Part shown: in pieces, positions 1 through 64,000 of the stretch
How positions within the stretch are numbered: the first letter of the stretch is position 1
Layout of the letters: the number at the start of each line of letters is the position of its first letter
NCBI RefSeq assembly: GCF_036365525.1
Contig: NC_090417.1
Span: forward strand, 13,927,344 to 13,991,343
Origin: Heterodontus francisci
Taxonomy: Eukaryota
Direction of reading: 5' to 3'
Length of the DNA stretch: 64,000 nucleotides
The notes under the pieces: model-generated
What the model saw: the letters and a program-made list of their open reading frames with translations, nothing else
The model's database searches: none
Told to the model about the DNA's origin: nothing
Made by a program: the position numbers and the translations under genes

Positions 1-239
1 CAGCTGATAGACAGCCTGCTCTCACACTCCGAGCTAGTTTCTGCCCGCTTCTCACTGACATGTGCGCAATTTATGATCCAAAATATCACTTCCCTGTCCC
101 AGCTCCTTTCAGTTGGGTTTTTCTGAGGGATTCCGCTCCTTGTCATTGAAGTGGGGGAGAAGGATCTCAAGAAGTGGCAAGAAGATCTGTGCAGAGATTC
201 CCTGGTCACTCAGTTGTTGAGGAAGAAACCCTGTATTTC

Positions 240-525
240 TTTTGCACCTTCCACACCCTTGGGATGTCCCAAAGCACTTTGCAGCCAATGAAGTATTTTT
301 GAAGTATCATCACTGTTGTAATGTAGGAAGCACGGCAGCCAATTTGCACACAGCAAGCTCCCACAAACTGCAATGAAATATGACCAGATAATTTGCATCT
401 TAGTGATGTTGGATGAGGGATAAATATTGACCAAAAGAATTCTCTGCTCTTTGTTGAGATCGTGCCCTGGGATCTTTTCCAACCGCCTGAGAGAGCAGAC
501 AGGGCCTCAGTTTAACGTCTCATGT
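240..525 (-). mobile_element. Deu-domain tRNA-derived SINE (SacSINE1/AmnSINE1-like)
   Basis: Core ttgcagtttgtgggagcttgctgtgtgcaaattggctgcc on the minus strand, with more than 10 diverged copies in the window. Confidence 0.75.
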
Positions 526-654
526 TCGTGTGGAACAGAGGCCCACTGCTCCAGCCTCGGCAGACCTCCCACTCGATCATTCTGCTGATCCCATTTCCCA
601 CTTCCACCAGCCTTGTGAGCTTTGATTGAACTCAATACCAGTGCAGAATTGATA

Positions 655-1830
655 TGAACATACAAACATACCAATTAGGAGACGGAGTCGGCCACTCAGC
701 CCCTCGCGCCTGCTCCGCCATTCATTAAGTTCATGGCTGAATTGATTACTCCACATTTCCATCTACCCCTGATAACCTTTCACCCCCTTGCTTATCAAGA
801 ATCTATCTACCTCTGCCTTAAAAATATTCACAGACTCTGCTTCCACCTCCTTTTGAGGAAGAGAATTCCAAAGACTCACGATCCTCAGAGAGAAAAGATT
901 TCTCCTCATCTCTGTCTTAAATGGGCGACCACTTATTTTTAAACAGTGACCCCTAGTTCTAGATTCTCCCACAAGACGAAACCTCCTTTCCACATCCACT
1001 CTGTAAAGACCCCTCAGGATCTTATATGTTTCAATCAAGTTGCCTCTTACTCATCTAAATTCCAGCGGATACAAGCCTAGCCTGTCCAACCTTTCCTCAT
1101 AAGTCAACCCGCCTATTCCAGGTATTAGTCCAGTAAACCTTTTCTGTACTGCCTCCAAAGCATTTACACCCTTCTTCAAATAAAGAGACCAATACTATAC
1201 ACAGTACTTCAGATGTGGTCTCACCAATGCCCTGTATAGCTGAAGCGTAACCTCCCTACTTTTGTATTCAATTCCCCTCGCGATAAACAATAACATTCTA
1301 TTAGCTTTCCTAATTGCGTGCTGTACCTGCATACTAACCTCGTGCGATTCATGCACTAGGACACCCAGATCCCTCTGCATCTCACAGCTCTGCAATCTCT
1401 CACCATTTAGATAATATGCTTCTTTTTTATTCTACCTGCCAAAGTGGACAATTTCCCACTTTCCCACATTATAGTCCATTTGCCAAGTTTTTTCACACTC
1501 ACGTAACCTATCTGTATCCCTTTGTAGCCTCCTTCTGTCCCCTTCACAACTTACTTTCCTACCTATCTTTGTGTCATCAGCAAATTTAGCAACCGTACCT
1601 TCGGTCATTTATATAAATTGTAAAAAGTTGAGGCCCCAGCACTGATCCCTGTGGCACACCACTCGTTACATCTTGCCAACCAGAAAATGACCCATTTATG
1701 CCTGCTCTCTGTTTCCTGTTAGCAAGCCAATCTTCTATCCATGACAATATGTTACCCCCTACACCATGAGCTTTTATTTTCTGCAATAACCTTTGATGTG
1801 GCACCTTACCAAATGCCTTCTGGAAATCTA
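655..1830 (-). mobile_element. 5'-truncated CR1 LINE (RT C-terminal half and 3' tail), degraded
   Basis: Fragments translate to [27 protein letters not shown] and SLWNSLP. CR1 3' tail gagtggccgactccgtctcct. Confidence 0.92.
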
Positions 1831-1934
1831 TGATGATCTATGAATGGCTTTTTCTCTGCCGCTTTAGCTGAATGACCTGTTTCAGAGCTGTAAGCACTTT
1901 GCAATGACCACATTGTGTGTTTTTCTTTTGTGAA

Positions 1935-2870
1935 CCATAGAAAAATTACAGCGCAGAAGGAGGCCATTCAGCCCATTGTGTCTGTGCTGGCTGAAAAACT
2001 AACCATCCATTCTCATCCCACCTTCCAGCACCTGGTCCATAGCCTTGTAGGTTACAGCACTTCAGGTGCATGTCAGGGGTTTCTGCCTCCACCACTGATC
2101 CAGGCAGTGAATTCCAGACACCCACCACCCTTTGCATGAAAAAGTTTTTCCTCATGTCCCCTCTAATCCCTCTACCAATCACCTTAAATCTGTGCCCCCT
2201 GGTAATTCACCTCTCCGCTAAGGGAAACAGGTCCTTCCTGTCTACTCTATCTAGGTCCCTCATAATTTTGTACACCTCAATTAAGTCACCCCTCGGCCTC
2301 CTCTGTTCTAAGGAAAACAACCCGAGCTGATCCAATCTTTCCTCATAGCTGCAACTTTCAAACCCTGGCAACATTCTTGTAAATCTCATTTGTACTCTCT
2401 CCAGAGCAATTATGTCCTTCCTGTAATGTGATGACCAGAACTGTACGCAATACTCCAACTGTGGCTGAACCAGCGTTTTATACAGTTCCAGCATTACATC
2501 CCTGCTTTTGTATTCTATACCTCAGCCAATAAAGGAAAGCATTCTATATGCCTTCTTCATCACTCTATCTACCTGTCCTGTCACCTTCAGGGACCTGTGG
2601 ACATGCACTCCAAGGTCTATCACTTTTTCCACCCCTCTCAGTATCCTCCCGTTTATTGTGTATTCCCTCACTTTATTTGCCCTCCCCAAATGCATTACCT
2701 CACACTTCTCCGGATTAAATTCCATTTGCTACTTTTCCGCCCCCTCTACCAAACTAGTGATATCATTCTGGAGTCTACAGACATCTTCTTCACTATCAAC
2801 TACACGGCTAATTGTTGTGTCATCTGCAGATTTCCCAATCATGCCTCCACATTTAAGTCTAAATCATGAA
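1935..2870 (-). mobile_element. 5'-truncated CR1 LINE
   Basis: MEFNPEKCEVMHLG, PQLEYCVQFWS and GVWNSLP motifs. Near-identical to the copy at 19155-20285. Confidence 0.92.
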
Positions 2871-3221
2871 TATATGTATTTCTGAAGGTGATATTGGCCA
2901 GCACACTGTGGAGAACCTGCCTGCTGTGAAGGTTTTTCACACTAAGGCTTGAAATATACATGGCTGAATCACATTGAATTATGAATTAAAGCTAACCAAG
3001 TGCAATTTATTGAATTCATTGAAGATTTTGACAGGAAGTGGATGAGTTTACAGCGCAACATTAGGTAGCTATTGGTACAATAGATCACATCTCTGATTTT
3101 CATTGGAAATTCTGCTTGTGATCCAAGGCTTCATCGACAAGGCTGAGATTCTCTGCAGGCAAGAGGTAAAGCACCTTCCAGGACTTGTGTCTCCGAGTTC
3201 AGGCTCATTTCTGCAAACAGT

Positions 3222-6200
3222 TCACATGTCACAAAGGACGTCAGGATTTTCTTTACTGTAGGCCTTGTATTTGCAAAGCCTCTTGTCAAAGACTGCCTCG
3301 CAATTACTTGGGACATCTGGCATTTGGACATATCTAGCAGAAGCGAAAAAGAGACAATGGGATTAGTGATGACAATTTGCATTCAGATTCCTTCCCCCTC
3401 CATTGTTAGTCAAACAGCATCAGTTTTATTCTTGCTACTTGAAACTGTTGGTAGCCAAGGTTGAAGATCCTGAACACACAAGCTGGGCTCGTGCTGCACT
3501 GCACTAAGGCAGTGACCAAAAAAAGAGACTTGCATTTCGATAGCGCCTTTCACGAACGTCACAATGTCCCAAAGCATTCTACATGCAATGAGGTATTTTG
3601 AAGTGTAGTCACTGTTGTAATGTTGGAAGTGCAGAAGCCAATTTGTGCAGAGCAAGCTCCCGCAAACAGCAATTGGATTCTCAGTTTTAGTGATGTTGGT
3701 TGAGGGATAAATCATCCTCAGGAGGCTGTGATGTTGATGCACTTTTACACCAGGCTACAGATGGGTTGACAAAGTCCCGTCTCAATTCAGCAAACTATTT
3801 CAACACATCTCCCAACAGCCGGAATTCTCTGAGACGTTTTTGCTCAGCTGATGGTGTGTCTAATGGTGCGTCTGACCTACGGTGTGAAGAGATTCTACAC
3901 TCTGGTAGAATACGGCTATGCTAATGTGACAATGCTAGTCACCAGGGGTGGTGCAGCGGTTAGCACCGCAGCCTCACAGCTCCAGCGACCCGGGTTCAAT
4001 TCTGGGTACTGCCTGTGCGGAGTTTGCAAGTTCCCCCTGTGACTGCATGGGTTTCCGCCGGGTGCTCTGGTTTCCTCCCACAGCCAAAGACTTGCAGGTT
4101 GATAGGTAAATTGGCCGTTGTAAATTGTGGGTGGTAGGAGAATTGAGGGAAGGTGGTGAAGTGGTAGGAAATATGGGATTAATGTAGGATTAGTATAAAT
4201 GGGTGGTTGATGGTCGGCACAGACTCGGTGGGCCGATGGGCCTGTTTCAGTGCTGTATGACTCTATGACCTACAGCAAAGAGTTATGTGAGGCTCTACAG
4301 TTTGGCTTGCCTCTCAACTTCAGTCCCTTACCCACACCATCCCTGTTGGAAGCACACCTCCCAGGTCAACCTCAAAGCACACAATTGCAAACCTGGGAAA
4401 GAACGTGCACATCTCGTTGTGGTCTAACTTACTCTGTGCAGCAGATTGCAGTCACCTTTCCACAGTAACAGGTATAGCAGTCTTCACTCTTCCACATTGC
4501 TCCAACCTTGTAGGACATTCCTTTATCCAAACACTCTGCAAGGAAGAAATCTCAGTGTCAAGCACTTCTCCTTCACTGCTCACACTTTTCCAGAACCTTC
4601 AGACAATTTAGGTGTCTGGCAGAACCCTTTGCAGAGCTGAAAAGTTAATCGGGGATTGATGCCTTGGATTCTGATGTCTCATACACCCATTATCCCTGTG
4701 CTCACTGACCTACGTTTGCCCCCACTTAACCAACACCACCATTTTAAAATTCCCATCCTTATTTCACATCCCTCCATGGCCTCTCCCCTCCCTATCTCTG
4801 GAATCTCCTCCAGCCCCACAACTCTCCGAGATATCTGCGTTTCTCCAATTCTGGCCTCTTGAACATCCCCAGTTTTAATCACTGCCCTAAGTTCTGCAAT
4901 TCCCTCCATACACCTCTCCGTCTCTCTCTACCTTTCCTCGCTTAACAACCTTCTTAAAACCTAGTATGGTTCATCTCCTTATGTGGCTTGACTGTCAGAT
5001 TTAGTTTGATAACTCTCCTGTGAAGTGCCTTGAGAGGTTAAAGGCGCTGTACAAATGCAAGTTATTGTTGTTGTCTTGACATCCAATGTGTTCCGGATTT
5101 TAAAAACACCACCCAGACTTTTCTCTTGATAAACCTGCGCATTAGAAAGGCCAGTCGTTCCCACCAGTCTGGCGGTGGCTGAGTGACCTAGTTAAGAATA
5201 TAACCTGATATACATAGTCTTCGAGAAGTCTCAGTGCCTGCTGCTGTGTCTTTGTGCTACTCTCCTGTAGCCCCAGAGCCTGCTTGCAGATGGAATATTT
5301 ATTGTAAAGACACTGCTGCTCTCTAGTGTCAAGAGCTGAGATATTGCAGAAACCAACTCTTAATTCTCTGATCCAACAGCACTGAAATGAGGGAAGACTT
5401 GGTGAGTTAGTCAGCATCATGCAGAGTGAGAACACTGCTGGTTAATGTTTAATGAGTGAGCCCTTTGTCACGACTGAGTGCTTCCAGCTATTCTGTTTTG
5501 TTTTGCATTTCCAGAATTCCCACTTTGCTTCCTCATTCTCTGCTTCTGTTCAATCCAAGCCAAGTGCAAACTGTATTTAATAAATGTCACATGAGGATTA
5601 CATCGAATTTGCAGCACAGAAACATAAGAACATAAGAAACAGGAGCAGCAGCAGACCCTTCGATCTCTCAAGACTGCTTCGCTATTCAATAAAATCATGG
5701 CTGACCTTTGATCTCAACTCCACTTTAAGCCCGCTCCCTATATCCCTTCATTCCCTGAGAGAAAAAAATCAATCTTAAATATGCTCAATGATGGAATATC
5801 TACAACCCTCTGGGGTAGAGAATTCCAAAGATTCACATCCCTTTGAGTGAAGACATTTTTCCCATCTCAGTCCGAAATGATTATCCCCTTATCCTGAGAC
5901 TGTGTCCCTGTGTTTTCGATTCCCCAGCCAGGGGAAACAACCTGTCAAGCCCCTTCAGAATCTTTCATGTTTCAATCAGATCACCTCTCATTCTTCGAAA
6001 CTCCAATGAGTATCGGTCCAATTTACTCAGTCTCTCATCACAGGATAGCCCTCTGATCCCGAGGAGCAATCTTGTGAATCTTTGCTCTGCACTGCCTCCA
6101 ATGCAAGTATATCCTTCCTTCAATATGGAGACCAAAACCGCACACAGTACTCCAGATGCGGTCTCACCAAAGCCCTGTCTAATTGCAGCAAGACTTCCTT

Positions 6201-9200
6201 ATTCCTGTGCTCCAATCCTCTTGCATTAAAGGCCAACATGCCATTTCATTCCAAATTGTTTGCTGTCCCTGCATGCTAATGTTTTGTGTCGATTTGGCCC
6301 AACAGGCTTGTGCTGGTTCTGTGCTCGTCCACTCTATCAACTTTCTCCCTCACACATATTCATTTCGCATCCCCTTAAGAGGATTGGAACTTGCAGGCTG
6401 AAATATCATTGAGTGTTCTTCTGCTAGGGCCTGTTGTGCAGTGTTGGGCATGTTATTAAACAGTGTAACACATGGTATCCCCTTCAATTCAGCAATAACA
6501 TCAAGTCCAGTATTGCTGCCGTTCAGGCTGCTCCTCATTGGTGACAAGTCATTGAAGATGAAACACTTTCATTTCCTGGAGCTTCACAACTGGATCATTA
6601 AATAGAATTGAAGAATGGGAATATTGTGGATGAAATAAGTTAGCAAAATGCATTCATATCTCATCCTTTCGAAAGAAGAATTGTGTTTACAGGAAAAAGA
6701 TGGACTTGTAGTTTGATCACTTTTTGTTCGATCACTTGTAGTTCGATCACTTTTTCACAACCCATGATGTCCCAAAGTCATTCGAGTCAATGAAGTACTT
6801 TCTGAGGTGCAGTCACCGTTGTAATATCGGAAACGTGGCAGCAGCAAATTTGCGCACAGCAAGCTCCCACAAGCAGCAACGTGATAATGACCAGGTAATT
6901 TCTTTGTGGGTGCTATTGGTTGAGTGATAAATATTGGTCATGACACCAGGGATAACTTCTGTCACTACTCTTCCAAATAGTGCTGTCGGATCTTTCACGT
7001 TCACCTGAGAGGGGGTGTCATCGAGGTGAAGAGACTTGAACCCATAATCCAGACTGTTGCTGCCGGTGCAGTATTGAGGGAGTGCTGCATTGTCAGAGAT
7101 TCTGTCTTTGGTCCACTCTCCCAGGTGGATCTAGTCGATCCCAGGACACTGTTTTGAAGACGAGGAAGAGAAGGGCAGTCTCCCCAGTGTCCGGGGCCAA
7201 TATTAATCCCTCAACTCACATCACTAAAAACAAGACTATCTGCTCGTTATCACATCGCTGTTTGTGGGAGCTTGCTGTGCACAAATTGGCTGCTGCATTT
7301 CCTGCTATTGCAATCATGACTGCACTGCAGAAAAAGAATGTGCTTCCTTGTCTATGAAGTGTTTTGGGAAGTGCTGAGGTTGTGAAAGGGTCTATCTTCA
7401 TTTCTTACACACCAGTCAGTGGCTAGTCTGACAGTTCATCATGTCATCAGCGCTTTCTCTCTGTTCTGTATTCCCCTCTCTCTCTCTCTCTCTCAAGTAT
7501 TGTGCTGAGATCCTTGGGGAAATGCTACACCAGTCAGAAAGGCTAGAGGCTGTGGGGTGGCTGTGTCAGAGATCATTTGATAAAAGCACTGACTTACCTG
7601 CCTCAGTCTTCATCACAAATTTGCAGTCGGAGTCACCCATGTCAACGGTCAACAGAAGCATTATGATGCACACAAGGGCTTTCTGCTAAAAAAAAGAAGA
7701 GGAAAGATTGAGACGTGGAGCTTGTTTGGGGGAATCTGTTGCAAGAGGCTGGTGTTCTTTCTGCTGTTAATCTTTCTTGATACAGCCAGAGCTCAGTGGT
7801 TCACACTCCTGCCCGTTAGTCAGAAGCTTGTGGGTTCAAATCCCCAGTCCAGAGACTTGAGTGCAAATATCCAGTGCAGTACTGGGGGTGTGCTGCACTG
7901 TCAAAGATGCCATCCTGCAGGTAAGACATTCTTCCAAAGCCCTGACTGCCCTGAAAGATCCCATTGGAGTGTTTCAAGGTGGAGCAGCGGAGTTATCTCC
8001 AATGTTTTGAACAATATTTATCCCTCAAACAGCATAAGTGGAACATATCACCCCAGTCACTATCACAGTGCTGGTTGTGGGATCCTGCTGTGCACAGATT
8101 GGCTGCGGCGTTTTGTGCATTACGACACTTCACAAGTATTTCATTGGCTGTGAAGTGAATTTGAACATCCTGAGGATAAGCAAGGTGCTCTAGAAATACA
8201 AGTCTTGCTTTGTTTTTCTCTCCATCGTTCTCTCTCTCTCTCTCTCTACAACTGGCACTTCATCGAGGGAGAGGAGAGGGTGAGACTGATCAGCAGTTGA
8301 GGTTCGTGTGGAGGGCGGGGGTGGGGTCTGCTGACCACACAGATAGTTGGAGAATGGGAAGGTATTTAGTCACAGAGTTGTGCAGTACTGGTACACTGGT
8401 CTCTGCTGGTAAGAGTGTGAGCTGGCAGTGGAGAGAGGGTCAGCTGGTTTCGAGGATAGGAGGAGTTGATGGATGGAGGGAGGGAGGCATTAACGTGTGA
8501 GAGCTGAATGAGTTTGCAGAGGATAGTGTGTGCCTCTGGAGCTGTGACCCAGCAGCAACTACGTTATTCAGTGAAGGAAGTGGAGAGATCCTTTTTAAAA
8601 TATCAAGCTTTCATTGCCTTGCGTTCTATCACCTAAGGACTCCTGTGTGGTCGTGCTCGATGGAGAGAACTCTCGAATTACCTCTTGCAGTCGGATGTGG
8701 TTTGCCTCGGGTAAAGTCTTCAATTCTCAGTCTCTATCCCTTGTCCTACAGCCAGTTGCAAAGGAGGGCAGTTGAACCCACAACCTCAGACCCCCTTCCA
8801 GATGAATCCAGCTCACAGCCTGAGCTGTGTGAGCACAGTGCCAGGAGATGTATCACATTGAATCGACAGCACAGAAACAGGCCATTCAGCCCAACTGGTC
8901 TTTGCCAGAATTTATACTCCACACCATCCTCCCAGTCCTCTTCACCTCACTACATAATCATCTCCTTTTCTTTTCTTTTCTCCCTCATGTGTTTATCCAG
9001 CTTCCCTTTAAATGCAAGGATACCATTCCCCTCAACCACTCCCTGTGGTAGTGTGTTCCACATTTTCACCACTCTCTGGGGAAAGAAGTTTCTCTTGAAT
9101 TCCCTTTTGGGAGAGGGGTGGTTTGCCTTGCAAAGGAGCTAGAATGCCTCAGCTTCCCATCTTTAAAGCCTGGCTGATGTCCCCAGCAACGAAAGTTGCC

Positions 9201-10143
9201 CATTTTTCCACTTGCTACCCTGATACAGTCACTGCAGCACCAGTTTCCGACTGATGGTTCTGTTGTTCTCTTCACTGAGGGCACAGTGTTGCAGGGGCAC
9301 TGAGATGAAATGTGTTGCTTTGCTCCTGTCTGTTGCTGCGTCGAGAATCTGTAAAGGGGAATGATGCTGTGAAAGTCACGTCTTCTAAATGAATGGTGCA
9401 AGAGGTGTGAGGGGGCTGACTGGTTTACTCCACAGCCGATGTTCCTCTGTGTTTGTTTGGTCTGCTGACACCTTTGTTAGTCTGGCTTTGAGAGATTCTG
9501 TCATCTGGAGTAGTTTGAACATGAATCTTTATTACAGTATCACCATGTACCTCTTCACACTAGTCTGAGTGACTCTTCCAAAGCCACGGAACCTTCACCT
9601 TCAAGTCTCTCTCACATGTGATCCCATAAATCATCATGGTTGGAGGTATTCTTTACACACTCTCAACATTAACCCTTTCAGACCCTCATACTCCAATCGG
9701 ATAAGGCCGAACCCTATCCTCACCACCCTGCGCCTACAGTCCTTGAAGCAAGGGGCAGGGGACAATGAGAATCTGTGTGGTTTTCTCTCTGTGCAGTCTG
9801 GAGCTATTGAGGCACCCTGCTTACTGATCGAGTTTACTGCAGCCTATTGATAGGAGACTTGGACCTTTCTGCTTCAATCACGAGGTTTGGGAATTGGCTG
9901 ACTCAGCTACAGAGTCATTGACTTAAACAACAAGATCTTGACATCGTACAACACTGAAGGAGGCCATTCGGCCTCTCGTGTTTGTGCTGCCTCTCTGAAA
10001 CAGCCACAATGGTTTGGCTCTGATTTCAAGCGAATGTCTCTTTGTCTAAGAAAGATGCACTGAGTTCAAAACAGTCCCGAAAATCCACCAAACATTTACA
10101 CGTCAGGAAGTGTGAAGTGGGAACTTATACTGACCTGTGCCAT
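3222..10143 (-). CDS. Beta-microseminoprotein/PSP94-family secreted protein, paralog A; complement(join(3222..3333,4433..4535,7598..7682,10135..10143)); first exon tentative
   Basis: Three exons with canonical AG/GT ends and intron phases 0,1,2 splice in frame to KALVCIIMLLLTVDMGDS-DCKFVMKTEAECLDKGMSYKVGAMWKSEDCYTCYCGKVTAICCTEYVQMPDVPSNCEAVFDKRLCKYKAYSKENPDVLCDM*. This is a signal peptide plus 10 Cys in PSP94 spacing (C..C..W..CxxCxC..CC..C..C..C). AATAAA lies at 3006-3011 (-). The start exon aatcATG GCA CAG|gtcagt is the best candidate but unproven. MSMB versus MSMP assignment is uncertain. Confidence 0.88.
3525..3720 (-). mobile_element. Deu-domain SINE fragment
   Basis: Same core and 3' tail as the copy at 240-525. 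Confidence 0.7.
3943..4268 (+). mobile_element. HE1-like V-SINE (tRNA head, V domain, CR1-type tail)
   Basis: A box ggtgcagcggttagc, B box gggttcaattc, V core gggtttccgccgggtgctctggtttcctcccaca, and tail tgggccgatgggcctgtttcagtgctgtatgactctatgac shared with CR1 3' ends. Confidence 0.85.
4675..5070 (+). mobile_element. L2-type LINE 3' fragment
   Basis: Translates HTPIIPVLTDLR (degenerate HITPVLxxLHWLP motif). Tail aaaggcgctgtacaaatgcaagttattgttgtt. Confidence 0.7.
5620..6285 (-). mobile_element. CR1 LINE 3' fragment
   Basis: (aacataag)n tail, ctttggtgagaccgcatctggagtactgtgtg (RPHLEYC). Confidence 0.85.
6740..7400. mobile_element. Two Deu-domain SINEs in inverted orientation (minus ~6740-7010, plus ~7060-7400) in intron 2 of paralog A
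   Basis: gcacagcaagctcccacaagcagcaa at ~6853 and its complement ctgtttgtgggagcttgctgtgcac at ~7258. Confidence 0.75.
7790..8205 (+). mobile_element. Near full-length Deu-domain SINE
   Basis: tRNA head gctcagtggttcacactc...gggttcaaatccc, Deu core, tail ctagaaatacaagtct. Confidence 0.75.
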
Positions 10144-10419
10144 GATTGCTGCTCGCAAACCTTCAGGAAGATCCCTGTCGACGATGCCTGTTGCACTGTT
10201 CTTGACACTGGAGAAGGGATCTCAGCTAATCTGCATTGACTGCGAAGGTCCCAGTGACAACCTTCCTTCGATTTGACCGAGCAATATAAAGCTCTCTCAA
10301 TCAGCAGCTGCTGCACAAGAGATACAGCATGAAATCTGGAAAGAGCTCACCGTGTCTTTGCAGGAGGAGGACAGAGATCAGAGACTGCGGATACTGTTGG
10401 TGACTTTCCAGCCATTGTC

Positions 10420-10790
10420 ACAACTTGCTTTTATATAGTGCCTTTCACAATCTCAGAACCTCCCAAGGTGCTTTCCAGCCAATGGGGTACTGCTGAAGTG
10501 TGGTTACTGTTGTAACTTCGGCAAATGCTGAACTGTCTTGGCTACAGTGTAGTCACTGAATGGCAATGAAACAAGTGACAAGATAATCTGTTTTTTTTTT
10601 GTAATGTTGCTTTGAAGGGTGACTGTTGAAAGAACTCCCTTGTTGTCCTTTGAAATAGTGCTGAGGCTTCTTTAGCAGCCACCTGGTGCCTCAGTTTCCA
10701 GTCATACCTCTGGCAATGCATCACTGCACCCGGAGTGGTCTCGAGTCTCTGGCATGGCATTTAACTCCACCACATGAGGACTCGGGTCAG
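10420..10790 (-). mobile_element. Deu-domain SINE, degraded
   Basis: Tail cttgcttttatatagtgcctttcac and family body sequence. Confidence 0.6.
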
Positions 10791-12179
10791 AGTGTCAGGG
10801 CTGACATGGGGAGGAATGAAAAAGACATGGATTGGGAAATTCCTCAGGGAATTCCATCACATTTCGAATCCTAGAATCTCAGAACACAGAAGGAGGCCAT
10901 TTGTCCCATTGTGGGTATCCCATTGAAATGTGGAGACGATTGAAGGACGTGAAGTGTGACAAAGGGGAATTCACACATCATTTGTAAAACACACACTTCA
11001 GGCAATGTGAGAGGCCATGTCCGTATACGGTAAGACATTCTTTCCACTGACCTGCATTTGACACTTTCTTGATGCATGTCCCACTAACAAAAGACTCCAC
11101 ATTGGCTGAGCAGTCCAGCACAATGCCAGTCAATGCGCAGGTCTAGTCCTGGAACGTCATTGCCTCCAGGTCTTCCTGTGGGGTTGTTTGCTTTTTCAGG
11201 CAGTTTACCTGAGTTGCAATGGGGATTGGAGAATGTCAGAGCAAGACTATTGCTTCAAATTTCTGCCTCACACTGCCCAGCCAAACTTCGACTGAAAGGA
11301 ATGGTGGCTTATCACACCTATCAGAAATCTCCAAGAACGTCATGCACTTCAAAGTGCGCTAACCATTGCTTATGTTTCCAAATGAAACAGCCAGTTTTCA
11401 CTCAGCAAGATCCCACAAACGACCGTCAGATGCATGACCAGTGAATCTGGTTTTTTTTTTGGTAGCATTAATTGAGGAGGAAGGTTGCCTCAGCCAAGTG
11501 AATGAGGGGGACACGCCCTCAGTTTAGCACTTCTTCCACAAGGTGACATTTTGGCCAACATCCCACTGAAGTGTCAGTCAGCCCAGACGAGGTGGACACA
11601 TTGAGGCAAGAGTTGGACCAAACTGAAGCAAGCTGGCATTGCAAAACTCCTCGGCTATGGGAAGGTCGGAATGCAAGGATGACGGGATAACTCCAGGAGA
11701 CAGAGCCCACTTCAGACACTCTGTGACTTGGAACAGAGGGTGAGGAGGAGAAGAATTCTCAGATCTCGGAGACAAGTGCCCAGGGAGAGGGGAAAAACAG
11801 GGACAAGAGAAAAGCAGCAAATATTGAAACCCAAGCTGAAAGTCCTCCTGAATTCCACTTCATAATGAGAATGACAGGGGCAGGATTGTTATTCTTAGAA
11901 TATTTTGCGAGTCCCAGGCTGGGTGTTGGCCTGTAATTAAAGATCATTTTGGTTGGGGAAATTGCTAGGAATTTGTTAAAAGTGAAATAAGAAGTGCAAG
12001 TTTTTGGCTAACTCTTGCGTGCCTGAATCATTTCTCATGGAGTCATCTGTGGAATCTCAGTTGAGCAATGCAGTGTGAAAAAGCTGGTGAAATGGTCTCC
12101 CTCTATCCTTTGCCTTATGGTGCCGTTGTGATGGGGCAGGGGTGGGGATAAGAAGTTGGGATCTACATTAGAGTGTCAG

Positions 12180-12880
12180 CTTTAATGCACAGTCACCTCT
12201 GGGGCACACAGATCGAGCCTGAGGCCTCACTCTGTCCTTTCAGAGGAGACGTTTGAGGTCTGGGCTGCCTGATTAAGCTGGATGTACGTGATCCCAAGGC
12301 CCTGCATTTCTCCATTTCGAGCATCTCCGATTTCCAACACTCCACCATTGGTGACCGTACCTTCAGCTGCCTGGACCCGAACATCTCGCAGTTCCTCCCC
12401 AAAGCTCTCTGCCTCACTCCCCTCCTTTTAAAACACTTCTTCAAACCTATCCTTTGGGCCAAGCTTTTGCTCACCCCTGTGCTGACATCTCCTGAAGTTG
12501 GCTCAGTGCCAAATCATGTTTTCAAATGCCTTGTGGCGTGTTACCACATTCACAGCACGATATAGATGCAAGTTCTTGGTGTTTGTTGCAGCTGTTGGCG
12601 GGACTTTGCTGCAATTACACCAGAATAACTGTGCTTCAGAGTGATTTGCGATGTAACATTTCTCAGAGATATGAATAAAGTGTAAAGTGGATGCAGAGAA
12701 GATGTTTCCGATTTATGGGGCATCCATAAACGAGGGGGCCATCAATATAGACTGCTAAATCGACTAGGGAATTCAGGAGAAACCTCTTTTCCCAGAGACT
12801 GGTGGGAATGTGGAACTCACTGCCACAAGGAGTGGTTGAAGTGAATCGGAGATGTATTTAAGGAGAAGCTGGATGAACAC
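12180..12880 (+). mobile_element. Composite of degraded SINE, L2 3' and CR1 3' fragments
   Basis: L2 tail at ~12320-12580. CR1 WNSLP-coding gtggaactcactgccacaag at ~12810. Confidence 0.55.
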
Positions 12881-14524
12881 ATGTGTGCTGTAAATTTGAT
12901 GTCATTCTACTCAATACATGTGGATATGTCTTTCCCTTCTTTCTGGGAAGAGGGTATTAGTCACAATACAAACCCAGTCACTGACATTGCAACAATGAAA
13001 TAATATCTGGATTTTTTTTTTCATGGTTCCTGCTTGTTATCTTCATTGATCCACCAAAGCTCATAAATTCCTCATGAGTTGAAGGGCCAATAAGAACCTG
13101 ACGGTGATGTGTGAACTGAATATGCGAATGGAGGGGTAGGTTTAGATTGGGAAAAGGACCATTGGCACTCTCCCATCCCTCAGTTCAGCATTTCCAGATC
13201 TATCCCGGCTTTTCCTCACTTCTCTTCCTTTTACTGCTCAACATTGTCTTTTGGGCGTGAGGTAGTCTCTCAGGCACCCACGCCTCATCCGATTGGTCGT
13301 TCTTCAAGTCTAATGGGTGAACGTTGGCAGTCCTTTTCATCATGGCAGTCGTGACAATCGAGAAGCCATTTATGATGTGCCGACTGCCCTCTCAGCTAGG
13401 ATTGGAGGAAGTCTTTAAGGCTGAATATTCCCTGCTCCTGACTCCCCACAATCCTGAGGTGGATTCTGCTGTCTGGAGTGTTGAAACCATTGAATAGTAT
13501 AGATAGATCTGGAGAAACCATTTGCTCTGGTGGGGGAGTCCACAACAAGGAAACGGCATCTGCAAATTTAACCTTGACCATTTCAGAGCAAAATCAGGAA
13601 GCACTTTATAGCAATCATTCACAAGTCTCTTCCTGTAAAAGCTACAGATGGCGAGGGTCAATTTGAGTTGTCAAGATGGAGATTTTTGTTGGGTGAGGGT
13701 ATCGAGGTTTATGGAGCAAATGCAAATGAATGGAGCTGAGGTGCAGATCAGCCATGGTACAGTAGGCTTGAGGGGCCGAATGGCCTCCTCCCATTCCTGG
13801 TATTCTTTTTTACTATTTCCAGAATTATGCCAATCACAGCTTCTTCATTATACTCGAGTTACCACATTGAGCCTGATATATTCAGCAGTCTCTTCAGAAT
13901 TGCAGAGGGAAAGCTCAAACTTTGCGACTACAATGCATCACGCAGAGGACATCCTGGCCTATTGTGAAAGCCCTTGAGGGAACAGGGAAAGAATTCCTCA
14001 CCAAGCAAAGCTGAGCATGAGACCCAGGTTAGAATCGGGCTCTGGGCAAAATACCAGCCTCAAACTCCGACCTGACTGACGGGGAGTGTTTGTGAAGTTG
14101 TGGACATCAAACAGATAAAGTTCATGAAATAACTTCATTCCTTACGGGGTACGACGAGAAATGCTCTCAAAGTGCCCTGTTCCCTATCTTGACACTTTTT
14201 TTTGTGAAAGAGTTCTTCACCAGGAACCCTTTTAAGGAGGCAGTGTTTCCCATCAGGAACTATTTTAAAGAGGCACTTCCCCATGCAAAACCTTGATGGC
14301 AGGTAATGTTCCCAACAGGAATTCTTTTCGAGAGGAAATTCCAGACCAAGAAAGTCACCTGGTGTTGAATGCAGAAGGTAGGATGCAGGGTGAGGTTCAA
14401 TGGGGATTGTTGAGCTTTTCCTGTGGGAGCTTTGGGAGCAGGGAGGTGTTTTTGAAGAACCTTTCCTCGGGAGATGAGGTGAGTTTGATGGAGCTGGATG
14501 TACAATGGAGCATTGCAAAAAAAG

Positions 14525-14915
14525 AAAGATTTGCTTTTATATGGCACCTTTCGTGACTCAAGACGCCCCCAAAGCAAGGAAATACTTTTGAAGTGTCGTC
14601 ACTGTTGCAGGAAATGCAGGAGCCAATTTGCGCACAGCAAGATCCAACAAAGAGAGATGTGCGAAGGAGCAGATCATCTGTTTCAGCGACGTTGTTTGAG
14701 AGAGAAATATTGACCAGTGCACCGAGGAGAACTCCCCTGCTCTACCTCATCTTATACATCTACCTGACAGAGCTGATCAGACCTTGCTTTCACATCTCAT
14801 CCAAAAAGTAACAGCTCAGACAGTGCAGCACTCACTCAGTACTCAGCCTGGACTGTTCTGCTCAGTTCTCCTGGAGTGGGACTGGAAGTGGACCCCACAA
14901 CCTTCTGACTCTGAG
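14525..14915 (-). mobile_element. Deu-domain SINE
   Basis: gccaatttgcgcacagcaagatcc core plus tRNA head near 14890-14915. Confidence 0.7.
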
Positions 14916-15574
14916 TACCAGCTGACCCCGGGCTGATGGAAATGGACACACCTCGCTTAATCTGCATTATCTCAGCTTGGGCATCTTTGAAAATGGTCTT
15001 TGTTCCAGCATTTCGTACAAGTGGAAGCAACACGTGAGAATGACTGGCTGGAAAGTGCCACTCCTGTTGTTCAAGAGACTACAGTCAGGGTGCACTGAGA
15101 GAAAAGATCATGTTTTTTTGTTGCTGCCAAAGAAACTCTCCCAGTTCTTGTCAAGGCTATCGCCCAGCATTGCTGTAACTCGAAAAACTGTATGTTATGA
15201 TCTTTCTCATTGCAATTGTAATTTGTCAGAGCTGAGAACGTCATTGCTTTTGAACCTTGTGTACAGGACACTGGGGGCAGGGTGTACTGGTCGAGTAGCT
15301 CAGCCTTGCAATGCACTTTGTCTTGGAATGAGTGACTCACCACACTTTTTACCTTGTGCTTTCTCTGGGATAGGATCAGGGCAGCAGTCGGGAATAATAC
15401 ATCTCCCGGTAAATGGGGACTGTGGTTTGAATGTGTGTACCCTCTCCTGGCTGTTCTGGATTAAACTCTTTCCCCGGGCACATGATGTTACCCTAGGGAT
15501 GTCCCTCAGTCCCTGAGGGACTGTGGAGGTCATCACAAGAGTCCTTTGAGTCCTTTTGTAAACTTACATTTGGG

Positions 15575-15965
15575 CTCCAGGCATCACTGGAAAGACCAGC
15601 ATTTATTGCCCATCCCTAATTGCCCTTGAGGAGGTGGTGATGAGTTGCCTTCTTGAACCACTGCAGTCCATGTGGGGTAGGTACACCCACAGTGCTGTTA
15701 GGAAGGGAGTTCCAGGATTTTGACCCAGTGACAGTGAAGGAACGGGAATATAGTTCCAATGTCAGGATGGTGTGTGACTTGGAGGGGAACTTGCGGGTGG
15801 TGGTGTTCCCATGCATCTGCTGCCCTTGTCCTTCTAGGTGGTAGAGGTTGCGGGTTTGGAAGGTGCTGTCTAAGGAGCCATGGTGCATTGCTTCAGTGCA
15901 TCTTGTAGATGGTACACACTGCTGCCAATGTGCGTCAGTGGTGGAGGGAGTGAATGTTTAAGATG
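15575..15965 (-). mobile_element. Non-LTR retrotransposon 3' end (CR1/L2-group family distinct from the main CR1s)
   Basis: Translates KSWNSLPNSTVGVPTPHGLQWFKKATHHHLLKGN*. A second copy lies at 24688-24875. Confidence 0.75.
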
Positions 15966-16264
15966 CTGGAGTAGCTGCTGTTATGAAAGTGCCTGTGTGT
16001 TTTGTTAAATATATTTTTTTGAACCTTCATTTTTGAAAGATTGGAGAAATATTAAACTTTGGAGTTTTCAAAGGGGGTCATGTAAAGGTCCTTTAAGTCT
16101 AATGCTTTCTTGGGAGAAGATGAGGCTTCCTCAGAAGGAAGATAGTAATACCACACTGTCCTGTTTTCTCTAGACCTGCCTGTCCCAAAGCTCTCCTTAA
16201 CCAGCCTCCAAGATACACTCAACACAAACATGAGCATGTTCAAAACACTGCTTCACCAGGTTGA

Positions 16265-16540
16265 GTTCACCTCTCACCCCTGTCACCTACTTTCATTCCT
16301 TGTTTTCAAATCTCCTCCATGGCCTCTCCCCTCCCTATCTCTGTAATCTCCTCCAGCCTCACAACCCTCCCAGATATCTTCATTCCTCTAATTCTGGCCT
16401 CTTGTACATCCCTGATTTGAATCGGCCATCTGACCTGATATGTGGCTCTGCATCAAATTTAGTTTGATAATTGCTCCTGTAAAGTGGCTTGGGTTGTCTT
16501 ACCACGCTAAGGGCGCTAGACAAATGCAAGTTATTGTTGT
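16265..16540 (+). mobile_element. L2-type LINE 3' fragment
   Basis: LHGLSPPYLCNLLQPHNPPRYLHSSNSGLL matches the L2 ORF2 C-terminus. Same tail as 4675-5070. Confidence 0.75.
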
Positions 16541-17549
16541 TGAATGGTGGTCAAAATATGTCGTAAGCCAACACTCAGCTCCAAGAGTTCAAGCGACAAG
16601 TAATGGAAATCCCAAATGGATACAGAAATCCAATCGGTGACTGAGAGACACTGGGAATGTCTGGATAAAGCCTCCATGCTGAAGAATTCCCACCCAGCAC
16701 CCTGATCCATGTTTCTTTCTCACCCCCCTTCCCTCTTTCCGGCTGTAAACTGATCTGCTCTGTATTTCCAGCATTCTCCGTTTTGAATCCAGGCTTTTCC
16801 GGAGATCCCTCAGTCGGTTTGAAAAGTATCCAGGAGCTGTTGAATTGTGCCTGTGGCAATGTCTGTGTGTGCTGAGCTGCCTCCGAACGCGATCTTCCGT
16901 CGTTCTGCTTTCTTGTTGGGTGCATGGTGGGCTGCAGGGTGGGGAGTGGCAGAGTACCCCAAGGGTTGTGTGGAGGCTGGGGTGCAGAGTATGTCAAAGG
17001 TTGGAGGGATGGGCCGTATCGCAGTGGTTGGAGGTGGGGGGAAGAGTATGAGTGTATATCCTGAAAGAAGATACTCTCACTTTGCCGAAAGGAGCTGTTG
17101 GGGAGACTGAAGTCTTGAGATGGTACTCCAACACTGAGCTCCCTCCTACTGATAAAACCACCATCAGAGACTGCAGCTGGCCAGAAACATCTTTCTGAAC
17201 TGTCTTACTTTTCATATCTTTTCAATGGTCTTATGCATCTTCAATTGCTAATTTGGATTTCTGCAAAGCCTGAAATTGAAAGTGACTTATCTTCGGAATT
17301 AGATTCCAATGAAATCCCTGTCCACAAGTTCGGTGATGTCTGATAATTGTATGGAGGGCAGGAATTCTGCTTTTTCTCTCTCACTCTTCAGTTTGAAATT
17401 CTTTTCCAGCGCACCTTGTTGAAAGTGCAAACTGCTAACAGTGTGGTGAGGACCATAGACATCAAAGAGGACAAAGAGTCTGTCTCCGCAACCAATTGAA
17501 GGATAGATAAAGAAAGAGGGGAATGAGTGAAAAGGAAAAGGAACAGAAA

Positions 17550-17890
17550 GACTTTCATTTATATAGTGCCTTACATGATCCCAGCACGTCCCAAAGTGCT
17601 TCACAGCTAATAAACTGCTTTTGAAGTGCAGCGAGTGTAAAAGCAAACAGCAATGTCAAAATGACCAATAACGACCAGATAATCTGACATAGTGATGTTG
17701 AATGAAGGATAAAAATTGGCCTGGGCACTGTGCTTTTTTGAAATAGTGCTTTGGGATCTTTTCTATCCACCTGCGAGGGCAGCCATGGCCCCAGTTTCAG
17801 GTTTAATGTTTCACTCAAACGACAGCACCTCTGACAGTGCTGCACTCACTCAGCACGAGAGGGCCAGCCTCGATTTTTATGCTCAAGTAA
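17550..17890 (-). mobile_element. Deu-domain SINE, degraded
   Basis: Family tail and head sequences. Confidence 0.6.
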
Positions 17891-19154
17891 ATAGGGTGAA
17901 ACTGCGTCAGATCAAGTACATAAAGGGAAATATAAAGTGACATTATCGGAACACAAATCTCATTCTGAAAAGGCTCCTTGCACTGTTAAGTACCGGCCCT
18001 AACTTTCTGTGGTGAGTTTAATTGGCATTCATGGTACAAGTGCTATAATTTTTCGAAGCTCCCCTGGGCAGGTTGTGGACAAGCTGTCATTTTCACCAAC
18101 CGAGCGGCAGAGATTGTCAAGTGACTTACGGAGAATTGTAACCGCCTGAGGATATCTCTTCCTCCTCGCCACCTGTTCCTGCATGATTTGTGTATTGATA
18201 ATGGAGAGTGCCATCAAACCCGCTGTTACTGACCCAGCAGGTTTTGCACCAATTGTAGGATTGTCCAACCAATTGAATGGATCAGGTACTGGGGAAGGAG
18301 TTGCAAAGGGATCAATGGCCAGTGCAATTCAGGGGCTATTGTGTCTTGTACCCCAGTGAGTGTCAGGTCCAGGCACTTGATCCAAAGGGCTTAGAAATCC
18401 CCCAGAGAAAACTGCAGCGTATACTTTTCGAGCTGAATCAATCATAAGTAAGCATTTCACTTCCTGCCGGATATGTATTATCTCAAGGGCACACGGACTG
18501 CCTGTTCTTGCTTCCAGACAGTTTGTTTAAATGGCATGTATTTACAGTATGAATTTTTGTCAATCTCCCTGTGCCTGGTTTGGAGGCCAGGGCGAAGTCT
18601 TTTTTTTATTCCCAAGAAACTTGTCATTTATGAGGCCTGACTACCGGAAGGGAGGCCCCACTTGCTCGCATGAATTGCCAGTCCCTTGTGAAGTCTTGCA
18701 AGGCAGTTTGACTAATTCTCAGTACTGGGTCCAAATCATTTCCTGGTTTGACACTGCAGCAGCTGACCTTTGACCTCTGTTGGTGATGGTCTCTGACTCT
18801 ACCAGCTCCAGCCACCAAGACCAACGTCCACAGGAAGGCTTGTGGCAGATGGTCAGCACAGGCAGGTGGGGCCGAATGGCCTGTCTGTCCACTGCAGATT
18901 CAACTCGGACAACGTTTGTGTGCAGCCATTTGACAGTCTGGCGTTGAAATGAGGCCCCCGCATTGCGAGGCATGGGACTGTCAGCTGATCTCAATTCAGT
19001 GAGGATAACAAGGCAGCAGCAGAGAAACCTCAGGCTGGTAGGTTGACTTGGCCTGATTTTAACCCTTCCCCATTGTGTCCCATTCTCACTGGGCAGTTGG
19101 TGGGAGAGGGGGGTGTGGGTTAAAAATAGAGGCAGCTGTGCCTGTACACAGTGG

Positions 19155-20285
19155 ATTTGACAGATACCTGTGGCAGACTGGTCAGAAAAATAAAAGCCCA
19201 TTGGATACAGGGGAATGTGGCAGACTGGATCCAAAATCGGCTCAGTGACAGGAAACGAAGGGTAGTAGTCGATGAATGTTTTTCTGAATGGAATGCGGTT
19301 TCCAGTGGCGTTCCACAAGGCTCAGTGTTGGGTCCCTTGCTGTTTGTGATACATATTAATGATTTGGACTTAAATGTGGGAGGTATGATTGGGACATTTG
19401 CTGATGACACAAGAATTGGCCGTGTCGTTGATAGTGAAGAGGATAGCTGTAGACTCCAGAATGAGATCAACCGTTTGGTTGAGTGGGCGGAAAAGTAGCA
19501 AATGGAATTTAATCCGGAGAAGTGTGAGGTAATACATTTGGGGAGGGCAAATAAAGTGAGGGAATACACAATAAACAGGAGGATACTGAGAGGGGTAGAA
19601 GAAGTGAGAGACCTAGGAGTGCATGTCCACAGGTCCCTGAAGGTGACAGGACAGGTAGATAGAGTGATGAAGAAGACATATAGAATTCTTTCCTTTATTG
19701 GCTGAGGTATAGAATACAAAAGCAGGGATGTAATGCTGAAACTGTATAAAACACTGGTTCAGCCACAGCTTGAGTATTGTGTACAGTTCTGGTCACCACA
19801 TTACAGGAAGGACATAATTGCTCTGGAGAGAGTACAGAGGAGATTTACAAGAATGTTGCCAGGTCTTGAAAGTTGCAGCTATGATTGGATAGGCTAGGGT
19901 TGTTATCCTTGGAACAGAGGAGGCTGAGGGTGACTTAATTGAGGTGTACAAAATTATGAGGGGCCTAGATAAAGTAGACAGGAAGGACCTGTTTCCCCTC
20001 GCAGAGTGGACAATTACCAGGGGGCACAGATTGAAGGTGATTGGGTAGAAGGATTAGAGGGGACATGAGGAAAACCTTTTTCACCCAGAGGTTGTTGGGC
20101 GTCTGGAATTCACTGCCAGGAATGGTGGTGGAGGCAGAAACCCTCAACTCATTTAAAAAGTAACTGGACATGCACCTGAAGGCTTTGGACCAGGTGCTGG
20201 AAGGTGGGATTAGATTGAGTGGCTAGTTTCTTCACCTGGGGCAGATACGATGGGTTGAATGGCCTCCTTCTGTGCTGTAAATTTT
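19155..20285 (+). mobile_element. 5'-truncated CR1 LINE
   Basis: [19 protein letters not shown] and MEFNPEKC motifs plus a CR1 3' tail. Confidence 0.93.
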
Positions 20286-20949
20286 CAATGGTGCTGTGGT
20301 TCGAGGTGAAAACCTCACTGGAGAACACATGGGGACTATAAATGGAATCAACCTCACTGAACTCAAATAGAACTCCCTGAATGTAGACGCCAGCAGAGAT
20401 AGAGTGCAGTGAGGAGTTCTGATGAGGCCTGAAGAGTGGCAGATCAACTGATGAAATTTTTGTCACAGGAAGGCAGAGGCAACATTTCCTCCTCCACATC
20501 ACCAGTTTCTTCCCTGCTCAAACTCTTCACCTTCCCTCTGTCCATTCATCCCACTGCCTTACTGAGTTCACGCCAGCACTCGTGCTTACAAAGTCTGCCC
20601 TCCTTCCAACACCTGTCTGTTCATACTGCATTCCTTTTCTGCTACCTCCGATTTCATGCAGACACATGTCAGGCGCACCCTCGGTGAAGAACTCGAATTA
20701 AACTGCCCCTTTGCTGAGGGACAGATATATTCTCTACCACGATTGTCGCTGAATGTTAGAGATCCAGTTCCACACATTTTGAACAAGGTGGGATTGACCT
20801 TCTGTCTTTCCCGTGTCGGGGAGTCCATCTGGGCCATCAGTATATGATAGTCATGAATAAATGCAATGGGGCAGTCTGGAGAAACTTCCTGACCCACAGT
20901 GTGGTGACTATGTGGAACTCGCTACCACAGGGAATAGTTGAGGAAAATC

Positions 20950-21295
20950 AGGTACACAAGAAATAGGAGCAGGAGTAGACCATATGGCCCATCGAGCCTG
21001 CTCCTACCATTCAAAACCATCATGGCTGATCTTGGGCTTCAATTCCACTTTCCCGCCCACTCCCCATATCCCTTGCTTCCCCGAGAGACCAAAAAATCTA
21101 TCTATCCCAGCCTTAAATGTATTCCATGCTGGAGCATCCACAACCCTCTGGGGTAGAGAATTCCAAAGATTCACAAGCGAAGTAATTTCTCCTCATCTCA
21201 GTCCTGAATAATCGGCCTCTTGGGCCCCTGTTTCTTTGATTTCCCAACCAGTGGAAATAATCTCTGTGTCTCCCCTATCCAGCCCCTTTAGAATG
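20950..21295 (-). mobile_element. CR1 LINE 3' fragment
   Basis: aaataggagcaggagtagaccat tail and WNSLP-coding region. Confidence 0.8.
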
Positions 21296-21519
21296 GTAGA
21301 TTCTCTGACCCACCAGTCACTGTTGATGTGATCAAACTTCTTGATAGTTCTCCTGCATGGTGTGAAGAAAGGAACACAAAGAGCCAATGTGTGCAGATAC
21401 ACTGTGAATGGTTTATCTCAGCTGCTTTTAAGCTTTGCTTTATTTCCTCACTTAAGTCATCATTCTTTGCCCGAACCCAGTGAGTGTCGTAGCCTCCTGA
21501 AGACTTGATGGCTTAAATA

Positions 21520-21697
21520 TGCATCTGCACATGTGCACTCTCTCACACACACTTGCCTTTGTGCAGACATACACTCCCCCTGGCAAGCACACTTCCTCAC
21601 ACACTCTTTCTCATGTGTGTATGCACACTCTCTGTCTCTCACACACGCTGTCTCTCTCTCTCTCTCTTTCTCCCTCTCTCTCTCTCTCTCTCTCACA
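21520..21697. repeat. Degenerate (CA)n/(CT)n microsatellite
   Basis: Directly visible. Confidence 0.9.
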
Positions 21698-21864
21698 TTT
21701 CTAATTGAAATGCTAAATAAGATTTGAGAATATAACCACTGTTATATATGTTTATTTTCATAGTGATGTCACATGGAGGAGGCAAAGCTCCCATTCTCCC
21801 ATGCTACTTTTATCGACCATAAAGCCAATGATTGTACATTGGAAAAGAAATGGTTCTTGTATTT

Positions 21865-24800
21865 TTATTTCCCAACACCTCCCTGGGCATGACAACTCAC
21901 AGAAGGATCATTCCTCTTGTGGATGTTGAACCGACAATTCTGACGGTCAAAAACTGCCACACAATCCTCTGGGTACATTTTTGGGGTGGTGTACCTGGAA
22001 AATCAAAGAGAAACAATGCAGAGCATGAAGAAGATCTGTCAGAAAGTGTTAAACGTGCTTTATCCTAGTTTTCATCTGCACTATCCATTCATCTCTTCAC
22101 CTACACTGTCCCTTCATTTCCATTAACATCATCCCTTCATCTCTTCATCAACCCCATCGCTTCATTTTCTCTTAAACACTGTCTCCTGCTGTGTTTCAGT
22201 GGGACTTCAGGCTTCTTCCCACTCCTCACACCCACTCTCCCATCCCAAACATTTCACCTGCAGAGAGTGCTGTGAACTGTTGACCAGTCGGCCAGTGCCT
22301 CGAATCCCAACCTCACCTCTTCCCAATTGTGAAACCATTGTGTACTGAGAGACAGTAAATCAATGCACCAATGTCAAGCTTATTGACCATCAGAAGAGAC
22401 TAGATAGCAAAATGCAAACCTTGCACTGGCTCAGTGTTTGTGCTCTGAAGAGCTTTGACCCTGTGCAAACTCTTTCAGTTGATTGGTTAGGAGTGTGGGT
22501 GTCACTCAAGTACTGGATCAATTTGTTCCTCTCCTGGTCCCGGCTTGATTTTGCAACCAGTTCAGCACAAATTAGACAGATCAAATTCTGCTGATCCAAC
22601 TTGACATTTTGTCTTCTGACCCACTCTCCCATCCCCCTTACCGCCCACTGCCCTCCCCCCTCGCCACCCCCGCCTCCGTCCCCAACCCTGTCCATTTTAT
22701 CGATCTTGCATCATCCAGGTTGCTTGTGTGATGTGTCAGGCTGTGACCTGTCTGGAGAAGACCAGAGGAAAGCAGCAATTGTGCCGTGTTTGCCAATCTG
22801 CAGACTGGCCTTGAGCTGACGCTTTATACCAAATCCACTTGGTGATTCAATAAGTAGCAGTCAAGGGTAAATGCAGCACTGCATCAGGGTTACGTCTGCC
22901 CGAAGCAACAGAGAGCCACTTACGTTGCACAACACCTTGCAAAACCAGGCAAGCACCTACATCTTATACAGTCAGAGTTTGTCCAGCTTTCCCCATTCTC
23001 ATGCCAGGTCCCATCAACGTGATCTCTGCATCTGTCGGAATCTGTTGGTGAGAAAGATAGAGATTCATCTGACAATGTCTCTTCAAAGAGTGAAAGGGTA
23101 CCATGGGGTAGCATTGATCTTGTGGGGCTCTCAGCAACTGGTCTGGGTCACTCGATTGTTTTAATTCCCGCCCTAGCACTGACCTGTTTGGAACTGGAAA
23201 AACGCCGGGTCTGTTCCCGAGCCAGTTGACCGGGCCTGGGTGTTGGGTGACCTTTGACCTGGGGTTTGCCTTGGCTGCCACAGGTCAGGATCCGGCTTGC
23301 CACCAGCTGGGATGTAATTTTAGGCAGTCTGCTGGAGGAGTGTCACCGTGGTAACCGCAGTTTGTAGGCCGGACTCTCATTTGCACCCAGCTGGACCAGC
23401 TCTGATGTAACTTGCCGGTTTGTGAAGCCAGGAAGTGGGCCCCACTCCTCCTTGCACCCTCGCTGGATAGGGAAGGGGAAGGCGATCCCTGAGGGAAGGC
23501 CTCATGTGGGCTAGGAGGATCACTCAGTTCCATCCATACTGGCAACATTCATTGGTTAAAACAGCTCTGGTATGATACACCCGGCCCCAGTCCTTAGTTT
23601 CACCACCAGGTCTTCAAGCAGAGTTTGGAACGATTCACTACGTACCACTCTCTGAGCCAGTCGTATAGCAGGCTGATTCTCCATCTTCAATAGCCAGGAA
23701 CAGCAGAGTGACACACACAAAGAATTTCTGTTGGGAGAAGGAAAGACCATCTTGAGGAATACAGTCATGTCACTTAGTTTACACTAATTCCCGGTCGGAT
23801 GCAAGTTCTTCACTCAGAGTGTTGTGAATATGGAAGAGACGCTTGGATGGGGACAGTTCGAGAGGATCAAGGTATAAGCTGAGAAGTGGTTTGGTCAGGG
23901 TGGTCTGTTTATAAAAGGGAGAGAAATGTTGAACCCAGTTACTTTCACCTGATGCAACACACCATCTGCTTGGGGATTAGCAAGGTAACATCTCTGTTCA
24001 TAACTCAACAGAATCGCAGCCGGGAGTTGACATATATTTTGAGGACAGAAGCATTCCGGGTGGGGTTCCCAATTCTCCAGCATTGTCCTGAAATCTATAG
24101 GAATGAATCTTCATGGCACGGCACTGCACTGCACGTGAGAAACATACAAATCAGGAGCAGGAATAGGCCTTTCTGCTCCTCGAGTCTCCTCTGCCATTCA
24201 ATAAGATCACAGCTGATCTGATTGTAACCTCATCTCCACATTCTCGCCTGCCCCTATTAACTTTTCACCCCCTTGCTTATCACGAATCTGCCTTAAATAT
24301 ATTTAAAGACTCTGCTTCCACTGACATTTGAGGAAGAGAATTCCAAAGACTCTCAACCATCTGAAGGAAAAGATTTCTCTTCGTCTCCTTCTTCAATGGG
24401 CGACCCCTTATTTTTAAGCATTGACCTCCAGTTCTAGATTCTCCCTCAAGAGGAAACATCCTTTCCACATCCACCCTGTTGAGACCCCTCAGGATCTTAT
24501 ATGTTTCAATCAAGCCGCCTCTTACTCTTCTAAACTCCAGCGGATACAAGCCTAGCTTTCCAACTTTTCCTCACAAGACAACCTGCCCATTCCAGGTATC
24601 AGTCTAGTAAACCTTCTCTGAACTGCTTCCAACACATTTACATCCTTCCTTAAATACAGTACACAGTGCTCCAGATGTGGTCTCACCACTGCCTTCTTGA
24701 ACCACGACAGTCCATGTGGGGTAGGTACACCCACAGTGCTGTTAGGAAGGGAGATCCAGGATTTTGACCCAGTGACAGTGAAGGAACGGTGATCAGTTCC

Positions 24801-25261
24801 AAGTCAGGATGGTGTGTGACTTGGAGGGGAACCTGCAGGTGGTGGTGTTCCCATGCATCCGCTGCCCTTGTTCTTCGGGGTCTCGGAGCTGCTGCTGAAT
24901 GTTACAAGCATGACGGGTTAATTAGTGCTGATCTTTAGCTGGCTCAGGATCTGGGGCACTGCTGTCTCCTGCTCTCCTGTTTCTGAGGATCTGGGGAAGG
25001 GGCTGCCCATTCTACACCACCCATTTACAGGGTCAAGCCTGTGAAAACTACAGAGACACTCATGGAACTGTTGTGTATTCCAGCTTTGCTCTTGTTGCTG
25101 AACCAGTGACATCCAGAGTGAGCAAGTTGACCCAAATAATACATTATCAGTGCAACAGAATGGCCTGCAACAAAACCAAGCATTCATGCAGTTAACTTCA
25201 CCAAGACGAAATAATCTTTCACAAGTACAAATAGGATCTTACTGAGACTCAAACCTACCAT
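21865..25261 (-). CDS. MSMB: Beta-microseminoprotein-like protein, paralog B (110 aa); complement(join(21865..21994,22924..23041,23646..23727,25259..25261))
   Basis: An ATG|gtaggt micro-exon and exons of 82, 118 and 130 nt with canonical splice sites give MKFFVCVTLLFLAIEDGES-ACYTTGSESDSDRCRDHVDGTWHENGESWTNSDCIRCRCLPGFARCCATYTTPKMYPEDCVAVFDRQNCRFNIHKRNDPSVSCHAQGGVGK*. All 10 PSP94 cysteines are present, and the exon/phase layout matches MSMB (ATG-only first coding exon). AATAAA lies at 21751-21756 (-). The symbol denotes family, not proven orthology. Confidence 0.93.
24140..24875 (-). mobile_element. CR1 3' fragment (24140-24688) joined to a second LINE family fragment (24688-24875), in intron 1 of paralog B
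   Basis: VRPHLEHCV...SLWNSLP. The right part is nearly identical to 15645-15835. Confidence 0.85.
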
Positions 25262-25329
25262 CTTTACCCCAGTGACATCCAGGTTATCCACGCACAGAGA
25301 GAGCACCTTCTGTCCTGTGTCCTGTGGCA

Positions 25330-25345
25330 TCGATTTTTATTCGTC
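25330..25345 (-). promoter_or_regulatory. Putative TATA-like element of paralog B
   Basis: cgAATAAAAAt lies ~75 nt upstream of the ATG. A similar cgAATAATAc sits ~60 nt upstream of the paralog C ATG (36539-36549). Confidence 0.4.
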
Positions 25346-27079
25346 TGTTTCAAGGTCACAAAGTGTTAACTGCCACGTAGGCTGTTGAACTCAGCTCATG
25401 TTGGCTGGGTGTTTTTTCCCTCAGCAGACAACTGGTGACAGAGGGAGGAGTTCTGAATGAGCAGTGCAACCAAAACAGGAACACACATCAGTTGTTTAAC
25501 AAGGTTGATCCATCCATTCCATTGGCTCAATGCATCCTCTTTGCATGTGTATCTTTTGGTATTTGAATTCTCATCCCTTTCTTCAAATCCCTCCAGAGCC
25601 TCGTCCCTCCCTATCTCTTAAACTCCGCCAGCTCCTCAGCCCTCCTCCACTTTCCATCACTCCATCATTGGTGGCCCCGCCTTCAGCTGTCTGAGTCCTA
25701 AGCTCAGAATTCCACTCCAATACATGACCACTCTCTCCTCCTTGAAGACGAACCTTCAAACCTCCCTCCTCTTTGAGCAAGCTTTTGACAATTGCCACAG
25801 CAGATCCAAATCAGACTTGTGAAGAGTACCAAGGTGAGTAGTAGGGGGGGGGGGTGCACGTGGGCCCCTCTTTTCACTTTGAAGCTGCAGTCAGAGGCAT
25901 AAGATGCACATCGGTAGGAACAAGAGTCGAAGGTAGATGAGATGACTGGAGATGGAAGGAGATGTTATCAATGTTAAAGGCGTGTCAGTAGATTGAGGGA
26001 GTGAGACCTGGATGCTCGGCATGATTTTAACTGGCTCAAAACCCATTCACCTGCACTGACTTAAAATCAGGCTCAGTAGATCATTAGACTGAAGTCACAA
26101 ACAATTGAGATACAGAAGCTAATGTAAAAGGTTGTCAGCACCATAAGCATCCTGTGAGGTCATCCCAGACATCACTGCATGCTCAAGAACCTCCACCCCT
26201 ACATCAACCAGGAATAAACTGACAAGCCAGCATTGGGACAGGGAGTGAAAGCCCTGTCAATGGGTTCAGGCCATTGGTCAGCAGATGGCACATTTGATCA
26301 TGGTCAGAATCATGGAAGATCTTCCCAATACCTTGAGCAGTGATGGAGCAGAGGGGAAAACTCTTTGTTTCTCAGTAATGTGCTGCCTTCAGCCCTCCGT
26401 TCTTCGAGCTACTTCCACTGGCAGCTTGTTACCCTCCAGCACTTGTCCAAGTGGCCATCACTGCCTCAGCTCTGATTGTGGATGGGTGAAGATCGAACTT
26501 ATGTCCTGTGATGTACACAGGCAGCAGGAAGCACTGGCTAGGGCTTGAGTCCACTTCACTGGTGCAGCAGATGTGAACTCACTCACATCCTTGTCTCTCT
26601 GAGGTGACAGTTTGACTCACTGAGCCAAGCCTGACACTTGCATCTTCTCCAGGATTAGCATGGATAGCCAGCTGAAGGAGCTCTGTAAAATTCAGAGCCC
26701 AGCTCTTCCACACTAATCCACCATGTTTGGGACAAAGGTAGCATCTAAAGATCCTGGAAAAGTGCCAGTGGGTTGTTTTTCTCCCTGTGCTGATATATTT
26801 ACAGATAGACTCACATCCTTGTTCCTGCTGATATGGAAATTGAATGTTGTTTGCTGCTGCAAGGACAAATAGGCTTTGCTGATAATGGGGAGTCTGTGTT
26901 TCCAGTTGCTGCTGAACTTTTTAACAAACAGAAAGAACTCAGCACCACTCCATTTGCACCAACCAAGCAAGACGACCTGGAACTAATTGCCTGGGTTTGT
27001 GTTCAGTAATAATTTCAGCTTTGCCAAAAACAAATAAAGATGAAGCTCCCAATTGGAGTGTACAAGTGAGAGACTCTGA

Positions 27080-27354
27080 AATACTGTGTATAGTATTGGT
27101 CTCCTTATTTAAGGAAGGATGTAAATGCGTTGGAGGCAGTACAGAGAAGGTTTACGAGACTCGTATCTGAAATGGGTGGGCTGTCTTATGAGAAAAGATT
27201 GGGCAGGCTAGGCTTGTATCCGCTGGAATTTAAAAGAGTAAGAGGTGCCTTGATTGAAATGTATAAGATCCTGAGGGGTCTTGACATGGTGGATGTGGAA
27301 AGGATGTTTCTCCTTCAGGGAGAATCTAGAACTAGGGGTCACTGTTTAAAAATA
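27080..27354 (+). mobile_element. CR1 3' fragment, left half (interrupted at 27354, resumes at 30557-30800)
   Basis: EAVQRRFTRL...ESRTRGHCLKI continues as TGRSFKTEMMRN...SLWNSLP after the insertion. Confidence 0.88.
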
Positions 27355-27756
27355 CAAAGTGATTGATGACAACGCTACGTTATCAGGATGCGCCGCGGTG
27401 CACACATGTGCACACGGTCTCGGGCCCTCTGTGCATGCGCTGCGGTCCGGTTTGCCAGGACCAGTTTGCGCATGCGCAGATGACATCATCGCGTAACGTC
27501 ATCTTCCTCGGGGGACACGCCAGGTTGGCCTTTGTGCATGCGCAAACTGGTCCTGGCAATCCGGACCGCAGAGCATGCGCAGATGACCGGAGCCCGTGTG
27601 CGCATGTGCGTCAATCTTCCGAAAGCTTCGGCGCGAGTTTTTGAAAATGGAAGGAGGAGAAGTTTCGTCGGGCATTTTATCTCAATTATTTAGTCATTTT
27701 GGACATTTGCTTCATTTTTATTAGACAGAGGAGATTGTTCCAAGCTAAGTTGCTCT

Positions 27757-28076
27757 NNNNNNNNNNNNNNNNNNNNNNNNNNNNNNNNNNNNNNNNNNNN
27801 NNNNNNNNNNNNNNNNNNNNNNNNNNNNNNNNNNNNNNNNNNNNNNNNNNNNNNNNNNNNNNNNNNNNNNNNNNNNNNNNNNNNNNNNNNGGGGGAAGGG
27901 AGGAGAGAAGGGGGGAAGGGNNNNNNNNNNNNNNNNNNNNNNNNNNNNNNNNNNNNNNNNNNNNNNNNNNNNNNNNNNNNNNNNNNNNNNNNNNNNNNNN
28001 NNNNNNNNNNNNNNNNNNNNNNNNNNNNNNNNNNNNNNNNNNNNNNNNNNNNNNNNNNNNNNNNNNNNNNNNNNNN
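27757..28076. other. Two N-runs (27757-27890, 27921-28076) within a purine-rich tract
   Basis: Directly visible gap or masking. Confidence 0.99.
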
Positions 28077-29899
28077 GGAAGGGAGGTCGGGGGGGAGCAG
28101 CGGAGCGGAAGGGGAGTGCCTTTTTCTGTGCATGCGCCATAAACACAAGGACTGGCTGATGAGATGGAGCCAATTAATTTGCCCAACAATTGCCCGGAAG
28201 CACCTTCGGATGGAGGTGGCCATGCGCTGGACATCAGTCGCGTGCCACAATCCATGGCTCCTGAGCGTTTCACCCCCTGGCCTAATGATCTGATGGACCA
28301 TACATACGCCTGCCTGTTCAAAGCTCCACTTCCCCTACCTGCGGTACCCTCTCCTTGCTGTTCAGTTACACAGTCACCTGTTCCTGCACCCATCCAAGCA
28401 GTGCACATGGACACACAGCCACATGTTTCCCCATCCGCCCTTGAAACTACCATGCAGAGCCTTGTGAGACTCCGCAATTGCCAGCTGCTGCCTGTCAAGC
28501 AGAGAAGGCGTCCAAAGGGGTCAAGCACTTGGGGAACATTCAGCAAGAAGAGACTGAGCACTAAAAGAAACAAGCATGCCGTGTCCAGTGGTAGCACAAA
28601 TGTGAATGCTCTTGCTGCGTACACAAGTGGTGAGGTGGGAGTGCAGCCACACCATTCTCCATCCTCAGTGTTGCTTTAAGGCAAAGGTAGATAAGAGTGA
28701 AAGAAATGGAAGATGATGCTGATAGTAGTAGGCAGGATTAAATGGGAATGGATGGGAAGACGCACGAGTAGCATAACCACTAGCAGGGAACAGCTGGACT
28801 AAATGGCCTGCTTTATGTTCATAGTCCAAAAGAAATGTGCTTCTTTTTCCAGCACCCTCACATCATTCATGTTTTCCCTGAGAGCAGCATTGAACCATCA
28901 CGAGATAGGGGCAGTAACATCATCCTGCCTCCTACAGCTGAGGTGGGAACTAAGTGATTCATTGGCCTATACTGCAGAGCATAAAGCATGCGCAACAGTA
29001 ATTTCATTGGAGGGAGGGAAGCTCTGACTCTGATTTGCTTTATTTCTTTTCATGTAAAACATGCCGTCGAGAAAACAATCCTCGAGACTTACGGTCAGCA
29101 TTCAAGCAACGAAGGCAACTGGATCATGCTGTGGAGCTCATCACGATGTGGAAAGGAACATTGCATTTATGGATGAATTGGGAATGCACATTGGGATGCG
29201 CTTGGGGAACATTCACCAAGAATAGACTGAGCTCAGACTCTTGTGACTTTGCCTTCTACACATGGACAATACAGTAGTGGAATAGAGAGCCAAGCGTTCA
29301 TTCACCACAAGGCTCTCCAGGAACAATCTCTTTAGCTGTGCATATCAGAGACTCGGCCTGTCTGTCTAACAGGAATGCTGGACACAACACTCATGTATCC
29401 ATGCACAGCAGTTCCTCGGATACTTAATGAACTTAATAAAACTTTTCAATAATTAAACCCAGAATTGTTGAGGTTTTGTTTTGCATGTTATTTCCCCAAC
29501 TTTGTAACTGCACTTCAGATATTCAACTATGGTGGAGGGGTGGAGGTAGGGGGGTAAAGGAGGGGTGGAGGTAGGGGGGTGAAGGGGGGATGGGTGAAGA
29601 GGGGGAGGGGTGGGGAGTGCGGGGAGGGGTGGGGAGAGTGAGCATGCAAAATGCAGGGACCAGACAGTTGCAATGCCTGAAGTACTGTGCAGAAGTAGAG
29701 AAAGCAACTGGATTGGGCATCCGCAGCTGGAGGGAAGGGCTGAATGGAGAGGGGCGGAAGCGAGAGGCCGTAGAGAGCCGCGGGGAGCGAGCGTGCGAAG
29801 ACCTTGGTGTCACCGGGTCCAGGGACTGGCCAGTAAGTCTTTTGCTGTTGTGTTTATAGCGCATGCACAGAAAAAGGCACTCCTCTTCCACTCCGCTGC

Positions 29900-30265
29900 T
29901 CCCCCCTCCACTCTCACCCCTTCTCCCCCCCCCCCCCCTCCACTCTCCCCCCCCCTCCCTCTCCCTCTTTCTCCCCCCTTCCCTCTCCCTCTTTCTCCCC
30001 CCTCCCTCTCCCCCCCCTCCCTCTCCCTCTTTCTCCCCCCCCTCTCCCCCCTCCCTCTCCCTCTTTCTCCCCCCCCCTCCCTCTTTCTCCCCCCCTCCCT
30101 CTTTCTCCCCCCCCCTCTCCCCCCCTCCCTCTCCCTCTTTCTCCCCCCCTCCCTCTCCCTCTTTCTCCCCCCTCCCTCTCCCCCCCTCCCTCTCCCTCTT
30201 TCTCCCCCCCCTCCCTCTCCCTCTTTCTCCCCCCCCTCCCTCTTTCTCCCCCCCCCCCCCCACCC
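29900..30265 (+). repeat. Polypyrimidine low-complexity tract (ctccctctttctcccccc)n
   Basis: Directly visible. The long G/E- and P/S-rich ORFs over it are artefacts. Confidence 0.95.
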
Positions 30266-31342
30266 CCGGCACCGCTACCGCTGGTCTCCCCCTTTCTCCC
30301 CCCCACCAGCACCGCTACCGCTGGTCTCCCCGCGCTGCTCTCCCCGGCCAGCTCCACTCTCTCACTCCGGCCATTGTATTCTGCCACGTGTTTGTCAGGT
30401 TTCATCTCTGTGATTTTTTGAGCAGCGCCATCTTTAGTCCTGGCAGCTGCGACAGTCGCAGGCTGTGACGTTTTCGTGGCACATGCTTTATCTGCGCATG
30501 TGCCAAAACAGCGCCACCTACCGATCGCGTTGTCAACAATTGCGGTCTTAAAAATAACGGGTCGCTCATTTAAGACAGAGATGATGAGAAATTGTTTCTC
30601 TCAGATAGTCGTGAGTCTTTGGAATTCTCTTCCTCAAGAGGAGGTGGAAGCAGAGTCTTTGAATATTTTTAAGGCAGTGGTAGATAGATTTGTGATAAGC
30701 AAGGGGGGGAAAGGTTATCGGGGGTAGGCGGGACTGTGAGTTGAGTTTCCAATCAGATCAGCCATGATCCTGTTGAATGGCAGAGTTGGCTCGAGGAGCC
30801 GAGTGGTTGAGGTGAATAGTGTCGATGTATTTAAGGGGAAGCTGGATAAACATATGAGGGAGAAAGGAATAGAGGGTTCTGCTGTTAGGGTGAGATGGAG
30901 AGGGCTGGGCGGTGGCTCATATGGAGCCTGTTTCTTTGTTGTAGATTTGATATAAAATCTGATTTCCATGAGTTCTCGCCTTTCACTTCATTTCATTTTC
31001 TTTTGAAATTAATTGTATAATCTGTCAGATCTGCAGGACAATGGTTGATTTTGACCTGAGACTTCCCATGACAAGGCATACTTCAATTCAGCAACTTTGT
31101 GGAGCAAGAAAGAAGCCCCTTCAGTGGCTTTGTGACCAACAGCAGGAACGAACTGGGAAGGAGATCTAAAGGGGGAGGGAATCTCCAGATAAATAGACTC
31201 CAGGATCTCATCACTGTGGAATTTGGGATCTGTCTTTTATTTTGTTTACATCGCATCAAGAATACAAGACTGGCAATTCTCAATGTCTTTCTCCATTGGA
31301 AGAGGGCCGCGTGTTTCATTCAACTCCTTCCCAAACAGTTTC

Positions 31343-34300
31343 TCACGTCTTACACACAATGGCAGGGTTGTTCCTCTTTTGGACCCTGTACCGACAATTC
31401 TCCCGCTCAAACACCGCGATACAATCATCTGGATAACTGGTCGGTGTGGAATACCTGGAATGTCAATCGGAAAACCAAAGGTCAGCAATGCAGAGCTTTA
31501 ATGACTTTCCAGTTAGCAAGGGTCAACTGTGCACTGTCCACTTTTCAAAAGAACAAGTGCTTCACTGCCTATCATCAGGGACGTTGTCTCCTTCATTTCC
31601 CACCCCCTTCTCCACCTTCTAATCCCCCATGCTTCCTGTCACAAAGTGGGGGCAAGTTTTCATGCCTTTAAAACAGCAGGTATAGACCACACTGCCACTT
31701 GAATCTGCTCTGCCATTTCAACAAGATCTTCCATCTTAAATCCACTGTTCCGCTCAGTCACCACATCTCCTCATTCCCTTCGTCTCCAAACATGAAGTGC
31801 ATGGAGTTGTTGAGTTCTGTGAGCCCCAAGGACATATCATAAGTTTACTGTGGCCTCACCTCCACAGTTTGAAATTCTTTAGCTTGTTCAACCCTCCTTG
31901 GGGATTCGAGCCATTTTGCACTGTGACCATTGGTGGTTAAACAGGAATACAGCAGGACAGCAGTTATTTTAAAGGACCAATAATACAGAGGCCTGGACTA
32001 TTAATCTATAGACATGAGTTCAAATCCCACCAAGGCAACTGGGGAATTTAAATTCAATGATTGAAATAAATCTGGAATTGAAAGCCACTCTCAGTAATAG
32101 TGCCATGAAATTATCATCGATTGTTGTAAAAAAACCCATCTGGTTCACTCATGTCCTCCAGGGAAGGAAATCTGCCGTCCTTACCTGGTCTGGCCTACAT
32201 GTGACTGCAGACCCACAGCAATGTGGTTTACTCTTACATGCTCTCTGAAATGGTCGAGCAAGCCACTCAGTTGTCTTCAAGAAGGGGGTTCACCCTCAAC
32301 CTCTCAAGAAGAGTTAGCAGTGGGCTAAATGGATCAGACATCGGCGTGCCAGCAATGACCACGTCCCCTGAATGAATTTAAAAACAAGTACCAAGCACTG
32401 CCAAGGTTCGTCCCGTGAATCTCTCTTCTCCATCCCATACCTACACATCATCACACTCTGCCGTCTTCTTCATGTGAGGTGTCTCCATTGCTGCTCGTCA
32501 CACCATTCCACATCTCAGACCTATGTGAGAATACCGCTGTGACTGGCTGGTAGAAGGCTGAAACCAGACTTTGCTGATAGCTCGGTAGGTAAAGACACAA
32601 TGGTGAGTTACTGGGTCATCCAGGTCAGGAAGATTCCATGTTCAGTCTCCGCCGCACTGTGCTGAGCTAGTTTATTCTGACCAAGGCAGCAGGTAGGAGT
32701 GTTAGAATTGTTCTCAGTCCACTTGGACCAGGCTGAGTTGCAGCTTTAGATTGTGGTGAGGAAATTCTGTTTTAATAAGTGTATATAGACATGGACTGAG
32801 ACCAGGATTGGATTCGACTGTGATGCCACATCCAGTCGAATAGCTTGCCAACAGTCATTGCCATCTGGGCTTCGTATTAATAATGTACTGGAATTCCACC
32901 AGCAGTGATGCACTACAGATAGCATGAGTTGGGCAAAAGGGTGGTGACGGTGAGGACGATTAAAGGAAAGCTGATACTTACACATCCCAGCATGCGACCA
33001 CTGTATGAAGGCATTTACATATCTGGCAGTCAGAGTTCCTCCATTTCGACCCTAGATTGTGCATCGTGCGATCAGTATGGTCCTTGCATCTACCTGAAGT
33101 CAAGAGGAAATTAGGCTTGAGTGTTTTTTGGAAGCTGGGACACTGTATCCGTGTGGATTGTGAGTAATGTGATGGTGAGATCGAAATAAGTGTTAGCAAT
33201 ATGCTGTGCATAAGTAAAACTAGGTACAAACCTTATAGCTCTGTACATTATTATTCTGATAAATACAGCCCCACTCAGCTTTGAAAAGGTGTAGGATATC
33301 ATTTCGAGTGTGATAATTCACAGTAAATTAGGATTCAAACAATATCTTCAGTCTGGAATTTAACTTTTGTTTGGAGAGCGTCTTTGTAAGATTAATCATA
33401 GAATTACACTCGAAGACAGGCCTTCAGCCCAACTGGTGCCTGCTGGTATTTCTGCTTTACACAACCTAAATCCCACCACTTCTTCATCTCACCTGATCAG
33501 TATATCCTTCTATTCCTTTCTCCCTCATCTGTTTATCCAGCTTCCCCTTAAATACATCTCTCCGATTCACCTCAAGCACTCCCTGTGGTAGCAAATTCCA
33601 CATTCTGGCCACTCTGTGGGGAAAGTGGTTTCTTCTGAATTCCCGATTGGAATGATTGGTGACGATCTTATATTGATGGCCCCTAGTTCTGGTCTCCCCC
33701 CCCCCCCCACTCCCACAAGTGGAAACATCGCCTCGACGTCTACCCTCTCAAACCCCTTCATTATCTTCAAGATCTTGATGAGGTCAACCCCAGTCAGCCT
33801 GCGTTTTTTTCTAGGGAAAAGTCTTCCCAGCCTGTTCCATGTATCCTGATAAGTTATAAACTGGAATCATCCTTGTAAACCTTTGTATTTGCGTCCTCTC
33901 CAGTGCCTCGATATCCTTTGTGTAATATGGAGAGCTGAGTGTTGAGGGTACACCAAGTGTGGTACAACCAAGAATCTAACCAGTTTTATCACATCTGGTG
34001 ATGTCTTGTGAAACACTAAGTGACAATCTACCCCAGCTGGCACTGCCTGCTTGCTCGTACGGAGGCCGGAAGTCTGCTCGAAGCCCCCAGTCCCAGGAGA
34101 GCCTCCCTCCCTAAATTCCTGAACTCCATGCAAAGGATTCAAAGACCCATGACTACTCACCAGAGTTTTTTGAGTAAATTTTGACAGCAGATTCCAGAAG
34201 AGCGAAGGCTGTGAGCAGCAAGACAAGACACAAGGTGACGTTCTGAAAACGAAACAGGCCAGGCCATGTGTTAATGGAAGTCAGATGATTGAATGGTTCC

Positions 34301-36481
34301 AGCACAGAAGGAGGCCATTCGGCCCATCATGTCCGTGCTGGCTCTCCGCAAGAGCAGCTCGCCGACTGCCATTCCCCCCCAGCCTTTCTCCCCAGATACC
34401 TGCAAATTCTTTCTCTTCGGATAGTTCCCCAATTCCATTCTGAAGGCCTCGATTGAATTTGCCTCCACCTCACTCTCAGTCAGTGCATTCCAAATCCTAA
34501 CCACTCGCTGAGTAAAAAAGGTTTCCCCCCTCATGTCGCTATTGCTTCTTTTGTCACTCACCTGAAATCGGTGTCCTCTGGTTCGATATCCTTCCGCCAA
34601 TGGGAATAGTTTCTCCCTATCTCCTCCGTCCAGATCCCTCCTGATTTTGAACACCTCTGTCAAATCACCTCTTAATCTTTTCTCCAAGGAAAACAGACTC
34701 AGCTTCTCCAGTCCAGCCACGTAAGTGGTGGTTGGAGTGGGTGGGGGCGGTGGGACTGACTGGATTGCTCCGCGGAGAGCCGGTATAGACTAGATGGGCT
34801 GAATGGCCTCTTTCTGTGCTGTAAGTGACTCTCTAACTTCATGACTTTATGAATCTATTCTGCATCCTCTCGAATGCCTTTACATCCTTCCTGAAGTGGA
34901 GTGCCCAGGACTGCATTTTGTGGAGACCAAACCAGTTTTTTGTATAGGTTTATCATAACTTCCTTGTTTTTGTACCCATGCCCCTCTTTATAAAGCCCAG
35001 AATCCCGTATGTTTTATTTACATGTGAGAGCAATGCCCCTGGCTGCTGAGCTTGCCTGGCCCGAGCAAGAGGAATAAATGTGATCTGCAATTGGGAAAAT
35101 GCTGGCAAACTCCTCGACTTCTATTTCCCCTCAGTGGAGAGGAATAAATAGACATTATTTCCTCCAGACAGACCTTCAAAATTACACTGTGGAAAAACAC
35201 CATCCAAATTCTTCATCCCTTTCATCTGGAGTTTCTTGGTCCAGGGTTTGAATCGGAGGCATGAACCTGTCTAAAATAAATGGTGAAAGTTCTCAAGCGA
35301 AATGGTAGCTTCCATATTGCTGTCCATTTCGATGGTTTGGGCTTCTTAACAGTCCTTAGTGATCTCATAGGGTCTCAGTAGAAGCAGATTCTGCTTCCAA
35401 ACCTTCTCCAGCAGAGCTGCAAACGCTGAGAGATAATGATTCCTACCCTCCTCTAACTCGTTCACTCTATTTCACCAGAGGTGTCCGATACTACCAAACT
35501 CTCAGAAGCACTGCATGTAACAAAGGACTGCAGACTGAAGCAATCAACATCTTTATTGTTGAGATTTATCGAACAATACAATTCAGCCAGCAAACAGCAA
35601 GTGCTTCAGAAACATAGGAACGAAAAGTTCCACCACGGGTCGACAACCCTTCAGAAACACTTGTTTTCAGATTGTACACCAAGCATAACTGGAAATTCAG
35701 TGGAGAAGATTCTGGCAGTTTGAGCCTAGTTCCAGCATCTCCGAGGCCCTGATACAGCTCAAGAAGAGAATATGAGGGAACATTTGTTATCTTGCCCAGG
35801 AATTGCTTTGCAACAAACTTTTTACATCTTCACTGTCAACCCAACCCTCATCACCTCCTTTTAAGAAAAGAAGATTCTGTGGCGACATTAATCTTCATGC
35901 AGTTTGAAAACAAGAAATAACTGGGGCACAAGTGCAGTGTGAAAAGAACTCATCTCGTGTGTCCTGTGGCGCAGTGGGCAGCACTCTTCCCTATTAGTCA
36001 GAAGGTTATGGATTAAAGTCCCACTGGAAAATCTAGGCTGATTTTCCCAGTGCTGGTACTGAGGGAGATGATGTCTTTGTGATGAAATTGAAGAGCTCGC
36101 GATCCTTTCAGTGGCTCTATGTCAAAGAGAGCAGGGGGGGTGGGGGGTTCTGGACAATTTTTTATCCATCAGCCACCAGCTCAAAAAAAACAAATGACCT
36201 GGTTATGATCAGAATGATATTTATGGGAGCTTGCTGTGCACAAATTGGCTGCTGCATTTCATGAATTACAATACTTCAAAAAGCATTCATTGGTTGCAAA
36301 GTGCTTTGAGCGTCTGAAAGGCACCCGATGAAAACAAGTGTTTCTTTGGATAGATACGAGTATGCAACAAAAAAAAACCAAACACAATCAGCCTTTCCAA
36401 TGAACGTCTGACAAAGTTAAATTGAAGAATTGCTTTCTCATTATGAGGTGAAATGTATGAGAAAATCTGCATACATACCAT
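31343..36481 (-). CDS. MSMB: Beta-microseminoprotein-like protein, paralog C (102 aa, 8 Cys); complement(join(31343..31454,32982..33093,34161..34242,36479..36481))
   Basis: An ATG|gtatgt micro-exon and exons of 82, 112 and 112 nt with canonical splice sites give MNVTLCLVLLLTAFALLES-AVKIYSKNSGRCKDHTDRTMHNLGSKWRNSDCQICKCLHTVVACWDVYSTPTSYPDDCIAVFERENCRYRVQKRNNPAIVCKT*. It is a clear paralog of B at DNA and protein level. AATAAA lies at 31236-31241 (-). The symbol denotes family. Confidence 0.9.
31985..32385 (+). mobile_element. tRNA-derived SINE whose 3' tail resembles the LINE end at 15575-15660
   Basis: B box gagttcaaatccc. Tail ttcaagaagggggttcaccctcaacctctcaag aligns by eye to the LINE sequence ttcaagaaggcaactcatcaccacctcctcaag. 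Confidence 0.65.
33395..34000 (-). mobile_element. Degraded CR1 3' fragment in intron 2 of paralog C
   Basis: KIMKGFERVDVEAMFPLVG motif and a CR1 tail. Confidence 0.75.
34290..34720 (-). mobile_element. CR1 3' fragment
   Basis: LFSLEKRLRGDLTEVFKI...FFTQRVVRIWNAL. Confidence 0.85.
35965..36340 (+). mobile_element. Deu-domain SINE
   Basis: tRNA head tggcgcagtgggcagcactc and core gggagcttgctgtgcacaaattggctgc. Confidence 0.7.
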
Positions 36482-37279
36482 TGCTGCAACTGTCTGACCA
36501 GAAGTCTGTTTCCTCAGTGAGAAGGAGAACTGCTGGCTTGTATTATTCGCTCTCAGCTTTACTCCAGACTATCGCACAGGTCGTACAGGGGAAGTCGCTC
36601 AGGTAGAATCAGCAGCTGCCAGAAATTGCCACGAATGCTTGGTTTGTTGAGTTTTGTGATCATAAATATCGAAAATGTAAAGCAGATGCCAACTGTCTGA
36701 TTTTTGAAGAGTTTCCTGCTTGTAGCTCATGATGGGAAAAGTGAGAAAGGTGTCAATCATCAAGTGTTTCGATTCCCCTTTGGTCAGTCCAGAAGTGACG
36801 CCACAAACCTACCCTTGTCTCCACCTTTATCCTGCACCACCACCACCCCCCCCAGCCCAAGCTCCAGCTCCTGGTTGGAACTTGGCAGAAGGTGCCAAGT
36901 TTACACAGTGGAGTCAGTCAAGCACAACGACTTCTGAAATGTGTCGTTTCTCAAAGGACTCTCCACAATGTGAGTCTCTGAAGAGGAACTGAACTGGGAA
37001 CAGATTGGAAAAACTGGAAAGGGGGACGCCTGTTCACCTGGAAAGAGTCCTGCTCAGGTACAGATTGCAAGTTAACTCGTCTTAATAATCGGTTATTGTT
37101 TTTGGATGAAGTTCCTGATCAAAATCAGGAAGCTGTGCATCAAGTGAAATCTTTTTTGTGAATTCACATGGTCCCACAAATGAATACAGTTCGATCAGGC
37201 CTGGTATCAAGGAAAATCATCTGGAAAGAATCACAAGGGGAAGACAGGGAGAGATTTGATCTCCATAATCCTTTGCCAC

Positions 37280-37880
37280 AACAACAAAAATTTGTATTTA
37301 TCGAGCACCTTGAACATACTCAAATGTCCCAAGGCGCATGCACTGTGTCGTATCAGGTGATGTCAGAGCAGATGAACAAAATCTTGGTGAAAGAGTTCAG
37401 TTTGAAGGAAAGTCTGAAAGCGAGGTGGAGAGGCGGACAGATTTAGGGATGGTGGAGAGGTTAATATCAGGGATGCACAAGAGGCCAGAATTGGTGGAGC
37501 GCAGAGATCTCGGAGGCTTGTGGGGCTGCAGGGAATTACAGAGATGGAGAGGGGATAGGCCATGGAGGTATTTGAAAACAAGGCCGTAAATGTTTCAATT
37601 GAGGCATTGCCATACCAGGGAGTCAAAGCAGATCACAAGCAGGGGTGATAGGTGAACTGGACTTGGTGTGAGTTAAGACACAGGCAGCAGAGTTTTGCTT
37701 GAACTCAGGTTTAGGGAGGGTAGAATGTGGGAGACCAGCCAGGAGTGCATTGGAATAGTCAAGTCTAGAGGTAACAAAAGCATGGATGAGGGTTTCAGCA
37801 GCAGGTGAGCTGAGCCGGAGCGATGTTACAGAGCTGGAAATAGGCGGTCTTAGCGATGGCGCATCTATGAGGCTCAATCA
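37280..37880 (-). mobile_element. L2 LINE 3' fragment
   Basis: AAETLIHAFVTSRLDYSNALLAGLP...QNSAACVLTHTKSSSPITP is the canonical L2 ORF2 C-terminal motif set. Confidence 0.9.
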
Positions 37881-38184
37881 ACTCATGTACAATTAACTTC
37901 CTTTGAGATCATGGAACCATACAATCTTACAGCTCAGAAGGAGCTGTCAGGTGAAAAACTTTGTGTCAAAACTTTTCACCCAGAGAGTTTAGCAGTGATG
38001 TTTTTCTGGTAAATTCTTCATTGTGTCTTCTCTTTCAGTCAATCAGCAACATATGCAGTTGAGGTAATGAGAAAGATGTGCCCAGAGAATCACTGTTCAG
38101 ATCCCCAGTGGACAACCATTGATGTCTACAGCAGACAAAGGAAGTCATTCACCCCATTCAGGGACTGTGCTGACTCTTGATTTC

Positions 38185-38610
38185 AAGGCCTTTCACAATT
38201 CAGGACATCTCAAAGTGCTTGCCAGCCAATGAAGTCGTTTAGAAATGTAGTCACTGCTTTAATGTATGAAACATGGCAGCCAATTTATGCACAGCAAGCT
38301 CCCACAAACAGCAATGAGGTAAAGGATAAATAATCTTTTTGGTGATATACTGGTTGAGGGATAAATGTTGTGCAGGGCACCAGGGAGAACTGCCCTGCTC
38401 TCCTTCACAATAGTGCCATGAGATTCTTTAATGTGCACCTGAGAGGGCAGATGGGCCTCAATGTAACATCTCATCTGAAAGAGGGCACCTTTGACAGTGC
38501 AGCACTCCCTCAGTACTGCACTGCCGAGGTTTTGTGCTCAGGTCTCCGGAGTGGGTCTTGAACCCACAACAATCAGATTCAGAGGGTAGAGTGCGAACTC
38601 TGAGCCATGG
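38185..38610 (-). mobile_element. Full-length Deu-domain SINE
   Basis: Head catggctcagagttcgcactct...gggttcaagaccc, Deu core and tail. Confidence 0.8.
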
Positions 38611-39014
38611 CTGATCAGCCAATGCCCAACACTGGGACAGGTTCGAACCAGAGAAGAGGTTTTTCTCTCCACCCCAGTCTTTGTGTGGAACTCTTCATTG
38701 CGACAATGCCGATTGCTGGTTCAATTGCTTGGCCTAGAATGGTCATGCAGCTTCTGCACTGGCCATCTCGATATGGGATGCACTATTCTCCAGATCACTG
38801 AAACTCCTCATACCTCAAGTGAAGCCACAGATTCAAACCACATCAACCACTTTGCTGAAACTGGGAATCATAAGCTGCTGACCTACTTTTTAACAAAGCC
38901 ATCTAATGATCATCTGCACACTGTAACTTACACAGAGCACTCATCACAGCATCTCTTGTGAAAGACAGTGAATTTCCCCTTCCATGCTCTACAGTGCTGT
39001 TGCATTATCCTTAA

Positions 39015-39665
39015 ATCATAGAAATACAGAAAAATAGGAGCAGGAGTAGGCCATTCGGCCCTTAGAGCCCGCACTGCCATTCAATACGATCATGGCTGAT
39101 CATCCAAACTCAGTAACCTGTTCCCGCTTTCTCCCCAAACCCCTTTTTCCCGAAGAACTATATCTAACTCTTTCCTGCATATATTTAATGATTTGGCCTC
39201 AGCTGCTTTCTGTGGTCGAGAATTCCACAGGTTCACCACTCTCTGGGTGACGAAATCCCTCCTCATCTCAGTCCTAAATGGCTGACTGTGACCCCTGGTC
39301 CTGGACTCCCCCGCCATTGGGAACATCCTTCCTGCATCTAGTCTGTCCAGTCCTGTTAGAATTTTGTAGGTTTCTATGAGATCCCCTCTCATTCTTCTAA
39401 ACCCTCGTGAATACGAGCCTAATCGACCCAATCTCTCTTCATACGTCAGTCCTGTCATCCCAGGAATCAGTCTGGTGAACCTTCGCTGCACTCTCTCCAT
39501 AGCAAGAACATCCTTCCTCAGATAAGGAGACCAAAACTGCACACAATATTCCAGATGTGGTCTCACCAAGGCCCTGTATAATTGCAGCAAGACATCCTTG
39601 CTCCTGTACTCGAATCCTCTCGCATTGAAGGCCAACATACCATTTGCCTTCTTAACTGCCTGCCA
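39015..39665 (-). mobile_element. CR1 3' fragment
   Basis: QAVKKANGMLAF...LVRPHLEYCVQFWSPYLRKD. Confidence 0.93.
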
Positions 39666-41034
39666 GCTTCCTTTTCTTGAAAACATTGAAGGGCAAGAGG
39701 CAAGGTACTAACCCTCCCAAAGGCTTACAACACGCTCAGACGATATCTGAACACTGGCAGTGACAATGACCCAAGTTTTATCCTGCCTTGCATCAATCAG
39801 ATGATCTCAGCTTGAGTCAGTTATCGAGCCTCCAGGAATGGCTTGGAGTCTTCAAGGCTTGAATATTCATCTCCAGGACACTGATGCAAGCATTGATACA
39901 ATATCATTGGAATTGAAAAACAGTTGTGTTTTTTTTTTGTATCAATTTCTTCTGATTCAAGTGTTGGAGAAGGGAAAACAAAGCTGTTTGACTAACAGGC
40001 AGGAATTGTCTAATGGGTGAATGCTTTGGCTTGTGAAGGCAACAAGTCAGGCAGCCAATGGAGGGAGTGCAAGGCGGGGCATTTGACAAAACCGCCAGGA
40101 ATACATCCAGGTGGAGTTGGCAACCCGAGCCCCAAGAGCCACGGCACGTTGTGGTCAGTTTAGGAACGGCATGTGGAGACCAACTGGCATGGGCTCACAT
40201 AGAACAAAAGGAGCTGTGCACTCGATGAGGCAAAGGGGCCGTTTCTGTGCAGGAACATTTCCCAGTTACAGAAGGAGCGGCACCAGAACCAGACAAAAGT
40301 GGCCATTTAACTTGTCCCTGTTGGTGGCACCGCAATATGGCTGCCCTGTTCTGTCACGACACCACTTAGTGCACGTCAGAGGAAGAAGTGAGGAGAGATT
40401 TATTCACACCCAAGAGTGTTAAGATGTGGAACACACCAGTGGATTCAAATTCAATCAGGCATGCACTGGAAGAGGTCTAACTTGCTAGGTTTGGGGGGGG
40501 AAACTTGGGTAAGTGTGAGAAGTTGTGACATGAAGTAATAGTCAAAGAGATTGAAGGAAAAACCTTGATACGGAGGCATGGTTTTAATTTCACAAACTGC
40601 TTTCTGAGTGAGGTCCACTCGGTTCATGAAAATGTGATTTGATTCCCGTGTTACCAGACGAGACCACTTTGGATATGTTGCTAATTTTAGCCAGGCCCCT
40701 TTAAGAGGCTGGCCCTCTGTGTCTGTTTTAGTTTCGATAGGATATTGTTGACTTAATTTTCAAGGGCAGTGTTGTTTGTCCCTCTGATGTGTAGTCCTAC
40801 TTGCTGTTAGGAGATACAAGCCTCCCTTTGTTGTCTATCTGCTTGAGTTGGGAGTATATTTCAGTGTCACATGTATTCCCTCTCTGTAACTGCTAACACA
40901 GAGACTCCCTTGCTCCTGTGCAAACCTTGTTTGCTCCTCTGTGCTTTCCAGGACATGCCCAAATTTAGTACAAATGATGCGCTCAAAAACACTTGGATCA
41001 TTCCTCATCACAGCTCACAAATCTCCAACATCAG

Positions 41035-41235
41035 CAAAATACTGCAGATGCTGGAAATCTGAAATAAAGACAGAAAGTGCTGGAAATGCTCAGCAGTTCT
41101 GGCAGCACCTGTGGAGAAAGAGAGAGACAGAGTTAATGTTTCAGGTCAGTGACCCTTCATCAGATTTAACGGTTAAAGCTGAAACATTGGCTCTATTTCC
41201 CTCTGCTGAATATTGCCAGAATTTTCTCTTTTTAA
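41035..41235. mobile_element. Penelope-like-element-derived short inverted repeat with a degenerate hammerhead ribozyme core
   Basis: Minus strand 41137-41163 reads CTGATGA agGGTC act GACC t GAAAC. Imperfect inverted arms flank ~41170. Confidence 0.5.
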
Positions 41236-42874
41236 CACGAATATTCAAAGTGGTTCACATGGACTGATCATTATATTGGTAAAGGTTGCAGCAAAGTGCC
41301 CCAGATATTGGCTCAGGGATGAATGCTGGGCCACAACACTGGACAGACTCTCTCTTTTCTGCTCCTCTTCATTTCATGCGCTGGGATTTCTTCACCTTTC
41401 AGCTGAAAAGGCAGACCGAGGCTTGGGTTAATACCTCAGCAAAGGAAAGCAGCACTGACAATGCAGCACTCCCTCAGTGTCACCCTCGATTGTCAGCATG
41501 GCCTCGATTTGTGCCTCACATCCATTAACTTCATTCAGAGACAGAGAGTCGGGCCAAATGATGACTCCTCCTCCTCCTCCTCTTCCATCAATCATCATCA
41601 GGTTCAGTCCTTGTCTGTCCAAAAACAGAAAAGGAATGTTTTAGAGCATAATGGGCTGATCCTCCGTGGGGTTTAGATGAATGAGGTGATTGTTGTGTGA
41701 TTGTCTTTAAGAGTGATGTTCCAGGACATAGTCATGTGACTACATGCTAGTGTAAGAGGTTCCATTCCTGTACTCCCTTACTGCAGTTCTTGGACTTTGG
41801 GAATTACAAAAACAAAATTGGGTTACAACACAGGGTTGGGCTGAACCACAAATGAGTTTATTTAAAAAAACACAAAAGCCCTCCTAACACCCTCGAAACT
41901 AATTTAACGGAAACAACATGACACTTTAATTGGGTAGTCTGATTTCAATCCCTCTACGATTTAAACTCGGCACTCACCCAAACACACAAGTCCCCATGAT
42001 GTATAAGAGAAACCTTTACGGGAAAAAAAAACCACAGTCAAAACCCCAAATTCTGCCCCAAATTCACTCAATTCGAAACCCAAACTCTCCCAGGATTTGG
42101 TTGCTACACTTAAAATTCTTTTATAACTCTCGGCCCCAAATACCCCTTGGATTTGGCTGATAATTTACAATCCTCCATGCGATTGGACTTCTGGTGAGAA
42201 TTGTAGCTCCACGAGCCAGGTTGACTGTTCCTGACCCTCTTTCTCGACTGCAGCCCCCACAGTACAAACCCCTTCAAGATTTGACTGAAAAACTGACAAT
42301 CACCCTCATTGCTGGTCATTACTAATGTTGATTGTAGGCCTGGACTTGAGATGACCAGTCCCTGTTCTTCTTCCCATAACTGCAGTGCCAAACCCTTCGA
42401 TCTTGTCCCTTTTATGATGATCCTTATCGAAATATCATGAACGCATCTCCTGAAGCCATCCTGCTGGATGGTCAGCACTTAGCACCTTTTAATCTCTTTC
42501 CTCTGTTACCTGCCCCTGGTCCAGACAGATCCATTGAGTGCCGATGTGATTTCCCTGACCGAGAACAATGAACTTCACCAAGATGAGATAATCCAGGCTC
42601 CAAAGCTAATATCCATGAACGAGGCTTTCCTCTGTGGTGCAGGGAGATCCCCACTGCAAAAACAAGCATGAGAAATCCTGCATCGGTCGACAGTGCTGCA
42701 GATTGTTTGAAAGTGCAAGTCCATTGAGGTAGCTGTCAGGAAAGAGGACAGGCAGGAGGTGATACTGGGGTCTGGGAGCTTGACACACGTGATAGACCAC
42801 TTGAGATTTGCTCTGACTTTGGGCAGAAGACAGCCTCTGTCTACTATGAGTAACAAGATCACAAACGTATGACA

Positions 42875-43730
42875 TAGGCCATTCAGCCCCTCGAGCCTGC
42901 TACGCCATTCAGTTACATCATTTATCTCAACTCCATTTCCCTGCTTTCGCTCCATATTCCTTGATATCCTGATCCATCATAAATCTGTCAATCTCAGTCT
43001 TGAAAAGTCCAATTGTCATTTAGCATCCACAAACAACTGAGGGCCAGAACTCCAGATTTCCACTCGTCTTTCTGTGATTTCCCTCCTCAATGGCCTGGTT
43101 CTGATTTGAAGACGATGTCCCTTGTTCTTGATTCCCCCACTGCCAGACTGAATGGTTTCTCTGTATCCAAGCCACTGAATGCTTTTCACATATTCTACAC
43201 CTTGATCAGATGACCACTCAGCCTCCTCTGCTCAAGGGAATGCAAGTTTCAAGTCCCAGTTCTATCCCGGCTCTCTTCATTTCCCCCAATCCAATGTGCC
43301 GCTTCAGTGTGAGAACACGCAGAGATGCACGTTGTGTAGGAACTGTTGCACGGCACCTCCGAAACACAATGAGCCGTTGAAAAAAGGTGGGCTGCGGTCG
43401 AGTGGGCTGGGATGGGGGAAGGCTGATTGTGGATCATCACTTGCAAGTTCCCAACTTTTTCTGGATCAGGGGTTTGGCCCTCGCTGGAGAACTGTGGACA
43501 CCACATTTCAAGAGGGCTGCCAAGCTCTGGAAGATGGTGCAGAAGAGATTTATGAGAATGGTACCAGGGATGAGGGACTTCAGTTAGATGAATAGACTGG
43601 AGAGCAGAGAACTTTAAGAGAAGATTTGTGAGAGGTATTGAAAATCATGAAGGGTTTGATCGAGTGCACAGAACAAACTATTTCCACTGGCTGAAGGGTT
43701 GATCAGCAGAGGACACAGATTTAAGATGAT
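42875..43730. mobile_element. Two degraded CR1 fragments (minus ~42875-43265, plus ~43480-43730)
   Basis: taggccattcagcccctcgagcc tail and VQKRFMRMVPGMR motif. Confidence 0.7.
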
Positions 43731-43764
43731 CGATTTGAAAACAACAGAAACAAGAAAGAAAGAC

Positions 43765-44135
43765 TTACTTTTTCATGGCGACTGGATATCTTAAAGTGCT
43801 TTAAAGCCAATGGAGTGCTTTGAAATGTAGTCACATTTCAAGGAAGTGCAGCTGCTGAATTGCACACAGCAAGATCCCACAAACAGCAGATTGATGTGTT
43901 GATTGAAGGATAAATATTGAGCAGAGCACCAGGGATAAGTCAGCTGCTCTCCTTTGAAATAGGACCATGGGATCTTTAACATCCATTCAAGCAGGCAGGT
44001 AGGGCCTCGGTTTAACGTCTCACCTGAAAGACGGCACCTCCGACAGTGCAGCACTCCCTCAGTACTGCACTGGGAGTGTCAGCCTGGATTTATGTGCTCA
44101 AGTCTCCGGAGCCTTGTGACTCGGTGTTGCCCACT
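43765..44135 (-). mobile_element. Deu-domain SINE, with a partial inverted twin at 44685-44807
   Basis: Deu core gcacacagcaagatcccacaaacagca. Confidence 0.8.
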
Positions 44136-45574
44136 GAACCCCAGACACAGAAGAACCAGACACCAGATAAGGAAAGTCCGTTATCCGATGAGAGTTATGG
44201 TCTGGAATGCACTGCCTGGGAGGGCAGTGGGACCAGATTCAGAAGGAACTGTCAAAAGGCAATTGGATAAATAGTTGAAGGGAAAATTTGTTATATCTGG
44301 GGGGAAGGGGCAAGGAAGTGGGACTAAATTCGACATGCTGGAAGAGGCACGATGGGCTGAATGGACTCCCTTTGCAGTGTATCATTCTATGATTTGATGA
44401 GATGGAGTTTCTGGTTAAAGCCGTCGCAGTGGGGACACATTGGGTAGGGGGTGGAGTCGGAAATGGGATGGACATGGGGTCTGTTTGACGCACCAACTGG
44501 CAGAGGTGCTCCCAGAGTGGCAGGGTTGAAGCATGACACCTGCTTCCTTTATAGCTGGAGCACGGAGTTGGGAAGAGATCGGGAGAAAGTGGAGCATCCC
44601 CCTCAACAACTTGCTGCAAGAGGACAGAGCGTGTAAAGCAATGGGACCAAATTCCATCCTTGGTCACAGCTTTCTGACACAATGCAGGCTGACACTCCCA
44701 GTGCGGTACTGAGGGAGTGCTGCACTGTCGGAGGTGCCGTCTTTCAGATGAGACGTTAAACCGAGGCCCTACCTGCCTGCTTGAATGGGTGTTAAAGACC
44801 CCATGGTACTATTCCACTGAGGGTGTGAAGCAATGATTCACTCCCAGCAATAGCTCTCTCTTTTTTCTCTCTCCAGGGAGACACCACAGGCTGCTCCACA
44901 GGGATTGGAAGTGCAGAAGGGGACTTCTCCCCCCCTCCCTCAGTCTGTCAGTTCTGCTTTTCTCCTGCAGAAGCTGCATCTTCAGGAGGAAACACCACAG
45001 GGGTTGCATCTGAGATAGAGGACAGCTCTGCAAAACCAATCTGGAATGCTTCGAACTCTTGTGCCAGTCTGAAACTGGCACAGATGGCTGGGCAGATGGG
45101 CAAGATCCCCCTGATAATCCCAGCCTTCTCTTGAGGGAGGCCGGTGAACATGTTGCCTTGTGTTGGACATGAAACTCTTTTCAGATCTCGGGTTGGAGGC
45201 TATTTTCAGCAAAGGAAACGTTTAACTGTGAGCCTGTTCCATCCTCTCTGACATGACAGCAACAAGATTGTGGTGGCTGTTTTAAAGTGCACTTCTCCAC
45301 TTTCTCTGCACCTTGTTGATCATTGTCGCCCCGTGACAGACTGGGCTTTTTTTTTTCTAGCAGCTGCTGTGAACAGTTAGCAATGCAACATCCTGAGGAA
45401 CTGGTGAGAGCGATGCTGTGGCAGATATCACCTCTCACACGTCCTGACATGCAAATCGTGTTTGCAACAATTTGCAATTCTATTTTTCATCTTTTTTCTG
45501 AGCAGAAATGTTTTGTTGAAACAAAACGACGGCGTTGCATTTGTGCCTTTTGGTTCCTGTGTGTCAGTGGGTAT

Positions 45575-45725
45575 TAATCTGTGTGTGTGTGTGTGTCTTT
45601 AAATCGCACCAGGAGCCGTCTGTCATTGTCTGCACTGGGACTCCGCCCTACCTCTCGCTGATTGGTCCAGCCTCCTCATTGTTACTTTGAGAGCCGATGG
45701 TCTCCTGCCGCTGATTGGCCGGTCG
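45575..45725. promoter_or_regulatory. Candidate promoter: (GT)n, TTTAAA, GC box (ctccgcccta) and two NF-Y type CCAAT boxes (gctgattgg)
   Basis: Motifs at ~45641, 45657-45665 and 45710-45718 in repeat-poor, CpG-retaining sequence. No target gene identified. Confidence 0.45.
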
Positions 45726-48700
45726 GTCCATCAATCATCTGAAATCGCCACAGTTCTGCTGCCTCATTCAAAAGAAACGCGAGCCCATGGCCAGGGCTTT
45801 TATGAAGGAAGTGCTTGTGGAGTGGGCTGTGTAATCGGGGTAGCAGTTTGGAGCACCGATGGAAGGAAGAGGCTTTTAACAAGGCAATAAAGGTCAGAGA
45901 AATCTTCTTTCCTCTTTCTCCTCTCACCCCACTCCACTGTTTCATGACTGGGTAGAACAGATGCAGACAAGACACTGCTCCCTTGTGTTGCTGTCTGGCT
46001 GTTTTGCTTCTCTTCAGTCATCAAGCTGTCTTCAGAAAAGCAACGACTTGGCTTGAAAGGGACTGAACCCCACTGATAAATTCACGCCCCTGACCAGGAT
46101 TTTTGCTTTTAAACAAAAAGTCGGGGGGGAAATCAGTTTTGGTCACAATGAGATGGACTGCTGCAGTAGTCAAGGGTGGATTGGTGCATTTTGTTTCTGC
46201 TGGGGAAGGAATCATGCTTCGGGTAGTCATAATCACTGGGATCATGCTGTGTGAGGACAGCATCCGATTGGGAAACATGCCCCCTTCCCCCCAGTATTGG
46301 AACAGGGCTTCACTGTCTCAGCTCATCCATGGAGAATGAGCAGTGGAGTGAGCTGAAGAGAGAGAGAGGTTTGTTTGAAGGGTGTTTGAGGAACTGTCCC
46401 CTCGACCGCAGCCTTAAGGATTAGTAGGGTGGTTTGGAGTGGGGGAGAGATGGAGTCCGGAATGCCAATCCCATCACTGGAGTAATCCCAGAAAAACTCC
46501 TGGTTTTCCCCAGCAGCGCTGTCATTCAGTGGCACTGCTCCCAGTCGAAGTCTTTGAAAACAGCATCAGCTTTGAGCCAGCTCCACAAGTTTTAGCCTCA
46601 CTGTGCCGTGAAATGTCCTATTCTTATTTTTTTTTTAAATCTTTTTTCTCAAAAGCAACAGCTGCTTTCTGCATTTTGTGCCTGAATTGTCTCTGAGGTG
46701 ATTAGGGTCAGTCTTTTACACACTGCTACAGTTCCTCTTGCAGTTTGTTCTGGTGCTGGCATCGGGACTTGTGCAGATACTGCTACTGTCAGGGGAGCAG
46801 CAATTGTTGGAGGAAGCAGCAGTTTGATCAAACACAGATGGAGCTTTCAGTGATCGCCCCACATGCCTGACTGGTCATGATTCTGGTGCTTGAAGAACTC
46901 AGGCCTTTCACCCCATTGCCAGGCTCTGTTTCTGGACTGTTTATTGGGTCCTGTGTCTTCTTTTCTCAAACCCATTCCATCTCCTTTTTATTAAAAAAAA
47001 CCCCCTCTGTGTTGCCTGTCTTTGCTGCACCTTTTTTGGGATCATAATTGTGGCTCAGCCACCCACACACTTCCTTGTTTGGCCTCTTTGCAGAGTGTTT
47101 CAGCCAGCTTCTCCATCGGCATCACAGCTGCAGGCTGTCGCTGCCTTCTGTAAACAGCCCAGAGAAAGCAGTTTGAGTGCCCGCTCCAAGTTCGCCTCCT
47201 GGTTCTTCTGCTAACTGGTTGCTGGTGGACCTAGATGGTTGGTACATGGATAGATGCCAAGAAGTGAATGGTGGTGGAATGGAGAGATTGAGACTCCAGA
47301 GGAAGGATTTTGGGGCAACAGAGAGCATACAATGCAGATTGACAAAGATGCTGCCTGGTTTGAGGAAATGTGAAGGATTACAGGGTGATCTGCTCTTTTA
47401 TGGTGTTTACAATTCTGAGGGAATGGTACAGATAGATAGAAACAAAGTGTTAGCAGTGAATGCTGGCTCCAGAGTGTGGGGACACAGATAGGAGATGAAA
47501 TATCACTATATTAGAAATGATCAGGACAGAGAATGGGGACAAGGATGTTTAGACTGAGCATTGGTGGTTGTGGAAAGCACTCCTGGAGGTGATTGAAGCA
47601 GAGATTATCAATCTTTTAGGGAGACATTCAAGAGATGCCATTCAGGGGATGTTAGAACGTGGGATTTGGCTTATACTCCGGCCCAGCATAGACTGCTTGG
47701 ATCAAACAGCCAGTTCCCAATATTGTCACCTCAGTGAGATTCAACCGGACACAAATGCAAAAAGGACATTGCCGTCAGTTTGCAATCCCGGGACCCCAGG
47801 GTCAGTTTACAGCCTTGAAATCCCTCCAGGAAATGGATCCAATCTCGGCACTCCATTTCACAAGAGTGGGACAGGTCCGATGGGCTGAATGGCCTCTTTC
47901 TACACGATAAGACTCCATGATTCTCAGTGGAGCTTTGGCACACCGACATCTGGTCTGTGGGCCCCACATGCTGTGGGGCAACCCACTACTGGGCCACTCC
48001 TGGATCCCTTGTCGATGGAAGGTTGTGAGCACCACTGGTTTGGGAAAGATCAGACAGCCGATCCTGATCGCTGAGCTTACTCTTTCACTATATTACCTTT
48101 AATGCACAGGCTCCAACACAAAATCAAACACTTTTTAATAAAACCACTTCTGATTGTCAATGACGCACACTGCGATGATAATACCATCACTGCACACTCG
48201 TTGAACACGAATTCACAACCAACCAATAGAAACAGACAGTGCACACAATGGAGAGCAGGCAGCATGCATTGTATCAAGCTGCGGGACCTTTGAGACAGAA
48301 TTTCAATGTGGTTCAATGTCAGCAAGGAGGTGACAAATGACTTGAGGGATTCCAACCATCACGCTGTCCCTCGGGAGCTCTCCCTACTTCATTTAAACAT
48401 CACTGGATGGGCAATGTGCAAATCATCATTTGTTTGCACCGATTGAGCAAGAGGAGGTTTATTTTTTTCAAAAAGAAAAGCCAGTACAAATCTGCTGAAA
48501 CAGCTGGTCTATCTGGGACTGTAAAACAGCATTGCTGAAATGAAATGGGCACCTTTCACAAATCTGGTCTGACAGAGGAAGTTCCCCAGTGGGTTGAGTG
48601 CCAGGTGCAGCTGGGATAGTTCGTTGCGACAGAGGTCACACAATAGCAGTATTGTCAAGTTAAAACGCTGACTCCTTTCACCAAATGAGGATGTGAAATT

Positions 48701-49059
48701 CTGCTGTGTTCCTCCATCTGCCGTTAGGCTACAGGATCTCTTCTTCCTCCTCTGCCTTGCCTTGTCGGAAGTAACTTCATTGTTGGTGTCAGTGAGCTGT
48801 GTGTGGCTCTCTTCGCCTGCCTGACCACAGGCTCTGTTACTGAATGTGATTGTGTCCTTGGACACGGTACATGGGGTCTGGTAGCAGAGTAGCTAAAGAT
48901 CTGTGCTGTGCAAAGTGTGTCGGTGGTGCATTGCATTATCTCACACGACTGAAGCAGGGAGTGCAGACACATAGTGATACAGTTTCCTGCCACTGGTCTT
49001 GTGACACAAGTTCCTCTTTTGAGGGCTATCTACTTGCAACAAGATGTATAATGATTCAA

Positions 49060-49330
49060 CAACTTAAATGTATACCGGGCCTTGACAGGAGCATTCGAGC
49101 TACAAAAGGAGACATAAAATCAGATGATCAAAATCTTGGAGAAGGAGGTAGGTTTTAAGCAGTGTCTTCAAGGAGGAAAGCAAAGGGGGAGAGGCAGAGA
49201 GTTTTAGGGAAGATATTCCAGAGCTTTGGGGCCGAGGCAACTGAAGGCACAGCCAGCAATGGTGGAGCGATTAAAATCAGGAATGCACGAGAAGACGGAA
49301 GTAGAGTAGTGCAGATATCTGGGAGGGTCA
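49060..49330 (-). mobile_element. L2 LINE 3' fragment; continues at 54370-54505 beyond the nested CR1 insertions
   Basis: Colinear with the L2 copies at 37280-37680 and 4700-5000. Confidence 0.75.
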
Positions 49331-49331
49331 A

Positions 49332-49577
49332 AGAACAAAGATAATTACAGCACAGGAACAGGCCCTTCGGCCCTCCAAGCCTGCGCCGATCCAGATCCTC
49401 TCTCTAAACATGTCGCCTATTTTCTAAGGTTCTGTATCTCTTTTCTTCCTGCCCATTCATGTATCTGTCTAGATACATCTTAAAAGACTCCATTGTGCCC
49501 GCGTCTACCACCTCCGCTGGCAACGCGTTCCAGGTGCCCACCACCCTCTGCGTAAAGAACTTTCCACGCTCATTTCC
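49332..49577 (-). mobile_element. CR1 3' end (host of the full-length CR1); continues at 53854-54364
   Basis: FFTQRVVGTWNALP-coding sequence joins seamlessly to ...FKVKGEMFRG at 53854. Confidence 0.88.
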
Positions 49578-49937
49578 CGGCGGAGCAGCAGGAGAAGGTA
49601 GCGACTCTTCGGTGGGGAAGTGAAGGCACCAGGAACTGTGTTTTGAAAGTTGTACTTACTGTTTTCCTTGTGTTCAAGCTACTTTTGGCGCGGGAGGAAC
49701 CGGAAGCTGGACGGCAGCAAGGACTCCTGGGTAGGTATTTTCTTTAAAGGTGCGGAGCAGAGTTAACCCGAGACACTACACATGTAGTGTCTCCCACCCA
49801 TCCTCCTCCTCTAACCTAATAATAAGACCCTTTTTACCCTCCTCCTCTAACCAAAAAGGACTGAACAGGTAAGCTATTTCACTGTTTTTGTTAATATCTA
49901 TATTTGTACTTAATTAAGGGGTAATTGAGTAAAAGAA

Positions 49938-50858
49938 ATGGCAGCCAGGGGAGTGCAGTGCTCCTCCTGCAGTATGTTCGAGGTGAGGGGAACCTCCGGT
50001 GACCCTGCCGACTTCACCTGCTGGAAGTGCATCCGTCTCCAGCTCCTATCAGACCGTGTTAGGGAACTGGAGCTGGAGCTGGATGAACTGAGGATCATTC
50101 GGGAAGCTGAGGGGGTGATAGATAGAAGCTACAGGGATGTCGTTACTCCACAAAACAAAGGCAGCTGGGTAACAGTTAGAGGTGGGAAGAGGTCAGTGCA
50201 GGGATCTCCTGTGGTCGTTCCCCTCAGCAACAAGTATACAGTTTTAGATACTGTTGGGGGGGACGGCCTATCGGGGGCAGGCTGCAGTGAACGGGCCTCT
50301 GGCACGGGGTCCTGCACTGTGGCTCAGAAGGGAAGGAGGGAAAATGGGAGAGCACTAGTCATCGGGGACTCGATGGTGAGGAGTACGGACAGGCGGTTCT
50401 GTGGGCGCAAGCGAGACGCACGGATGGTTTGCTGCCTCCCTGGTGCCAGGGTCCGTGATGTTTGTGATCGCGTCTTCAGGATCCTTAAAGGGGAGGGGGA
50501 GCAGCCAGAGGTCGTGGTGCACATTGGCACCAACGACGTAGGAAGGAAGGGTGGCACAGATGTTAGAAGTGAGTTTAGGGAGTTAGGCTGGAAGCTGAAA
50601 GCTCGGACGGACAGAGTTGTTATCTCTGGTTTGTTGCCGGCGCCACGTGATAGTGAGGCTAGGAATAGGGAGAGAGCACAGCTGAACACGTGGCTGCAGG
50701 AATGGTGTAGGAGGGAGGGCTTCCAGTTCTTGGATAATTGGACTGCATTCTGGGGAAGATGGGACCTGTTCAAACAGGACGGGCTGCATCTGAACCAGAG
50801 GGGCACCAATATCCTGGGAGGGAGGTTTGCTAGTACTGTTCGGGAGGGTTTAAACTAG
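49938..50858 (+). CDS. CR1 ORF1p: CxxC...CxxC zinc finger, coiled coil, SGNH/GDSL esterase-like domain
   Basis: CSSC...CWKC, LSDRVRELELELDEL, IGDS, GA, HIGTND and DGLH blocks. 306 aa, intact. Confidence 0.95.
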   Translation: MAARGVQCSSCSMFEVRGTSGDPADFTCWKCIRLQLLSDRVRELELELDELRIIREAEGVIDRSYRDVVTPQNKGSWVTVRGGKRSVQGSPVVVPLSNKYTVLDTVGGDGLSGAGCSERASGTGSCTVAQKGRRENGRALVIGDSMVRSTDRRFCGRKRDARMVCCLPGARVRDVCDRVFRILKGEGEQPEVVVHIGTNDVGRKGGTDVRSEFRELGWKLKARTDRVVISGLLPAPRDSEARNRERAQLNTWLQEWCRREGFQFLDNWTAFWGRWDLFKQDGLHLNQRGTNILGGRFASTVREGLN

Positions 50859-53748
50859 TTTGGGAGGGGGATGGGAACCGGACTTGTAGTCCAGGGACCA
50901 GTGGGTCCACTCAGAAAGACAAAGAGTGTAGTGAGGTATTGGGGAAGGTAGCACTGTCGCAGAGGACAGATGGGCACGGAGAAGGGTTAAAGTGCGTATA
51001 CTTCAACGCAAGAAGCATCAGGAATAAGGTGAGTGAATTGAAGGCGTGGATGGGCACTTGGGACTACGATGTTGTGGCCATCACTGAAACGTGGATAGGT
51101 GAGGGGGAGGAATGGTTCTTGGAGGTACCTGGTTATAGATGTTTTCATAAGATTAGGAATGGTGGTAAAAGAGGTGGGGGGGTGGCATTGTTAGTTAGAA
51201 ATAGTGTAACAACTGCTGAAAGAATTTTCGAGGAGGATCTGCCGACTGAGGCACTGTGGGTTGAGGTCAGGAACAGGAAAGGAGCAGTCACCTTGATGGG
51301 AGTTTTCTATCGGCCCCCCAATAGCAGCAGGGAGGTGGAAGAGCAGATTGGGAAACAGATTTTGGAAAGGAGCAGAAGTCACAGGGTAGTAATTATGGGG
51401 GATTTCAACTTCCCAAATATTGATTGGCAACTCTTTAGATCGAATAGTTTGGATGGGGTAGTGTTTGTGCAGTATGTCCAGGAAGCTTTTCTGACTCAGT
51501 ATGTAGACTGCCCGACCAGAGGGGAGGCAATATTGGATTTGGTACTAGGTAATGAACCAGGGCAAGTGATAGAGCTGTTGGTGGGCGAGCACTTTGGAGA
51601 TAGTGATCACAATTCTGTAGCATTCACTGTGGTAATGGAGAGGGATAGGTATGTGCAACAGGGCAAGGTTTACAATTGGGGGAAGGGTAGATATGATGCT
51701 GTCAGGCAGGAACTGAGGAGCATAAGTTGGGAGCATATGCTGGCAGGGAAGGGCACGGTCGAAATGTGGAACTTTTTCAAGGAGCAGATAGTAGGGGCCA
51801 TTGATAAGCATGTCCCTGTCAGACAGGGAAGGGATGGTCATGTGAGGGAACCGTGGTTGACAAGAGAGGTTGAGAGTCTTGTTAGGAAGAAGAAGGATGC
51901 GTATATAAGGTTGAGGAAAAAGGGCACAGGCATAGCTCTGGAGGGATACAAGATGGCCAGGAAGGATCTGAAGAAAGGGATTAGGAGAGCTAAGAGAGGG
52001 CATGAAAAATGCTTGGCGGGTAGGATAAAAGAAAACCCCAAGGCCTTTTACGCGTATGTCAGAAATATGAGGATGACTAGGGGACCGTAGGTCCGGTCAA
52101 GGACAATAGCGGGAGACTGTGTGTTGAGCCGGAAGAGATAAGTGAGGTTTTGAATGAGTACTTCTCTTCGGTATTTACGAATGAGAAGGGGTGTATTACT
52201 GAAGAGGACGGTGTGAAACAGACTGGTAAGCTCGAGGAAGTGCTCGTTAGGAGGGAAGATGTGTTGGGGTTTTTGAATAACTTGAAGATAGACAAGTCTC
52301 CCGGGCCTGACGGGGTATATCCAAGGATGTTATGGGAAGCAAGGGATGAAATTGCAGAGCCGCTGGCAATGATCTTTTCATCTTCTCTGTTGACGGGGGT
52401 GGTACCAGGTGATTGGAGGGTGGCAAATGTTGTGCCCCTGTTCAAGAAAGGAAATAGGAACAACCCTGGGAATTACAGGCCAGTTAGTCTTACTTCGGTG
52501 GTAGGCAAGTTGATGGAAAAGGTGCTGAGGGATAGGATTTCTGAGCATCTGGAAAGACAATGCTTGATTCGGGACAGTCAGCACGGTTTTGTGAGGGGTA
52601 GGTCTTGCCTCACAAGCCTGATTGAATTCTTTGAGCAGGTGACCAAGCAAGTGGATGAGGGTAAACCAGTGGATGTGGTGTACATGGATTTTAGTAAGGC
52701 ATTTGATAAGGTCCCCCATGGTAGACTTATGGAGAAAGTCAGGAGGCATGGGATAGTGGGGAATGTGGCCAGTTGGATTAAGAATTGGCTAACTGATAGA
52801 AGGCAGAGAGTGGTCTTAGATGGTAAATACTCAGCCTGGAGCCCAGTTACCAGTGGCGTGCCACAGGGATCAGTTCTGGGTCCTCTCCTGTTTGTGATTT
52901 TTATTAACGACTTGGATGAGGAAGTCGAAGGGTGGGTCAGTAAATTTGCAGATGATACAAAGGTTGGTGGAGTTGTGGATACCGAGGAGGGCTATTGTCG
53001 TCTGCAAAGGGACTTGGATAGGTTGCAGTGCTGGGCTGAAAAGTGGCAGATGGAGTTTAACCCTGAAAAGTGTGAGGTCGTCCATTTTGGAAGGACAAAC
53101 ACGAATGCAAAATACTGGGTTAACGGTAGGGTTCTTGGGCATGTGGAGGAGCAGAGAGACCTTGGGGTCTATGTGCATAGATCGTTGAAAGTTGCAACTC
53201 AAGTGGATAGGGCTGTGAAGAAGGCATATGGGGTGTTAGCGTTCATTAGCAGAGGGATTGAATTTAAGAGCCGTGAGGTGATGATGCAGCTGTACAGGAC
53301 CTTGGTAAGGCCTCATTTGGAGTACTGTGTGCAGTTCTGGTCGCCTCATTTTAGGAAGGATGTGGAAGCCTTGGAGAGGGTGCAGAGGAGATTTACCAGG
53401 ATGTTGCCTGGAATGGAGAATAAGTCTTACGAGGAAAGGCTGAACATTCTAGGCCTCTTCTCATTAGAACGGAGAAGGATGAGGGGTGACATGATAGAGG
53501 TTTATAAGATGATCAGGGGAATAGATAGGGTAGACAGTCAGAAACTTTTTCCCCGGGTGGAGCAAAGCGTTACAAGGGGTCATAAATTTAAGGTGAAGGG
53601 TGGGAGATATAAGGGGGATGTCAGGGGAAGGTTCTTTACCCAGAGAGTGGTCGGGGCATGGAATGCCTTGCCTGGGGAAGTTGTTGAGTCAGAAACTTTA
53701 GGGACTTTCAAACGGCTTTTAGATAGGTATATGGATAAAGGAGAATGA
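50849..53748 (+). CDS. CR1 ORF2p (APE endonuclease and reverse transcriptase), split by one missing base at 52080-52083
   Basis: YFNARS, ITETW, YRPPN, GDFN, SDHN (endonuclease); [34 protein letters not shown] (RT). The frame is open from 50834, with no ATG before the endonuclease motifs. Confidence 0.93.
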
Positions 53749-53853
53749 TGGGGTATAGATTAAATTGTCCTTGACAGAGGACAAAGGATCGGCACAACAT
53801 CGTGGGCCGAAGGGCCTGTTCTGTGCTGTATTTTTCTATGTTCTATGTTCTAT

Positions 53854-54364
53854 CCCCCCTAAACATTTCCCCTTTCACTTTGAACTCGTGTCCTCTAGTA
53901 ATTGAAACCCCCACTCTGGGAAAAAGCCTCTTGCTATCCACTCTGTCTATACCTCTCATGATTTTGTACACCTCAATCAGGTCCCCCCTCAACCTCCGTC
54001 TTTCTAATGAAAATAATCCTAATCTACTCAACCTCTCTTCATAGCTAGCGCCCTCCATACCAGGCAACATCCTGGTGAACCTCCTCTGCACCCTCTCCAA
54101 AGCATCCACATCCTTTTGATAATGTGGCGACCAGAACTGCACGCAGTATTCCAAATGTGGCCGAACCAAAGTCCTATACAACTGTAACATGACCTGCCAA
54201 CTCTTGTACTCAATGCCCCGTCCGATGAAGGAAAGCATGCCGTATGCCTTCTTGACCACTCTATTTACCTGCGTTGCCACCTTCAGGGAACAGTGGACCT
54301 GAACACCCAAATCTCTCTGGACATCAATTTTCCCCAGGACTTTTCCATTTACTTGATAGTTCAC
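53854..54364 (-). mobile_element. 5'-truncated CR1, right portion of the host element
   Basis: Uninterrupted QRDLGVQVH...LVRPHLEYCVQFWSPHYQKD frame. Confidence 0.93.
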
Positions 54365-54452
54365 TCACAGGGCAAGAGACGGGAGAGGCCATGGAGGGAT
54401 TTGAAAACAAGGATGTATATTTTTAAATCAAGACATTGCTTGACCGGGAGCC

Positions 54453-57400
54453 AACGTCAGTCAGCGAACGCAGGGGTGACAGGGGAACGGGACATGGTGT
54501 GTGTTAATGTAGGTCAGTGAGTACAGGGGTGATAGGGGAATGGGACTTGGTGTGTGTTAATGTAGGTCAGTGAGGACAGGGGTGATAGGGGAACGGGACT
54601 TGGTGTGTGTTAATGTAGGTCAGTGAGTACAGGGGTGATAGGGGAATGGGACTTGGTGTGTGTTAATGTAGGTCAGTGAGCACAGGGGTGATAGGGGAAT
54701 GGGACTTGGTGTGTGTTAATGTAGGTCAGTGAGTACAGGGGTGATAGGGGAATGGGACTTGGTGTGTGTTAATGTAGGTCAGTGAGTACAGGGGTGACAG
54801 GGGAACGGGACTTGGTGTGTGTTAATGTCGGTCAGTGATTACAGGGGTGATAGGGGAATGGGACTTGGTGTGTGTTAATGTTGGTCAGTGAGCACAGGAG
54901 TGATAGGGGAACGGGACATGGTGTGTGTTAATGTAGGTCAGTGAGCACAGGGGTGATAGGGGAACGGGACTTGGTGTGTGTTAATGTAGGTCAGTGAGTA
55001 CAGGGGTGATAGGGGAATGGGACTTGGTGTGTGTTAATGTTGGTCAGTGAGTACAGGGGTGATAGGGGAACGTGTCTTGGTGTGTGTTAATGTAGGTCAG
55101 TGAGTACAGGGGTGATAGGGGAACGGGACTTGGTGTGTGTTAATGTAGGTCAGTGAGTACAGGGGTGATAGGGGAATGGGACTTGGTGTGTGTTAATGTA
55201 GGTCAGTGAGCACAGGGGTGATAGGGGAATGGGACTTGGTGTGTGTTAATGTAGGTCAGTGAGTACAGGGGTGATAGGGGAATGGGACTTGGTGTGTGTT
55301 AATGTAGGTCAGTGATTACAGGGGTGATAGGGGAATGGGACTTGGTGTGTGTTAATGTTGGTCAGTGAGCACAGGAGTGATAGGGGAACGGGACATGGTG
55401 TGTGTTAATGTAGGTCAGTGAGCACAGGGGTGATAGGGGAACGGGACTTGGTGTGTGTTAATGTAGGTCAGTGAGTACAGGGGTGATAGGGGAATGGGAC
55501 TTGGTGTGTGTTAATGTTGGTCAGTGAGTACAGGGGTGATAGGGGAATGGGACTTGGTGTGTGTTAATGTAGGTCAGTGAGTACAGGGGTGATAGGGGAA
55601 AGGAACTTGGTGTGTGTTAATGTAGGTCAGTGAGTACAGGGGTGATAGGGGAACGGGACTTGGTGTGTGTTAATATAGGTCAGTGAGTACAGGGGTGATA
55701 GGGGAAGGGGACTTGGTGTGTGTTAATGTAGGTCAGTGAGTACAGGGGTGATAGGGGAATGGGACTTGGTGTGTGTTAATGTTGGTCAGTGAGCACAGGA
55801 GTGATAGGGGAACGGGACTTGGTGTGTGTTAATGTAGGTCAGTGAGTACAGGGGTGATTGGGGAACGGGACTTGGTGTGTGTTAATGTAGGTCAGTGAGT
55901 ACAGGAGTGATAGGGGAACGGGACTTGGTGTGTGTTAATATAGGTCAGTGAGCACAGGGGTGATAGGGGAACGGGACTTGGTGTGTGTTAATGTCGGTCA
56001 GTGAGTACAGGGGTGATAGGGGAATGGGACATGGTGTGTGTTAATGTAGGTCAGTGAGCACAGGGGTGATAGGGGAACGGGACTTGGTGTGTGTTAATGT
56101 AGGTCAGTGAGTACAGGGGTGATTGGGGAACGGGACTTGGTGTGTGTTAATGTAGGTCAGTGAGTACAGGGGTGATAGGGGAATGGGACTTGGTGTGTGT
56201 TAATGTAGGTCAGTGAGTACAGGGGTGATAGGGGAACGGGACTTGGTGTGTGTTAATGTCGGTCAGTGAGTACAGGAGTGATAGGGGAACGGGACTTGGT
56301 GTGTGTTAATATAGGTCAGTGAGCACAGGGGTGATAGGGGAACGGGACTTGGTGTGTGTTAATGTCGGTCAGTGAGTACAGGGGTGATAGGGGAATGGGA
56401 CATGGTGTGTGTTAATGTAGGTCAGTGAGCACAGGGGTGATAGGGGAACGGGACTTGGTGTGTGTTAATGTAGGTCAGTGAGTACAGGGGTGATAGGGGA
56501 ATGGGACTTGGTGTGTGTTAATGTTGGTCAGTGAGTACAGGGGTGATAGGGGAATGGGACTTGGTGTGTGTTAATGTAGGTCAGTGAGTACAGGGGTGAT
56601 AGGGGAAAGGAACTTGGTGTGTGTTAATGTAGGTCAGTGAGTACAGGGGTGATAGGGGAACGGGACTTGGTGTGTGTTAATGTAGGTCAGTGAGTACAGG
56701 GGTTATAGGGGAACGGGACTTGGTGTGTGTTAATATAGGTCAGTGAGTACAGGGGTGATAGGGGAAGGGGACTTATTGTGTGTTAATGTAGGTCAGTGAG
56801 TACAGGGGTGATAGGGGAATGGGACTTGGTGTGTGTTAATGTTGGTCAGTGAGCACAGGAGTGATAGGGGAATGGGACTTGGTGTGTGTTAATGTTGGTC
56901 AGTGAGTACAGGGGTGATAGGGGAATGGGACTTGGTGTGTGTTAATGTAGGTCAGTGAGGACAGGGGTGATAGGGGAAAGGAACTTGGTGTGTGTTAATG
57001 TAGGTCAGTGAGCACAGGGGTGATAGGGGAACGGGACTTGGTGTGTGTTAATGTAGGTCAGTGAGGACAGGGGTGATAGGGGAAAGGAACTTGGTGTGTG
57101 TTAATGTAGGTCAGTGAGTACAGGGGTGATAGGGGAATGGGACTTGGTGTGTGTTAATGTCGGTCAGTGAGTACAGGGGTGATAGAGGAACGGGTCTTGG
57201 TGTGTGTTAATATAGGTCAGTGAGAACAGGGGTGATAGGGGAACGGGACTTGGTGTGTGTTAATATAGGTCAGTGAGCACAGGGGTGATAGGGGAAAGGG
57301 ACTTGGTGTGTGTTAATGTAGGTCAGTGAGCACAGGGGTGATAGGGGAATGGGACTTGGTGTGTGTTAATGTAGGTCAGTGAGTACAGGGGTGATAGGGG

Positions 57401-60400
57401 AATGGGACTTGGTGTGTGTTAATGTAGGTCAGTGAGTACAGGGGTGACAGGGGAACGGGACTTGGTGTGTGTTAATGTCGGTCAGTGATTACAGGGGTGA
57501 TAGGGGAATGGGACTTGGTGTGTGTTAATGTTGGTCAGTGAGCACAGGAGTGATAGGGGAACGGGACATGGTGTGTGTTAATGTAGGTCAGTGAGCACAG
57601 GGGTGATAGGGGAACGGGACTTGGTGTGTGTTAATGTAGGTCAGTGAGTACAGGGGTGATAGGGGAATGGGACTTGGTGTGTGTTAATGTTGGTCAGTGA
57701 GTACAGGGGTGATAGGGGAAAGGAACTTGGTGTGTGTTAATGTAGGTCAGTGAGTACAGGGGTGATAGGGGAACGGGACTTGGTGTGTGTTAATGTAGGT
57801 CAGTGAGCACAGGGGTGATAGGGGAACGGGACTTGGTGTGTGTTAATGTAGGTCAGTGAGTACAGGGGTGATAGGGGAATGGGACTTGGTGTGTGTTAAT
57901 GTTGGTCAGTGAGTACAGGGGTGATAGGGGAATGGGACTTGGTGTGTGTTAATGTAGGTCAGTGAGTACAGGGGTGATAGGGGAAAGGAACTTGGTGTAT
58001 GTTAATGTAGGTCAGTGAGTACAGGGGTGATAGGGGAACGGGACTTGGTGTGTGTTAATGTAGGTCAGTGAGTACAGGGGTTATAGGGGAACGGGACTTG
58101 GTGTGTGTTAATATAGGTCAGTGAGTACAGGGGTGATAGGGGAAGGGGACTTGGTGTGTGTTAATGTAGGTCAGTGAGTACAGGGGTGATAGGGGAATGG
58201 GACTTGGTGTGTGTTAATGTTGGTCAGTGAGCACAGGAGTGATAGGGGAACGGGACTTGGTGTGTGTTAATGTAGGTCAGTGAGTACAGGGGTGATAGGG
58301 GAACGGGACTTGGTGTGTGTTAATATAGGTCAGTGAGCACAGGGGTGATAGGGGAATGGGACATGGTGTGTGTTAATGTAGGTCAGTGAGCACAGGGGTG
58401 ATAGGGGAACGGGACTTGGTGTGTGTTAATGTAGGTCAGTGAGTACAGGGGTGATAGGGGAATGGGACTTGGTGTGTGTTAATGTTGGTCAGTGAGTACA
58501 GGGGTGATAGGGGAATGGGACTTGGTGTGTGTTAATGTAGGTCAGTGAGTACAGGGGTGATAGGGGAAAGGAACTTGGTGTGTGTTAATGTAGGTCAGTG
58601 AGTACAGGGGTGATAGGGGAACGGGACTTGGTGTGTGTTAATGTAGGTCAGTGAGTACAGGGGTTATAGGGGAACGGGACTTGGTGTGTGTTAATATAGG
58701 TCAGTGAGTACAGGGGTGATAGGGGAAGGGGACTTATTGTGTGTTAATGTAGGTCAGTGAGTACAGGGGTGATAGGGGAATGGGACTTGGTGTGTGTTAA
58801 TGTTGGTCAGTGAGCACAGGAGTGATAGGGGAATGGGACTTGGTGTGTGTTAATGTTGGTCAGTGAGTACAGGGGTGATAGGGGAATGGGACTTGGTGTG
58901 TGTTAATGTAGGTCAGTGAGGACAGGGGTGATAGGGGAAAGGAACTTGGTGTGTGTTAATGTAGGTCAGTGAGCACAGGGGTGATAGGGGAACGGGACTT
59001 GGTGTGTGTTAATGTAGGTCAGTGAGGACAGGGGTGATAGGGGAAAGGAGCTTGGTGTGTGTTAATGTAGGTCAGTGAGCACAGGGGTTATAGGGAAACG
59101 GGACTTGGTGTGTGTTAATGTAGGTCAGTGAGTACAGGGGTGATAGGGGAATGGGACTTGGTGTGTGTTAATGTCGGTCAGTGAGTACAGGGGTGATAGG
59201 GGAACGGGACTTGGTGTGTGTTAATGTAGGTCAGTGAGTACAGGGGTGATAGGGGAAAGGAACTTGGTGTGTGTTAATGTAGGTCAGTGAGTACAGGGGT
59301 GATAGGGGAACGGGACTTGGTGTGTGTTAATGTAGGTCAGTGAGTACAGGGGTTATAGGGGAACGGGACTTGGTGTGTGTTAATATAGGTCAGTGAGTAC
59401 AGGGGTGATAGGGGAAGGGGACTTGGTGTGTGTTAATGTAGGTCAGTGAGTACAGGGGTGATAGGGGAAGGGGACTTGGTGTGTGTTAATGTAGGTCAGT
59501 GAGCACAGGGGTGATAGGGGAACGGGACTTGGTGTGTGTTAATGTAGGTCAGTGAGTACAGGGGTGATAGGGGAACGGGACTTGGTGTGTGTTAATATAG
59601 GTCAGTGAGTACAGGGGTGATAGGGGAATGGGACTTGGTGTGTGTTAATGTAGGTCAGTGAGCACAGGGGTGATAGGGGAACGGGACTTGGTGTGTGTTA
59701 ATGTAGGTCAGTGAGCACAGGGGTGATAGGGGAACGGGACTTGGTGTGTGTTAATGTAGGTCAGTGAGTACAGGGGTGATAGGGGAATGGGACTTGGTGT
59801 GTGTTAATGTTGGTCAGTGAGTACAGGGGTGATAGGGGAAAGGAACTTGGTGTGTGTTAATGTAGGTCAGTGAGTACAGGGGTGATAGGGGAACGGGACT
59901 TGGTGTGTGTTAATGTAGGTCAGTGAGCACAGGGGTGATAGGGGAACGGGACTTGGTGTGTGTTAATGTAGGTCAGTGAGTACAGGGGTGATAGGGGAAT
60001 GGGACTTGGTGTGTGTTAATGTTGGTCAGTGAGTACAGGGGTGATAGGGGAATGGGACTTGGTGTGTGTTAATGTAGGTCAGTGAGTACAGGGGTGATAG
60101 GGGAAAGGAACTTGGTGTGTGTTAATGTAGGTCAGTGAGTACAGGGGTGATAGGGGAATGACACTTGGTGTGTGTTAATGTAGGTCAGTGAGTACAGGAG
60201 TTATAGGGGAACGGGACTTGGTGTGTGTTAATATAGGTCAGTGAGTACAGGGGTGATAGGGGAAGGGGACTTGGTGTGTGTTAATGTAGGTCAGTGAGTA
60301 CAGGGGTGATAGGGGAATGGGACTTGGTGTGTGTTAATGTTGGTCAGTGAGCACAGGAGTGATAGGGGAACGGGACATGGTGTGTGTTAATGTAGGTCAG

Positions 60401-63400
60401 TGAGTACAGGGGTGATAGGGGAATGGGACTTGGTGTGTGTTAATGTTGGTCAGTGAGTACAGGGGTGATAGGGGAATGGGACTTGGTGTGTGTTAATGTA
60501 GGTCAGTGAGTACAGGGGTGATAGGGGAAAGGAACTTGGTGTGTGTTAATGTAGGTCAGTGAGTACAGGGGTGATAGGGGAACGGGACTTGGTGTGTGTT
60601 AATGTAGGTCAGTGAGTACAGGGGTTATAGGGGAACGGGACTTGGTGTGTGTTAATATAGGTCAGTGAGTACAGGGGTGATAGGGGAAGGGGACTTGGTG
60701 TGTGTTAATGTAGGTCAGTGAGTACAGGGGTGATAGGGGAATGGGACTTGGTGTGTGTTAATGTAGGTCAGTGAGTACAGGGGTGATAGGGGAACGGGAC
60801 TTGGTGTGTGTTAATGTAGGTCAGTGAGTACAGGGGTGATAGGGGAATGGGACTTGGTGTGTGTTAATGTAGGTCAGTGAGTACAGGGGTGATAGGGGAA
60901 CGGGACTTGGTGTGTGTTAATGTAGGTCAGTGATTACAGGGGTGATAGGGGAATGGGACTTGGTGTGTGTTAATGTTGGTCAGTGAGCACAGGGATGATA
61001 GGGGAACGGGACTTGGTGTGTGTTAATGTAGGTCAGTGAGTACAGGGGTGATAGGGGAACGGGTCTTGGTGTGTGTTAATGTTGGTCAGTGAGTACAGGG
61101 GTGATAGAGGAACGGGTCTTGGTGTGTGTTAATATAGGTCAGTGAGCACAGGGGTGATAGGGGAACGGGACTTGGTGTGTGTTAATATAGGTCAGTGAGC
61201 ACAGGGGTGATAGGGGAAAGGGACTTGGTGTGTGTTAATGTAGGTCAGTGAGTACAGGGGTGATAGGGGAACGGGACTTGGTGTGTGTTAATGTAGGTCA
61301 GTGAGTACAGGGGTGATAGGGGAACGGGTCTTGGTGTGTGTTAATATAGGTCAGTGAGTACAGGGGGTGATAGGGGAATGGGACTTGGTGTGTGTTAATG
61401 TCGGTCAGTGAGTACAGGGGTGATTGGGGAACGGGACTTGGTGTGTGTTAATGTCGGTCAGTGAGCACAGGAGTGATAGGGGAACGGGACTTGGTGTGTG
61501 TTAATGTAGGTCAGTGAGTACAGGGGTGATAGGGGAACGGGACTTGGTGTGTGTTAATATAGGTCAGTGAGCACAGGGGTGATAGGGGAACGGGACTTGG
61601 TGTGTGTTAATGTCGGTCAGTGAGTACAGGGGTGATAGGGGAATGGGACATGGTGTGTGTTAATGTAGGTCAGTGAGCACAGGGGTGATAGGGGAACGGG
61701 ACTTGGTGTGTGTTAATGTAGGTCAGTGAGTACAGGGGTGATAGGGGAATGGGACTTGGTGTGTGTTAATGTTGGTCAGTGAGTACAGGGGTGATAGGGG
61801 AATGGGACTTGGTGTGTGTTAATGTAGGTCAGTGAGTACAGGGGTGATAGGGGAAAGGAACTTGGTGTGTGTTAATGTAGGTCAGTGAGTACAGGGGTGA
61901 TAGGGGAACGGGACTTGGTGTGTGTTAATGTAGGTCAGTGAGTACAGGGGTTATAGGGGAACGGGACTTGGTGTGTGTTAATATAGGTCAGTGAGTACAG
62001 GGGTGATAGGGGAAGGGGACTTATTGTGTGTTAATGTAGGTCAGTGAGTACAGGGGTGATAGGGGAATGGGACTTGGTGTGTGTTAATGTTGGTCAGTGA
62101 GCACAGGAGTGATAGGGGAATGGGACTTGGTGTGTGTTAATGTTGGTCAGTGAGTACAGGGGTGATAGGGGAATGGGACTTGGTGTGTGTTAATGTAGGT
62201 CAGTGAGGACAGGGGTGATAGGGGAAAGGAACTTGGTGTGTGTTAATGTAGGTCAGTGAGCACAGGGGTGATAGGGGAACGGGACTTGGTGTGTGTTAAT
62301 GTAGGTCAGTGAGGACAGGGGTGATAGGGGAAAGGAGCTTGGTGTGTGTTAATGTAGGTCAGTGAGCACAGGGGTTATAGGGGAACGGGACTTGGTGTGT
62401 GTTAATGTAGGTCAGTGAGTACAGGGGTGATAGGGGAATGGGACTTGGTGTGTGTTAATGTCGGTCAGTGAGTACAGGGGTGATAGGGGAACGGGACTTG
62501 GTGTGTGTTAATGTAGGTCAGTGAGTACAGGGGTGATAGGGGAAAGGAACTTGGTGTGTGTTAATGTAGGTCAGTGAGTACAGGGGTGATAGGGGAACGG
62601 GACCTGGTGTGTGTTAATGTAGGTCAGTGAGTACAGGGGTTATAGGGGAACGGGACTTGGTGTGTGTTAATATAGGTCAGTGAGTACAGGGGTGATAGGG
62701 GAAGGGGACTTGGTGTGTGTTAATGTAGGTCAGTGAGTACAGGGGTGATAGGGGAAGGGGACTTGGTGTGTGTTAATGTAGGTCAGTGAGTACAGGGGTG
62801 ATAGGGGAATGGGACTTGGTGTGTGTTAATGTAGGTCAGTGAGCACAGGGGTGATAGGGGAACGGGACTTGGTGTGTGTTAATGTAGGTCAGTGAGCACA
62901 GGGGTGATAGGGGAATGGGACTTGGTGTGTGTTAATGTAGGTCAGTGAGTACAGGGGTGATAGGGGAATGGGACTTGGTGTGTGTTAATGTTGGTCAGTG
63001 AGTACAGGGGTGATAGGGGAATGGGACTTGGTGTGTGTTAATGTTGGTCAGTGAGTACAGGGGTGATAGGGGAATGGGACTTGGTGTGTGTTAATGTAGG
63101 TCAGTGAGTACAGGGGTGATAGGGGAAAGGAACTTGGTGTGTGTTAATGTAGGTCAGTGAGTACAGGGGTGATAGGGGAATGACACTTGGTGTGTGTTAA
63201 TGTAGGTCAGTGAGCACAGGGGTGATAGGGGAATGGGACTTGGTGTGTGTTAATGTTGGTCAGTGAGTACAGGGGTGATAGGGGAATGGGACTTGGTGTG
63301 TGTTAATGTAGGTCAGTGAGTACAGGGGTGATAGGGGAAAGGAACTTGGTGTGTGTTAATGTAGGTCAGTGAGTACAGGGGTGATAGGGGAATGACACTT

Positions 63401-64000
63401 GGTGTGTGTTAATGTAGGTCAGTGAGTACAGGGGTTATAGGGGAACGGGACTTGGTGTGTGTTAATATAGGTCAGTGAGGACAGGGGTGATAGGGGAAGG
63501 GGACTTGGTGTGTGTTAATGTAGGTCAGTGAGTACAGGGGTGATAGGGGAATGGGACTTGGTGTGTGTTAATGTTGGTCAGTGAGCACAGGAGTGATAGG
63601 GGAACGGGACATGCTGTGTGTTAATGTAGGTCAGTGAGTACAGGGGTGATAGGGGAATGGGACTTGGTGTGTGTTAATGTTGGTCAGTGAGTACAGGGGT
63701 GATAGGGGAATGGGACTTGGTGTGTGTTAATGTAGGTCAGTGAGTACAGGGGTGATAGGGGAAAGGAACTTGGTGTGTGTTAATGTAGGTCAGTGAGTAC
63801 AGGGGTGATAGGGGAACGGGACTTGGTGTGTGTTAATGTAGGTCAGTGAGTACAGGGGTTATAGGGGAACGGGACTTGGTGTGTGTTAATATAGGTCAGT
63901 GAGTACAGGGGTGATAGGGGAAGGGGACTTGGTGTGTGTTAATGTAGGTCAGTGAGTACAGGGGTGATAGGGGAATGGGACTTGGTGTGTGTTAATGTAG
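54453..64000. repeat. Tandem satellite, 53-bp monomer aatgtaggtcagtgagtacaggggtgataggggaa(t/c)gggacttggtgtgtgtt, ~180 copies, extends past the window
   Basis: Period of 53 nt read directly (54506, 54559, ...), with only substitution variants and rare 1-nt indels. Confidence 0.99.

Follow-up and report, generated by a model that had tools for sequence, protein, structure and literature searches.

A probably ancient tandem trio of PSP94-family genes in the horn shark, with one slowly evolving and one eight-cysteine member

Tandem clusters of MSMB and USMH genes occur in chicken, opossum, lizard, zebrafish and snakes, and include a split into conserved and variable copies (PMC3268785). MSMB-like and USMH-like genes have four coding exons, with the ATG ending exon 1, and MSMP has three coding exons (PMC3268785). 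One avian paralog, MSMB3, is conserved within a variable cluster; the exon sizes of chicken MSMB3, from supplement coordinates, are 3/85/103/130 (PMC3268785). Under the synteny criteria for orthology, MSMB is marked by FAM21C/WASHC2C, ANUBL1, PPYR1/NPY4R and ARID5B, and USMH/SSP by ARID5A. Published work describes a PSP94 disulfide, C2-C43, that joins beta1 to beta6 (PMC8167871), identifies beta1 as the CRISP-binding strand of PSP94 (PMC8857485, PMC7150914) and reports accelerated evolution in snake SSPs (PMC7150969).

We analysed a 64,000-nucleotide stretch of the horn shark (Heterodontus francisci) genome (the window), which contains three tandem minus-strand genes of the PSP94/MSMB family, A, B and C, each with four exons (Table 1). 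The limits reported for the cluster, 3222 and 36481, are the stop of gene A and the ATG of gene C. An earlier note on this DNA had described three minus-strand genes with a shared exon layout, intron phases 0, 1 and 2, canonical splice sites and AATAAA signals, and at exon level all of this was confirmed: the nine introns are all GT..AG, the phases are 0, 1 and 2, the reading frames are open, and an AATAAA lies 210 nt (A), 108 nt (B) or 101 nt (C) downstream of the stop. The start micro-exon of that description holds for B and C, in which the start codon, and only the start codon, sits exactly at the 3' end of exon 1, but not for A, which has two extra codons there and thus three in all. A search for an ATG-only first exon of A gave weak donors only, and the three-codon exon was adopted instead.

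Table 1. Positions in the window of the exons and AATAAA signals of genes A, B and C.
Feature	Position	Strand	Remarks
A exon 1	10135..10296, coding part 10143-10135 (three codons)	-	N-terminus of XP_067879248.1
A exon 2	7598..7682, 85 nt	-	hydrophobic leader and Cys1
A exon 3	4433..4535, 103 nt	-	Cys2-Cys7; PSP94 E=2.7e-5 on its own
A exon 4 coding part	3222..3333	-	Cys8-Cys10, stop TGA
A AATAAA	3006..3011	-	
B exon 1 coding part	25259..25330; family-type ATG 25261-25259	-	upstream in-frame ATG at 25330 is the RefSeq start
B exon 2	23646..23727, 82 nt	-	
B exon 3	22924..23041, 118 nt	-	PSP94 match; spliced to exon 4 in public contig
B exon 4 coding part	21865..21994, 130 nt, stop TAA	-	PSP94 match; spliced to exon 3 in public contig
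B AATAAA	21751..21756	-	
C start codon	36479..36481, 3' end of exon 1	-	translation is XP_067879144.1
C exon 2	34161..34242, 82 nt	-	mature part without Cys1
C exon 3	32982..33093, 112 nt	-	Trp at the Cys7 position, which is second in the CC pair
C exon 4 coding part	31343..31454, stop TGA	-	PSP94 E=2.4e-4 on its own
C AATAAA	31236..31241	-	

The PSP94 profile matches all six exon-3 and exon-4 pieces in collinear order (profile positions 15-51, then 55-91). A six-frame search of the whole window with this profile gave exactly those six matches at E<=6e-9 and a next best of 0.09, indicating that a fourth copy is absent from the window; the same search found no pseudogene. No neighbouring host gene was found among the 41 frames of at least 130 aa in 1-54500 (four of them scanned with Pfam).

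The cluster had been called hidden, which is true of the open-reading-frame track but not overall, and its genes are not novel: RefSeq 'beta-microseminoprotein-like' proteins of Heterodontus francisci are exact translations of A and C, and B translates to the last 110 residues of a third such protein. A second acceptor 3 nt upstream of A exon 2 yields RefSeq isoform X1 of A. RefSeq also lists two isoforms of C; moving an acceptor by 3 nt did not yield its X1. Splicing of A and B is visible in public contigs, which skip the introns and thereby indicate transcription of these two genes. No sequencing run listed for these genes is recorded as RNA, which weighs neither way, so that the argument for RNA comes from the intron skipping. 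One contig piece, 10135-10296, stops at the A exon 1 donor (its end alone sets the 5' limit at 10296), and an unplaced 103-nt part of a public contig fits A exon 3.

The proteins score 40.5 (A), 37.7 (B) and 49.9 (C) bits against Pfam PSP94 (PF05825), all above the curated cut-off of 22 bits, as the family assignment in the earlier note had anticipated. PDB searches returned six sequences for each protein, MSMBs and SSP-2 only, with SSP-2 the weakest in every case (E 1e-4 to 7e-4, against 1e-10 to 2e-11 for the best). Chicken MSMB3 is the top PDB sequence match for A and B and the top Foldseek match for C. A and B are placed in the PSP94 fold by their sequence match to solved chains. The AlphaFold model of C (pLDDT 81.9) has a predicted two-domain all-beta PSP94 fold; Foldseek gives it five matches at E<=0.001, every one to MSMB/PSP94/SSP-2, and the TM scores against 3ix0 are 0.66/0.76. 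An ESM Atlas search returned the same family name only. All three proteins have a hydrophobic leader (helix 3-15 in the C model), and the mature start was placed by alignment to 6rwc.

Outside the shared cysteines, A is 20-24% identical to B or C, and B is 44% identical to C, in line with the strong residue divergence already noticed; from Cys2 to Cys10 the paralogs are 29-50% identical. Between paralogs dS is 1.9, 2.2 or infinite, with dN below dS, and this saturation makes paralog dN/dS uninformative. Twelve further sharks and rays have an A ortholog, with identities of 69-88% (78-88% in six other sharks, 69-75% in six batoids), and the beta1 stretch of A is identical in all 11 gene models that include exon 2. 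Between horn shark and Scyliorhinus torazame, identity is 87% for A and 57-60% for B; for Cetorhinus the values are 84% and 60%, and for Chiloscyllium plagiosum 88% for A and 71% for C. Scyliorhinus torazame has two B/C-type copies that are 81% identical, a further lineage duplication. In each of the six other species that yielded A alongside a B/C type, the two proteins lie on contigs of equal length, which points to one shared chromosome at most and does not imply tandem order.

The tree, built on 90 columns and with 20 of 59 inner branches open, contains an A clade (13 rows, support 100/98) and a C clade (3 rows, 100/97). Orthology of B is loose, with 16% of bootstrap trees uniting its rows. 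The B/C group (97/91, IQ-TREE) includes two further rows, which makes it uncertain that the group is confined to chondrichthyans. The A clade is weakly sister (89/86) to four rows; for one of these the best match is SSP-2 (E=1e-23). A clade made up of horn-shark A, B and C is rejected by the AU test (p=8.65e-79); a horn-shark B+C clade, at p=0.066, lies above rejection. The introns of the three genes share interspersed repeats only, all eight checked matches having 4-12 copies in the window.

Judged from these comparisons, the B/C types are a faster-evolving, mainly chondrichthyan group compared with A, and the cluster likely predates the shark-ray split. The A orthologs, the rejected A+B+C clade, the saturated dS and the introns that share repeats only together indicate that the paralogs owe their divergence to long separation no less than to rapid change. 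The earlier note had proposed an independent, rapidly diversifying expansion in a cartilaginous fish. The setting is right (the host is Heterodontus francisci, and A orthologs are found in sharks and batoids), and a faster B/C group with lineage duplications survives from that proposal; a uniformly rapid or recent process does not. A recent expansion confined to the horn shark and driven by positive selection, as in snake SSPs with their accelerated evolution, would suit the low paralog identity and the horn-shark B+C clade that the AU test did not formally reject, but it is very hard to reconcile with the rejected A+B+C clade, the grouping of A and C with other species, dS saturation with dN below dS, and introns without homology beyond repeats.

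The mature chains of A and B carry all ten conserved cysteines and that of C carries eight, Cys1 and Cys7 both being absent. By the PSP94 disulfide map, these are the two partners of one of the family's five disulfides (beta1-beta6), and C is an eight-cysteine variant of the wider PF05825 family, outside the canonical ten-cysteine MSMB type. Cys7 is absent in only 4 of 150 family rows, and three carpet-shark C orthologs (66-71% identity in database alignments) lack both Cys1 and Cys7. With two of ten conserved cysteines gone, and the case for RNA made for A and B only, C might be taken for a decaying copy that lost cysteines at random. We consider this extremely improbable: the missing residues pair in one disulfide, the same two are gone in the carpet-shark orthologs, the frame is open with two RefSeq isoforms, and the predicted model retains the fold.

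The best overall explanation, to which we give a probability of about 0.8, is an old tandem trio of PSP94-fold genes encoding secreted binders, with the work divided among the copies; that this is an old cluster of secreted PSP94-fold proteins is, taken alone, very probable. The likely products of A, B and C are secreted beta-sheet proteins, braced by disulfides and ~81-91 residues long; their leader would be cleaved, as family knowledge suggests, at sites placed by alignment. An exposed edge strand of the mature protein would then bind other secreted proteins. By analogy with PSP94 and SSP-2, it could dock on CAP/CRISP-type partners through beta1 and the C-terminal strand and damp their activity; that at least one of the three binds CRISP/CAP proteins has, in our view, an even chance. 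The rates suggest that work was split after old duplications. A, with its uniform beta1 stretch, may have held on to one conserved endogenous partner while B and C types drifted, in mucosal or reproductive secretions, to partners that vary; C turned basic and dropped the beta1-beta6 disulfide, which would have altered its binding edge.

Roles in immunity and reproduction, raised in the earlier note, may apply by analogy, and a defensive function of B or C, likewise drawn from relatives, is tentative, somewhat short of an even chance. Toxin binding, the third suggestion, is unsupported here. If the shark proteins were antitoxins against own or prey toxins, as snake SSPs are, the shared fold and exon layout and the weak placement of the A clade beside a row that best matches SSP-2 would follow; SSP-2 is nevertheless the weakest of the six solved relatives for each protein, an arms race is hard to square with an A so well conserved among predators, planktivores and rays, and the data contain no sign of a toxin, so this is improbable. 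A main role that is directly antimicrobial or structural, in egg case, egg jelly or seminal fluid and without CRISP binding, as for chicken MSMB3 or marsupial USM, is a more serious contender but still unlikely. It draws on the MSMB3 matches, on the conserved copy amid a variable cluster, as in birds (PMC3268785), and on the basic C (pI 9.0, net +6). A, however, is acidic (pI 5.0) where MSMB3 is cationic, and its orthologs are conserved to the same degree whether the species lays eggs or bears live young; the zebra shark C ortholog carries just a small positive charge (net +2, against +6 in the horn shark), which weakens the cationic antimicrobial reading. More speculative again is the idea that elasmobranchs carry two undescribed microseminoprotein subfamilies whose functions are new. 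The unusually conserved A would have been tied to one endogenous partner from before the shark-ray split onwards, and in a horn-shark/carpet-shark C loss of the beta1-beta6 disulfide would have freed the strand by which PSP94 dimerises and binds CRISP, letting it recognise another class of target, such as microbial surfaces.

No description of a shark or elasmobranch microseminoprotein cluster was found in the literature searched, which covered papers outside subscription. The gene family, the tandem-cluster pattern and the RefSeq entries are known already, and the trio reveals neither unknown genes nor a new kind of system; what is unusual is that C lacks Cys1 and Cys7 together. The small MSMB/USMH tandem-cluster pattern is now extended to cartilaginous fishes. 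The slow evolution of A should ease partner identification in a family of debated function, and the eight-cysteine C offers a natural experiment on the beta1-beta6 disulfide in CRISP binding and dimerisation.

Among described systems, MSMB/PSP94 (PF05825; PDB 3ix0, 2iz3) shares with the shark genes its domain, the four exons and the ATG ending exon 1, ten cysteines with A and B, and the predicted fold with C. It differs in having one copy rather than three, and in the eight cysteines of C and the slow evolution of A; the tree gives no clear orthology to mammalian MSMB. MSMP/PSMP, of the same family, is slow-evolving like A, but membership was rejected for A, B and C, which have four coding exons where MSMP has three. 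On the tree the three proteins lie outside the rows that we take to be MSMP-like.

Avian MSMB1-3 (chicken chromosome 6; MSMB3 PDB 6rwc) are three old tandem paralogs, as the shark genes probably are, with one far more conserved in both, and the chicken MSMB3 exons of 85 and 103 nt match shark A and that of 130 nt matches shark B. The conserved copy differs in charge, and A as an MSMB3 ortholog has no tree support. Snake SSP-1 to -6 and the lizard and zebrafish USMH arrays resemble the shark trio in tandem arrangement, four exons and fold; the snake genes are young, lineage-specific and partly accelerated, whereas the shark genes are probably old. In short SSPs, nonsense mutation has removed C-terminal residues, and shark C instead lacks the Cys1-Cys7 pair. 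Marsupial USM is, like shark C, an eight-cysteine member of the PSP94 family (PMC3268785); it lost the C-terminal domain, whereas shark C retains both domains without the beta1-beta6 disulfide.

Scanning the window in six frames with the cysteine pattern gave 13 hits, three of them minus-strand stretches resembling exon 3 near 4.5, 23.0 and 33.0 kb. Models of A, B and C, three PSP94/MSMB-family genes of the horn shark, were built by reading splice sites around these matches. All nine introns have GT..AG borders, with phases 0, 1 and 2. The earlier note had described exon sizes, phases, splice sites and AATAAA signals accurately; its shared layout holds for exons 2–4 and the phases but not for the start exon of A, which comprises three codons. 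Pfam PSP94 matched all six exon-3 and exon-4 pieces in the correct order and none of the three exon-2 pieces matched anything in the same scan; full-length A, B and C exceed the Pfam cut-off, confirming the proposed family. In a six-frame profile search of the window the six known pieces scored E≤6e-9, with no further match under 0.09. The two N runs, 290 N together, adjoin purine/pyrimidine-rich low-complexity repeats, and a small gap could conceal sequence. Elsewhere, a retrotransposon that we take to be CR1/L2-type carries an ORF whose domain resembles GDSL esterases, followed by endonuclease and reverse transcriptase, each in a frame of its own.

Features of the window
Feature	Position	Strand	Exons	Remarks
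Gene A	10143-3222	-	exon 2 85 nt, exon 3 103 nt	AATAAA 210 nt past stop
Gene B	25261-21865	-	exon 2 82 nt, exon 3 118 nt	AATAAA 108 nt past stop
Gene C	36481-31343	-	exon 2 82 nt, exon 3 112 nt	AATAAA 101 nt past stop
Intronic stretch, intron 2 of A	5205-5432	-		ends in GT donor at 5205
RefSeq start region of B	25259-25345	-		ATG 25330
N run with low-complexity repeat, between B and C	27755-28076
N run with low-complexity repeat, between B and C	29523-30330
Non-LTR retrotransposon	49929-53748	+		nearly full-length, adjoins satellite
53-bp tandem satellite	54471-64000			about 180 copies, 94% match, strong GC skew, runs past window end

Exon 3 of A as query retrieved a Heterodontus francisci protein with 100% identity. 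The spliced translation of A is XP_067879248.1 (an alternative acceptor yields XP_067879247.1), that of C is XP_067879144.1, and that of B covers the C-terminal 110 residues of XP_067879526.1; the 23 residues by which this entry is longer derive from the upstream in-frame ATG and precede the leader. RefSeq names the proteins of all three genes beta-microseminoprotein-like. With exact entries for A and C and a C-terminal match for B, the genes are already annotated and the suggestion that they are novel is not supported. PDB sequence matches of full-length A, B and C are MSMBs and SSP-2 only (six sequences each), and a predicted structure of C resembles chicken MSMB3 and human PSP94. The RefSeq start of B lies a few bases past an AT-rich, TATA-like stretch. 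The family-type ATG at 25261 seems a likelier start of B.

Contigs from four of the seven listed sequencing runs, representing at most two samples and with RNA origin only guessed, were compared with 3050–23049. One (X2 record 14) joins exon 4 of B directly to exon 3, skipping the intron; another (X2 record 9) has exactly 103 unplaced letters, the length of exon 3, past exon 4 of A. A third (X1 record 2) stops at 10135, the donor of the first exon of A; its 228 letters without a listed position are, by arithmetic, as many as exon 2, exon 3 and 40 nt of exon 4 make up together, and if they are those exons, this contig would overlap the next by 31 letters. A and B, two of the three intact genes, have spliced contigs; C lies beyond the stretch compared. 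X2 record 9 also appears to join the intronic stretch, which supplies no in-frame ATG or leader, to exon 3 of A; odd N-termini also occur in database models of A from Chiloscyllium and Cetorhinus. Over exon 4 of B (21749–21994), contig depths of 586, 52 and 8 in three runs of one sample are no more than a lead for tissue-specific expression, contig depth being a poor measure that cannot rank expression.

Proteins grouping with A (A-type) were found in 12 other species, with 78–88% identity to A in six sharks and 69–75% in six batoids (68 columns, Cys2–Cys10) and 35 invariant columns across 13 rows. The closest relatives of B, four proteins of other sharks, show 56–60% identity, and six batoid and elephant shark relatives 39–47%; orthologs of C show 73% (Stegostoma) and 71% (Chiloscyllium plagiosum), while the C. 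punctatum model, which has an insert, did not enter the trees. Searched with the profile, a 50%-identity library gave 290 proteins at E≤0.001, the best 150 of which were drawn on. FastTree (150 rows of 158 considered, after removal of seven isoform, fragment or aberrant rows and of proteins >280 aa) placed B and C within a 14-row group (0.95), every row chondrichthyan by name. IQ-TREE (62 chosen rows; outgroup presumably MSMP-like, as labelled) supported clades for A (100/98) and C (100/97) as well as the B/C group (97/91), which, unlike in FastTree, additionally contains two rows without species name. A horn-shark A+B+C clade, the earlier note's hypothesis, was rejected (p=8.65e-79) and a B+C clade was not (p=0.066), in tests run after the tree had been seen. 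Synonymous sites between the genes are saturated; all eight non-microsatellite intron matches checked are repeats (4–12 copies in the window), and the sole exon match at DNA level is B–C exon 4 (75%). Same-size contigs bear both A and B/C types in all six other species for which both were found (Heptranchias, Cetorhinus, S. torazame, C. plagiosum, Leucoraja and Rhinoraja), which fits a shared cluster but is not proof.

On this evidence the A versus B/C split predates that of sharks and rays, with A slow and the B/C types faster and still duplicating. The "independent, rapidly diversifying expansion" proposed earlier holds only in part: it fits the faster B/C types but not the slow A, and an origin of the whole trio within the horn shark is rejected. 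Two hagfish proteins (P0034, P0036) are named beta-microseminoprotein-like, and the family is therefore present in cyclostomes; their weak tie to A in FastTree (0.70) is lost in IQ-TREE.

C lacks exactly Cys1 and Cys7 of the ten conserved cysteines, as do its three carpet-shark orthologs. In chicken MSMB3, the Cys1–Cys7 disulfide (C2–C43) is described as linking strand beta1 to beta6 (PMC8167871). Cys7 is missing in four of the 150 rows, which are not independent and include 19 added rows of named elasmobranchs: three C-type rows and P0156. Cys1-column gaps in six other rows reflect trimming or models without exon 2, not real losses. P0156, an SSP-like protein that carries a long insert of acidic repeats, lacks Cys1 as well on visual inspection, and may have lost this disulfide independently. 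CRISP3 binding and dimerisation of PSP94 are both reported to run through beta1 (PMC8857485, PMC7150914, PMC3268785); we infer that loss of the pair would alter binding of C. The mature proteins differ in charge, C being basic (net +6, pI 9.0), A acidic (pI 5.0) and B near neutral; zebra shark C has a net charge of only +2.

Family members are secreted proteins of about 10 kDa, with two small beta domains, that bind partners via edge-strand pairing. They are reported to act in fertility and innate immunity as well as in the defence of eggs and the neutralisation of toxins (PMC8167871). After an old duplication the copies may have divided the labour between them. A would bind one conserved partner made by the animal itself, a CAP/CRISP protein being the likeliest candidate, whereas the partners of B/C would be variable ones in secretions. 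Of the roles considered, neutralising toxins has the least support.

A, B and C are annotated members of a known family, probably to be placed at family level, with MSMB versus USMH orthology hinging on flanking genes; their modest interest is the eight-cysteine variant C. Sharks, skates and cartilaginous fishes are absent from the main text of PMC3268785, whose supplement has one skate EST; its alignment and tree supplements could show an eight-cysteine form like C. The literature covered, which excludes subscription papers, held no account of an elasmobranch cluster. Tandem arrays are described in chicken (3), opossum (14), lizard (7) and zebrafish (3 USMH) (PMC3268785) and in the habu snake (5 genes, later 6; PMC3268785, PMC7150969). 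As far as these accounts describe, the known arrays share the four-exon plan of shark A, B and C (PMC3268785, PMC7150969), and the bird array has one conserved copy among variable ones, as A stands to B/C in the shark (PMC3268785).

Follow-up and report, generated by a model that had tools for sequence, protein, structure and literature searches.

A Shark Beta-Microseminoprotein Paralogue Lacking the Cys2–Cys50 Pair in Heterodontus francisci

Genomic Organisation of the Locus

The window (the whole 64-kb stretch of Heterodontus francisci, horn shark, DNA that was analysed) contains three tandem genes of the beta-microseminoprotein (MSMB, PSP94) family, designated A, B and C. Genes B and A lie downstream of gene C, and each of them encodes ten cysteines in the mature part. 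A six-frame profile scan of the window revealed no fourth MSMB-like gene. The features of the locus are as follows.

36695–31227, minus strand: gene C, a beta-microseminoprotein relative, 4 exons
36479–36695, minus strand: gene C exon 1, 5′ UTR up to the start ATG (36481–36479), then a GT donor (X5, X6 and X7 contig pieces, sequence)
34161–34242, minus strand: gene C exon 2, signal peptide (assigned by homology) and strand beta1 (sequence, contigs)
34183–34185, minus strand: Val codon GTC where the family has Cys2; the two orthologues have Leu (sequence, contigs, alignment)
32982–33093, minus strand: gene C exon 3, completing the Greek-key N-terminal domain, with 5 Cys (sequence, contigs)
32987–32989, minus strand: Trp codon TGG where the family has Cys50; the two orthologues have Arg (sequence, contigs, alignment)
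31343–31454, minus strand: coding portion of gene C exon 4, giving the C-terminal domain with 3 Cys; the stop lies 2 residues past the last Cys (sequence, contigs)
31325–31345, minus strand: stop codon at the Trp column of the orthologues, then 3′ UTR in gapless register with gene B's coding tail (alignment)
31236–31241, minus strand: gene C polyadenylation signal AATAAA (sequence; contig ends at 31227–31234)
21865–23727, minus strand: paralogue B, ten Cys, full tail, exons 23646–23727, 22924–23041 and 21865–21994, exon 1 not located (sequence)
3222–7682, minus strand: paralogue A, ten Cys, short tail, exons 7598–7682, 4433–4535 and 3222–3333, exon 1 not located (sequence)

The MSMB and USM-homologue lineages are described as separable by synteny, the former with a FAM21/ARID5B group and the latter with an ARID5A group (PMC3268785). 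No flanking protein-coding gene was recognised within the 64-kb window. Between genes B and C, the regions 27757–28076 and 29500–30330 contain two gaps of the assembly as well as a low-complexity tract rich in purines, inside two similar-looking stretches. Upstream of gene C (45021–49147), several RNA-type contigs of runs X5 and X7 fall on unique sequence (45347–45892 and 48249–49147), where no gene was identified. Long open frames of a CR1/L2-type LINE occupy positions 49929–53750 of the plus strand in three consecutive frames, with esterase-like, endonuclease and reverse transcriptase motifs recognised by eye. The end of the window (54471–64000) is a satellite in which a 53-base unit is repeated about 180 times, with 94% matches and a strong GC skew.

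A close orthologue of gene A, about 80% identical by eye, occurs in the sawshark Pristiophorus japonicus and also ends right past the last Cys. Gene A is highly conserved for an MSMB and has a long tree branch; its two RefSeq isoforms are explained by a NAGNAG acceptor at 7682/7685. Gene B (end at 21865–21880) and many fish members terminate in Gly-Lys, an ending that C does not have and that presumably resembles a C-terminal amidation signal. The chicken MSMB3 paper records, without explaining it, that the terminal Gly is lost and about 1 Da is missing per chain, and amidation would account for both.

Structure and Family Membership of Gene C

Gene C is an intact, spliced shark paralogue of beta-microseminoprotein. 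Exons 2 to 4 are all bounded by AG and GT and give a single open frame on splicing. Translation of the spliced frame gives exactly RefSeq XP_067879144.1 (beta-microseminoprotein-like isoform X2, Heterodontus francisci); the first-exon form giving isoform X1, with one extra Arg, was not located in the window. An earlier note on this DNA had missed exon 1 and the shortening of the C-terminal tail. The mature protein comprises 83 aa, beginning with the Ala that precedes the Val, and has a pI of 9.0.

The protein matches Pfam PSP94 (PF05825) with 49.9 bits (gathering cut-off 22, E 4.8e-13). It features an N-terminal hydrophobic stretch, a precursor length within the range of about 100–115 aa usual for the family and, by the spliced contigs, four exons; it would be a secreted protein. 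The predicted fold consists of a Greek-key N-terminal domain and a two-stranded C-terminal domain, and the top four Foldseek matches of this model were all MSMB-family structures (E 2.5e-8 for PSP94). The gene has already been automatically annotated as beta-microseminoprotein-like, and it represents neither a new fold nor a new pathway. With human PSP94 (MSMB; PDB 3IX0; PF05825) it shares the four exons, the first coding exon consisting of the ATG only, eight of ten Cys in register and the predicted two-domain fold. Unlike PSP94, to which it is 28% identical, C has neither the Cys2–Cys50 bond nor strand beta10, ending 2 residues past the last Cys, and its pI is 9.0 versus 5.4.

Transcript and Assembly Check

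Four of the 15 listed runs, all from one sample, were compared as assembled contigs with positions 30400–50000. Runs X5–X8 were guessed to be RNA, none being recorded as such, and the case for a transcript stands on the spliced contigs. Record 16 of X6 is composed of four pieces (36479–36598, 34159–34242, 32979–33091 and 31227–31451), with 0 differences across exons 2–4. Record 9 of X5 and record 21 of X7 contain the first and last pieces and a 197-base middle, which is the length of the two inner pieces of X6. Spliced contigs of gene C were thus present in all three RNA-type runs compared, from the one sample, and since three introns are removed in them at GT-AG sites, the transcript is spliced.

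In the DNA-type run X1, record 2 spans the Trp codon with 0 differences and record 3 spans the Val codon with 1 difference in 622 bases, its place unlisted. The possibility raised in the earlier note that either codon was an assembly error was thus checked. Because a spliced contig carries both codons, an error of assembly and a silent relic are both excluded. The stop codon of horn shark C at the Trp column of its orthologues might be taken as a sign of a pseudogene or of faulty assembly; with both codons in spliced contigs and the same losses in orthologues, we give this explanation almost no credence.

Loss of the Cys2–Cys50 Pair

The Val (GTC) and Trp (TGG) codons reported earlier at two Cys positions were verified on the minus strand, and eight Cys are left. 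In the crystal structure of chicken MSMB3, the disulfide partner of the first Cys is the doublet's second Cys (C2–C43), and this bond connects beta1 to beta6 (PMC8167871). The doublet of human PSP94 is C49–C50 by alignment, its second Cys being C50. The two lost residues were hence correctly identified as the disulfide partners Cys2 and Cys50. The canonical member of the family has ten Cys and five disulfides; C has 8 Cys, with Cys2 and Cys50 absent, and is therefore classed as a variant and not as a canonical MSMB. Four disulfides would be expected in it.

Two random losses among ten Cys strike one bonded pair with a chance of 1/9, so that the partnership of the lost residues is weak evidence alone. 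The argument that the paired loss marks a selected variant is accordingly weak as far as pairing goes, whereas the occurrence of the same loss in two other sharks supports it strongly. The Ala-Val codons (34183–34188) contain a Cys codon in a neighbouring frame, and an A-run occurs later in the same exon. By its sequence, the first Cys might have been lost through a compensated frameshift; the suggestion is a weak one, because every Ala(GCT)-Val pair shows such a Cys codon.

Rarity of the Variant

A profile-free search of 1.84 billion representatives yielded 139 matches, and 15 cartilaginous-fish proteins were added. The alignment consisted of 148 rows (147 proteins and B); 14 entries, namely long multidomain matches, isoform duplicates and fragments, were excluded. 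The CC-doublet motif was matched in 137 of the 148 rows. The 11 rows off the motif comprised three proteins of the C clade, two with the doublet behind a longer loop, five apparently partial or mis-spliced models and one from opossum. Only the C clade was without both Cys2 and Cys50 among the 148 family members. A signal-like hydrophobic stretch was present in 94 rows; of these, 89 had both features, 2 lacked both, 2 lacked the first Cys only and 1 lacked the doublet only. The two rows without both are horn and bamboo shark, the zebra shark protein being below the hydrophobicity cut-off. The MSMB model P0136 of the opossum Monodelphis domestica keeps Cys2 and has Ser at Cys50, which leaves one unpaired Cys.

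The ten Cys are described as conserved in the family (PMC8167871; PMC7150969). The exception in print is marsupial USM, with eight Cys by C-terminal truncation (PMC3268785), the sole such member found in the open-access literature. USM shares the number of Cys with C; however, it truncates the C-terminal domain and keeps three N-terminal disulfides, whereas in C the C-terminal domain is retained and the missing bond is an N-terminal one. No account of a shark eight-Cys variant was found in the open-access literature, and the variant is apparently undescribed so far.

Orthologues, Phylogeny and Age

Proteins of two orectolobiform sharks, the zebra shark Stegostoma tigrinum (P0004) and the bamboo shark Chiloscyllium punctatum (P0005, whose gene model carries a large insertion following exon 3), show Leu at Cys2 and Arg at Cys50 and keep the other eight Cys. 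The check for orthologues sharing both losses, which the earlier note had called for, thus gave a positive answer, with three species in all. The identity to C is 60/83 and 59/83 in the mature part (71–72%) and 7/19 and 11/19 in the signal region for zebra and bamboo shark, respectively.

The phylogenetic tree was constructed with 41 rows chosen by the analyst, representing cartilaginous fish and outgroups. The horn, zebra and bamboo shark proteins form a single clade with support of 100/99 and a branching order as in taxonomy; the deeper branches, the sister group of the clade included, were without resolution. The stem of the clade is 0.62 long and the root-to-tip distance inside it is 0.13–0.33. 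This combination of a long stem and short tips fits a burst of change after duplication, followed by constraint. Horn and carpet sharks are placed in separate orders, and heterodontiform fossils go back to 180 Ma (PMC7614348), so the paired Cys loss probably predates about 180 Ma. No C-type protein was found from catsharks, basking shark, sevengill shark, rays and chimaera in searches that were word-limited or clustered at 50%, for which reason the missing hits are no proof of absence. The open frame, the spliced transcript, the shared losses and the shape of the clade bear out the view of a selected four-disulfide variant as opposed to a decaying pseudogene, and C is likely to be an ancient working variant.

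State of the First Strand

The earlier note had proposed a released N-terminal strand. Our results point the other way: the strand is conserved to the same degree as the remainder of the protein, hydrophobic and modelled in place, in a model biased by ten-Cys relatives, and it is probably retained. Ala1, Ile4, Tyr5, Ser6 and Lys7 are common to the three orthologues, which makes five of the first seven mature residues invariant, and 37 of the remaining 64 non-Cys mature residues are invariant too. Six ten-Cys control triplets gave N-terminal invariance of 4/6, 1/6, 1/6, 1/6, 2/6 and 3/6; these triplets were analyst-chosen, with small numbers and orthologues mixed with paralogues, and two of the six reach 3/6–4/6.

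The AlphaFold model of C obtained with 108 sequences has a mean pLDDT of 89, with a strand at residues 21–25 and a pLDDT of 87 for residues 21–30; its packed beta1 may be imposed, because the alignment consists almost entirely of ten-Cys proteins. With the three clade sequences only, the pLDDT was 51, too low to be informative. Residues 20–102 of the model superimpose on residues 1–89 of PSP94 with Z 10.7 and rmsd 1.8 Å (81 aligned), and the model superimposes on chicken MSMB3 with Z 10.8 and rmsd 2.7 Å (81 aligned). A homodimer prediction for mature C, with the alignment not used, scored 0.00, which speaks neither for nor against a dimer.

Beta1 would still be paired with beta6, Val/Leu lying opposite Trp/Arg, and the bulky replacements of both lost Cys can presumably pack across the strands. 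The opposite reading is a first strand that is truly released, as a free arm zipping onto the beta-sheet of a partner or swapping between monomers. The lost bond is the sole covalent tie of beta1 to the sheet, beta1 is the edge strand that binds CRISPs, and its conservation would suit a binding motif as well, so that the conserved N-terminus could be a free binding motif instead. However, the replacements at both ends of the bond are bulky and strand-favouring, beta6 retains an invariant Val-Ala ahead of its Cys and the model, for all its bias, keeps the strand. We consider true release improbable.

Charge and Possible Antimicrobial Activity

The count of 14 K/R versus 8 D/E in mature C given in the earlier note was confirmed. 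The description of A and B as about neutral fits B (11 versus 12, pI 6.4); A is mildly acidic (11 versus 13, pI 5.0). The net charge of the C-type protein is +6 in horn shark, +2 in zebra shark and about +6 in bamboo shark. Among the complete ten-Cys rows, the charge is zero or below in 21 of the 23 cartilaginous-fish paralogues; the median over all 97 such rows is −2, and 10 of the 97 are at +6 or more, which makes charge independent of the disulfide loss. In the N-terminal domain, the net charge is +4 in horn and +3 in zebra shark versus −3 (B), −4, −3 and −1 in four ten-Cys shark paralogues. The C-terminal domain has a net charge of +2 in C, the same as in B. Judged from the sequences, the charge gain is modest and confined to the N-terminal domain.

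The fungicidal activity of PSP94 resides in residues 61–80, in the C-terminal domain, and PSP94 was not antibacterial (PMC3320615). Chicken MSMB3, with a pI of 9.3, is antibacterial via heparin-binding sites (PMC4904793). Charge is a poor predictor in this family, since human PSP94 is fungicidal at a pI of 5.4, and with the C-domain charge of C the same as in B and the fungicidal segment located there, the charge does not point to the mechanism of PSP94. An antimicrobial or membrane-binding role of C, which the earlier note had connected with its charge, is no more than a possibility on the sequence evidence.

In its fuller form, this explanation makes C a cationic antimicrobial or heparin-binding egg or mucosal protein, convergent with chicken MSMB3 (PDB 6RWC), with the disulfide loss as a side effect of remodelling the N-terminal domain. 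The positive charge of the clade against a background of neutral or acidic cartilaginous-fish paralogues agrees with it. Horn, zebra and bamboo sharks all lay eggs, and MSMB3 is egg-white specific, has no ordered beta10 and, like C, is cationic, lineage-conserved and encoded in a three-gene tandem cluster. MSMB3 differs from C in having all five disulfides and in being more basic, and of the two only MSMB3 is known for egg-white expression and antibacterial activity. Against the explanation, the zebra shark protein has a net charge of only +2, ten-Cys members also reach +6 or more, and the domain that harbours the fungicidal segment in PSP94 is without charge gain in C. The transcript in three RNA-type runs of one sample is a weak hint against one-gland expression. 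On balance we regard this explanation as rather unlikely.

Shortened C-Terminal Tail

Two residues follow the last Cys in horn shark C, compared with 4 and 6 in the orthologues and a median of 7 in ten-Cys members. The Trp codon of the orthologues corresponds to TGA in horn shark C. Downstream of this stop, the bases can be aligned gap-free with the coding tail of B, and the shortening is therefore considered derived; by this alignment, the 3′ UTR stretch after the stop is likely a relic of the lost tail. Dimerisation of PSP94 requires strand beta10 (PMC8167871, PMC3268785). C does not possess the beta10 strand for the edge-to-edge dimer of canonical MSMB, and since this strand is cut, a dimer of the PSP94 type would not be expected. 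Short tails also occur in 10 of the 97 ten-Cys members, gene A among them, and hence are not peculiar to C.

The frequency of short tails agrees with tolerated drift in a redundant paralogue that does the job of B, e.g., CRISP binding, with no gain of function. MSMBs evolve fast, opossum P0136 has lost Cys50 alone, and snake SSP-2 binds CRISP though its C-terminus is short. A long stem with short tips and a charge reversal confined to one domain nevertheless fit a functional shift better, and drift appears to us very unlikely.

Proposed Function and Significance

We consider it somewhat probable, a little better than an even chance, that C is a folded, secreted four-disulfide binding protein with a new ligand at its remodelled cationic N-terminal domain. 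Tandem duplication would have been followed by one burst of change, after which the protein would have stayed conserved over some 180 million years or more, and the first strand would stay packed through hydrophobic residues in place of the disulfide. The beta1 edge of PSP94 and SSP-2, together with the last strand, binds CAP/CRISP proteins (PMC8857485, PMC7150914), and a changed ligand at this edge is for that reason the most likely outcome. In C, both ends of the CAP/CRISP-binding edge, beta1 and the last strand, are altered, and the domain bearing beta1 has changed the sign of its charge. Shark CAP proteins are candidate partners, as are acidic proteins or glycans of mucosal or reproductive secretions. 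Snake SSP-2 resembles C in its N-terminal Ala and short C-terminus (Z 6.8 against the C model); SSP-2 binds CRISP via beta1; the habu SSP paper describes the ten Cys as conserved (PMC7150969), against eight in C.

In a bolder scheme, these sharks would have made a novel type of ligand out of an MSMB: the untied CRISP-binding strand would be a beta-zipper arm, released under certain conditions and borne by a cationic domain, in egg or mucosal defence. It would add a third case, independent of bird MSMB3 and marsupial USM, in which a trimmed MSMB came to protect eggs. We offer this as a speculation with a small chance of being right.

The value of C lies in the comparison that it affords. In a family that evolves fast and whose functions are debated, nothing but the ten Cys is nearly invariant. 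C has probably been without the beta1–beta6 disulfide since at least the Jurassic, beside its ten-Cys sister gene B, and the two genes provide a ready-made comparison, which would inform the role of the bond and of the beta1 edge in folding, dimerisation and CRISP binding.

Follow-up and report, generated by a model that had tools for sequence, protein, structure and literature searches.

A candidate −1 frameshift signal at the ORF1/ORF2 junction of a CR1-type LINE in a shark genome

How ORF2 is translated in two-ORF LINEs has been described as unclear (PMC3708506), and experimental tests cover only L1 and SART1. Human L1 and silkworm SART1 resemble CR1 in having a bicistronic APE-RT LINE RNA and a low ORF2 output. 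Their ORF2 AUG follows a 63-nt spacer or overlaps the ORF1 stop codon as UAAUG, and ORF2p is made as a separate protein (PMC5972666). In contrast, the CR1 junction described here has an ORF overlap, a slippery heptamer and no AUG. Dictyostelium TRE5-A and TRE3-A are two-ORF APE-type LINEs whose ORF2 is stated to require a −1 frameshift (PMC5911963); they belong to a different clade with a different type of ORF1, whereas in CR1 the site is defined and its conservation extends across vertebrates. For Paramecium LINE groups 1–3, recoding of ORF2 by a +1 shift or by reinitiation was suggested from the consensus layout, and for group 3 readthrough was suggested, as we propose for a sister clade of CR1 (PMC5405496). 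These elements form a separate ciliate clade, and their shift is +1 rather than −1.

Among viruses, the nidovirus ORF1a/1b junction (PMC5009743) is like that of CR1 in its heptamer, which is U_UUA_AAC in coronaviruses, its register, a tolerated G variant and a polymerase ORF in the −1 frame without its own start. It differs in that no pseudoknot was found at 5–9 nt in CR1, where the stop codon adjoins the heptamer, the host element is a LINE and there is no protease. In the protein-stimulated frameshifting of arterivirus nsp2 and of cardioviruses, a conserved element lies at a longer spacer of 11–14 nt and is described as a structure or as linear RNA tied to trans-acting factors (PMC5009743). 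A run of five G residues (G5) starts at +11 in CR1, but this motif is G-rich rather than C-rich and any trans-acting factor for it is putative, and the arterivirus case is mainly −2. Retroviruses make Gag-Pol by −1 frameshifting (Rous sarcoma virus) or by readthrough (gammaretroviruses and epsilonretroviruses). The likeness to CR1 would be a structural ORF in excess with the polymerase as a minor fusion, and related LINE clades likewise appear to use either frameshifting or readthrough. Unlike Gag, CR1 ORF1p is an SGNH esterase (PMC3905857), and CR1 has neither protease nor capsid.

The element and its overlapping ORFs

The window analysed is a stretch of 64,000 nucleotides from Heterodontus francisci (NC_090417.1, positions 13,927,344 to 13,991,343, forward strand), and positions are counted from its first nucleotide. 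It contains the following features.

49578..53853, + strand: near full-length CR1-type LINE (tblastn, ends read in the sequence; 5′ boundary approximate)
49938..50858, + strand: ORF1, 306 aa, ending REGLN-stop (translation from ATG 49938)
50834..52090, + strand: 5′ part of ORF2 in the −1 frame, a stop-free linker of ~47 codons followed by an APE endonuclease (PF03372, E 1.3e-20; match to human L1 EN)
50849..50855, + strand: slippery heptamer T_TTA_AAC in the ORF1 register (read directly; exact in 14/18 relatives)
50856..50858, + strand: ORF1 stop TAG directly 3′ of the heptamer (in relatives TAG 13/18, TGA 1/18, a sense codon 4/18)
52081..53748, + strand: 3′ part of ORF2, reverse transcriptase (PF00078, E 4e-37)
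53834..53853, + strand: terminal short tandem repeat TTCTATG, ~3 copies, without poly(A) (read directly)

A 3′ end made of short tandem repeats without poly(A) is typical of CR1. This end, the APE endonuclease with reverse transcriptase and the esterase-type ORF1 together place the element with vertebrate CR1, an assignment made from domains and the 3′ end; the tree covers the ORF1 esterase. An esterase ORF1 is a feature of canonical CR1, and ORF1 is absent from chondrichthyan L2 clade A, as described in PMC13343379, which also puts CR1-group elements at 22–34% of shark and ray genomes; CR1 makes up ~12% of the chicken genome (PMC11835228). The insertion split an older host CR1 on the minus strand into two pieces (54358–53852 and 49577–49446, by tblastn), and the 20 largest direct-repeat families included no clear target-site duplication. 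Other CR1 pieces within the window are 3′ fragments without an ORF1/ORF2 junction. Searches of viral contigs, prokaryote genome contigs and plasmids gave no relatives.

ORF1 encodes an N-terminal CX2C-X16-CX2C motif, a coiled-coil-like segment and an SGNH/GDSL esterase (PF13472, E 7.6e-14). The two parts of ORF2 are out of frame through a one-base deletion near 52079–52090, which is specific to this copy and absent from other copies. A sequence-only reading of this DNA had placed TTTAAAC in X_XXY_YYZ register directly before the TAG, and ORF2 in the −1 frame, open from 50834 and with no ATG until after YFNARS. Direct reading gave exactly this arrangement: the first ORF2 ATG is at 51050 (residue 73), beyond YFNARS (residues 56–61, ~50999–51016). 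The two strands of the window together have 5633 stop triplets. A canonical heptamer precedes 15 of them, and TTTAAAC precedes only the TAG of ORF1.

Conservation of the heptamer and the open linker

Codon use at the junction was compared in 18 relatives that cover it, which are not independent of one another. The terminal ORF1 Leu codon was TTA in 17/17 relatives, compared to 29/283 other ORF1 Leu codons; the terminal Asn codon was AAC in 16/17 (background 40/85), and the base before the Leu codon was T in 17/18 (background 679/2790). In 24 further conserved columns of ORF1, the most frequent codon accounted for only 25–85%. Synonymous sites between lineages are saturated, with the same codon at shared Leu residues in just 91 of 448 comparisons, and rows with the slip-type junction are spread over 4–5 deep lineages of the ORF1 esterase tree, the closest to the window being 43% identical. 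The −1 frame has a stop 1–2 codons upstream of the heptamer in 12/18 relatives and no shared start codon there. Because of these nearby stops, overlapping coding of F-K cannot explain the conservation of the heptamer. The conservation across CR1 elements that the sequence-only reading had proposed as a check is thus borne out for both the heptamer and the −1 frame, at synonymous positions and across deeply split lineages, and we conclude from the codon comparisons that the heptamer is under selection as nucleotides, beyond what the protein needs.

The exceptions are of several kinds. The heptamer is altered in 4/18 relatives and the stop is lost in 4/18, and most such copies carry other damage. 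One relative (L001) has the variant G_TTA_AAC and an ORF2 frame open for 2912 nt. This G variant is of the equine arteritis virus type, G_UU(A) being listed as tolerated in that virus (PMC5009743), and VKL stands at the place of the heptamer in two database proteins, P0155 and P0161. TAA stop variants occur in related families. No variants inside 50849–50857 were present among the variant rows listed, which we do not count as evidence.

At the protein level, ORF1 ends in Leu-Asn (LN) in 80 of 89 homologs whose sequence extends to the DGxH motif. The LN ending occurs in ORF1 homologs named from sharks, rays, coelacanth, a teleost, frogs, turtles and squamates; a search for longer ORF1 homologs returned four proteins. 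LN lies 26 residues from DGxH in 77/80 of these homologs and so could be structural. If the ORF1 C-terminus needed Leu-Asn, conservation might be of protein only, with ORF2 starting at a downstream ATG such as 51050. However, this would leave unexplained the invariant TTA (17/17), the preceding T, a GGG codon for the Gly at G5 (15/15, background 60/200) and the open linker, and LN holds its place at the stop even where the helix length is altered (3/80 proteins, and relatives L001, L003, L004 and L005). A start at 51050 would also lose the part matching residues 1–30 of the human L1 endonuclease, including the conserved NARS motif, the Asn of which we take to be the equivalent of catalytic Asn14 of the L1 endonuclease. 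The codon test largely refutes this protein-level reading, which we regard as very improbable.

The same fusion, with the same frame relation, would arise if RNA polymerase slipped in the T3A3 run and added a base, making some transcripts encode it in frame. No indel at this site was seen among the indels listed, and known polymerase slippage tracts are much longer than runs of three; the chance that slippage accounts for the junction seems very small.

The −1 linker between the heptamer and the endonuclease motif was free of stops in 11 of 12 rows, including the window, at lengths of 101–272 nt, where shuffled sequence gave an expectation of 0.007–0.23 per row. In-frame ATG codons were absent from the linker in the window and in 5/11 relatives, and some ATG was present in 6/11. 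A conserved in-frame ATG upstream of the endonuclease, which would have spoken against the sequence-only reading, was not found among the relatives. Database ORF2 proteins begin at scattered Met residues; 91/154 contain the endonuclease motif, and 10 extend back to FKL or VKL. The scatter shows that there is no common ORF2 start, with the caveat that database starts depend on gene callers. Two proteins (P0121 and P0038) have ORF1 joined to ORF2 at FKL, and we set these aside as evidence of fusion, since they are likely to be single damaged copies or annotation products.

An open linker would also be accounted for by termination at the UAG and AUG-independent reinitiation nearby in the −1 frame, as proposed for L1, with the heptamer and G5 acting as cis signals for the restart and ORF2p made separately. 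Termination–reinitiation is the known route of L1 and SART1, the two LINEs tested by experiment, and non-AUG codons are tolerated in caliciviral restart (PMC5972666). The −1 codon 2 nt past the stop is ATG in four of 18 relatives, which could allow reinitiation there and counts against frameshifting, GTG in three and TTG in one. However, the window has TGG at this position, and the other 10/18 have a codon that is no start either (TCG, TGG, GCA or another). The SART1 or calicivirus arrangement, with an ORF2 AUG at or near the ORF1 stop and a TURBS upstream, was not seen in the window, and a TURBS-like TGGGA was absent from 7/19 rows and scattered in the remainder. Without a fixed TGGGA, a TURBS was rejected. 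Reinitiation predicts neither the exact X_XXY_YYZ pattern nor the G_UUA_AAC variant, and we consider it unlikely.

ORF2 could instead be read from a spliced RNA if TTTAAACTAG were a splice acceptor. This sequence ends in YAG in most copies, and there is a donor-like CAG/GTAAG in the 5′ UTR near 49868. However, it has no polypyrimidine tract (the upstream sequence is 30–48% pyrimidine), for which reason we rejected it as an acceptor, and the AG is removed by the TAA variants seen in three loose-end reads behind 50857 and in proteins P0129 and P0038. Among the joints listed, which come from contigs only and are weak evidence, none ends at 50859, and the sole ATG of the 5′ UTR (49782) runs straight into a stop. 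Splicing is thus a highly unlikely source of ORF2p.

Sequence downstream of the heptamer

A bare heptamer without a stimulator usually shifts weakly. Two kinds of feature lie 3′ of the CR1 heptamer.

50863..50870, + strand: conserved G-(A/C/G)-A-GGGGG motif in the relatives' alignment, a candidate linear stimulator
50880–50892 and 50895–50908, + strand: two 5-bp hairpins, not conserved and probably incidental

The G5 run (50866–50870) begins 10 nt past the heptamer, at nucleotide +11. G was present at +11, +12, +13 and +14 in 16/17, 17/17, 15/17 and 15/16 relatives, respectively, and in L001 the run sits 3 nt closer to the heptamer. Protein-stimulated frameshifting is marked by a short motif at a fixed spacer of ~10–14 nt, and G5, at +11 to +15, is placed accordingly.

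The sequence-only reading had named a G-run cluster 6 nt past the heptamer (from 50862) and the two hairpins as the stimulator. All are present, yet the first G3 run and both hairpins are not conserved, and the region folds no better than shuffles. Bases 50889 and 50899 of the hairpins are changed in other copies, and an A at 50889 in two near-identical full-span contigs breaks hairpin 1. Position 50864, in the first G3 run, is C in most of the read depth of all four runs. Judged from these copies, neither the first G3 run nor hairpin 1 extends beyond this subfamily or copy.

Folding of the downstream region in the window gave z-scores of −1.5 to +0.1 against shuffles (five segments), and across 17 rows the range was −2.0 to +1.5, with no conserved 3′ structure at the usual 5–9 nt spacer. 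An H-type pseudoknot was predicted in 4/17 rows and was absent from the window; only that of L004 beat most shuffles (2/60), and this and a hairpin in L003 (1/60 shuffles) are weak hints. No long-range pairing partner was shared in nine rows. As none of them is common to the rows, a G-quadruplex, a hairpin, a pseudoknot and long-range pairing were all rejected as the shared stimulator.

A variant of the frameshift explanation keeps an RNA G-quadruplex and the hairpins as stimulator. A two-tier quadruplex was predicted by ViennaRNA in the window and in three more of 17 rows, and synthetic quadruplexes do stimulate frameshifting (PMC5009743). However, a three-tier pattern occurred in 0/17 rows; in L003, L004, L005 and L011 there is just one G6 run, with A-rich sequence after it; and most related copies lack an intact first G3 run, as the two closest full-span contigs lack an intact hairpin 1. 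A 2016 review knew of no natural quadruplex-stimulated frameshift (PMC5009743). This choice of stimulator is distinctly unlikely. The gag-pol-like fusion of the sequence-only reading thus keeps its core, a conserved heptamer and frame with no conserved ATG, and loses its quadruplex and hairpins.

A proposed fusion and a second route in a sister clade

The junction combines an X_XXY_YYZ heptamer in register, an open −1 ORF without its own start, and conservation at the nucleotide level. We consider it likely that CR1 uses programmed −1 frameshifting here to make an ORF1p-ORF2p fusion. A minority of ribosomes would slip back one base at U_UUA_AAC and continue into ORF2, giving a Gag-Pol-like product, and the majority would terminate at the UAG and provide free ORF1p. 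The tRNA-Leu and tRNA-Asn would slip together from UUA-AAC to UUU-AAA, so that the product reads ...EGLN-LVWEG.... For a standard tandem slip the predicted junction is EGLN followed by LVWEGDGNR, with EGLNLVWEGDGNR as the expected trans-frame peptide, in place of the EGLK or EGFK peptides previously put forward as diagnostic. More tentatively, the pause may come from the adjacent stop and from an unstructured G5 at the edge of the mRNA entry channel, possibly bound by protein, and not from a pseudoknot. To our knowledge, LINEs encode no protease; ORF2p would therefore remain joined to the esterase and coiled coil, which would hold it within its own ORF1p particle.

As there is no stable stem-loop or pseudoknot 5–9 nt downstream, we class the junction as working like a coronavirus signal rather than as one. 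On mammalian ribosomes, U_UUA_AAC is listed as one of the most shifty heptamers (PMC5009743). Against frameshifting, both LINEs tested by experiment use reinitiation (PMC5972666), and the functions of ORF1 have been argued to need separation from ORF2 (PMC3708506). We found no paper proposing a frameshift for CR1 in a search that did not extend to the 1997 CR1 papers.

The CR1 junction is a defined, conserved signal of 22 nt. If frameshifting does occur there, it would change the view of where CR1 ORF2p begins, with the esterase and coiled coil travelling with the reverse transcriptase, and would add a widespread natural frameshift signal, seemingly without the usual RNA structure. A broader scheme is possible, one we hold as doubtful: a structure-free CR1 frameshift of heptamer, stop and linear G5, the last recognized by a trans-acting protein (a host factor that binds G runs, or ORF1p in feedback), would date from before the split of sharks and bony vertebrates, and esterase-LINEs as a group would produce a Gag-Pol-like fusion that stays uncleaved, with frameshifting in vertebrates and UGA readthrough in sister clades as interchangeable forms of recoding.

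Of 34 distinct rows in the sister clade, 25 have UGA-CCA or UGA-CUA in frame. Readthrough is known for the context UGACUA (PMC13517186), and the UGA-C(C/U)A of this clade is a candidate for readthrough; an in-frame UGA in such a context points to fusion by a second route.

The CR1 element and its ORF1/ORF2 junction

By domain assignment, the near full-length CR1 LINE in the window encodes an SGNH esterase protein (ORF1) and an APE endonuclease with a reverse transcriptase (ORF2). It interrupts an older minus-strand CR1.

About 49578-53853, plus strand: CR1 element, with a 3' end of TTCTATG repeats

Opposite-strand pieces of the older CR1 lie on either side (49446-49577 and 53852-54358), and CATTTCCC is present at 49571 and 53866, although the flanks do not define a clean target-site duplication. 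In the 5' UTR, CCTCCTCCTCTAACC is repeated at 36-nt spacing (49794-49873), and a strong splice-donor-like CAG/GTAAG lies near 49868. The closest named ORF1 homologs among database proteins came from sharks and rays, which points to a cartilaginous fish as the host; a 91%-identical ORF1 (P0001) carries the public label Pseudomonas aeruginosa, likely through host contamination of the record.

ORF2 is split by the loss of one base near 52079, which leaves the window copy dead as it stands. The deletion is copy-specific (52079-52090) and absent from near-identical contigs of two other runs, which span the region with 4 and 5 differences over 1.7 kb and no ORF2 break. On these grounds the family is young.

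A sequence-only reading had proposed -1 frameshifting here, and direct checking bore out all its coordinates. ORF1 (49938-50858) ends GGT TTA AAC TAG, which places TTTAAAC (50849-50855) in X_XXY_YYZ register with the stop adjoining. ORF2 uses the -1 frame, which is open from 50834; the first ATG of ORF2, at 51050 (residue 73), lies 3' of the YFNARS endonuclease motif. Initiation at 51050, which we regard as very unlikely, would cost the protein the stretch that matches human L1 endonuclease residues 1-30. Among the 5633 stop triplets of the window, 15 directly follow a canonical heptamer, and only the ORF1 stop follows TTTAAAC. A 26-codon ORF in frame with ORF1 (50871-50951) begins at an ATG 12 nt past this stop; it was not conserved among relatives.

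Conservation of the heptamer and the -1 frame

ORF1 ended in LN in 81 of the 120 homologs listed, and in 80 of the 89 extending to the esterase DGxH motif; named hosts include sharks, rays, coelacanth, a teleost, frogs, turtles and squamates. Of 140 loci confirmed in a metagenome scan, 80 were retained: 18 window-type relatives covering the junction, 13 ending before it (excluded) and 49 of other clades. The exact heptamer was present in 14 of the 18 relatives, the remainder having GTTAAAC, TTTAAAT, TTTCAAC and TTTACGA.

This conservation extended to codon choice. The terminal Leu codon was TTA in 17/17 relatives (29/283 for other Leu codons of the same ORF1s), the terminal Asn codon AAC in 16/17 (40/85 elsewhere), and the preceding wobble base T in 17/18 (background 679/2790). 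At 24 other conserved ORF1 columns the top codon share was 25-85%. Recent common descent does not explain the heptamer, since shared Leu residues used the same codon in only 91/448 between-lineage comparisons (four frame-broken rows excluded). In a tree of 67 rows, slip-type rows fell in four to five deep lineages, which are the effective sample, rather than 18 rows.

The heptamer reads F-K in the -1 frame. Dual coding of F-K was rejected as the cause of conservation, because a -1 stop lies 1-2 codons upstream in 12/18 relatives and no start codon is shared.

Twelve rows have the endonuclease motif in the -1 frame. From heptamer to motif, this frame was open in 11 of them, including the window (shuffled expectation 0.007-0.23), whereas none of the 12 had an open +1 frame. 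Among the remaining relatives, the motif lies in a different frame in two, was not found in two, and three end too early. Conservation of heptamer and frame, one of the checks that had been proposed, went in favour of the slippery site.

The window and 5/11 relatives have no in-frame ATG ahead of the motif; in the other 6/11 one occurs in the linker, at unrelated places. AUG-independent reinitiation as the source of ORF2 finds its best point in 4/18 relatives with an in-frame ATG 2 nt past the stop, and we consider it improbable. Splicing as that source seems very unlikely.

Judged from sequence comparison, the junction holds a genuine signal of ancient origin, kept at the nucleotide level. 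It resembles a viral -1 frameshift site without the downstream structure that defines such sites.

Candidate downstream signal and proposed mechanism

A G-quadruplex and two hairpins had been suggested as the stimulator. This part of the proposal failed: downstream RNA in the window folded no better than shuffles, z-scores across 17 rows ranged from -2.0 to +1.5, and a quadruplex was predicted in 4/17 rows, with the three-tier pattern in 0/17. Within the frameshift model, a quadruplex stimulator is improbable. A simple scan for H-type pseudoknots gave candidates in 4/17 rows and none in the window, and no long-range pairing partner was shared across 9 rows. Most of the depth in all four runs carries C at position 50864, and the two closest contigs have A at 50889.

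What is conserved downstream is a G run (G5, 50866-50870) starting exactly 11 nt after the heptamer. Its Gly codon was GGG in 15/15 rows (background 60/200; L001, L008, L018 and L019 excluded), and the preceding wobble base was G in 15/15. A TAA stop, with the G run at the same distance, occurs in three divergent families observed as loose ends. According to the available excerpts of a 2016 review (PMC5009743), the usual spacer is 5-9 nt, arterivirus and cardiovirus sites have 11-14 nt, long-spacer elements are linked to trans-acting factors, and a plant-virus frameshift requires a nearby stop codon; its LINE discussion there covers HeT-A, TART and L1.

We think it probable that tandem slippage yields a minor ORF1p-ORF2p fusion. 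Ribosomes would pause at the adjacent ORF1 stop plus G5, and tRNA-Leu and tRNA-Asn would slip together on U_UUA_AAC, giving the junction EGLN-LVWEG. We infer the joint pause signal, and it is the weakest step of the account. The peptides first suggested, EGLK and EGFK, would instead need single-tRNA or earlier slips. Polymerase slippage as the origin of the fusion has very little likelihood. Two annotated ray proteins (P0121, labelled hydroxyacid oxidase 2 isoform X1, and P0038) run from the ORF1 esterase into the ORF2 linker, joined at FKL, and are probably damaged copies or mis-annotations.

The site may already be described in Haas 1997 and Kajikawa 1997, reportedly the original CR1 descriptions, or in Kapitonov and Jurka 2003. 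Full-text searching turned up no frameshift proposal for CR1, including in the accessible portions of PMC11835228, PMC5972666, PMC3905857, PMC3708506, PMC5006619, PMC5408684 and PMC5405496; those of PMC13343379 gave no mention of overlap, translation or start codon. The idea of LINE frameshifting is not itself new: PMC5911963, in its accessible part, describes Dictyostelium TRE5-A and TRE3-A as requiring a -1 frameshift.

A sister clade and a neighbouring satellite

A sister clade of 37 loci, 34 of them distinct, has a TGA at the junction, followed by CCA (14) or CTA (11).

L025, L028, L031, L035, L038, L042, L048, L050, L053, L057, L080 and others (sister-clade loci): ORF1 and ORF2 share a frame, interrupted by a single TGA-CCA or TGA-CTA

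This frame was open to the endonuclease motif in 18/37 rows, three of them without Met; many of these rows do carry Met in the linker. Two more distant loci (L022, L065) likewise have in-frame TGA-CTA, and L033 has in-frame TAG-GAT. Readthrough is known for the UGACUA context (PMC13517186, in the part available). The pattern suggests candidate stop-codon readthrough in these esterase-ORF1 LINEs, which would be a second route to fusion.

A strongly G-skewed 53-bp satellite (about 180 copies, 94% match) occupies 54471-64000, its start continuous with a minus-strand LINE fragment (54360-54470). It appears to derive from the C-terminal part of a LINE ORF2. On the minus strand its unit reads HSPITPVLTDLH, which we take to be an L2-like motif.

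What the first reader, a model, noticed from the sequence alone, without database searches (positions are those of the whole stretch)
54370..64000. A satellite born from LINE-2 coding sequence, with its birth junction preserved
Seen: the reverse complement of the monomer (aacacacaccaagtcccattcccctatcacccctgtactcactgacctacatt) encodes THTKSHSPITPVLTDLH. This is the L2 ORF2 segment also present single-copy at 37625-37680 (LTHTKSSSPITP) and ~4680 (HTPIIPVLTDL). The array grows directly out of an L2 copy: 54370-54460 is ordinary L2 (minus strand RWLPV...), the first unit is divergent, and then ~180 homogenised units follow. Inference: in-situ tandem amplification of 53 nt of an old L2 into a satellite of at least 9.5 kb.
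Basis: partly seen in the sequence, partly recalled or inferred. Interest (0 to 1): 0.7.

Follow-up and report, generated by a model that had tools for sequence, protein, structure and literature searches.

The report
Shark satellite cut from a LINE
A 53-base scrap of an old jumping gene (likely LINE-2) is repeated head-to-tail about 180 times here and likely tens of thousands of times elsewhere in this shark-like genome, a new example of a well-known way satellite DNA arises, and this spot is likely a later exchange point rather than its birthplace.

Summary
Window 54471-64000 is about 180 units of 53 bp. The unit is LINE ORF2 coding sequence, joined in register to a 104-bp LINE stub. That same copy resumes at 49328, beyond two nested CR1 insertions. 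The L2 label is recalled, not tested against labelled references. The host is an elasmobranch.

The 'birth junction' is not shown. Unit 1 is a mosaic: 5 of its outer 16 bases carry alleles seen in 0 of 178 other units, against 0 of the inner 37 (p=0.0015). There is no age gradient. In a second individual's raw reads the unit peaks at depth about 4,380, where 19-44 reads are expected from 9.5 kb alone; this suggests a family of roughly 1-2 Mb. Those reads hold 48- and 54-bp variants, and two low-depth contigs leave the unit into other DNA. The far end was unreachable (no genome).

Verdict: a TE-derived satellite of the known squamate 'sSat' type. An L2-type donor in a shark was not found in my searches. 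New member of a known kind.

The parts
54471..64000 (-). Tandem array of a 53-bp LINE ORF2 segment, about 180 units, running off the window end (strand = LINE sense)
   Evidence: TRF; unit table; tblastn of RT-LINE ORF2 proteins 61-72% over 18 aa per unit
54455..54470 (-). Outer 16 bp of unit 1: old LINE flank homologous to the unit, with 5 alleles seen in 0 of 178 other units
   Evidence: LINE-family alleles at these places, tables 3 and 7
54367..54470 (-). LINE (likely L2) stub in register with the array, coding WLPVKQCLDLKIYILVFKSLHGL
53854..54366 (-). 5'-truncated CR1 (outer), upstream part, inserted into the LINE copy; about 17-19 bp of the target LINE are missing
49579..53853 (+). Near-full-length CR1 (inner) inserted into the outer CR1: esterase ORF1, endonuclease and RT in two frames, short tandem tail
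49329..49578 (-). 3' end of the outer CR1
49057..49328 (-). Continuation and 3' tail of the same LINE copy whose stub abuts the array
   Evidence: collinear with copies at 16.3 kb and 37.5 kb; tail
37279..37832 (-). Unexpanded LINE-family copy used as reference; spans the unit once, with QNSAA upstream
4677..5073 (+). Shorter unexpanded LINE-family copy used as reference

Best explanation
The array is about 180 head-to-tail copies of a 53-base piece of LINE (likely L2) ORF2 joined in register to the 3' remnant of one old copy, and it is likely one end of a roughly megabase satellite family whose edge here is likely a recent exchange point rather than the birth site. Step 1 (inferred): the unit arose once, in some LINE copy, by slippage or microhomology-mediated duplication between imperfect 7-bp direct repeats (5 of 7 alike; 2 bp exact at the break). 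Step 2 (pattern shown, mechanism inferred): it is turned over by unequal exchange or conversion of blocks of 5-14 units, with no fixed higher-order period. Step 3 (inferred): because every dispersed LINE copy carries a near match to the unit, an existing array can recombine into such a copy and leave an in-register junction like this one. The repeat is non-coding (stops in every 159-bp cycle on both strands) and likely selfish or neutral.
For: Unit = LINE ORF2 segment about 108 aa from the C-terminus. In-register stub and resumption at 49328. Abrupt edge: 5 of 16 versus 0 of 37 alleles never seen in the array, Fisher p=0.0015. At 54455, 54458, 54459, 54468 and 54470 the commonest allele in X1 LINE-family contigs is the array's, not the stub's (tables 3 and 7). 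No gradient (Spearman 0.035, p=0.64), and units 5-11 recur as units 55-61. Longest identical block 14 units against at most 5 in 100 shuffles. X21 raw reads: peak depth about 4,380 of 11,989,820 reads, against 19-44 expected for 9.53 kb (assumed genome 2.6-6 Gb), with 934 reads joining back by 106 bp. Monomer/CR1 peak ratio is similar in capture reads (0.64) and whole-genome contigs (0.78). Variants rare or absent in the window: 48-bp period (53 reads), +G (342 of 4,358 versus 1 of 179 units), column-29 A (470 of 4,196 versus 2 of 178). Precedent: squamate SINE-derived satellites keep a TE-matching terminal unit across hundreds to thousands of loci (PMC10702118).
Against: In-register adjacency is also what birth here predicts, and an old birth with recent conversion up to 54471 gives the same mosaic. 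The unlaid parts of contigs 2 and 7 are not shown; they could be insertions inside one large array, or its far end. X21 is a capture library of another individual, so its repeat share may be distorted and its variants may be individual differences; summed contig depth is not a copy number. 12-14% of monomer-part reads carry a LINE-type allele and may be dispersed copies. Only 4 of 24 listed runs were laid, on 321 bp, and 16,326 pieces, 559 loose ends and 129 joints were not shown.
Confidence: 0.55

Rival explanations
1. One reading: the unit was duplicated in this very LINE copy long ago, grew in place into one very large array (which would account for the read excess), and the outer 16 bp decayed outside the zone of homogenisation.
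For: In-register join, and the LINE continues to its tail. The flank is not co-amplified. One event suffices. Human TE-derived repeats are mostly single-locus and grow by local duplication (5,747 of 5,932 clusters; PMC3389668).
Against: 0 of 5 flank alleles are shared with the array, so birth must predate most of this copy's decay, yet no old units survive near the edge. Other apparent ends and variant periods exist.
Confidence: 0.33
2. Add-on mechanism: a G-quadruplex on the G-rich strand favours amplification of this particular segment. The array-fixed G at column 30 turns GGTG into GGGG and would stall replication as in CEB1-type minisatellites.
For: G4Hunter maximum 1.76 for the unit, against 1.04-1.12 for three unexpanded copies; 31 of 1,018 background tiles reach 1.7. 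Column 30 is G in 178 of 178 units and T in both window copies aligned there.
Against: Only three runs of three or more G per unit; the fourth is GG. Run-breaking variants are common (column 21 A in 14, column 37 A in 20 of 178). ViennaRNA with G4 enabled returned hairpins, not a quadruplex (its G4 terms are not fitted to DNA). CEB1 papers were seen as search listings only.
Confidence: 0.2
3. The tandem was built into an active LINE subfamily and was spread by retrotransposition, as with LTR12 or the Ogre-borne arrays, then expanded at some insertion sites.
For: Precedents in PMC3389668 and PMC7004042 (abstract). Short tandem pieces occur in low-depth contigs.
Against: The window copy that spans the whole segment (37.6 kb) carries it once, and TRF finds no such tandem at any other copy. 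The duplication breaks the ORF2 frame (53 is not a multiple of 3). Reads on the stub are few compared with reads on the unit.
Confidence: 0.08
4. The length or block structure of the array is an assembly artefact.
For: Exact repeats of 12-14 units. The best runs hold only 0.71-0.73 of sampled words. No listed piece spans the junction.
Against: One indel in 9.5 kb, 45 unit types with shared alleles. Independent raw reads show abundant tandem joints.
Confidence: 0.04

Closest known systems
SINE-derived satellites (sSat3) of snakes and lizards, Vassetzky et al. 2023, PMC10702118 (abstract and sections 5, 19 read)
   Same: Unit cut from inside a retroposon (67 nt in snakes); terminal unit running on into the element up to its end; long loci about 94% alike; hundreds of units per locus; arrays more uniform than dispersed copies.
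   Different: Donor here is LINE ORF2 coding sequence, not a SINE; host is an elasmobranch; number of loci and subtelomeric bias are untested here.
TE-derived minisatellites of the human genome, Ahmed and Liang 2012, PMC3389668 (passages and section 3.1 read)
   Same: Tandem duplication of an internal TE segment, grown by local duplication; 23% of human minisatellites are of this origin, so the class is common.
   Different: Human cases total 1.05 Mb over 7,276 repeats and come mainly from Alu, ERV and L1, favouring young elements; here one family is estimated at that size and the donor is an old LINE.
LINE-derived satellites: PROsat and Pvc20 (L1 ORF2), common cetacean satellite (L1 3' part), chicken HinfI (CR1), as tabulated in PMC9659126 (passages and Table 1 read)
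   Same: Satellite monomer containing LINE ORF2 or 3' sequence in a vertebrate.
   Different: That table has no L2 row and no cartilaginous fish. In PROsat the LINE match is a small region of the satellite; here the whole 53-bp unit is ORF2.
Lathyrus retrotransposon-derived satellites, Vondrak et al. 2019, PMC7004042 (abstract only)
   Same: Satellite arrays that remain attached to the parent retroelement.
   Different: There the short tandem is built into the LTR element and travels with it; here the unexpanded reference copy carries the segment once.

Membership tests
TE-derived satellite/minisatellite (sSat type) | Head-to-tail array of homogeneous units | tested here: met
   179.8 copies, 94% matches; 5.0% pairwise difference
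TE-derived satellite/minisatellite (sSat type) | Unit homologous to an internal part of an interspersed element | tested here: met
   89-92% over 37 bp to 37640-37676; 61-72% over 18 aa to RT-LINE ORF2 proteins
TE-derived satellite/minisatellite (sSat type) | Terminal unit continues into the element up to its terminus | tested here: met
   Stub 54367-54470, resumption 49328 to tail near 49057
TE-derived satellite/minisatellite (sSat type) | Same unit at several loci | tested here: inconclusive
   Read excess, variant periods and two contigs with other flanks, but no genome is held
TE-derived satellite/minisatellite (sSat type) | Subtelomeric or pericentromeric position | not testable with these tools
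   No genome, no chromosome position
L2 clade LINE (donor) | ORF2 with endonuclease and reverse transcriptase | tested here: met
   For relatives, not the copies themselves: the 65-aa frame of the 37.6-kb copy matches 120 listed proteins (of 181) at median 58%; P0023 and P0028 bear PF03372/PF14529 plus PF00078
L2 clade LINE (donor) | Distinct from CR1 | tested here: met
   77 of the 120 hits match the window's CR1 ORF2, at median 25% only; no direct blastp match between the fragment and CR1 ORF2; different 3' tails
L2 clade LINE (donor) | RT domain falls in the canonical L2 clade against labelled references | not testable with these tools
   Window copies lack RT; labelled consensus cells in the PMC13343379 supplement are cut at 400 characters and four short motifs were not found. 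The L2 name rests on recalled motifs (ETLIHAF...QNSAA...LHWLP; GTT-type tail)
Higher-order-repeat (centromeric-type) satellite | Fixed multi-unit period | tested here: not met
   Identity by lag at most 0.21 (lag 62) among 25 lags printed; copied blocks at many different lags
G4-unstable minisatellite (CEB1 type) | Four runs of three or more G with short loops | tested here: not met
   Three such runs plus GG per unit; G4Hunter 1.76 but no quadruplex in the ViennaRNA fold; the canonical rule is recalled

The most novel reading that the evidence does not exclude
A megabase-scale satellite made wholly of L2 reverse-transcriptase-gene codons seeds new arrays by recombining into the genome's many dead L2 copies, which act as landing pads. 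It is shared by more than one shark species and was favoured by one substitution that strengthens a G-quadruplex. Each junction would then record a dated spreading event, making satellite dispersal by ectopic homology directly testable.
Probability: 0.2. Interest if true: 0.6.

Novelty: new member of a known kind. Interest (0 to 1): 0.3.

Why it matters
TE-derived tandem repeats are common and well described, so the class is not news. What this case adds is an apparently unreported donor and host (an L2-type ORF2 in an elasmobranch; not found in searches of an open-access library) and a clean junction at which parent copy and array can be compared base by base. It also shows that an in-register TE stub does not by itself prove a birth site. 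With the assembly in hand, all array ends could be compared to decide between single birth and spread through homologous TE copies, which is an open point in the squamate work. Elasmobranch genomes are rich in simple tandem repeats (PMC10620051; bioRxiv 10.1101/2025.06.08.657570; passages read), and the passages I saw do not trace their origin.

Tried and rejected
No whole genome is held, so the far end and other arrays could not be read.

Exact-pattern scans for array motifs found 0 loci in metagenome contigs, viral contigs and prokaryote genomes. Rfam: 0 matches in 1-55500. Earlier findings: none in three look-ups.

Cross-species sharing is not claimed. Organisms B-F hold 0.21-0.31 of the words, but the CR1 part alone is 30% of the distinct words. 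X10 (organism B) has tandem-spanning contigs (records 11 and 14) and array-type alleles, with CR1 alleles unlike A's (54320 C 40% versus 1.4%), but only 307 laid records at about 1/200 of A's depth, so foreign DNA in the run is not excluded. X11 (organism C) is 88-94% LINE-type at diagnostic columns, and its faint CR1 signal has A-like allele shares, so its few array-type contigs may be carry-over.

A coding role was rejected: stops recur on both strands. A fixed higher-order repeat and an edge gradient were rejected.

The L2 label could not be confirmed from papers: the PMC5499810 supplement was not available and the PMC13343379 supplement is cut; both may bear on the clade name. The two 'L2-derived' passages checked (2 of 7 papers listed) did not concern satellites.

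Full report
OBSERVATION. TRF reports one long array, 54471-64000, period 53, 179.8 copies, 94% matches, score 16895; the other 13 rows are short low-complexity repeats. From 54508 the array holds 178 units of 53 bp, one of 54 bp at 61345 and a 5-bp remainder. The 178 units fall into 45 types, vary at 19 columns, lie 3.2% from the majority unit and 5.0% from each other, and carry only 7 singleton alleles. On the minus strand each unit reads LTHTKS[H/R]SPITPVLTDLH and the flank continues RWLPVKQCLDLKIYILVFKSLHGL. Stops recur on both strands, so the array is not an open frame.

DONOR. The junction region aligns to dispersed copies at 37547-37676 (78%, E 6e-24), 4694-4793, 16297-16344 and 25572-25607. 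The 65-aa open frame of the 37.6-kb copy finds 181 proteins, 120 listed, many with RT (PF00078) and endonuclease domains, from teleosts, hagfish and cartilaginous fishes. It matches them at median 58%, about 108 residues before the C-terminus; 77 of the 120 match the window's CR1 ORF2, at median 25%. In the part of the output shown, such proteins align to unit 1 plus stub over 41-42 aa (E down to 2e-9) and to single units at 61-72% over 18 aa (14 proteins were queried and the printout was cut). The donor is therefore the 3' coding part of a non-CR1 LINE. The name L2 rests on recalled motifs and the GTT-type tails. I could not test it against labelled consensuses because the supplement cells are cut. 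L2 sequence is reported in sharks and chimaeras (PMC5499810 passages; PMC13343379 table rows), and galeomorph sharks are reported to lack detectable L2 representatives in that survey of putatively full-length elements. The host is an elasmobranch: the closest named animal relatives of the neighbouring CR1 ORF1 are from Mustelus (70%), Stegostoma (69%) and rays.

The stub is only 54367-54470. The same LINE copy resumes at 49328 and runs to its tail near 49057, collinear with the copies at 16.3 and 37.5 kb, with about 17-19 bp missing. Between the halves lies a 5'-truncated CR1 on the minus strand (54366-53854 and 49578-49329), itself split by a near-full-length plus-strand CR1 (49579-53853) with esterase ORF1, endonuclease and RT. 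The order of insertion follows from the nesting: LINE, outer CR1, inner CR1. The array cannot be placed in that order.

THE JUNCTION. Unit 1 (54455-54507) differs from the majority unit at 9 columns. In its outer 16 bp, 5 alleles occur in 0 of 178 other units; in its inner 37 bp none is private (Fisher p=0.0015; the split point was chosen after seeing the data, so the value is optimistic). In X1 contigs the LINE family mostly carries the array's allele at 54455, 54458, 54459, 54468 and 54470, so these are changes of the stub; at column 11 the stub keeps the family's C while the array is fixed for T (tables 3 and 7). The overlap thus gives no shared derived allele linking the array to this copy. 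There is no gradient of divergence along the array (rho 0.035, p 0.64), and units 5-11 recur as units 55-61. Identical blocks reach 14 units against at most 5 in 100 shuffles, at many lags and with no fixed period. This is the pattern expected of recent unequal exchange or conversion (inference). The duplication break has 2 bp of exact microhomology inside an imperfect 7-bp repeat, compatible with slippage or microhomology-mediated birth (inference).

FAMILY SIZE. No genome is held. A run search with 54000-56400 listed 24 runs; 4 were laid on 54270-54590 at 90% likeness. In X21, raw capture reads of another individual of organism A (11,989,820 reads, about 90% of the run), depth on the unit peaks near 4,380. 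About 86% of these reads carry the array allele at column 48. For an assumed genome of 2.6-6 Gb the window's 9.53 kb would give 19-44 reads; the observed share suggests 0.8-1.9 Mb, or 15,000-35,000 units. Capture can distort repeat shares, but the monomer/CR1 ratio is similar in X21 (0.64) and in whole-genome contigs X1 (0.78). Tandem joints are abundant (934 reads go back by 106 bp). Variants rare or absent in the window appear: a 48-bp period (53 reads), a +G unit (7.8% versus 1 of 179) and column-29 A (11% versus 2 of 178). The stub edge has about 1% of the unit's depth, mostly with family alleles, so the flank is not co-amplified. The output was truncated (16,326 pieces, 559 loose ends, 129 joints not shown), and no loose end with upstream LINE sequence was among those listed. 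Sharing with organisms B and C is not established (see Tried and rejected).

MECHANISM. Shown: LINE origin of the unit, in-register join, block-wise copying, abrupt edge, abundance of tandem reads. Inferred: single duplication at a short imperfect repeat; growth by unequal exchange or conversion; arrival at this copy by homologous recombination between an existing array and a dispersed LINE copy. I put secondary arrival at 0.55 and birth here at 0.33, with 0.08 for retrotransposed tandems and 0.04 for artefact. A G-quadruplex contribution is an independent add-on at 0.2: G4Hunter gives 1.76 against 1.04-1.12 for unexpanded copies, and 31 of 1,018 background tiles reach 1.7, but the motif is non-canonical and the fold program returned none.

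COMPARISON WITH WHAT IS KNOWN. Squamate SINE-derived satellites have the same anatomy, including a terminal unit that runs into the parent element, with up to thousands of loci and about 1,000 units (PMC10702118; abstract and sections 5 and 19). In humans 7,276 minisatellites (23%) derive from TEs (PMC3389668; passages and section 3.1). LINE ORF2-derived satellites are listed for L1 and CR1, with no L2 row (PMC9659126; passages and Table 1). Retrotransposon-borne arrays are described in Lathyrus (PMC7004042; abstract). Shark papers note abundant tandem repeats and a Y-linked satellite, with no LINE origin in the passages seen (PMC10620051, bioRxiv 10.1101/2025.06.08.657570, PMC11406177). Nine searches of the open-access library showed no L2-derived shark satellite in their listings. 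Subscription papers, Repbase and Dfam were not searchable, so it may already be catalogued.

VERDICT. Observation confirmed; interpretation partly supported. A real LINE-derived satellite of a known kind, with a possibly unreported donor and host. The birth-junction claim is unproven and somewhat less likely than a secondary junction. Interest 0.3.

Noticed in passing
window 49579-53853 (+): Near-full-length CR1 with esterase ORF1 (PF13472, E 8e-14) and ORF2 split into two frames near 52081-52090 (endonuclease, then RT), nested in another CR1, which is nested in the LINE copy.
   Followed up: partly
P0121: A protein labelled Pseudomonas aeruginosa SGNH/GDSL hydrolase on a 4.2-kb contig is 91% identical to this CR1 ORF1; likely shark DNA in a bacterial assembly.
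   Followed up: no
joints at window 54563 to 54516 and insertion at 54525: Reads hold a 48-bp-period variant (5-bp deletion near the unit junction) absent from the window's units, and a 54-bp variant far commoner than in the window.
   Followed up: partly
window 1934-2873 and 19353-20292: Two CR1 fragments in opposite orientation, 88% alike over 951 bp.
   Followed up: no
window about 28100-28200 and 29800-30350: Two related segments beside purine/pyrimidine low-complexity tracts share a short translated motif; two nearby ORFs had no Pfam match.
   Followed up: partly
window 12317-12590, 16254-16542, 25566-25770: Further short 3' fragments of the same LINE family; the window holds at least six copies in 54 kb.
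   Followed up: partly
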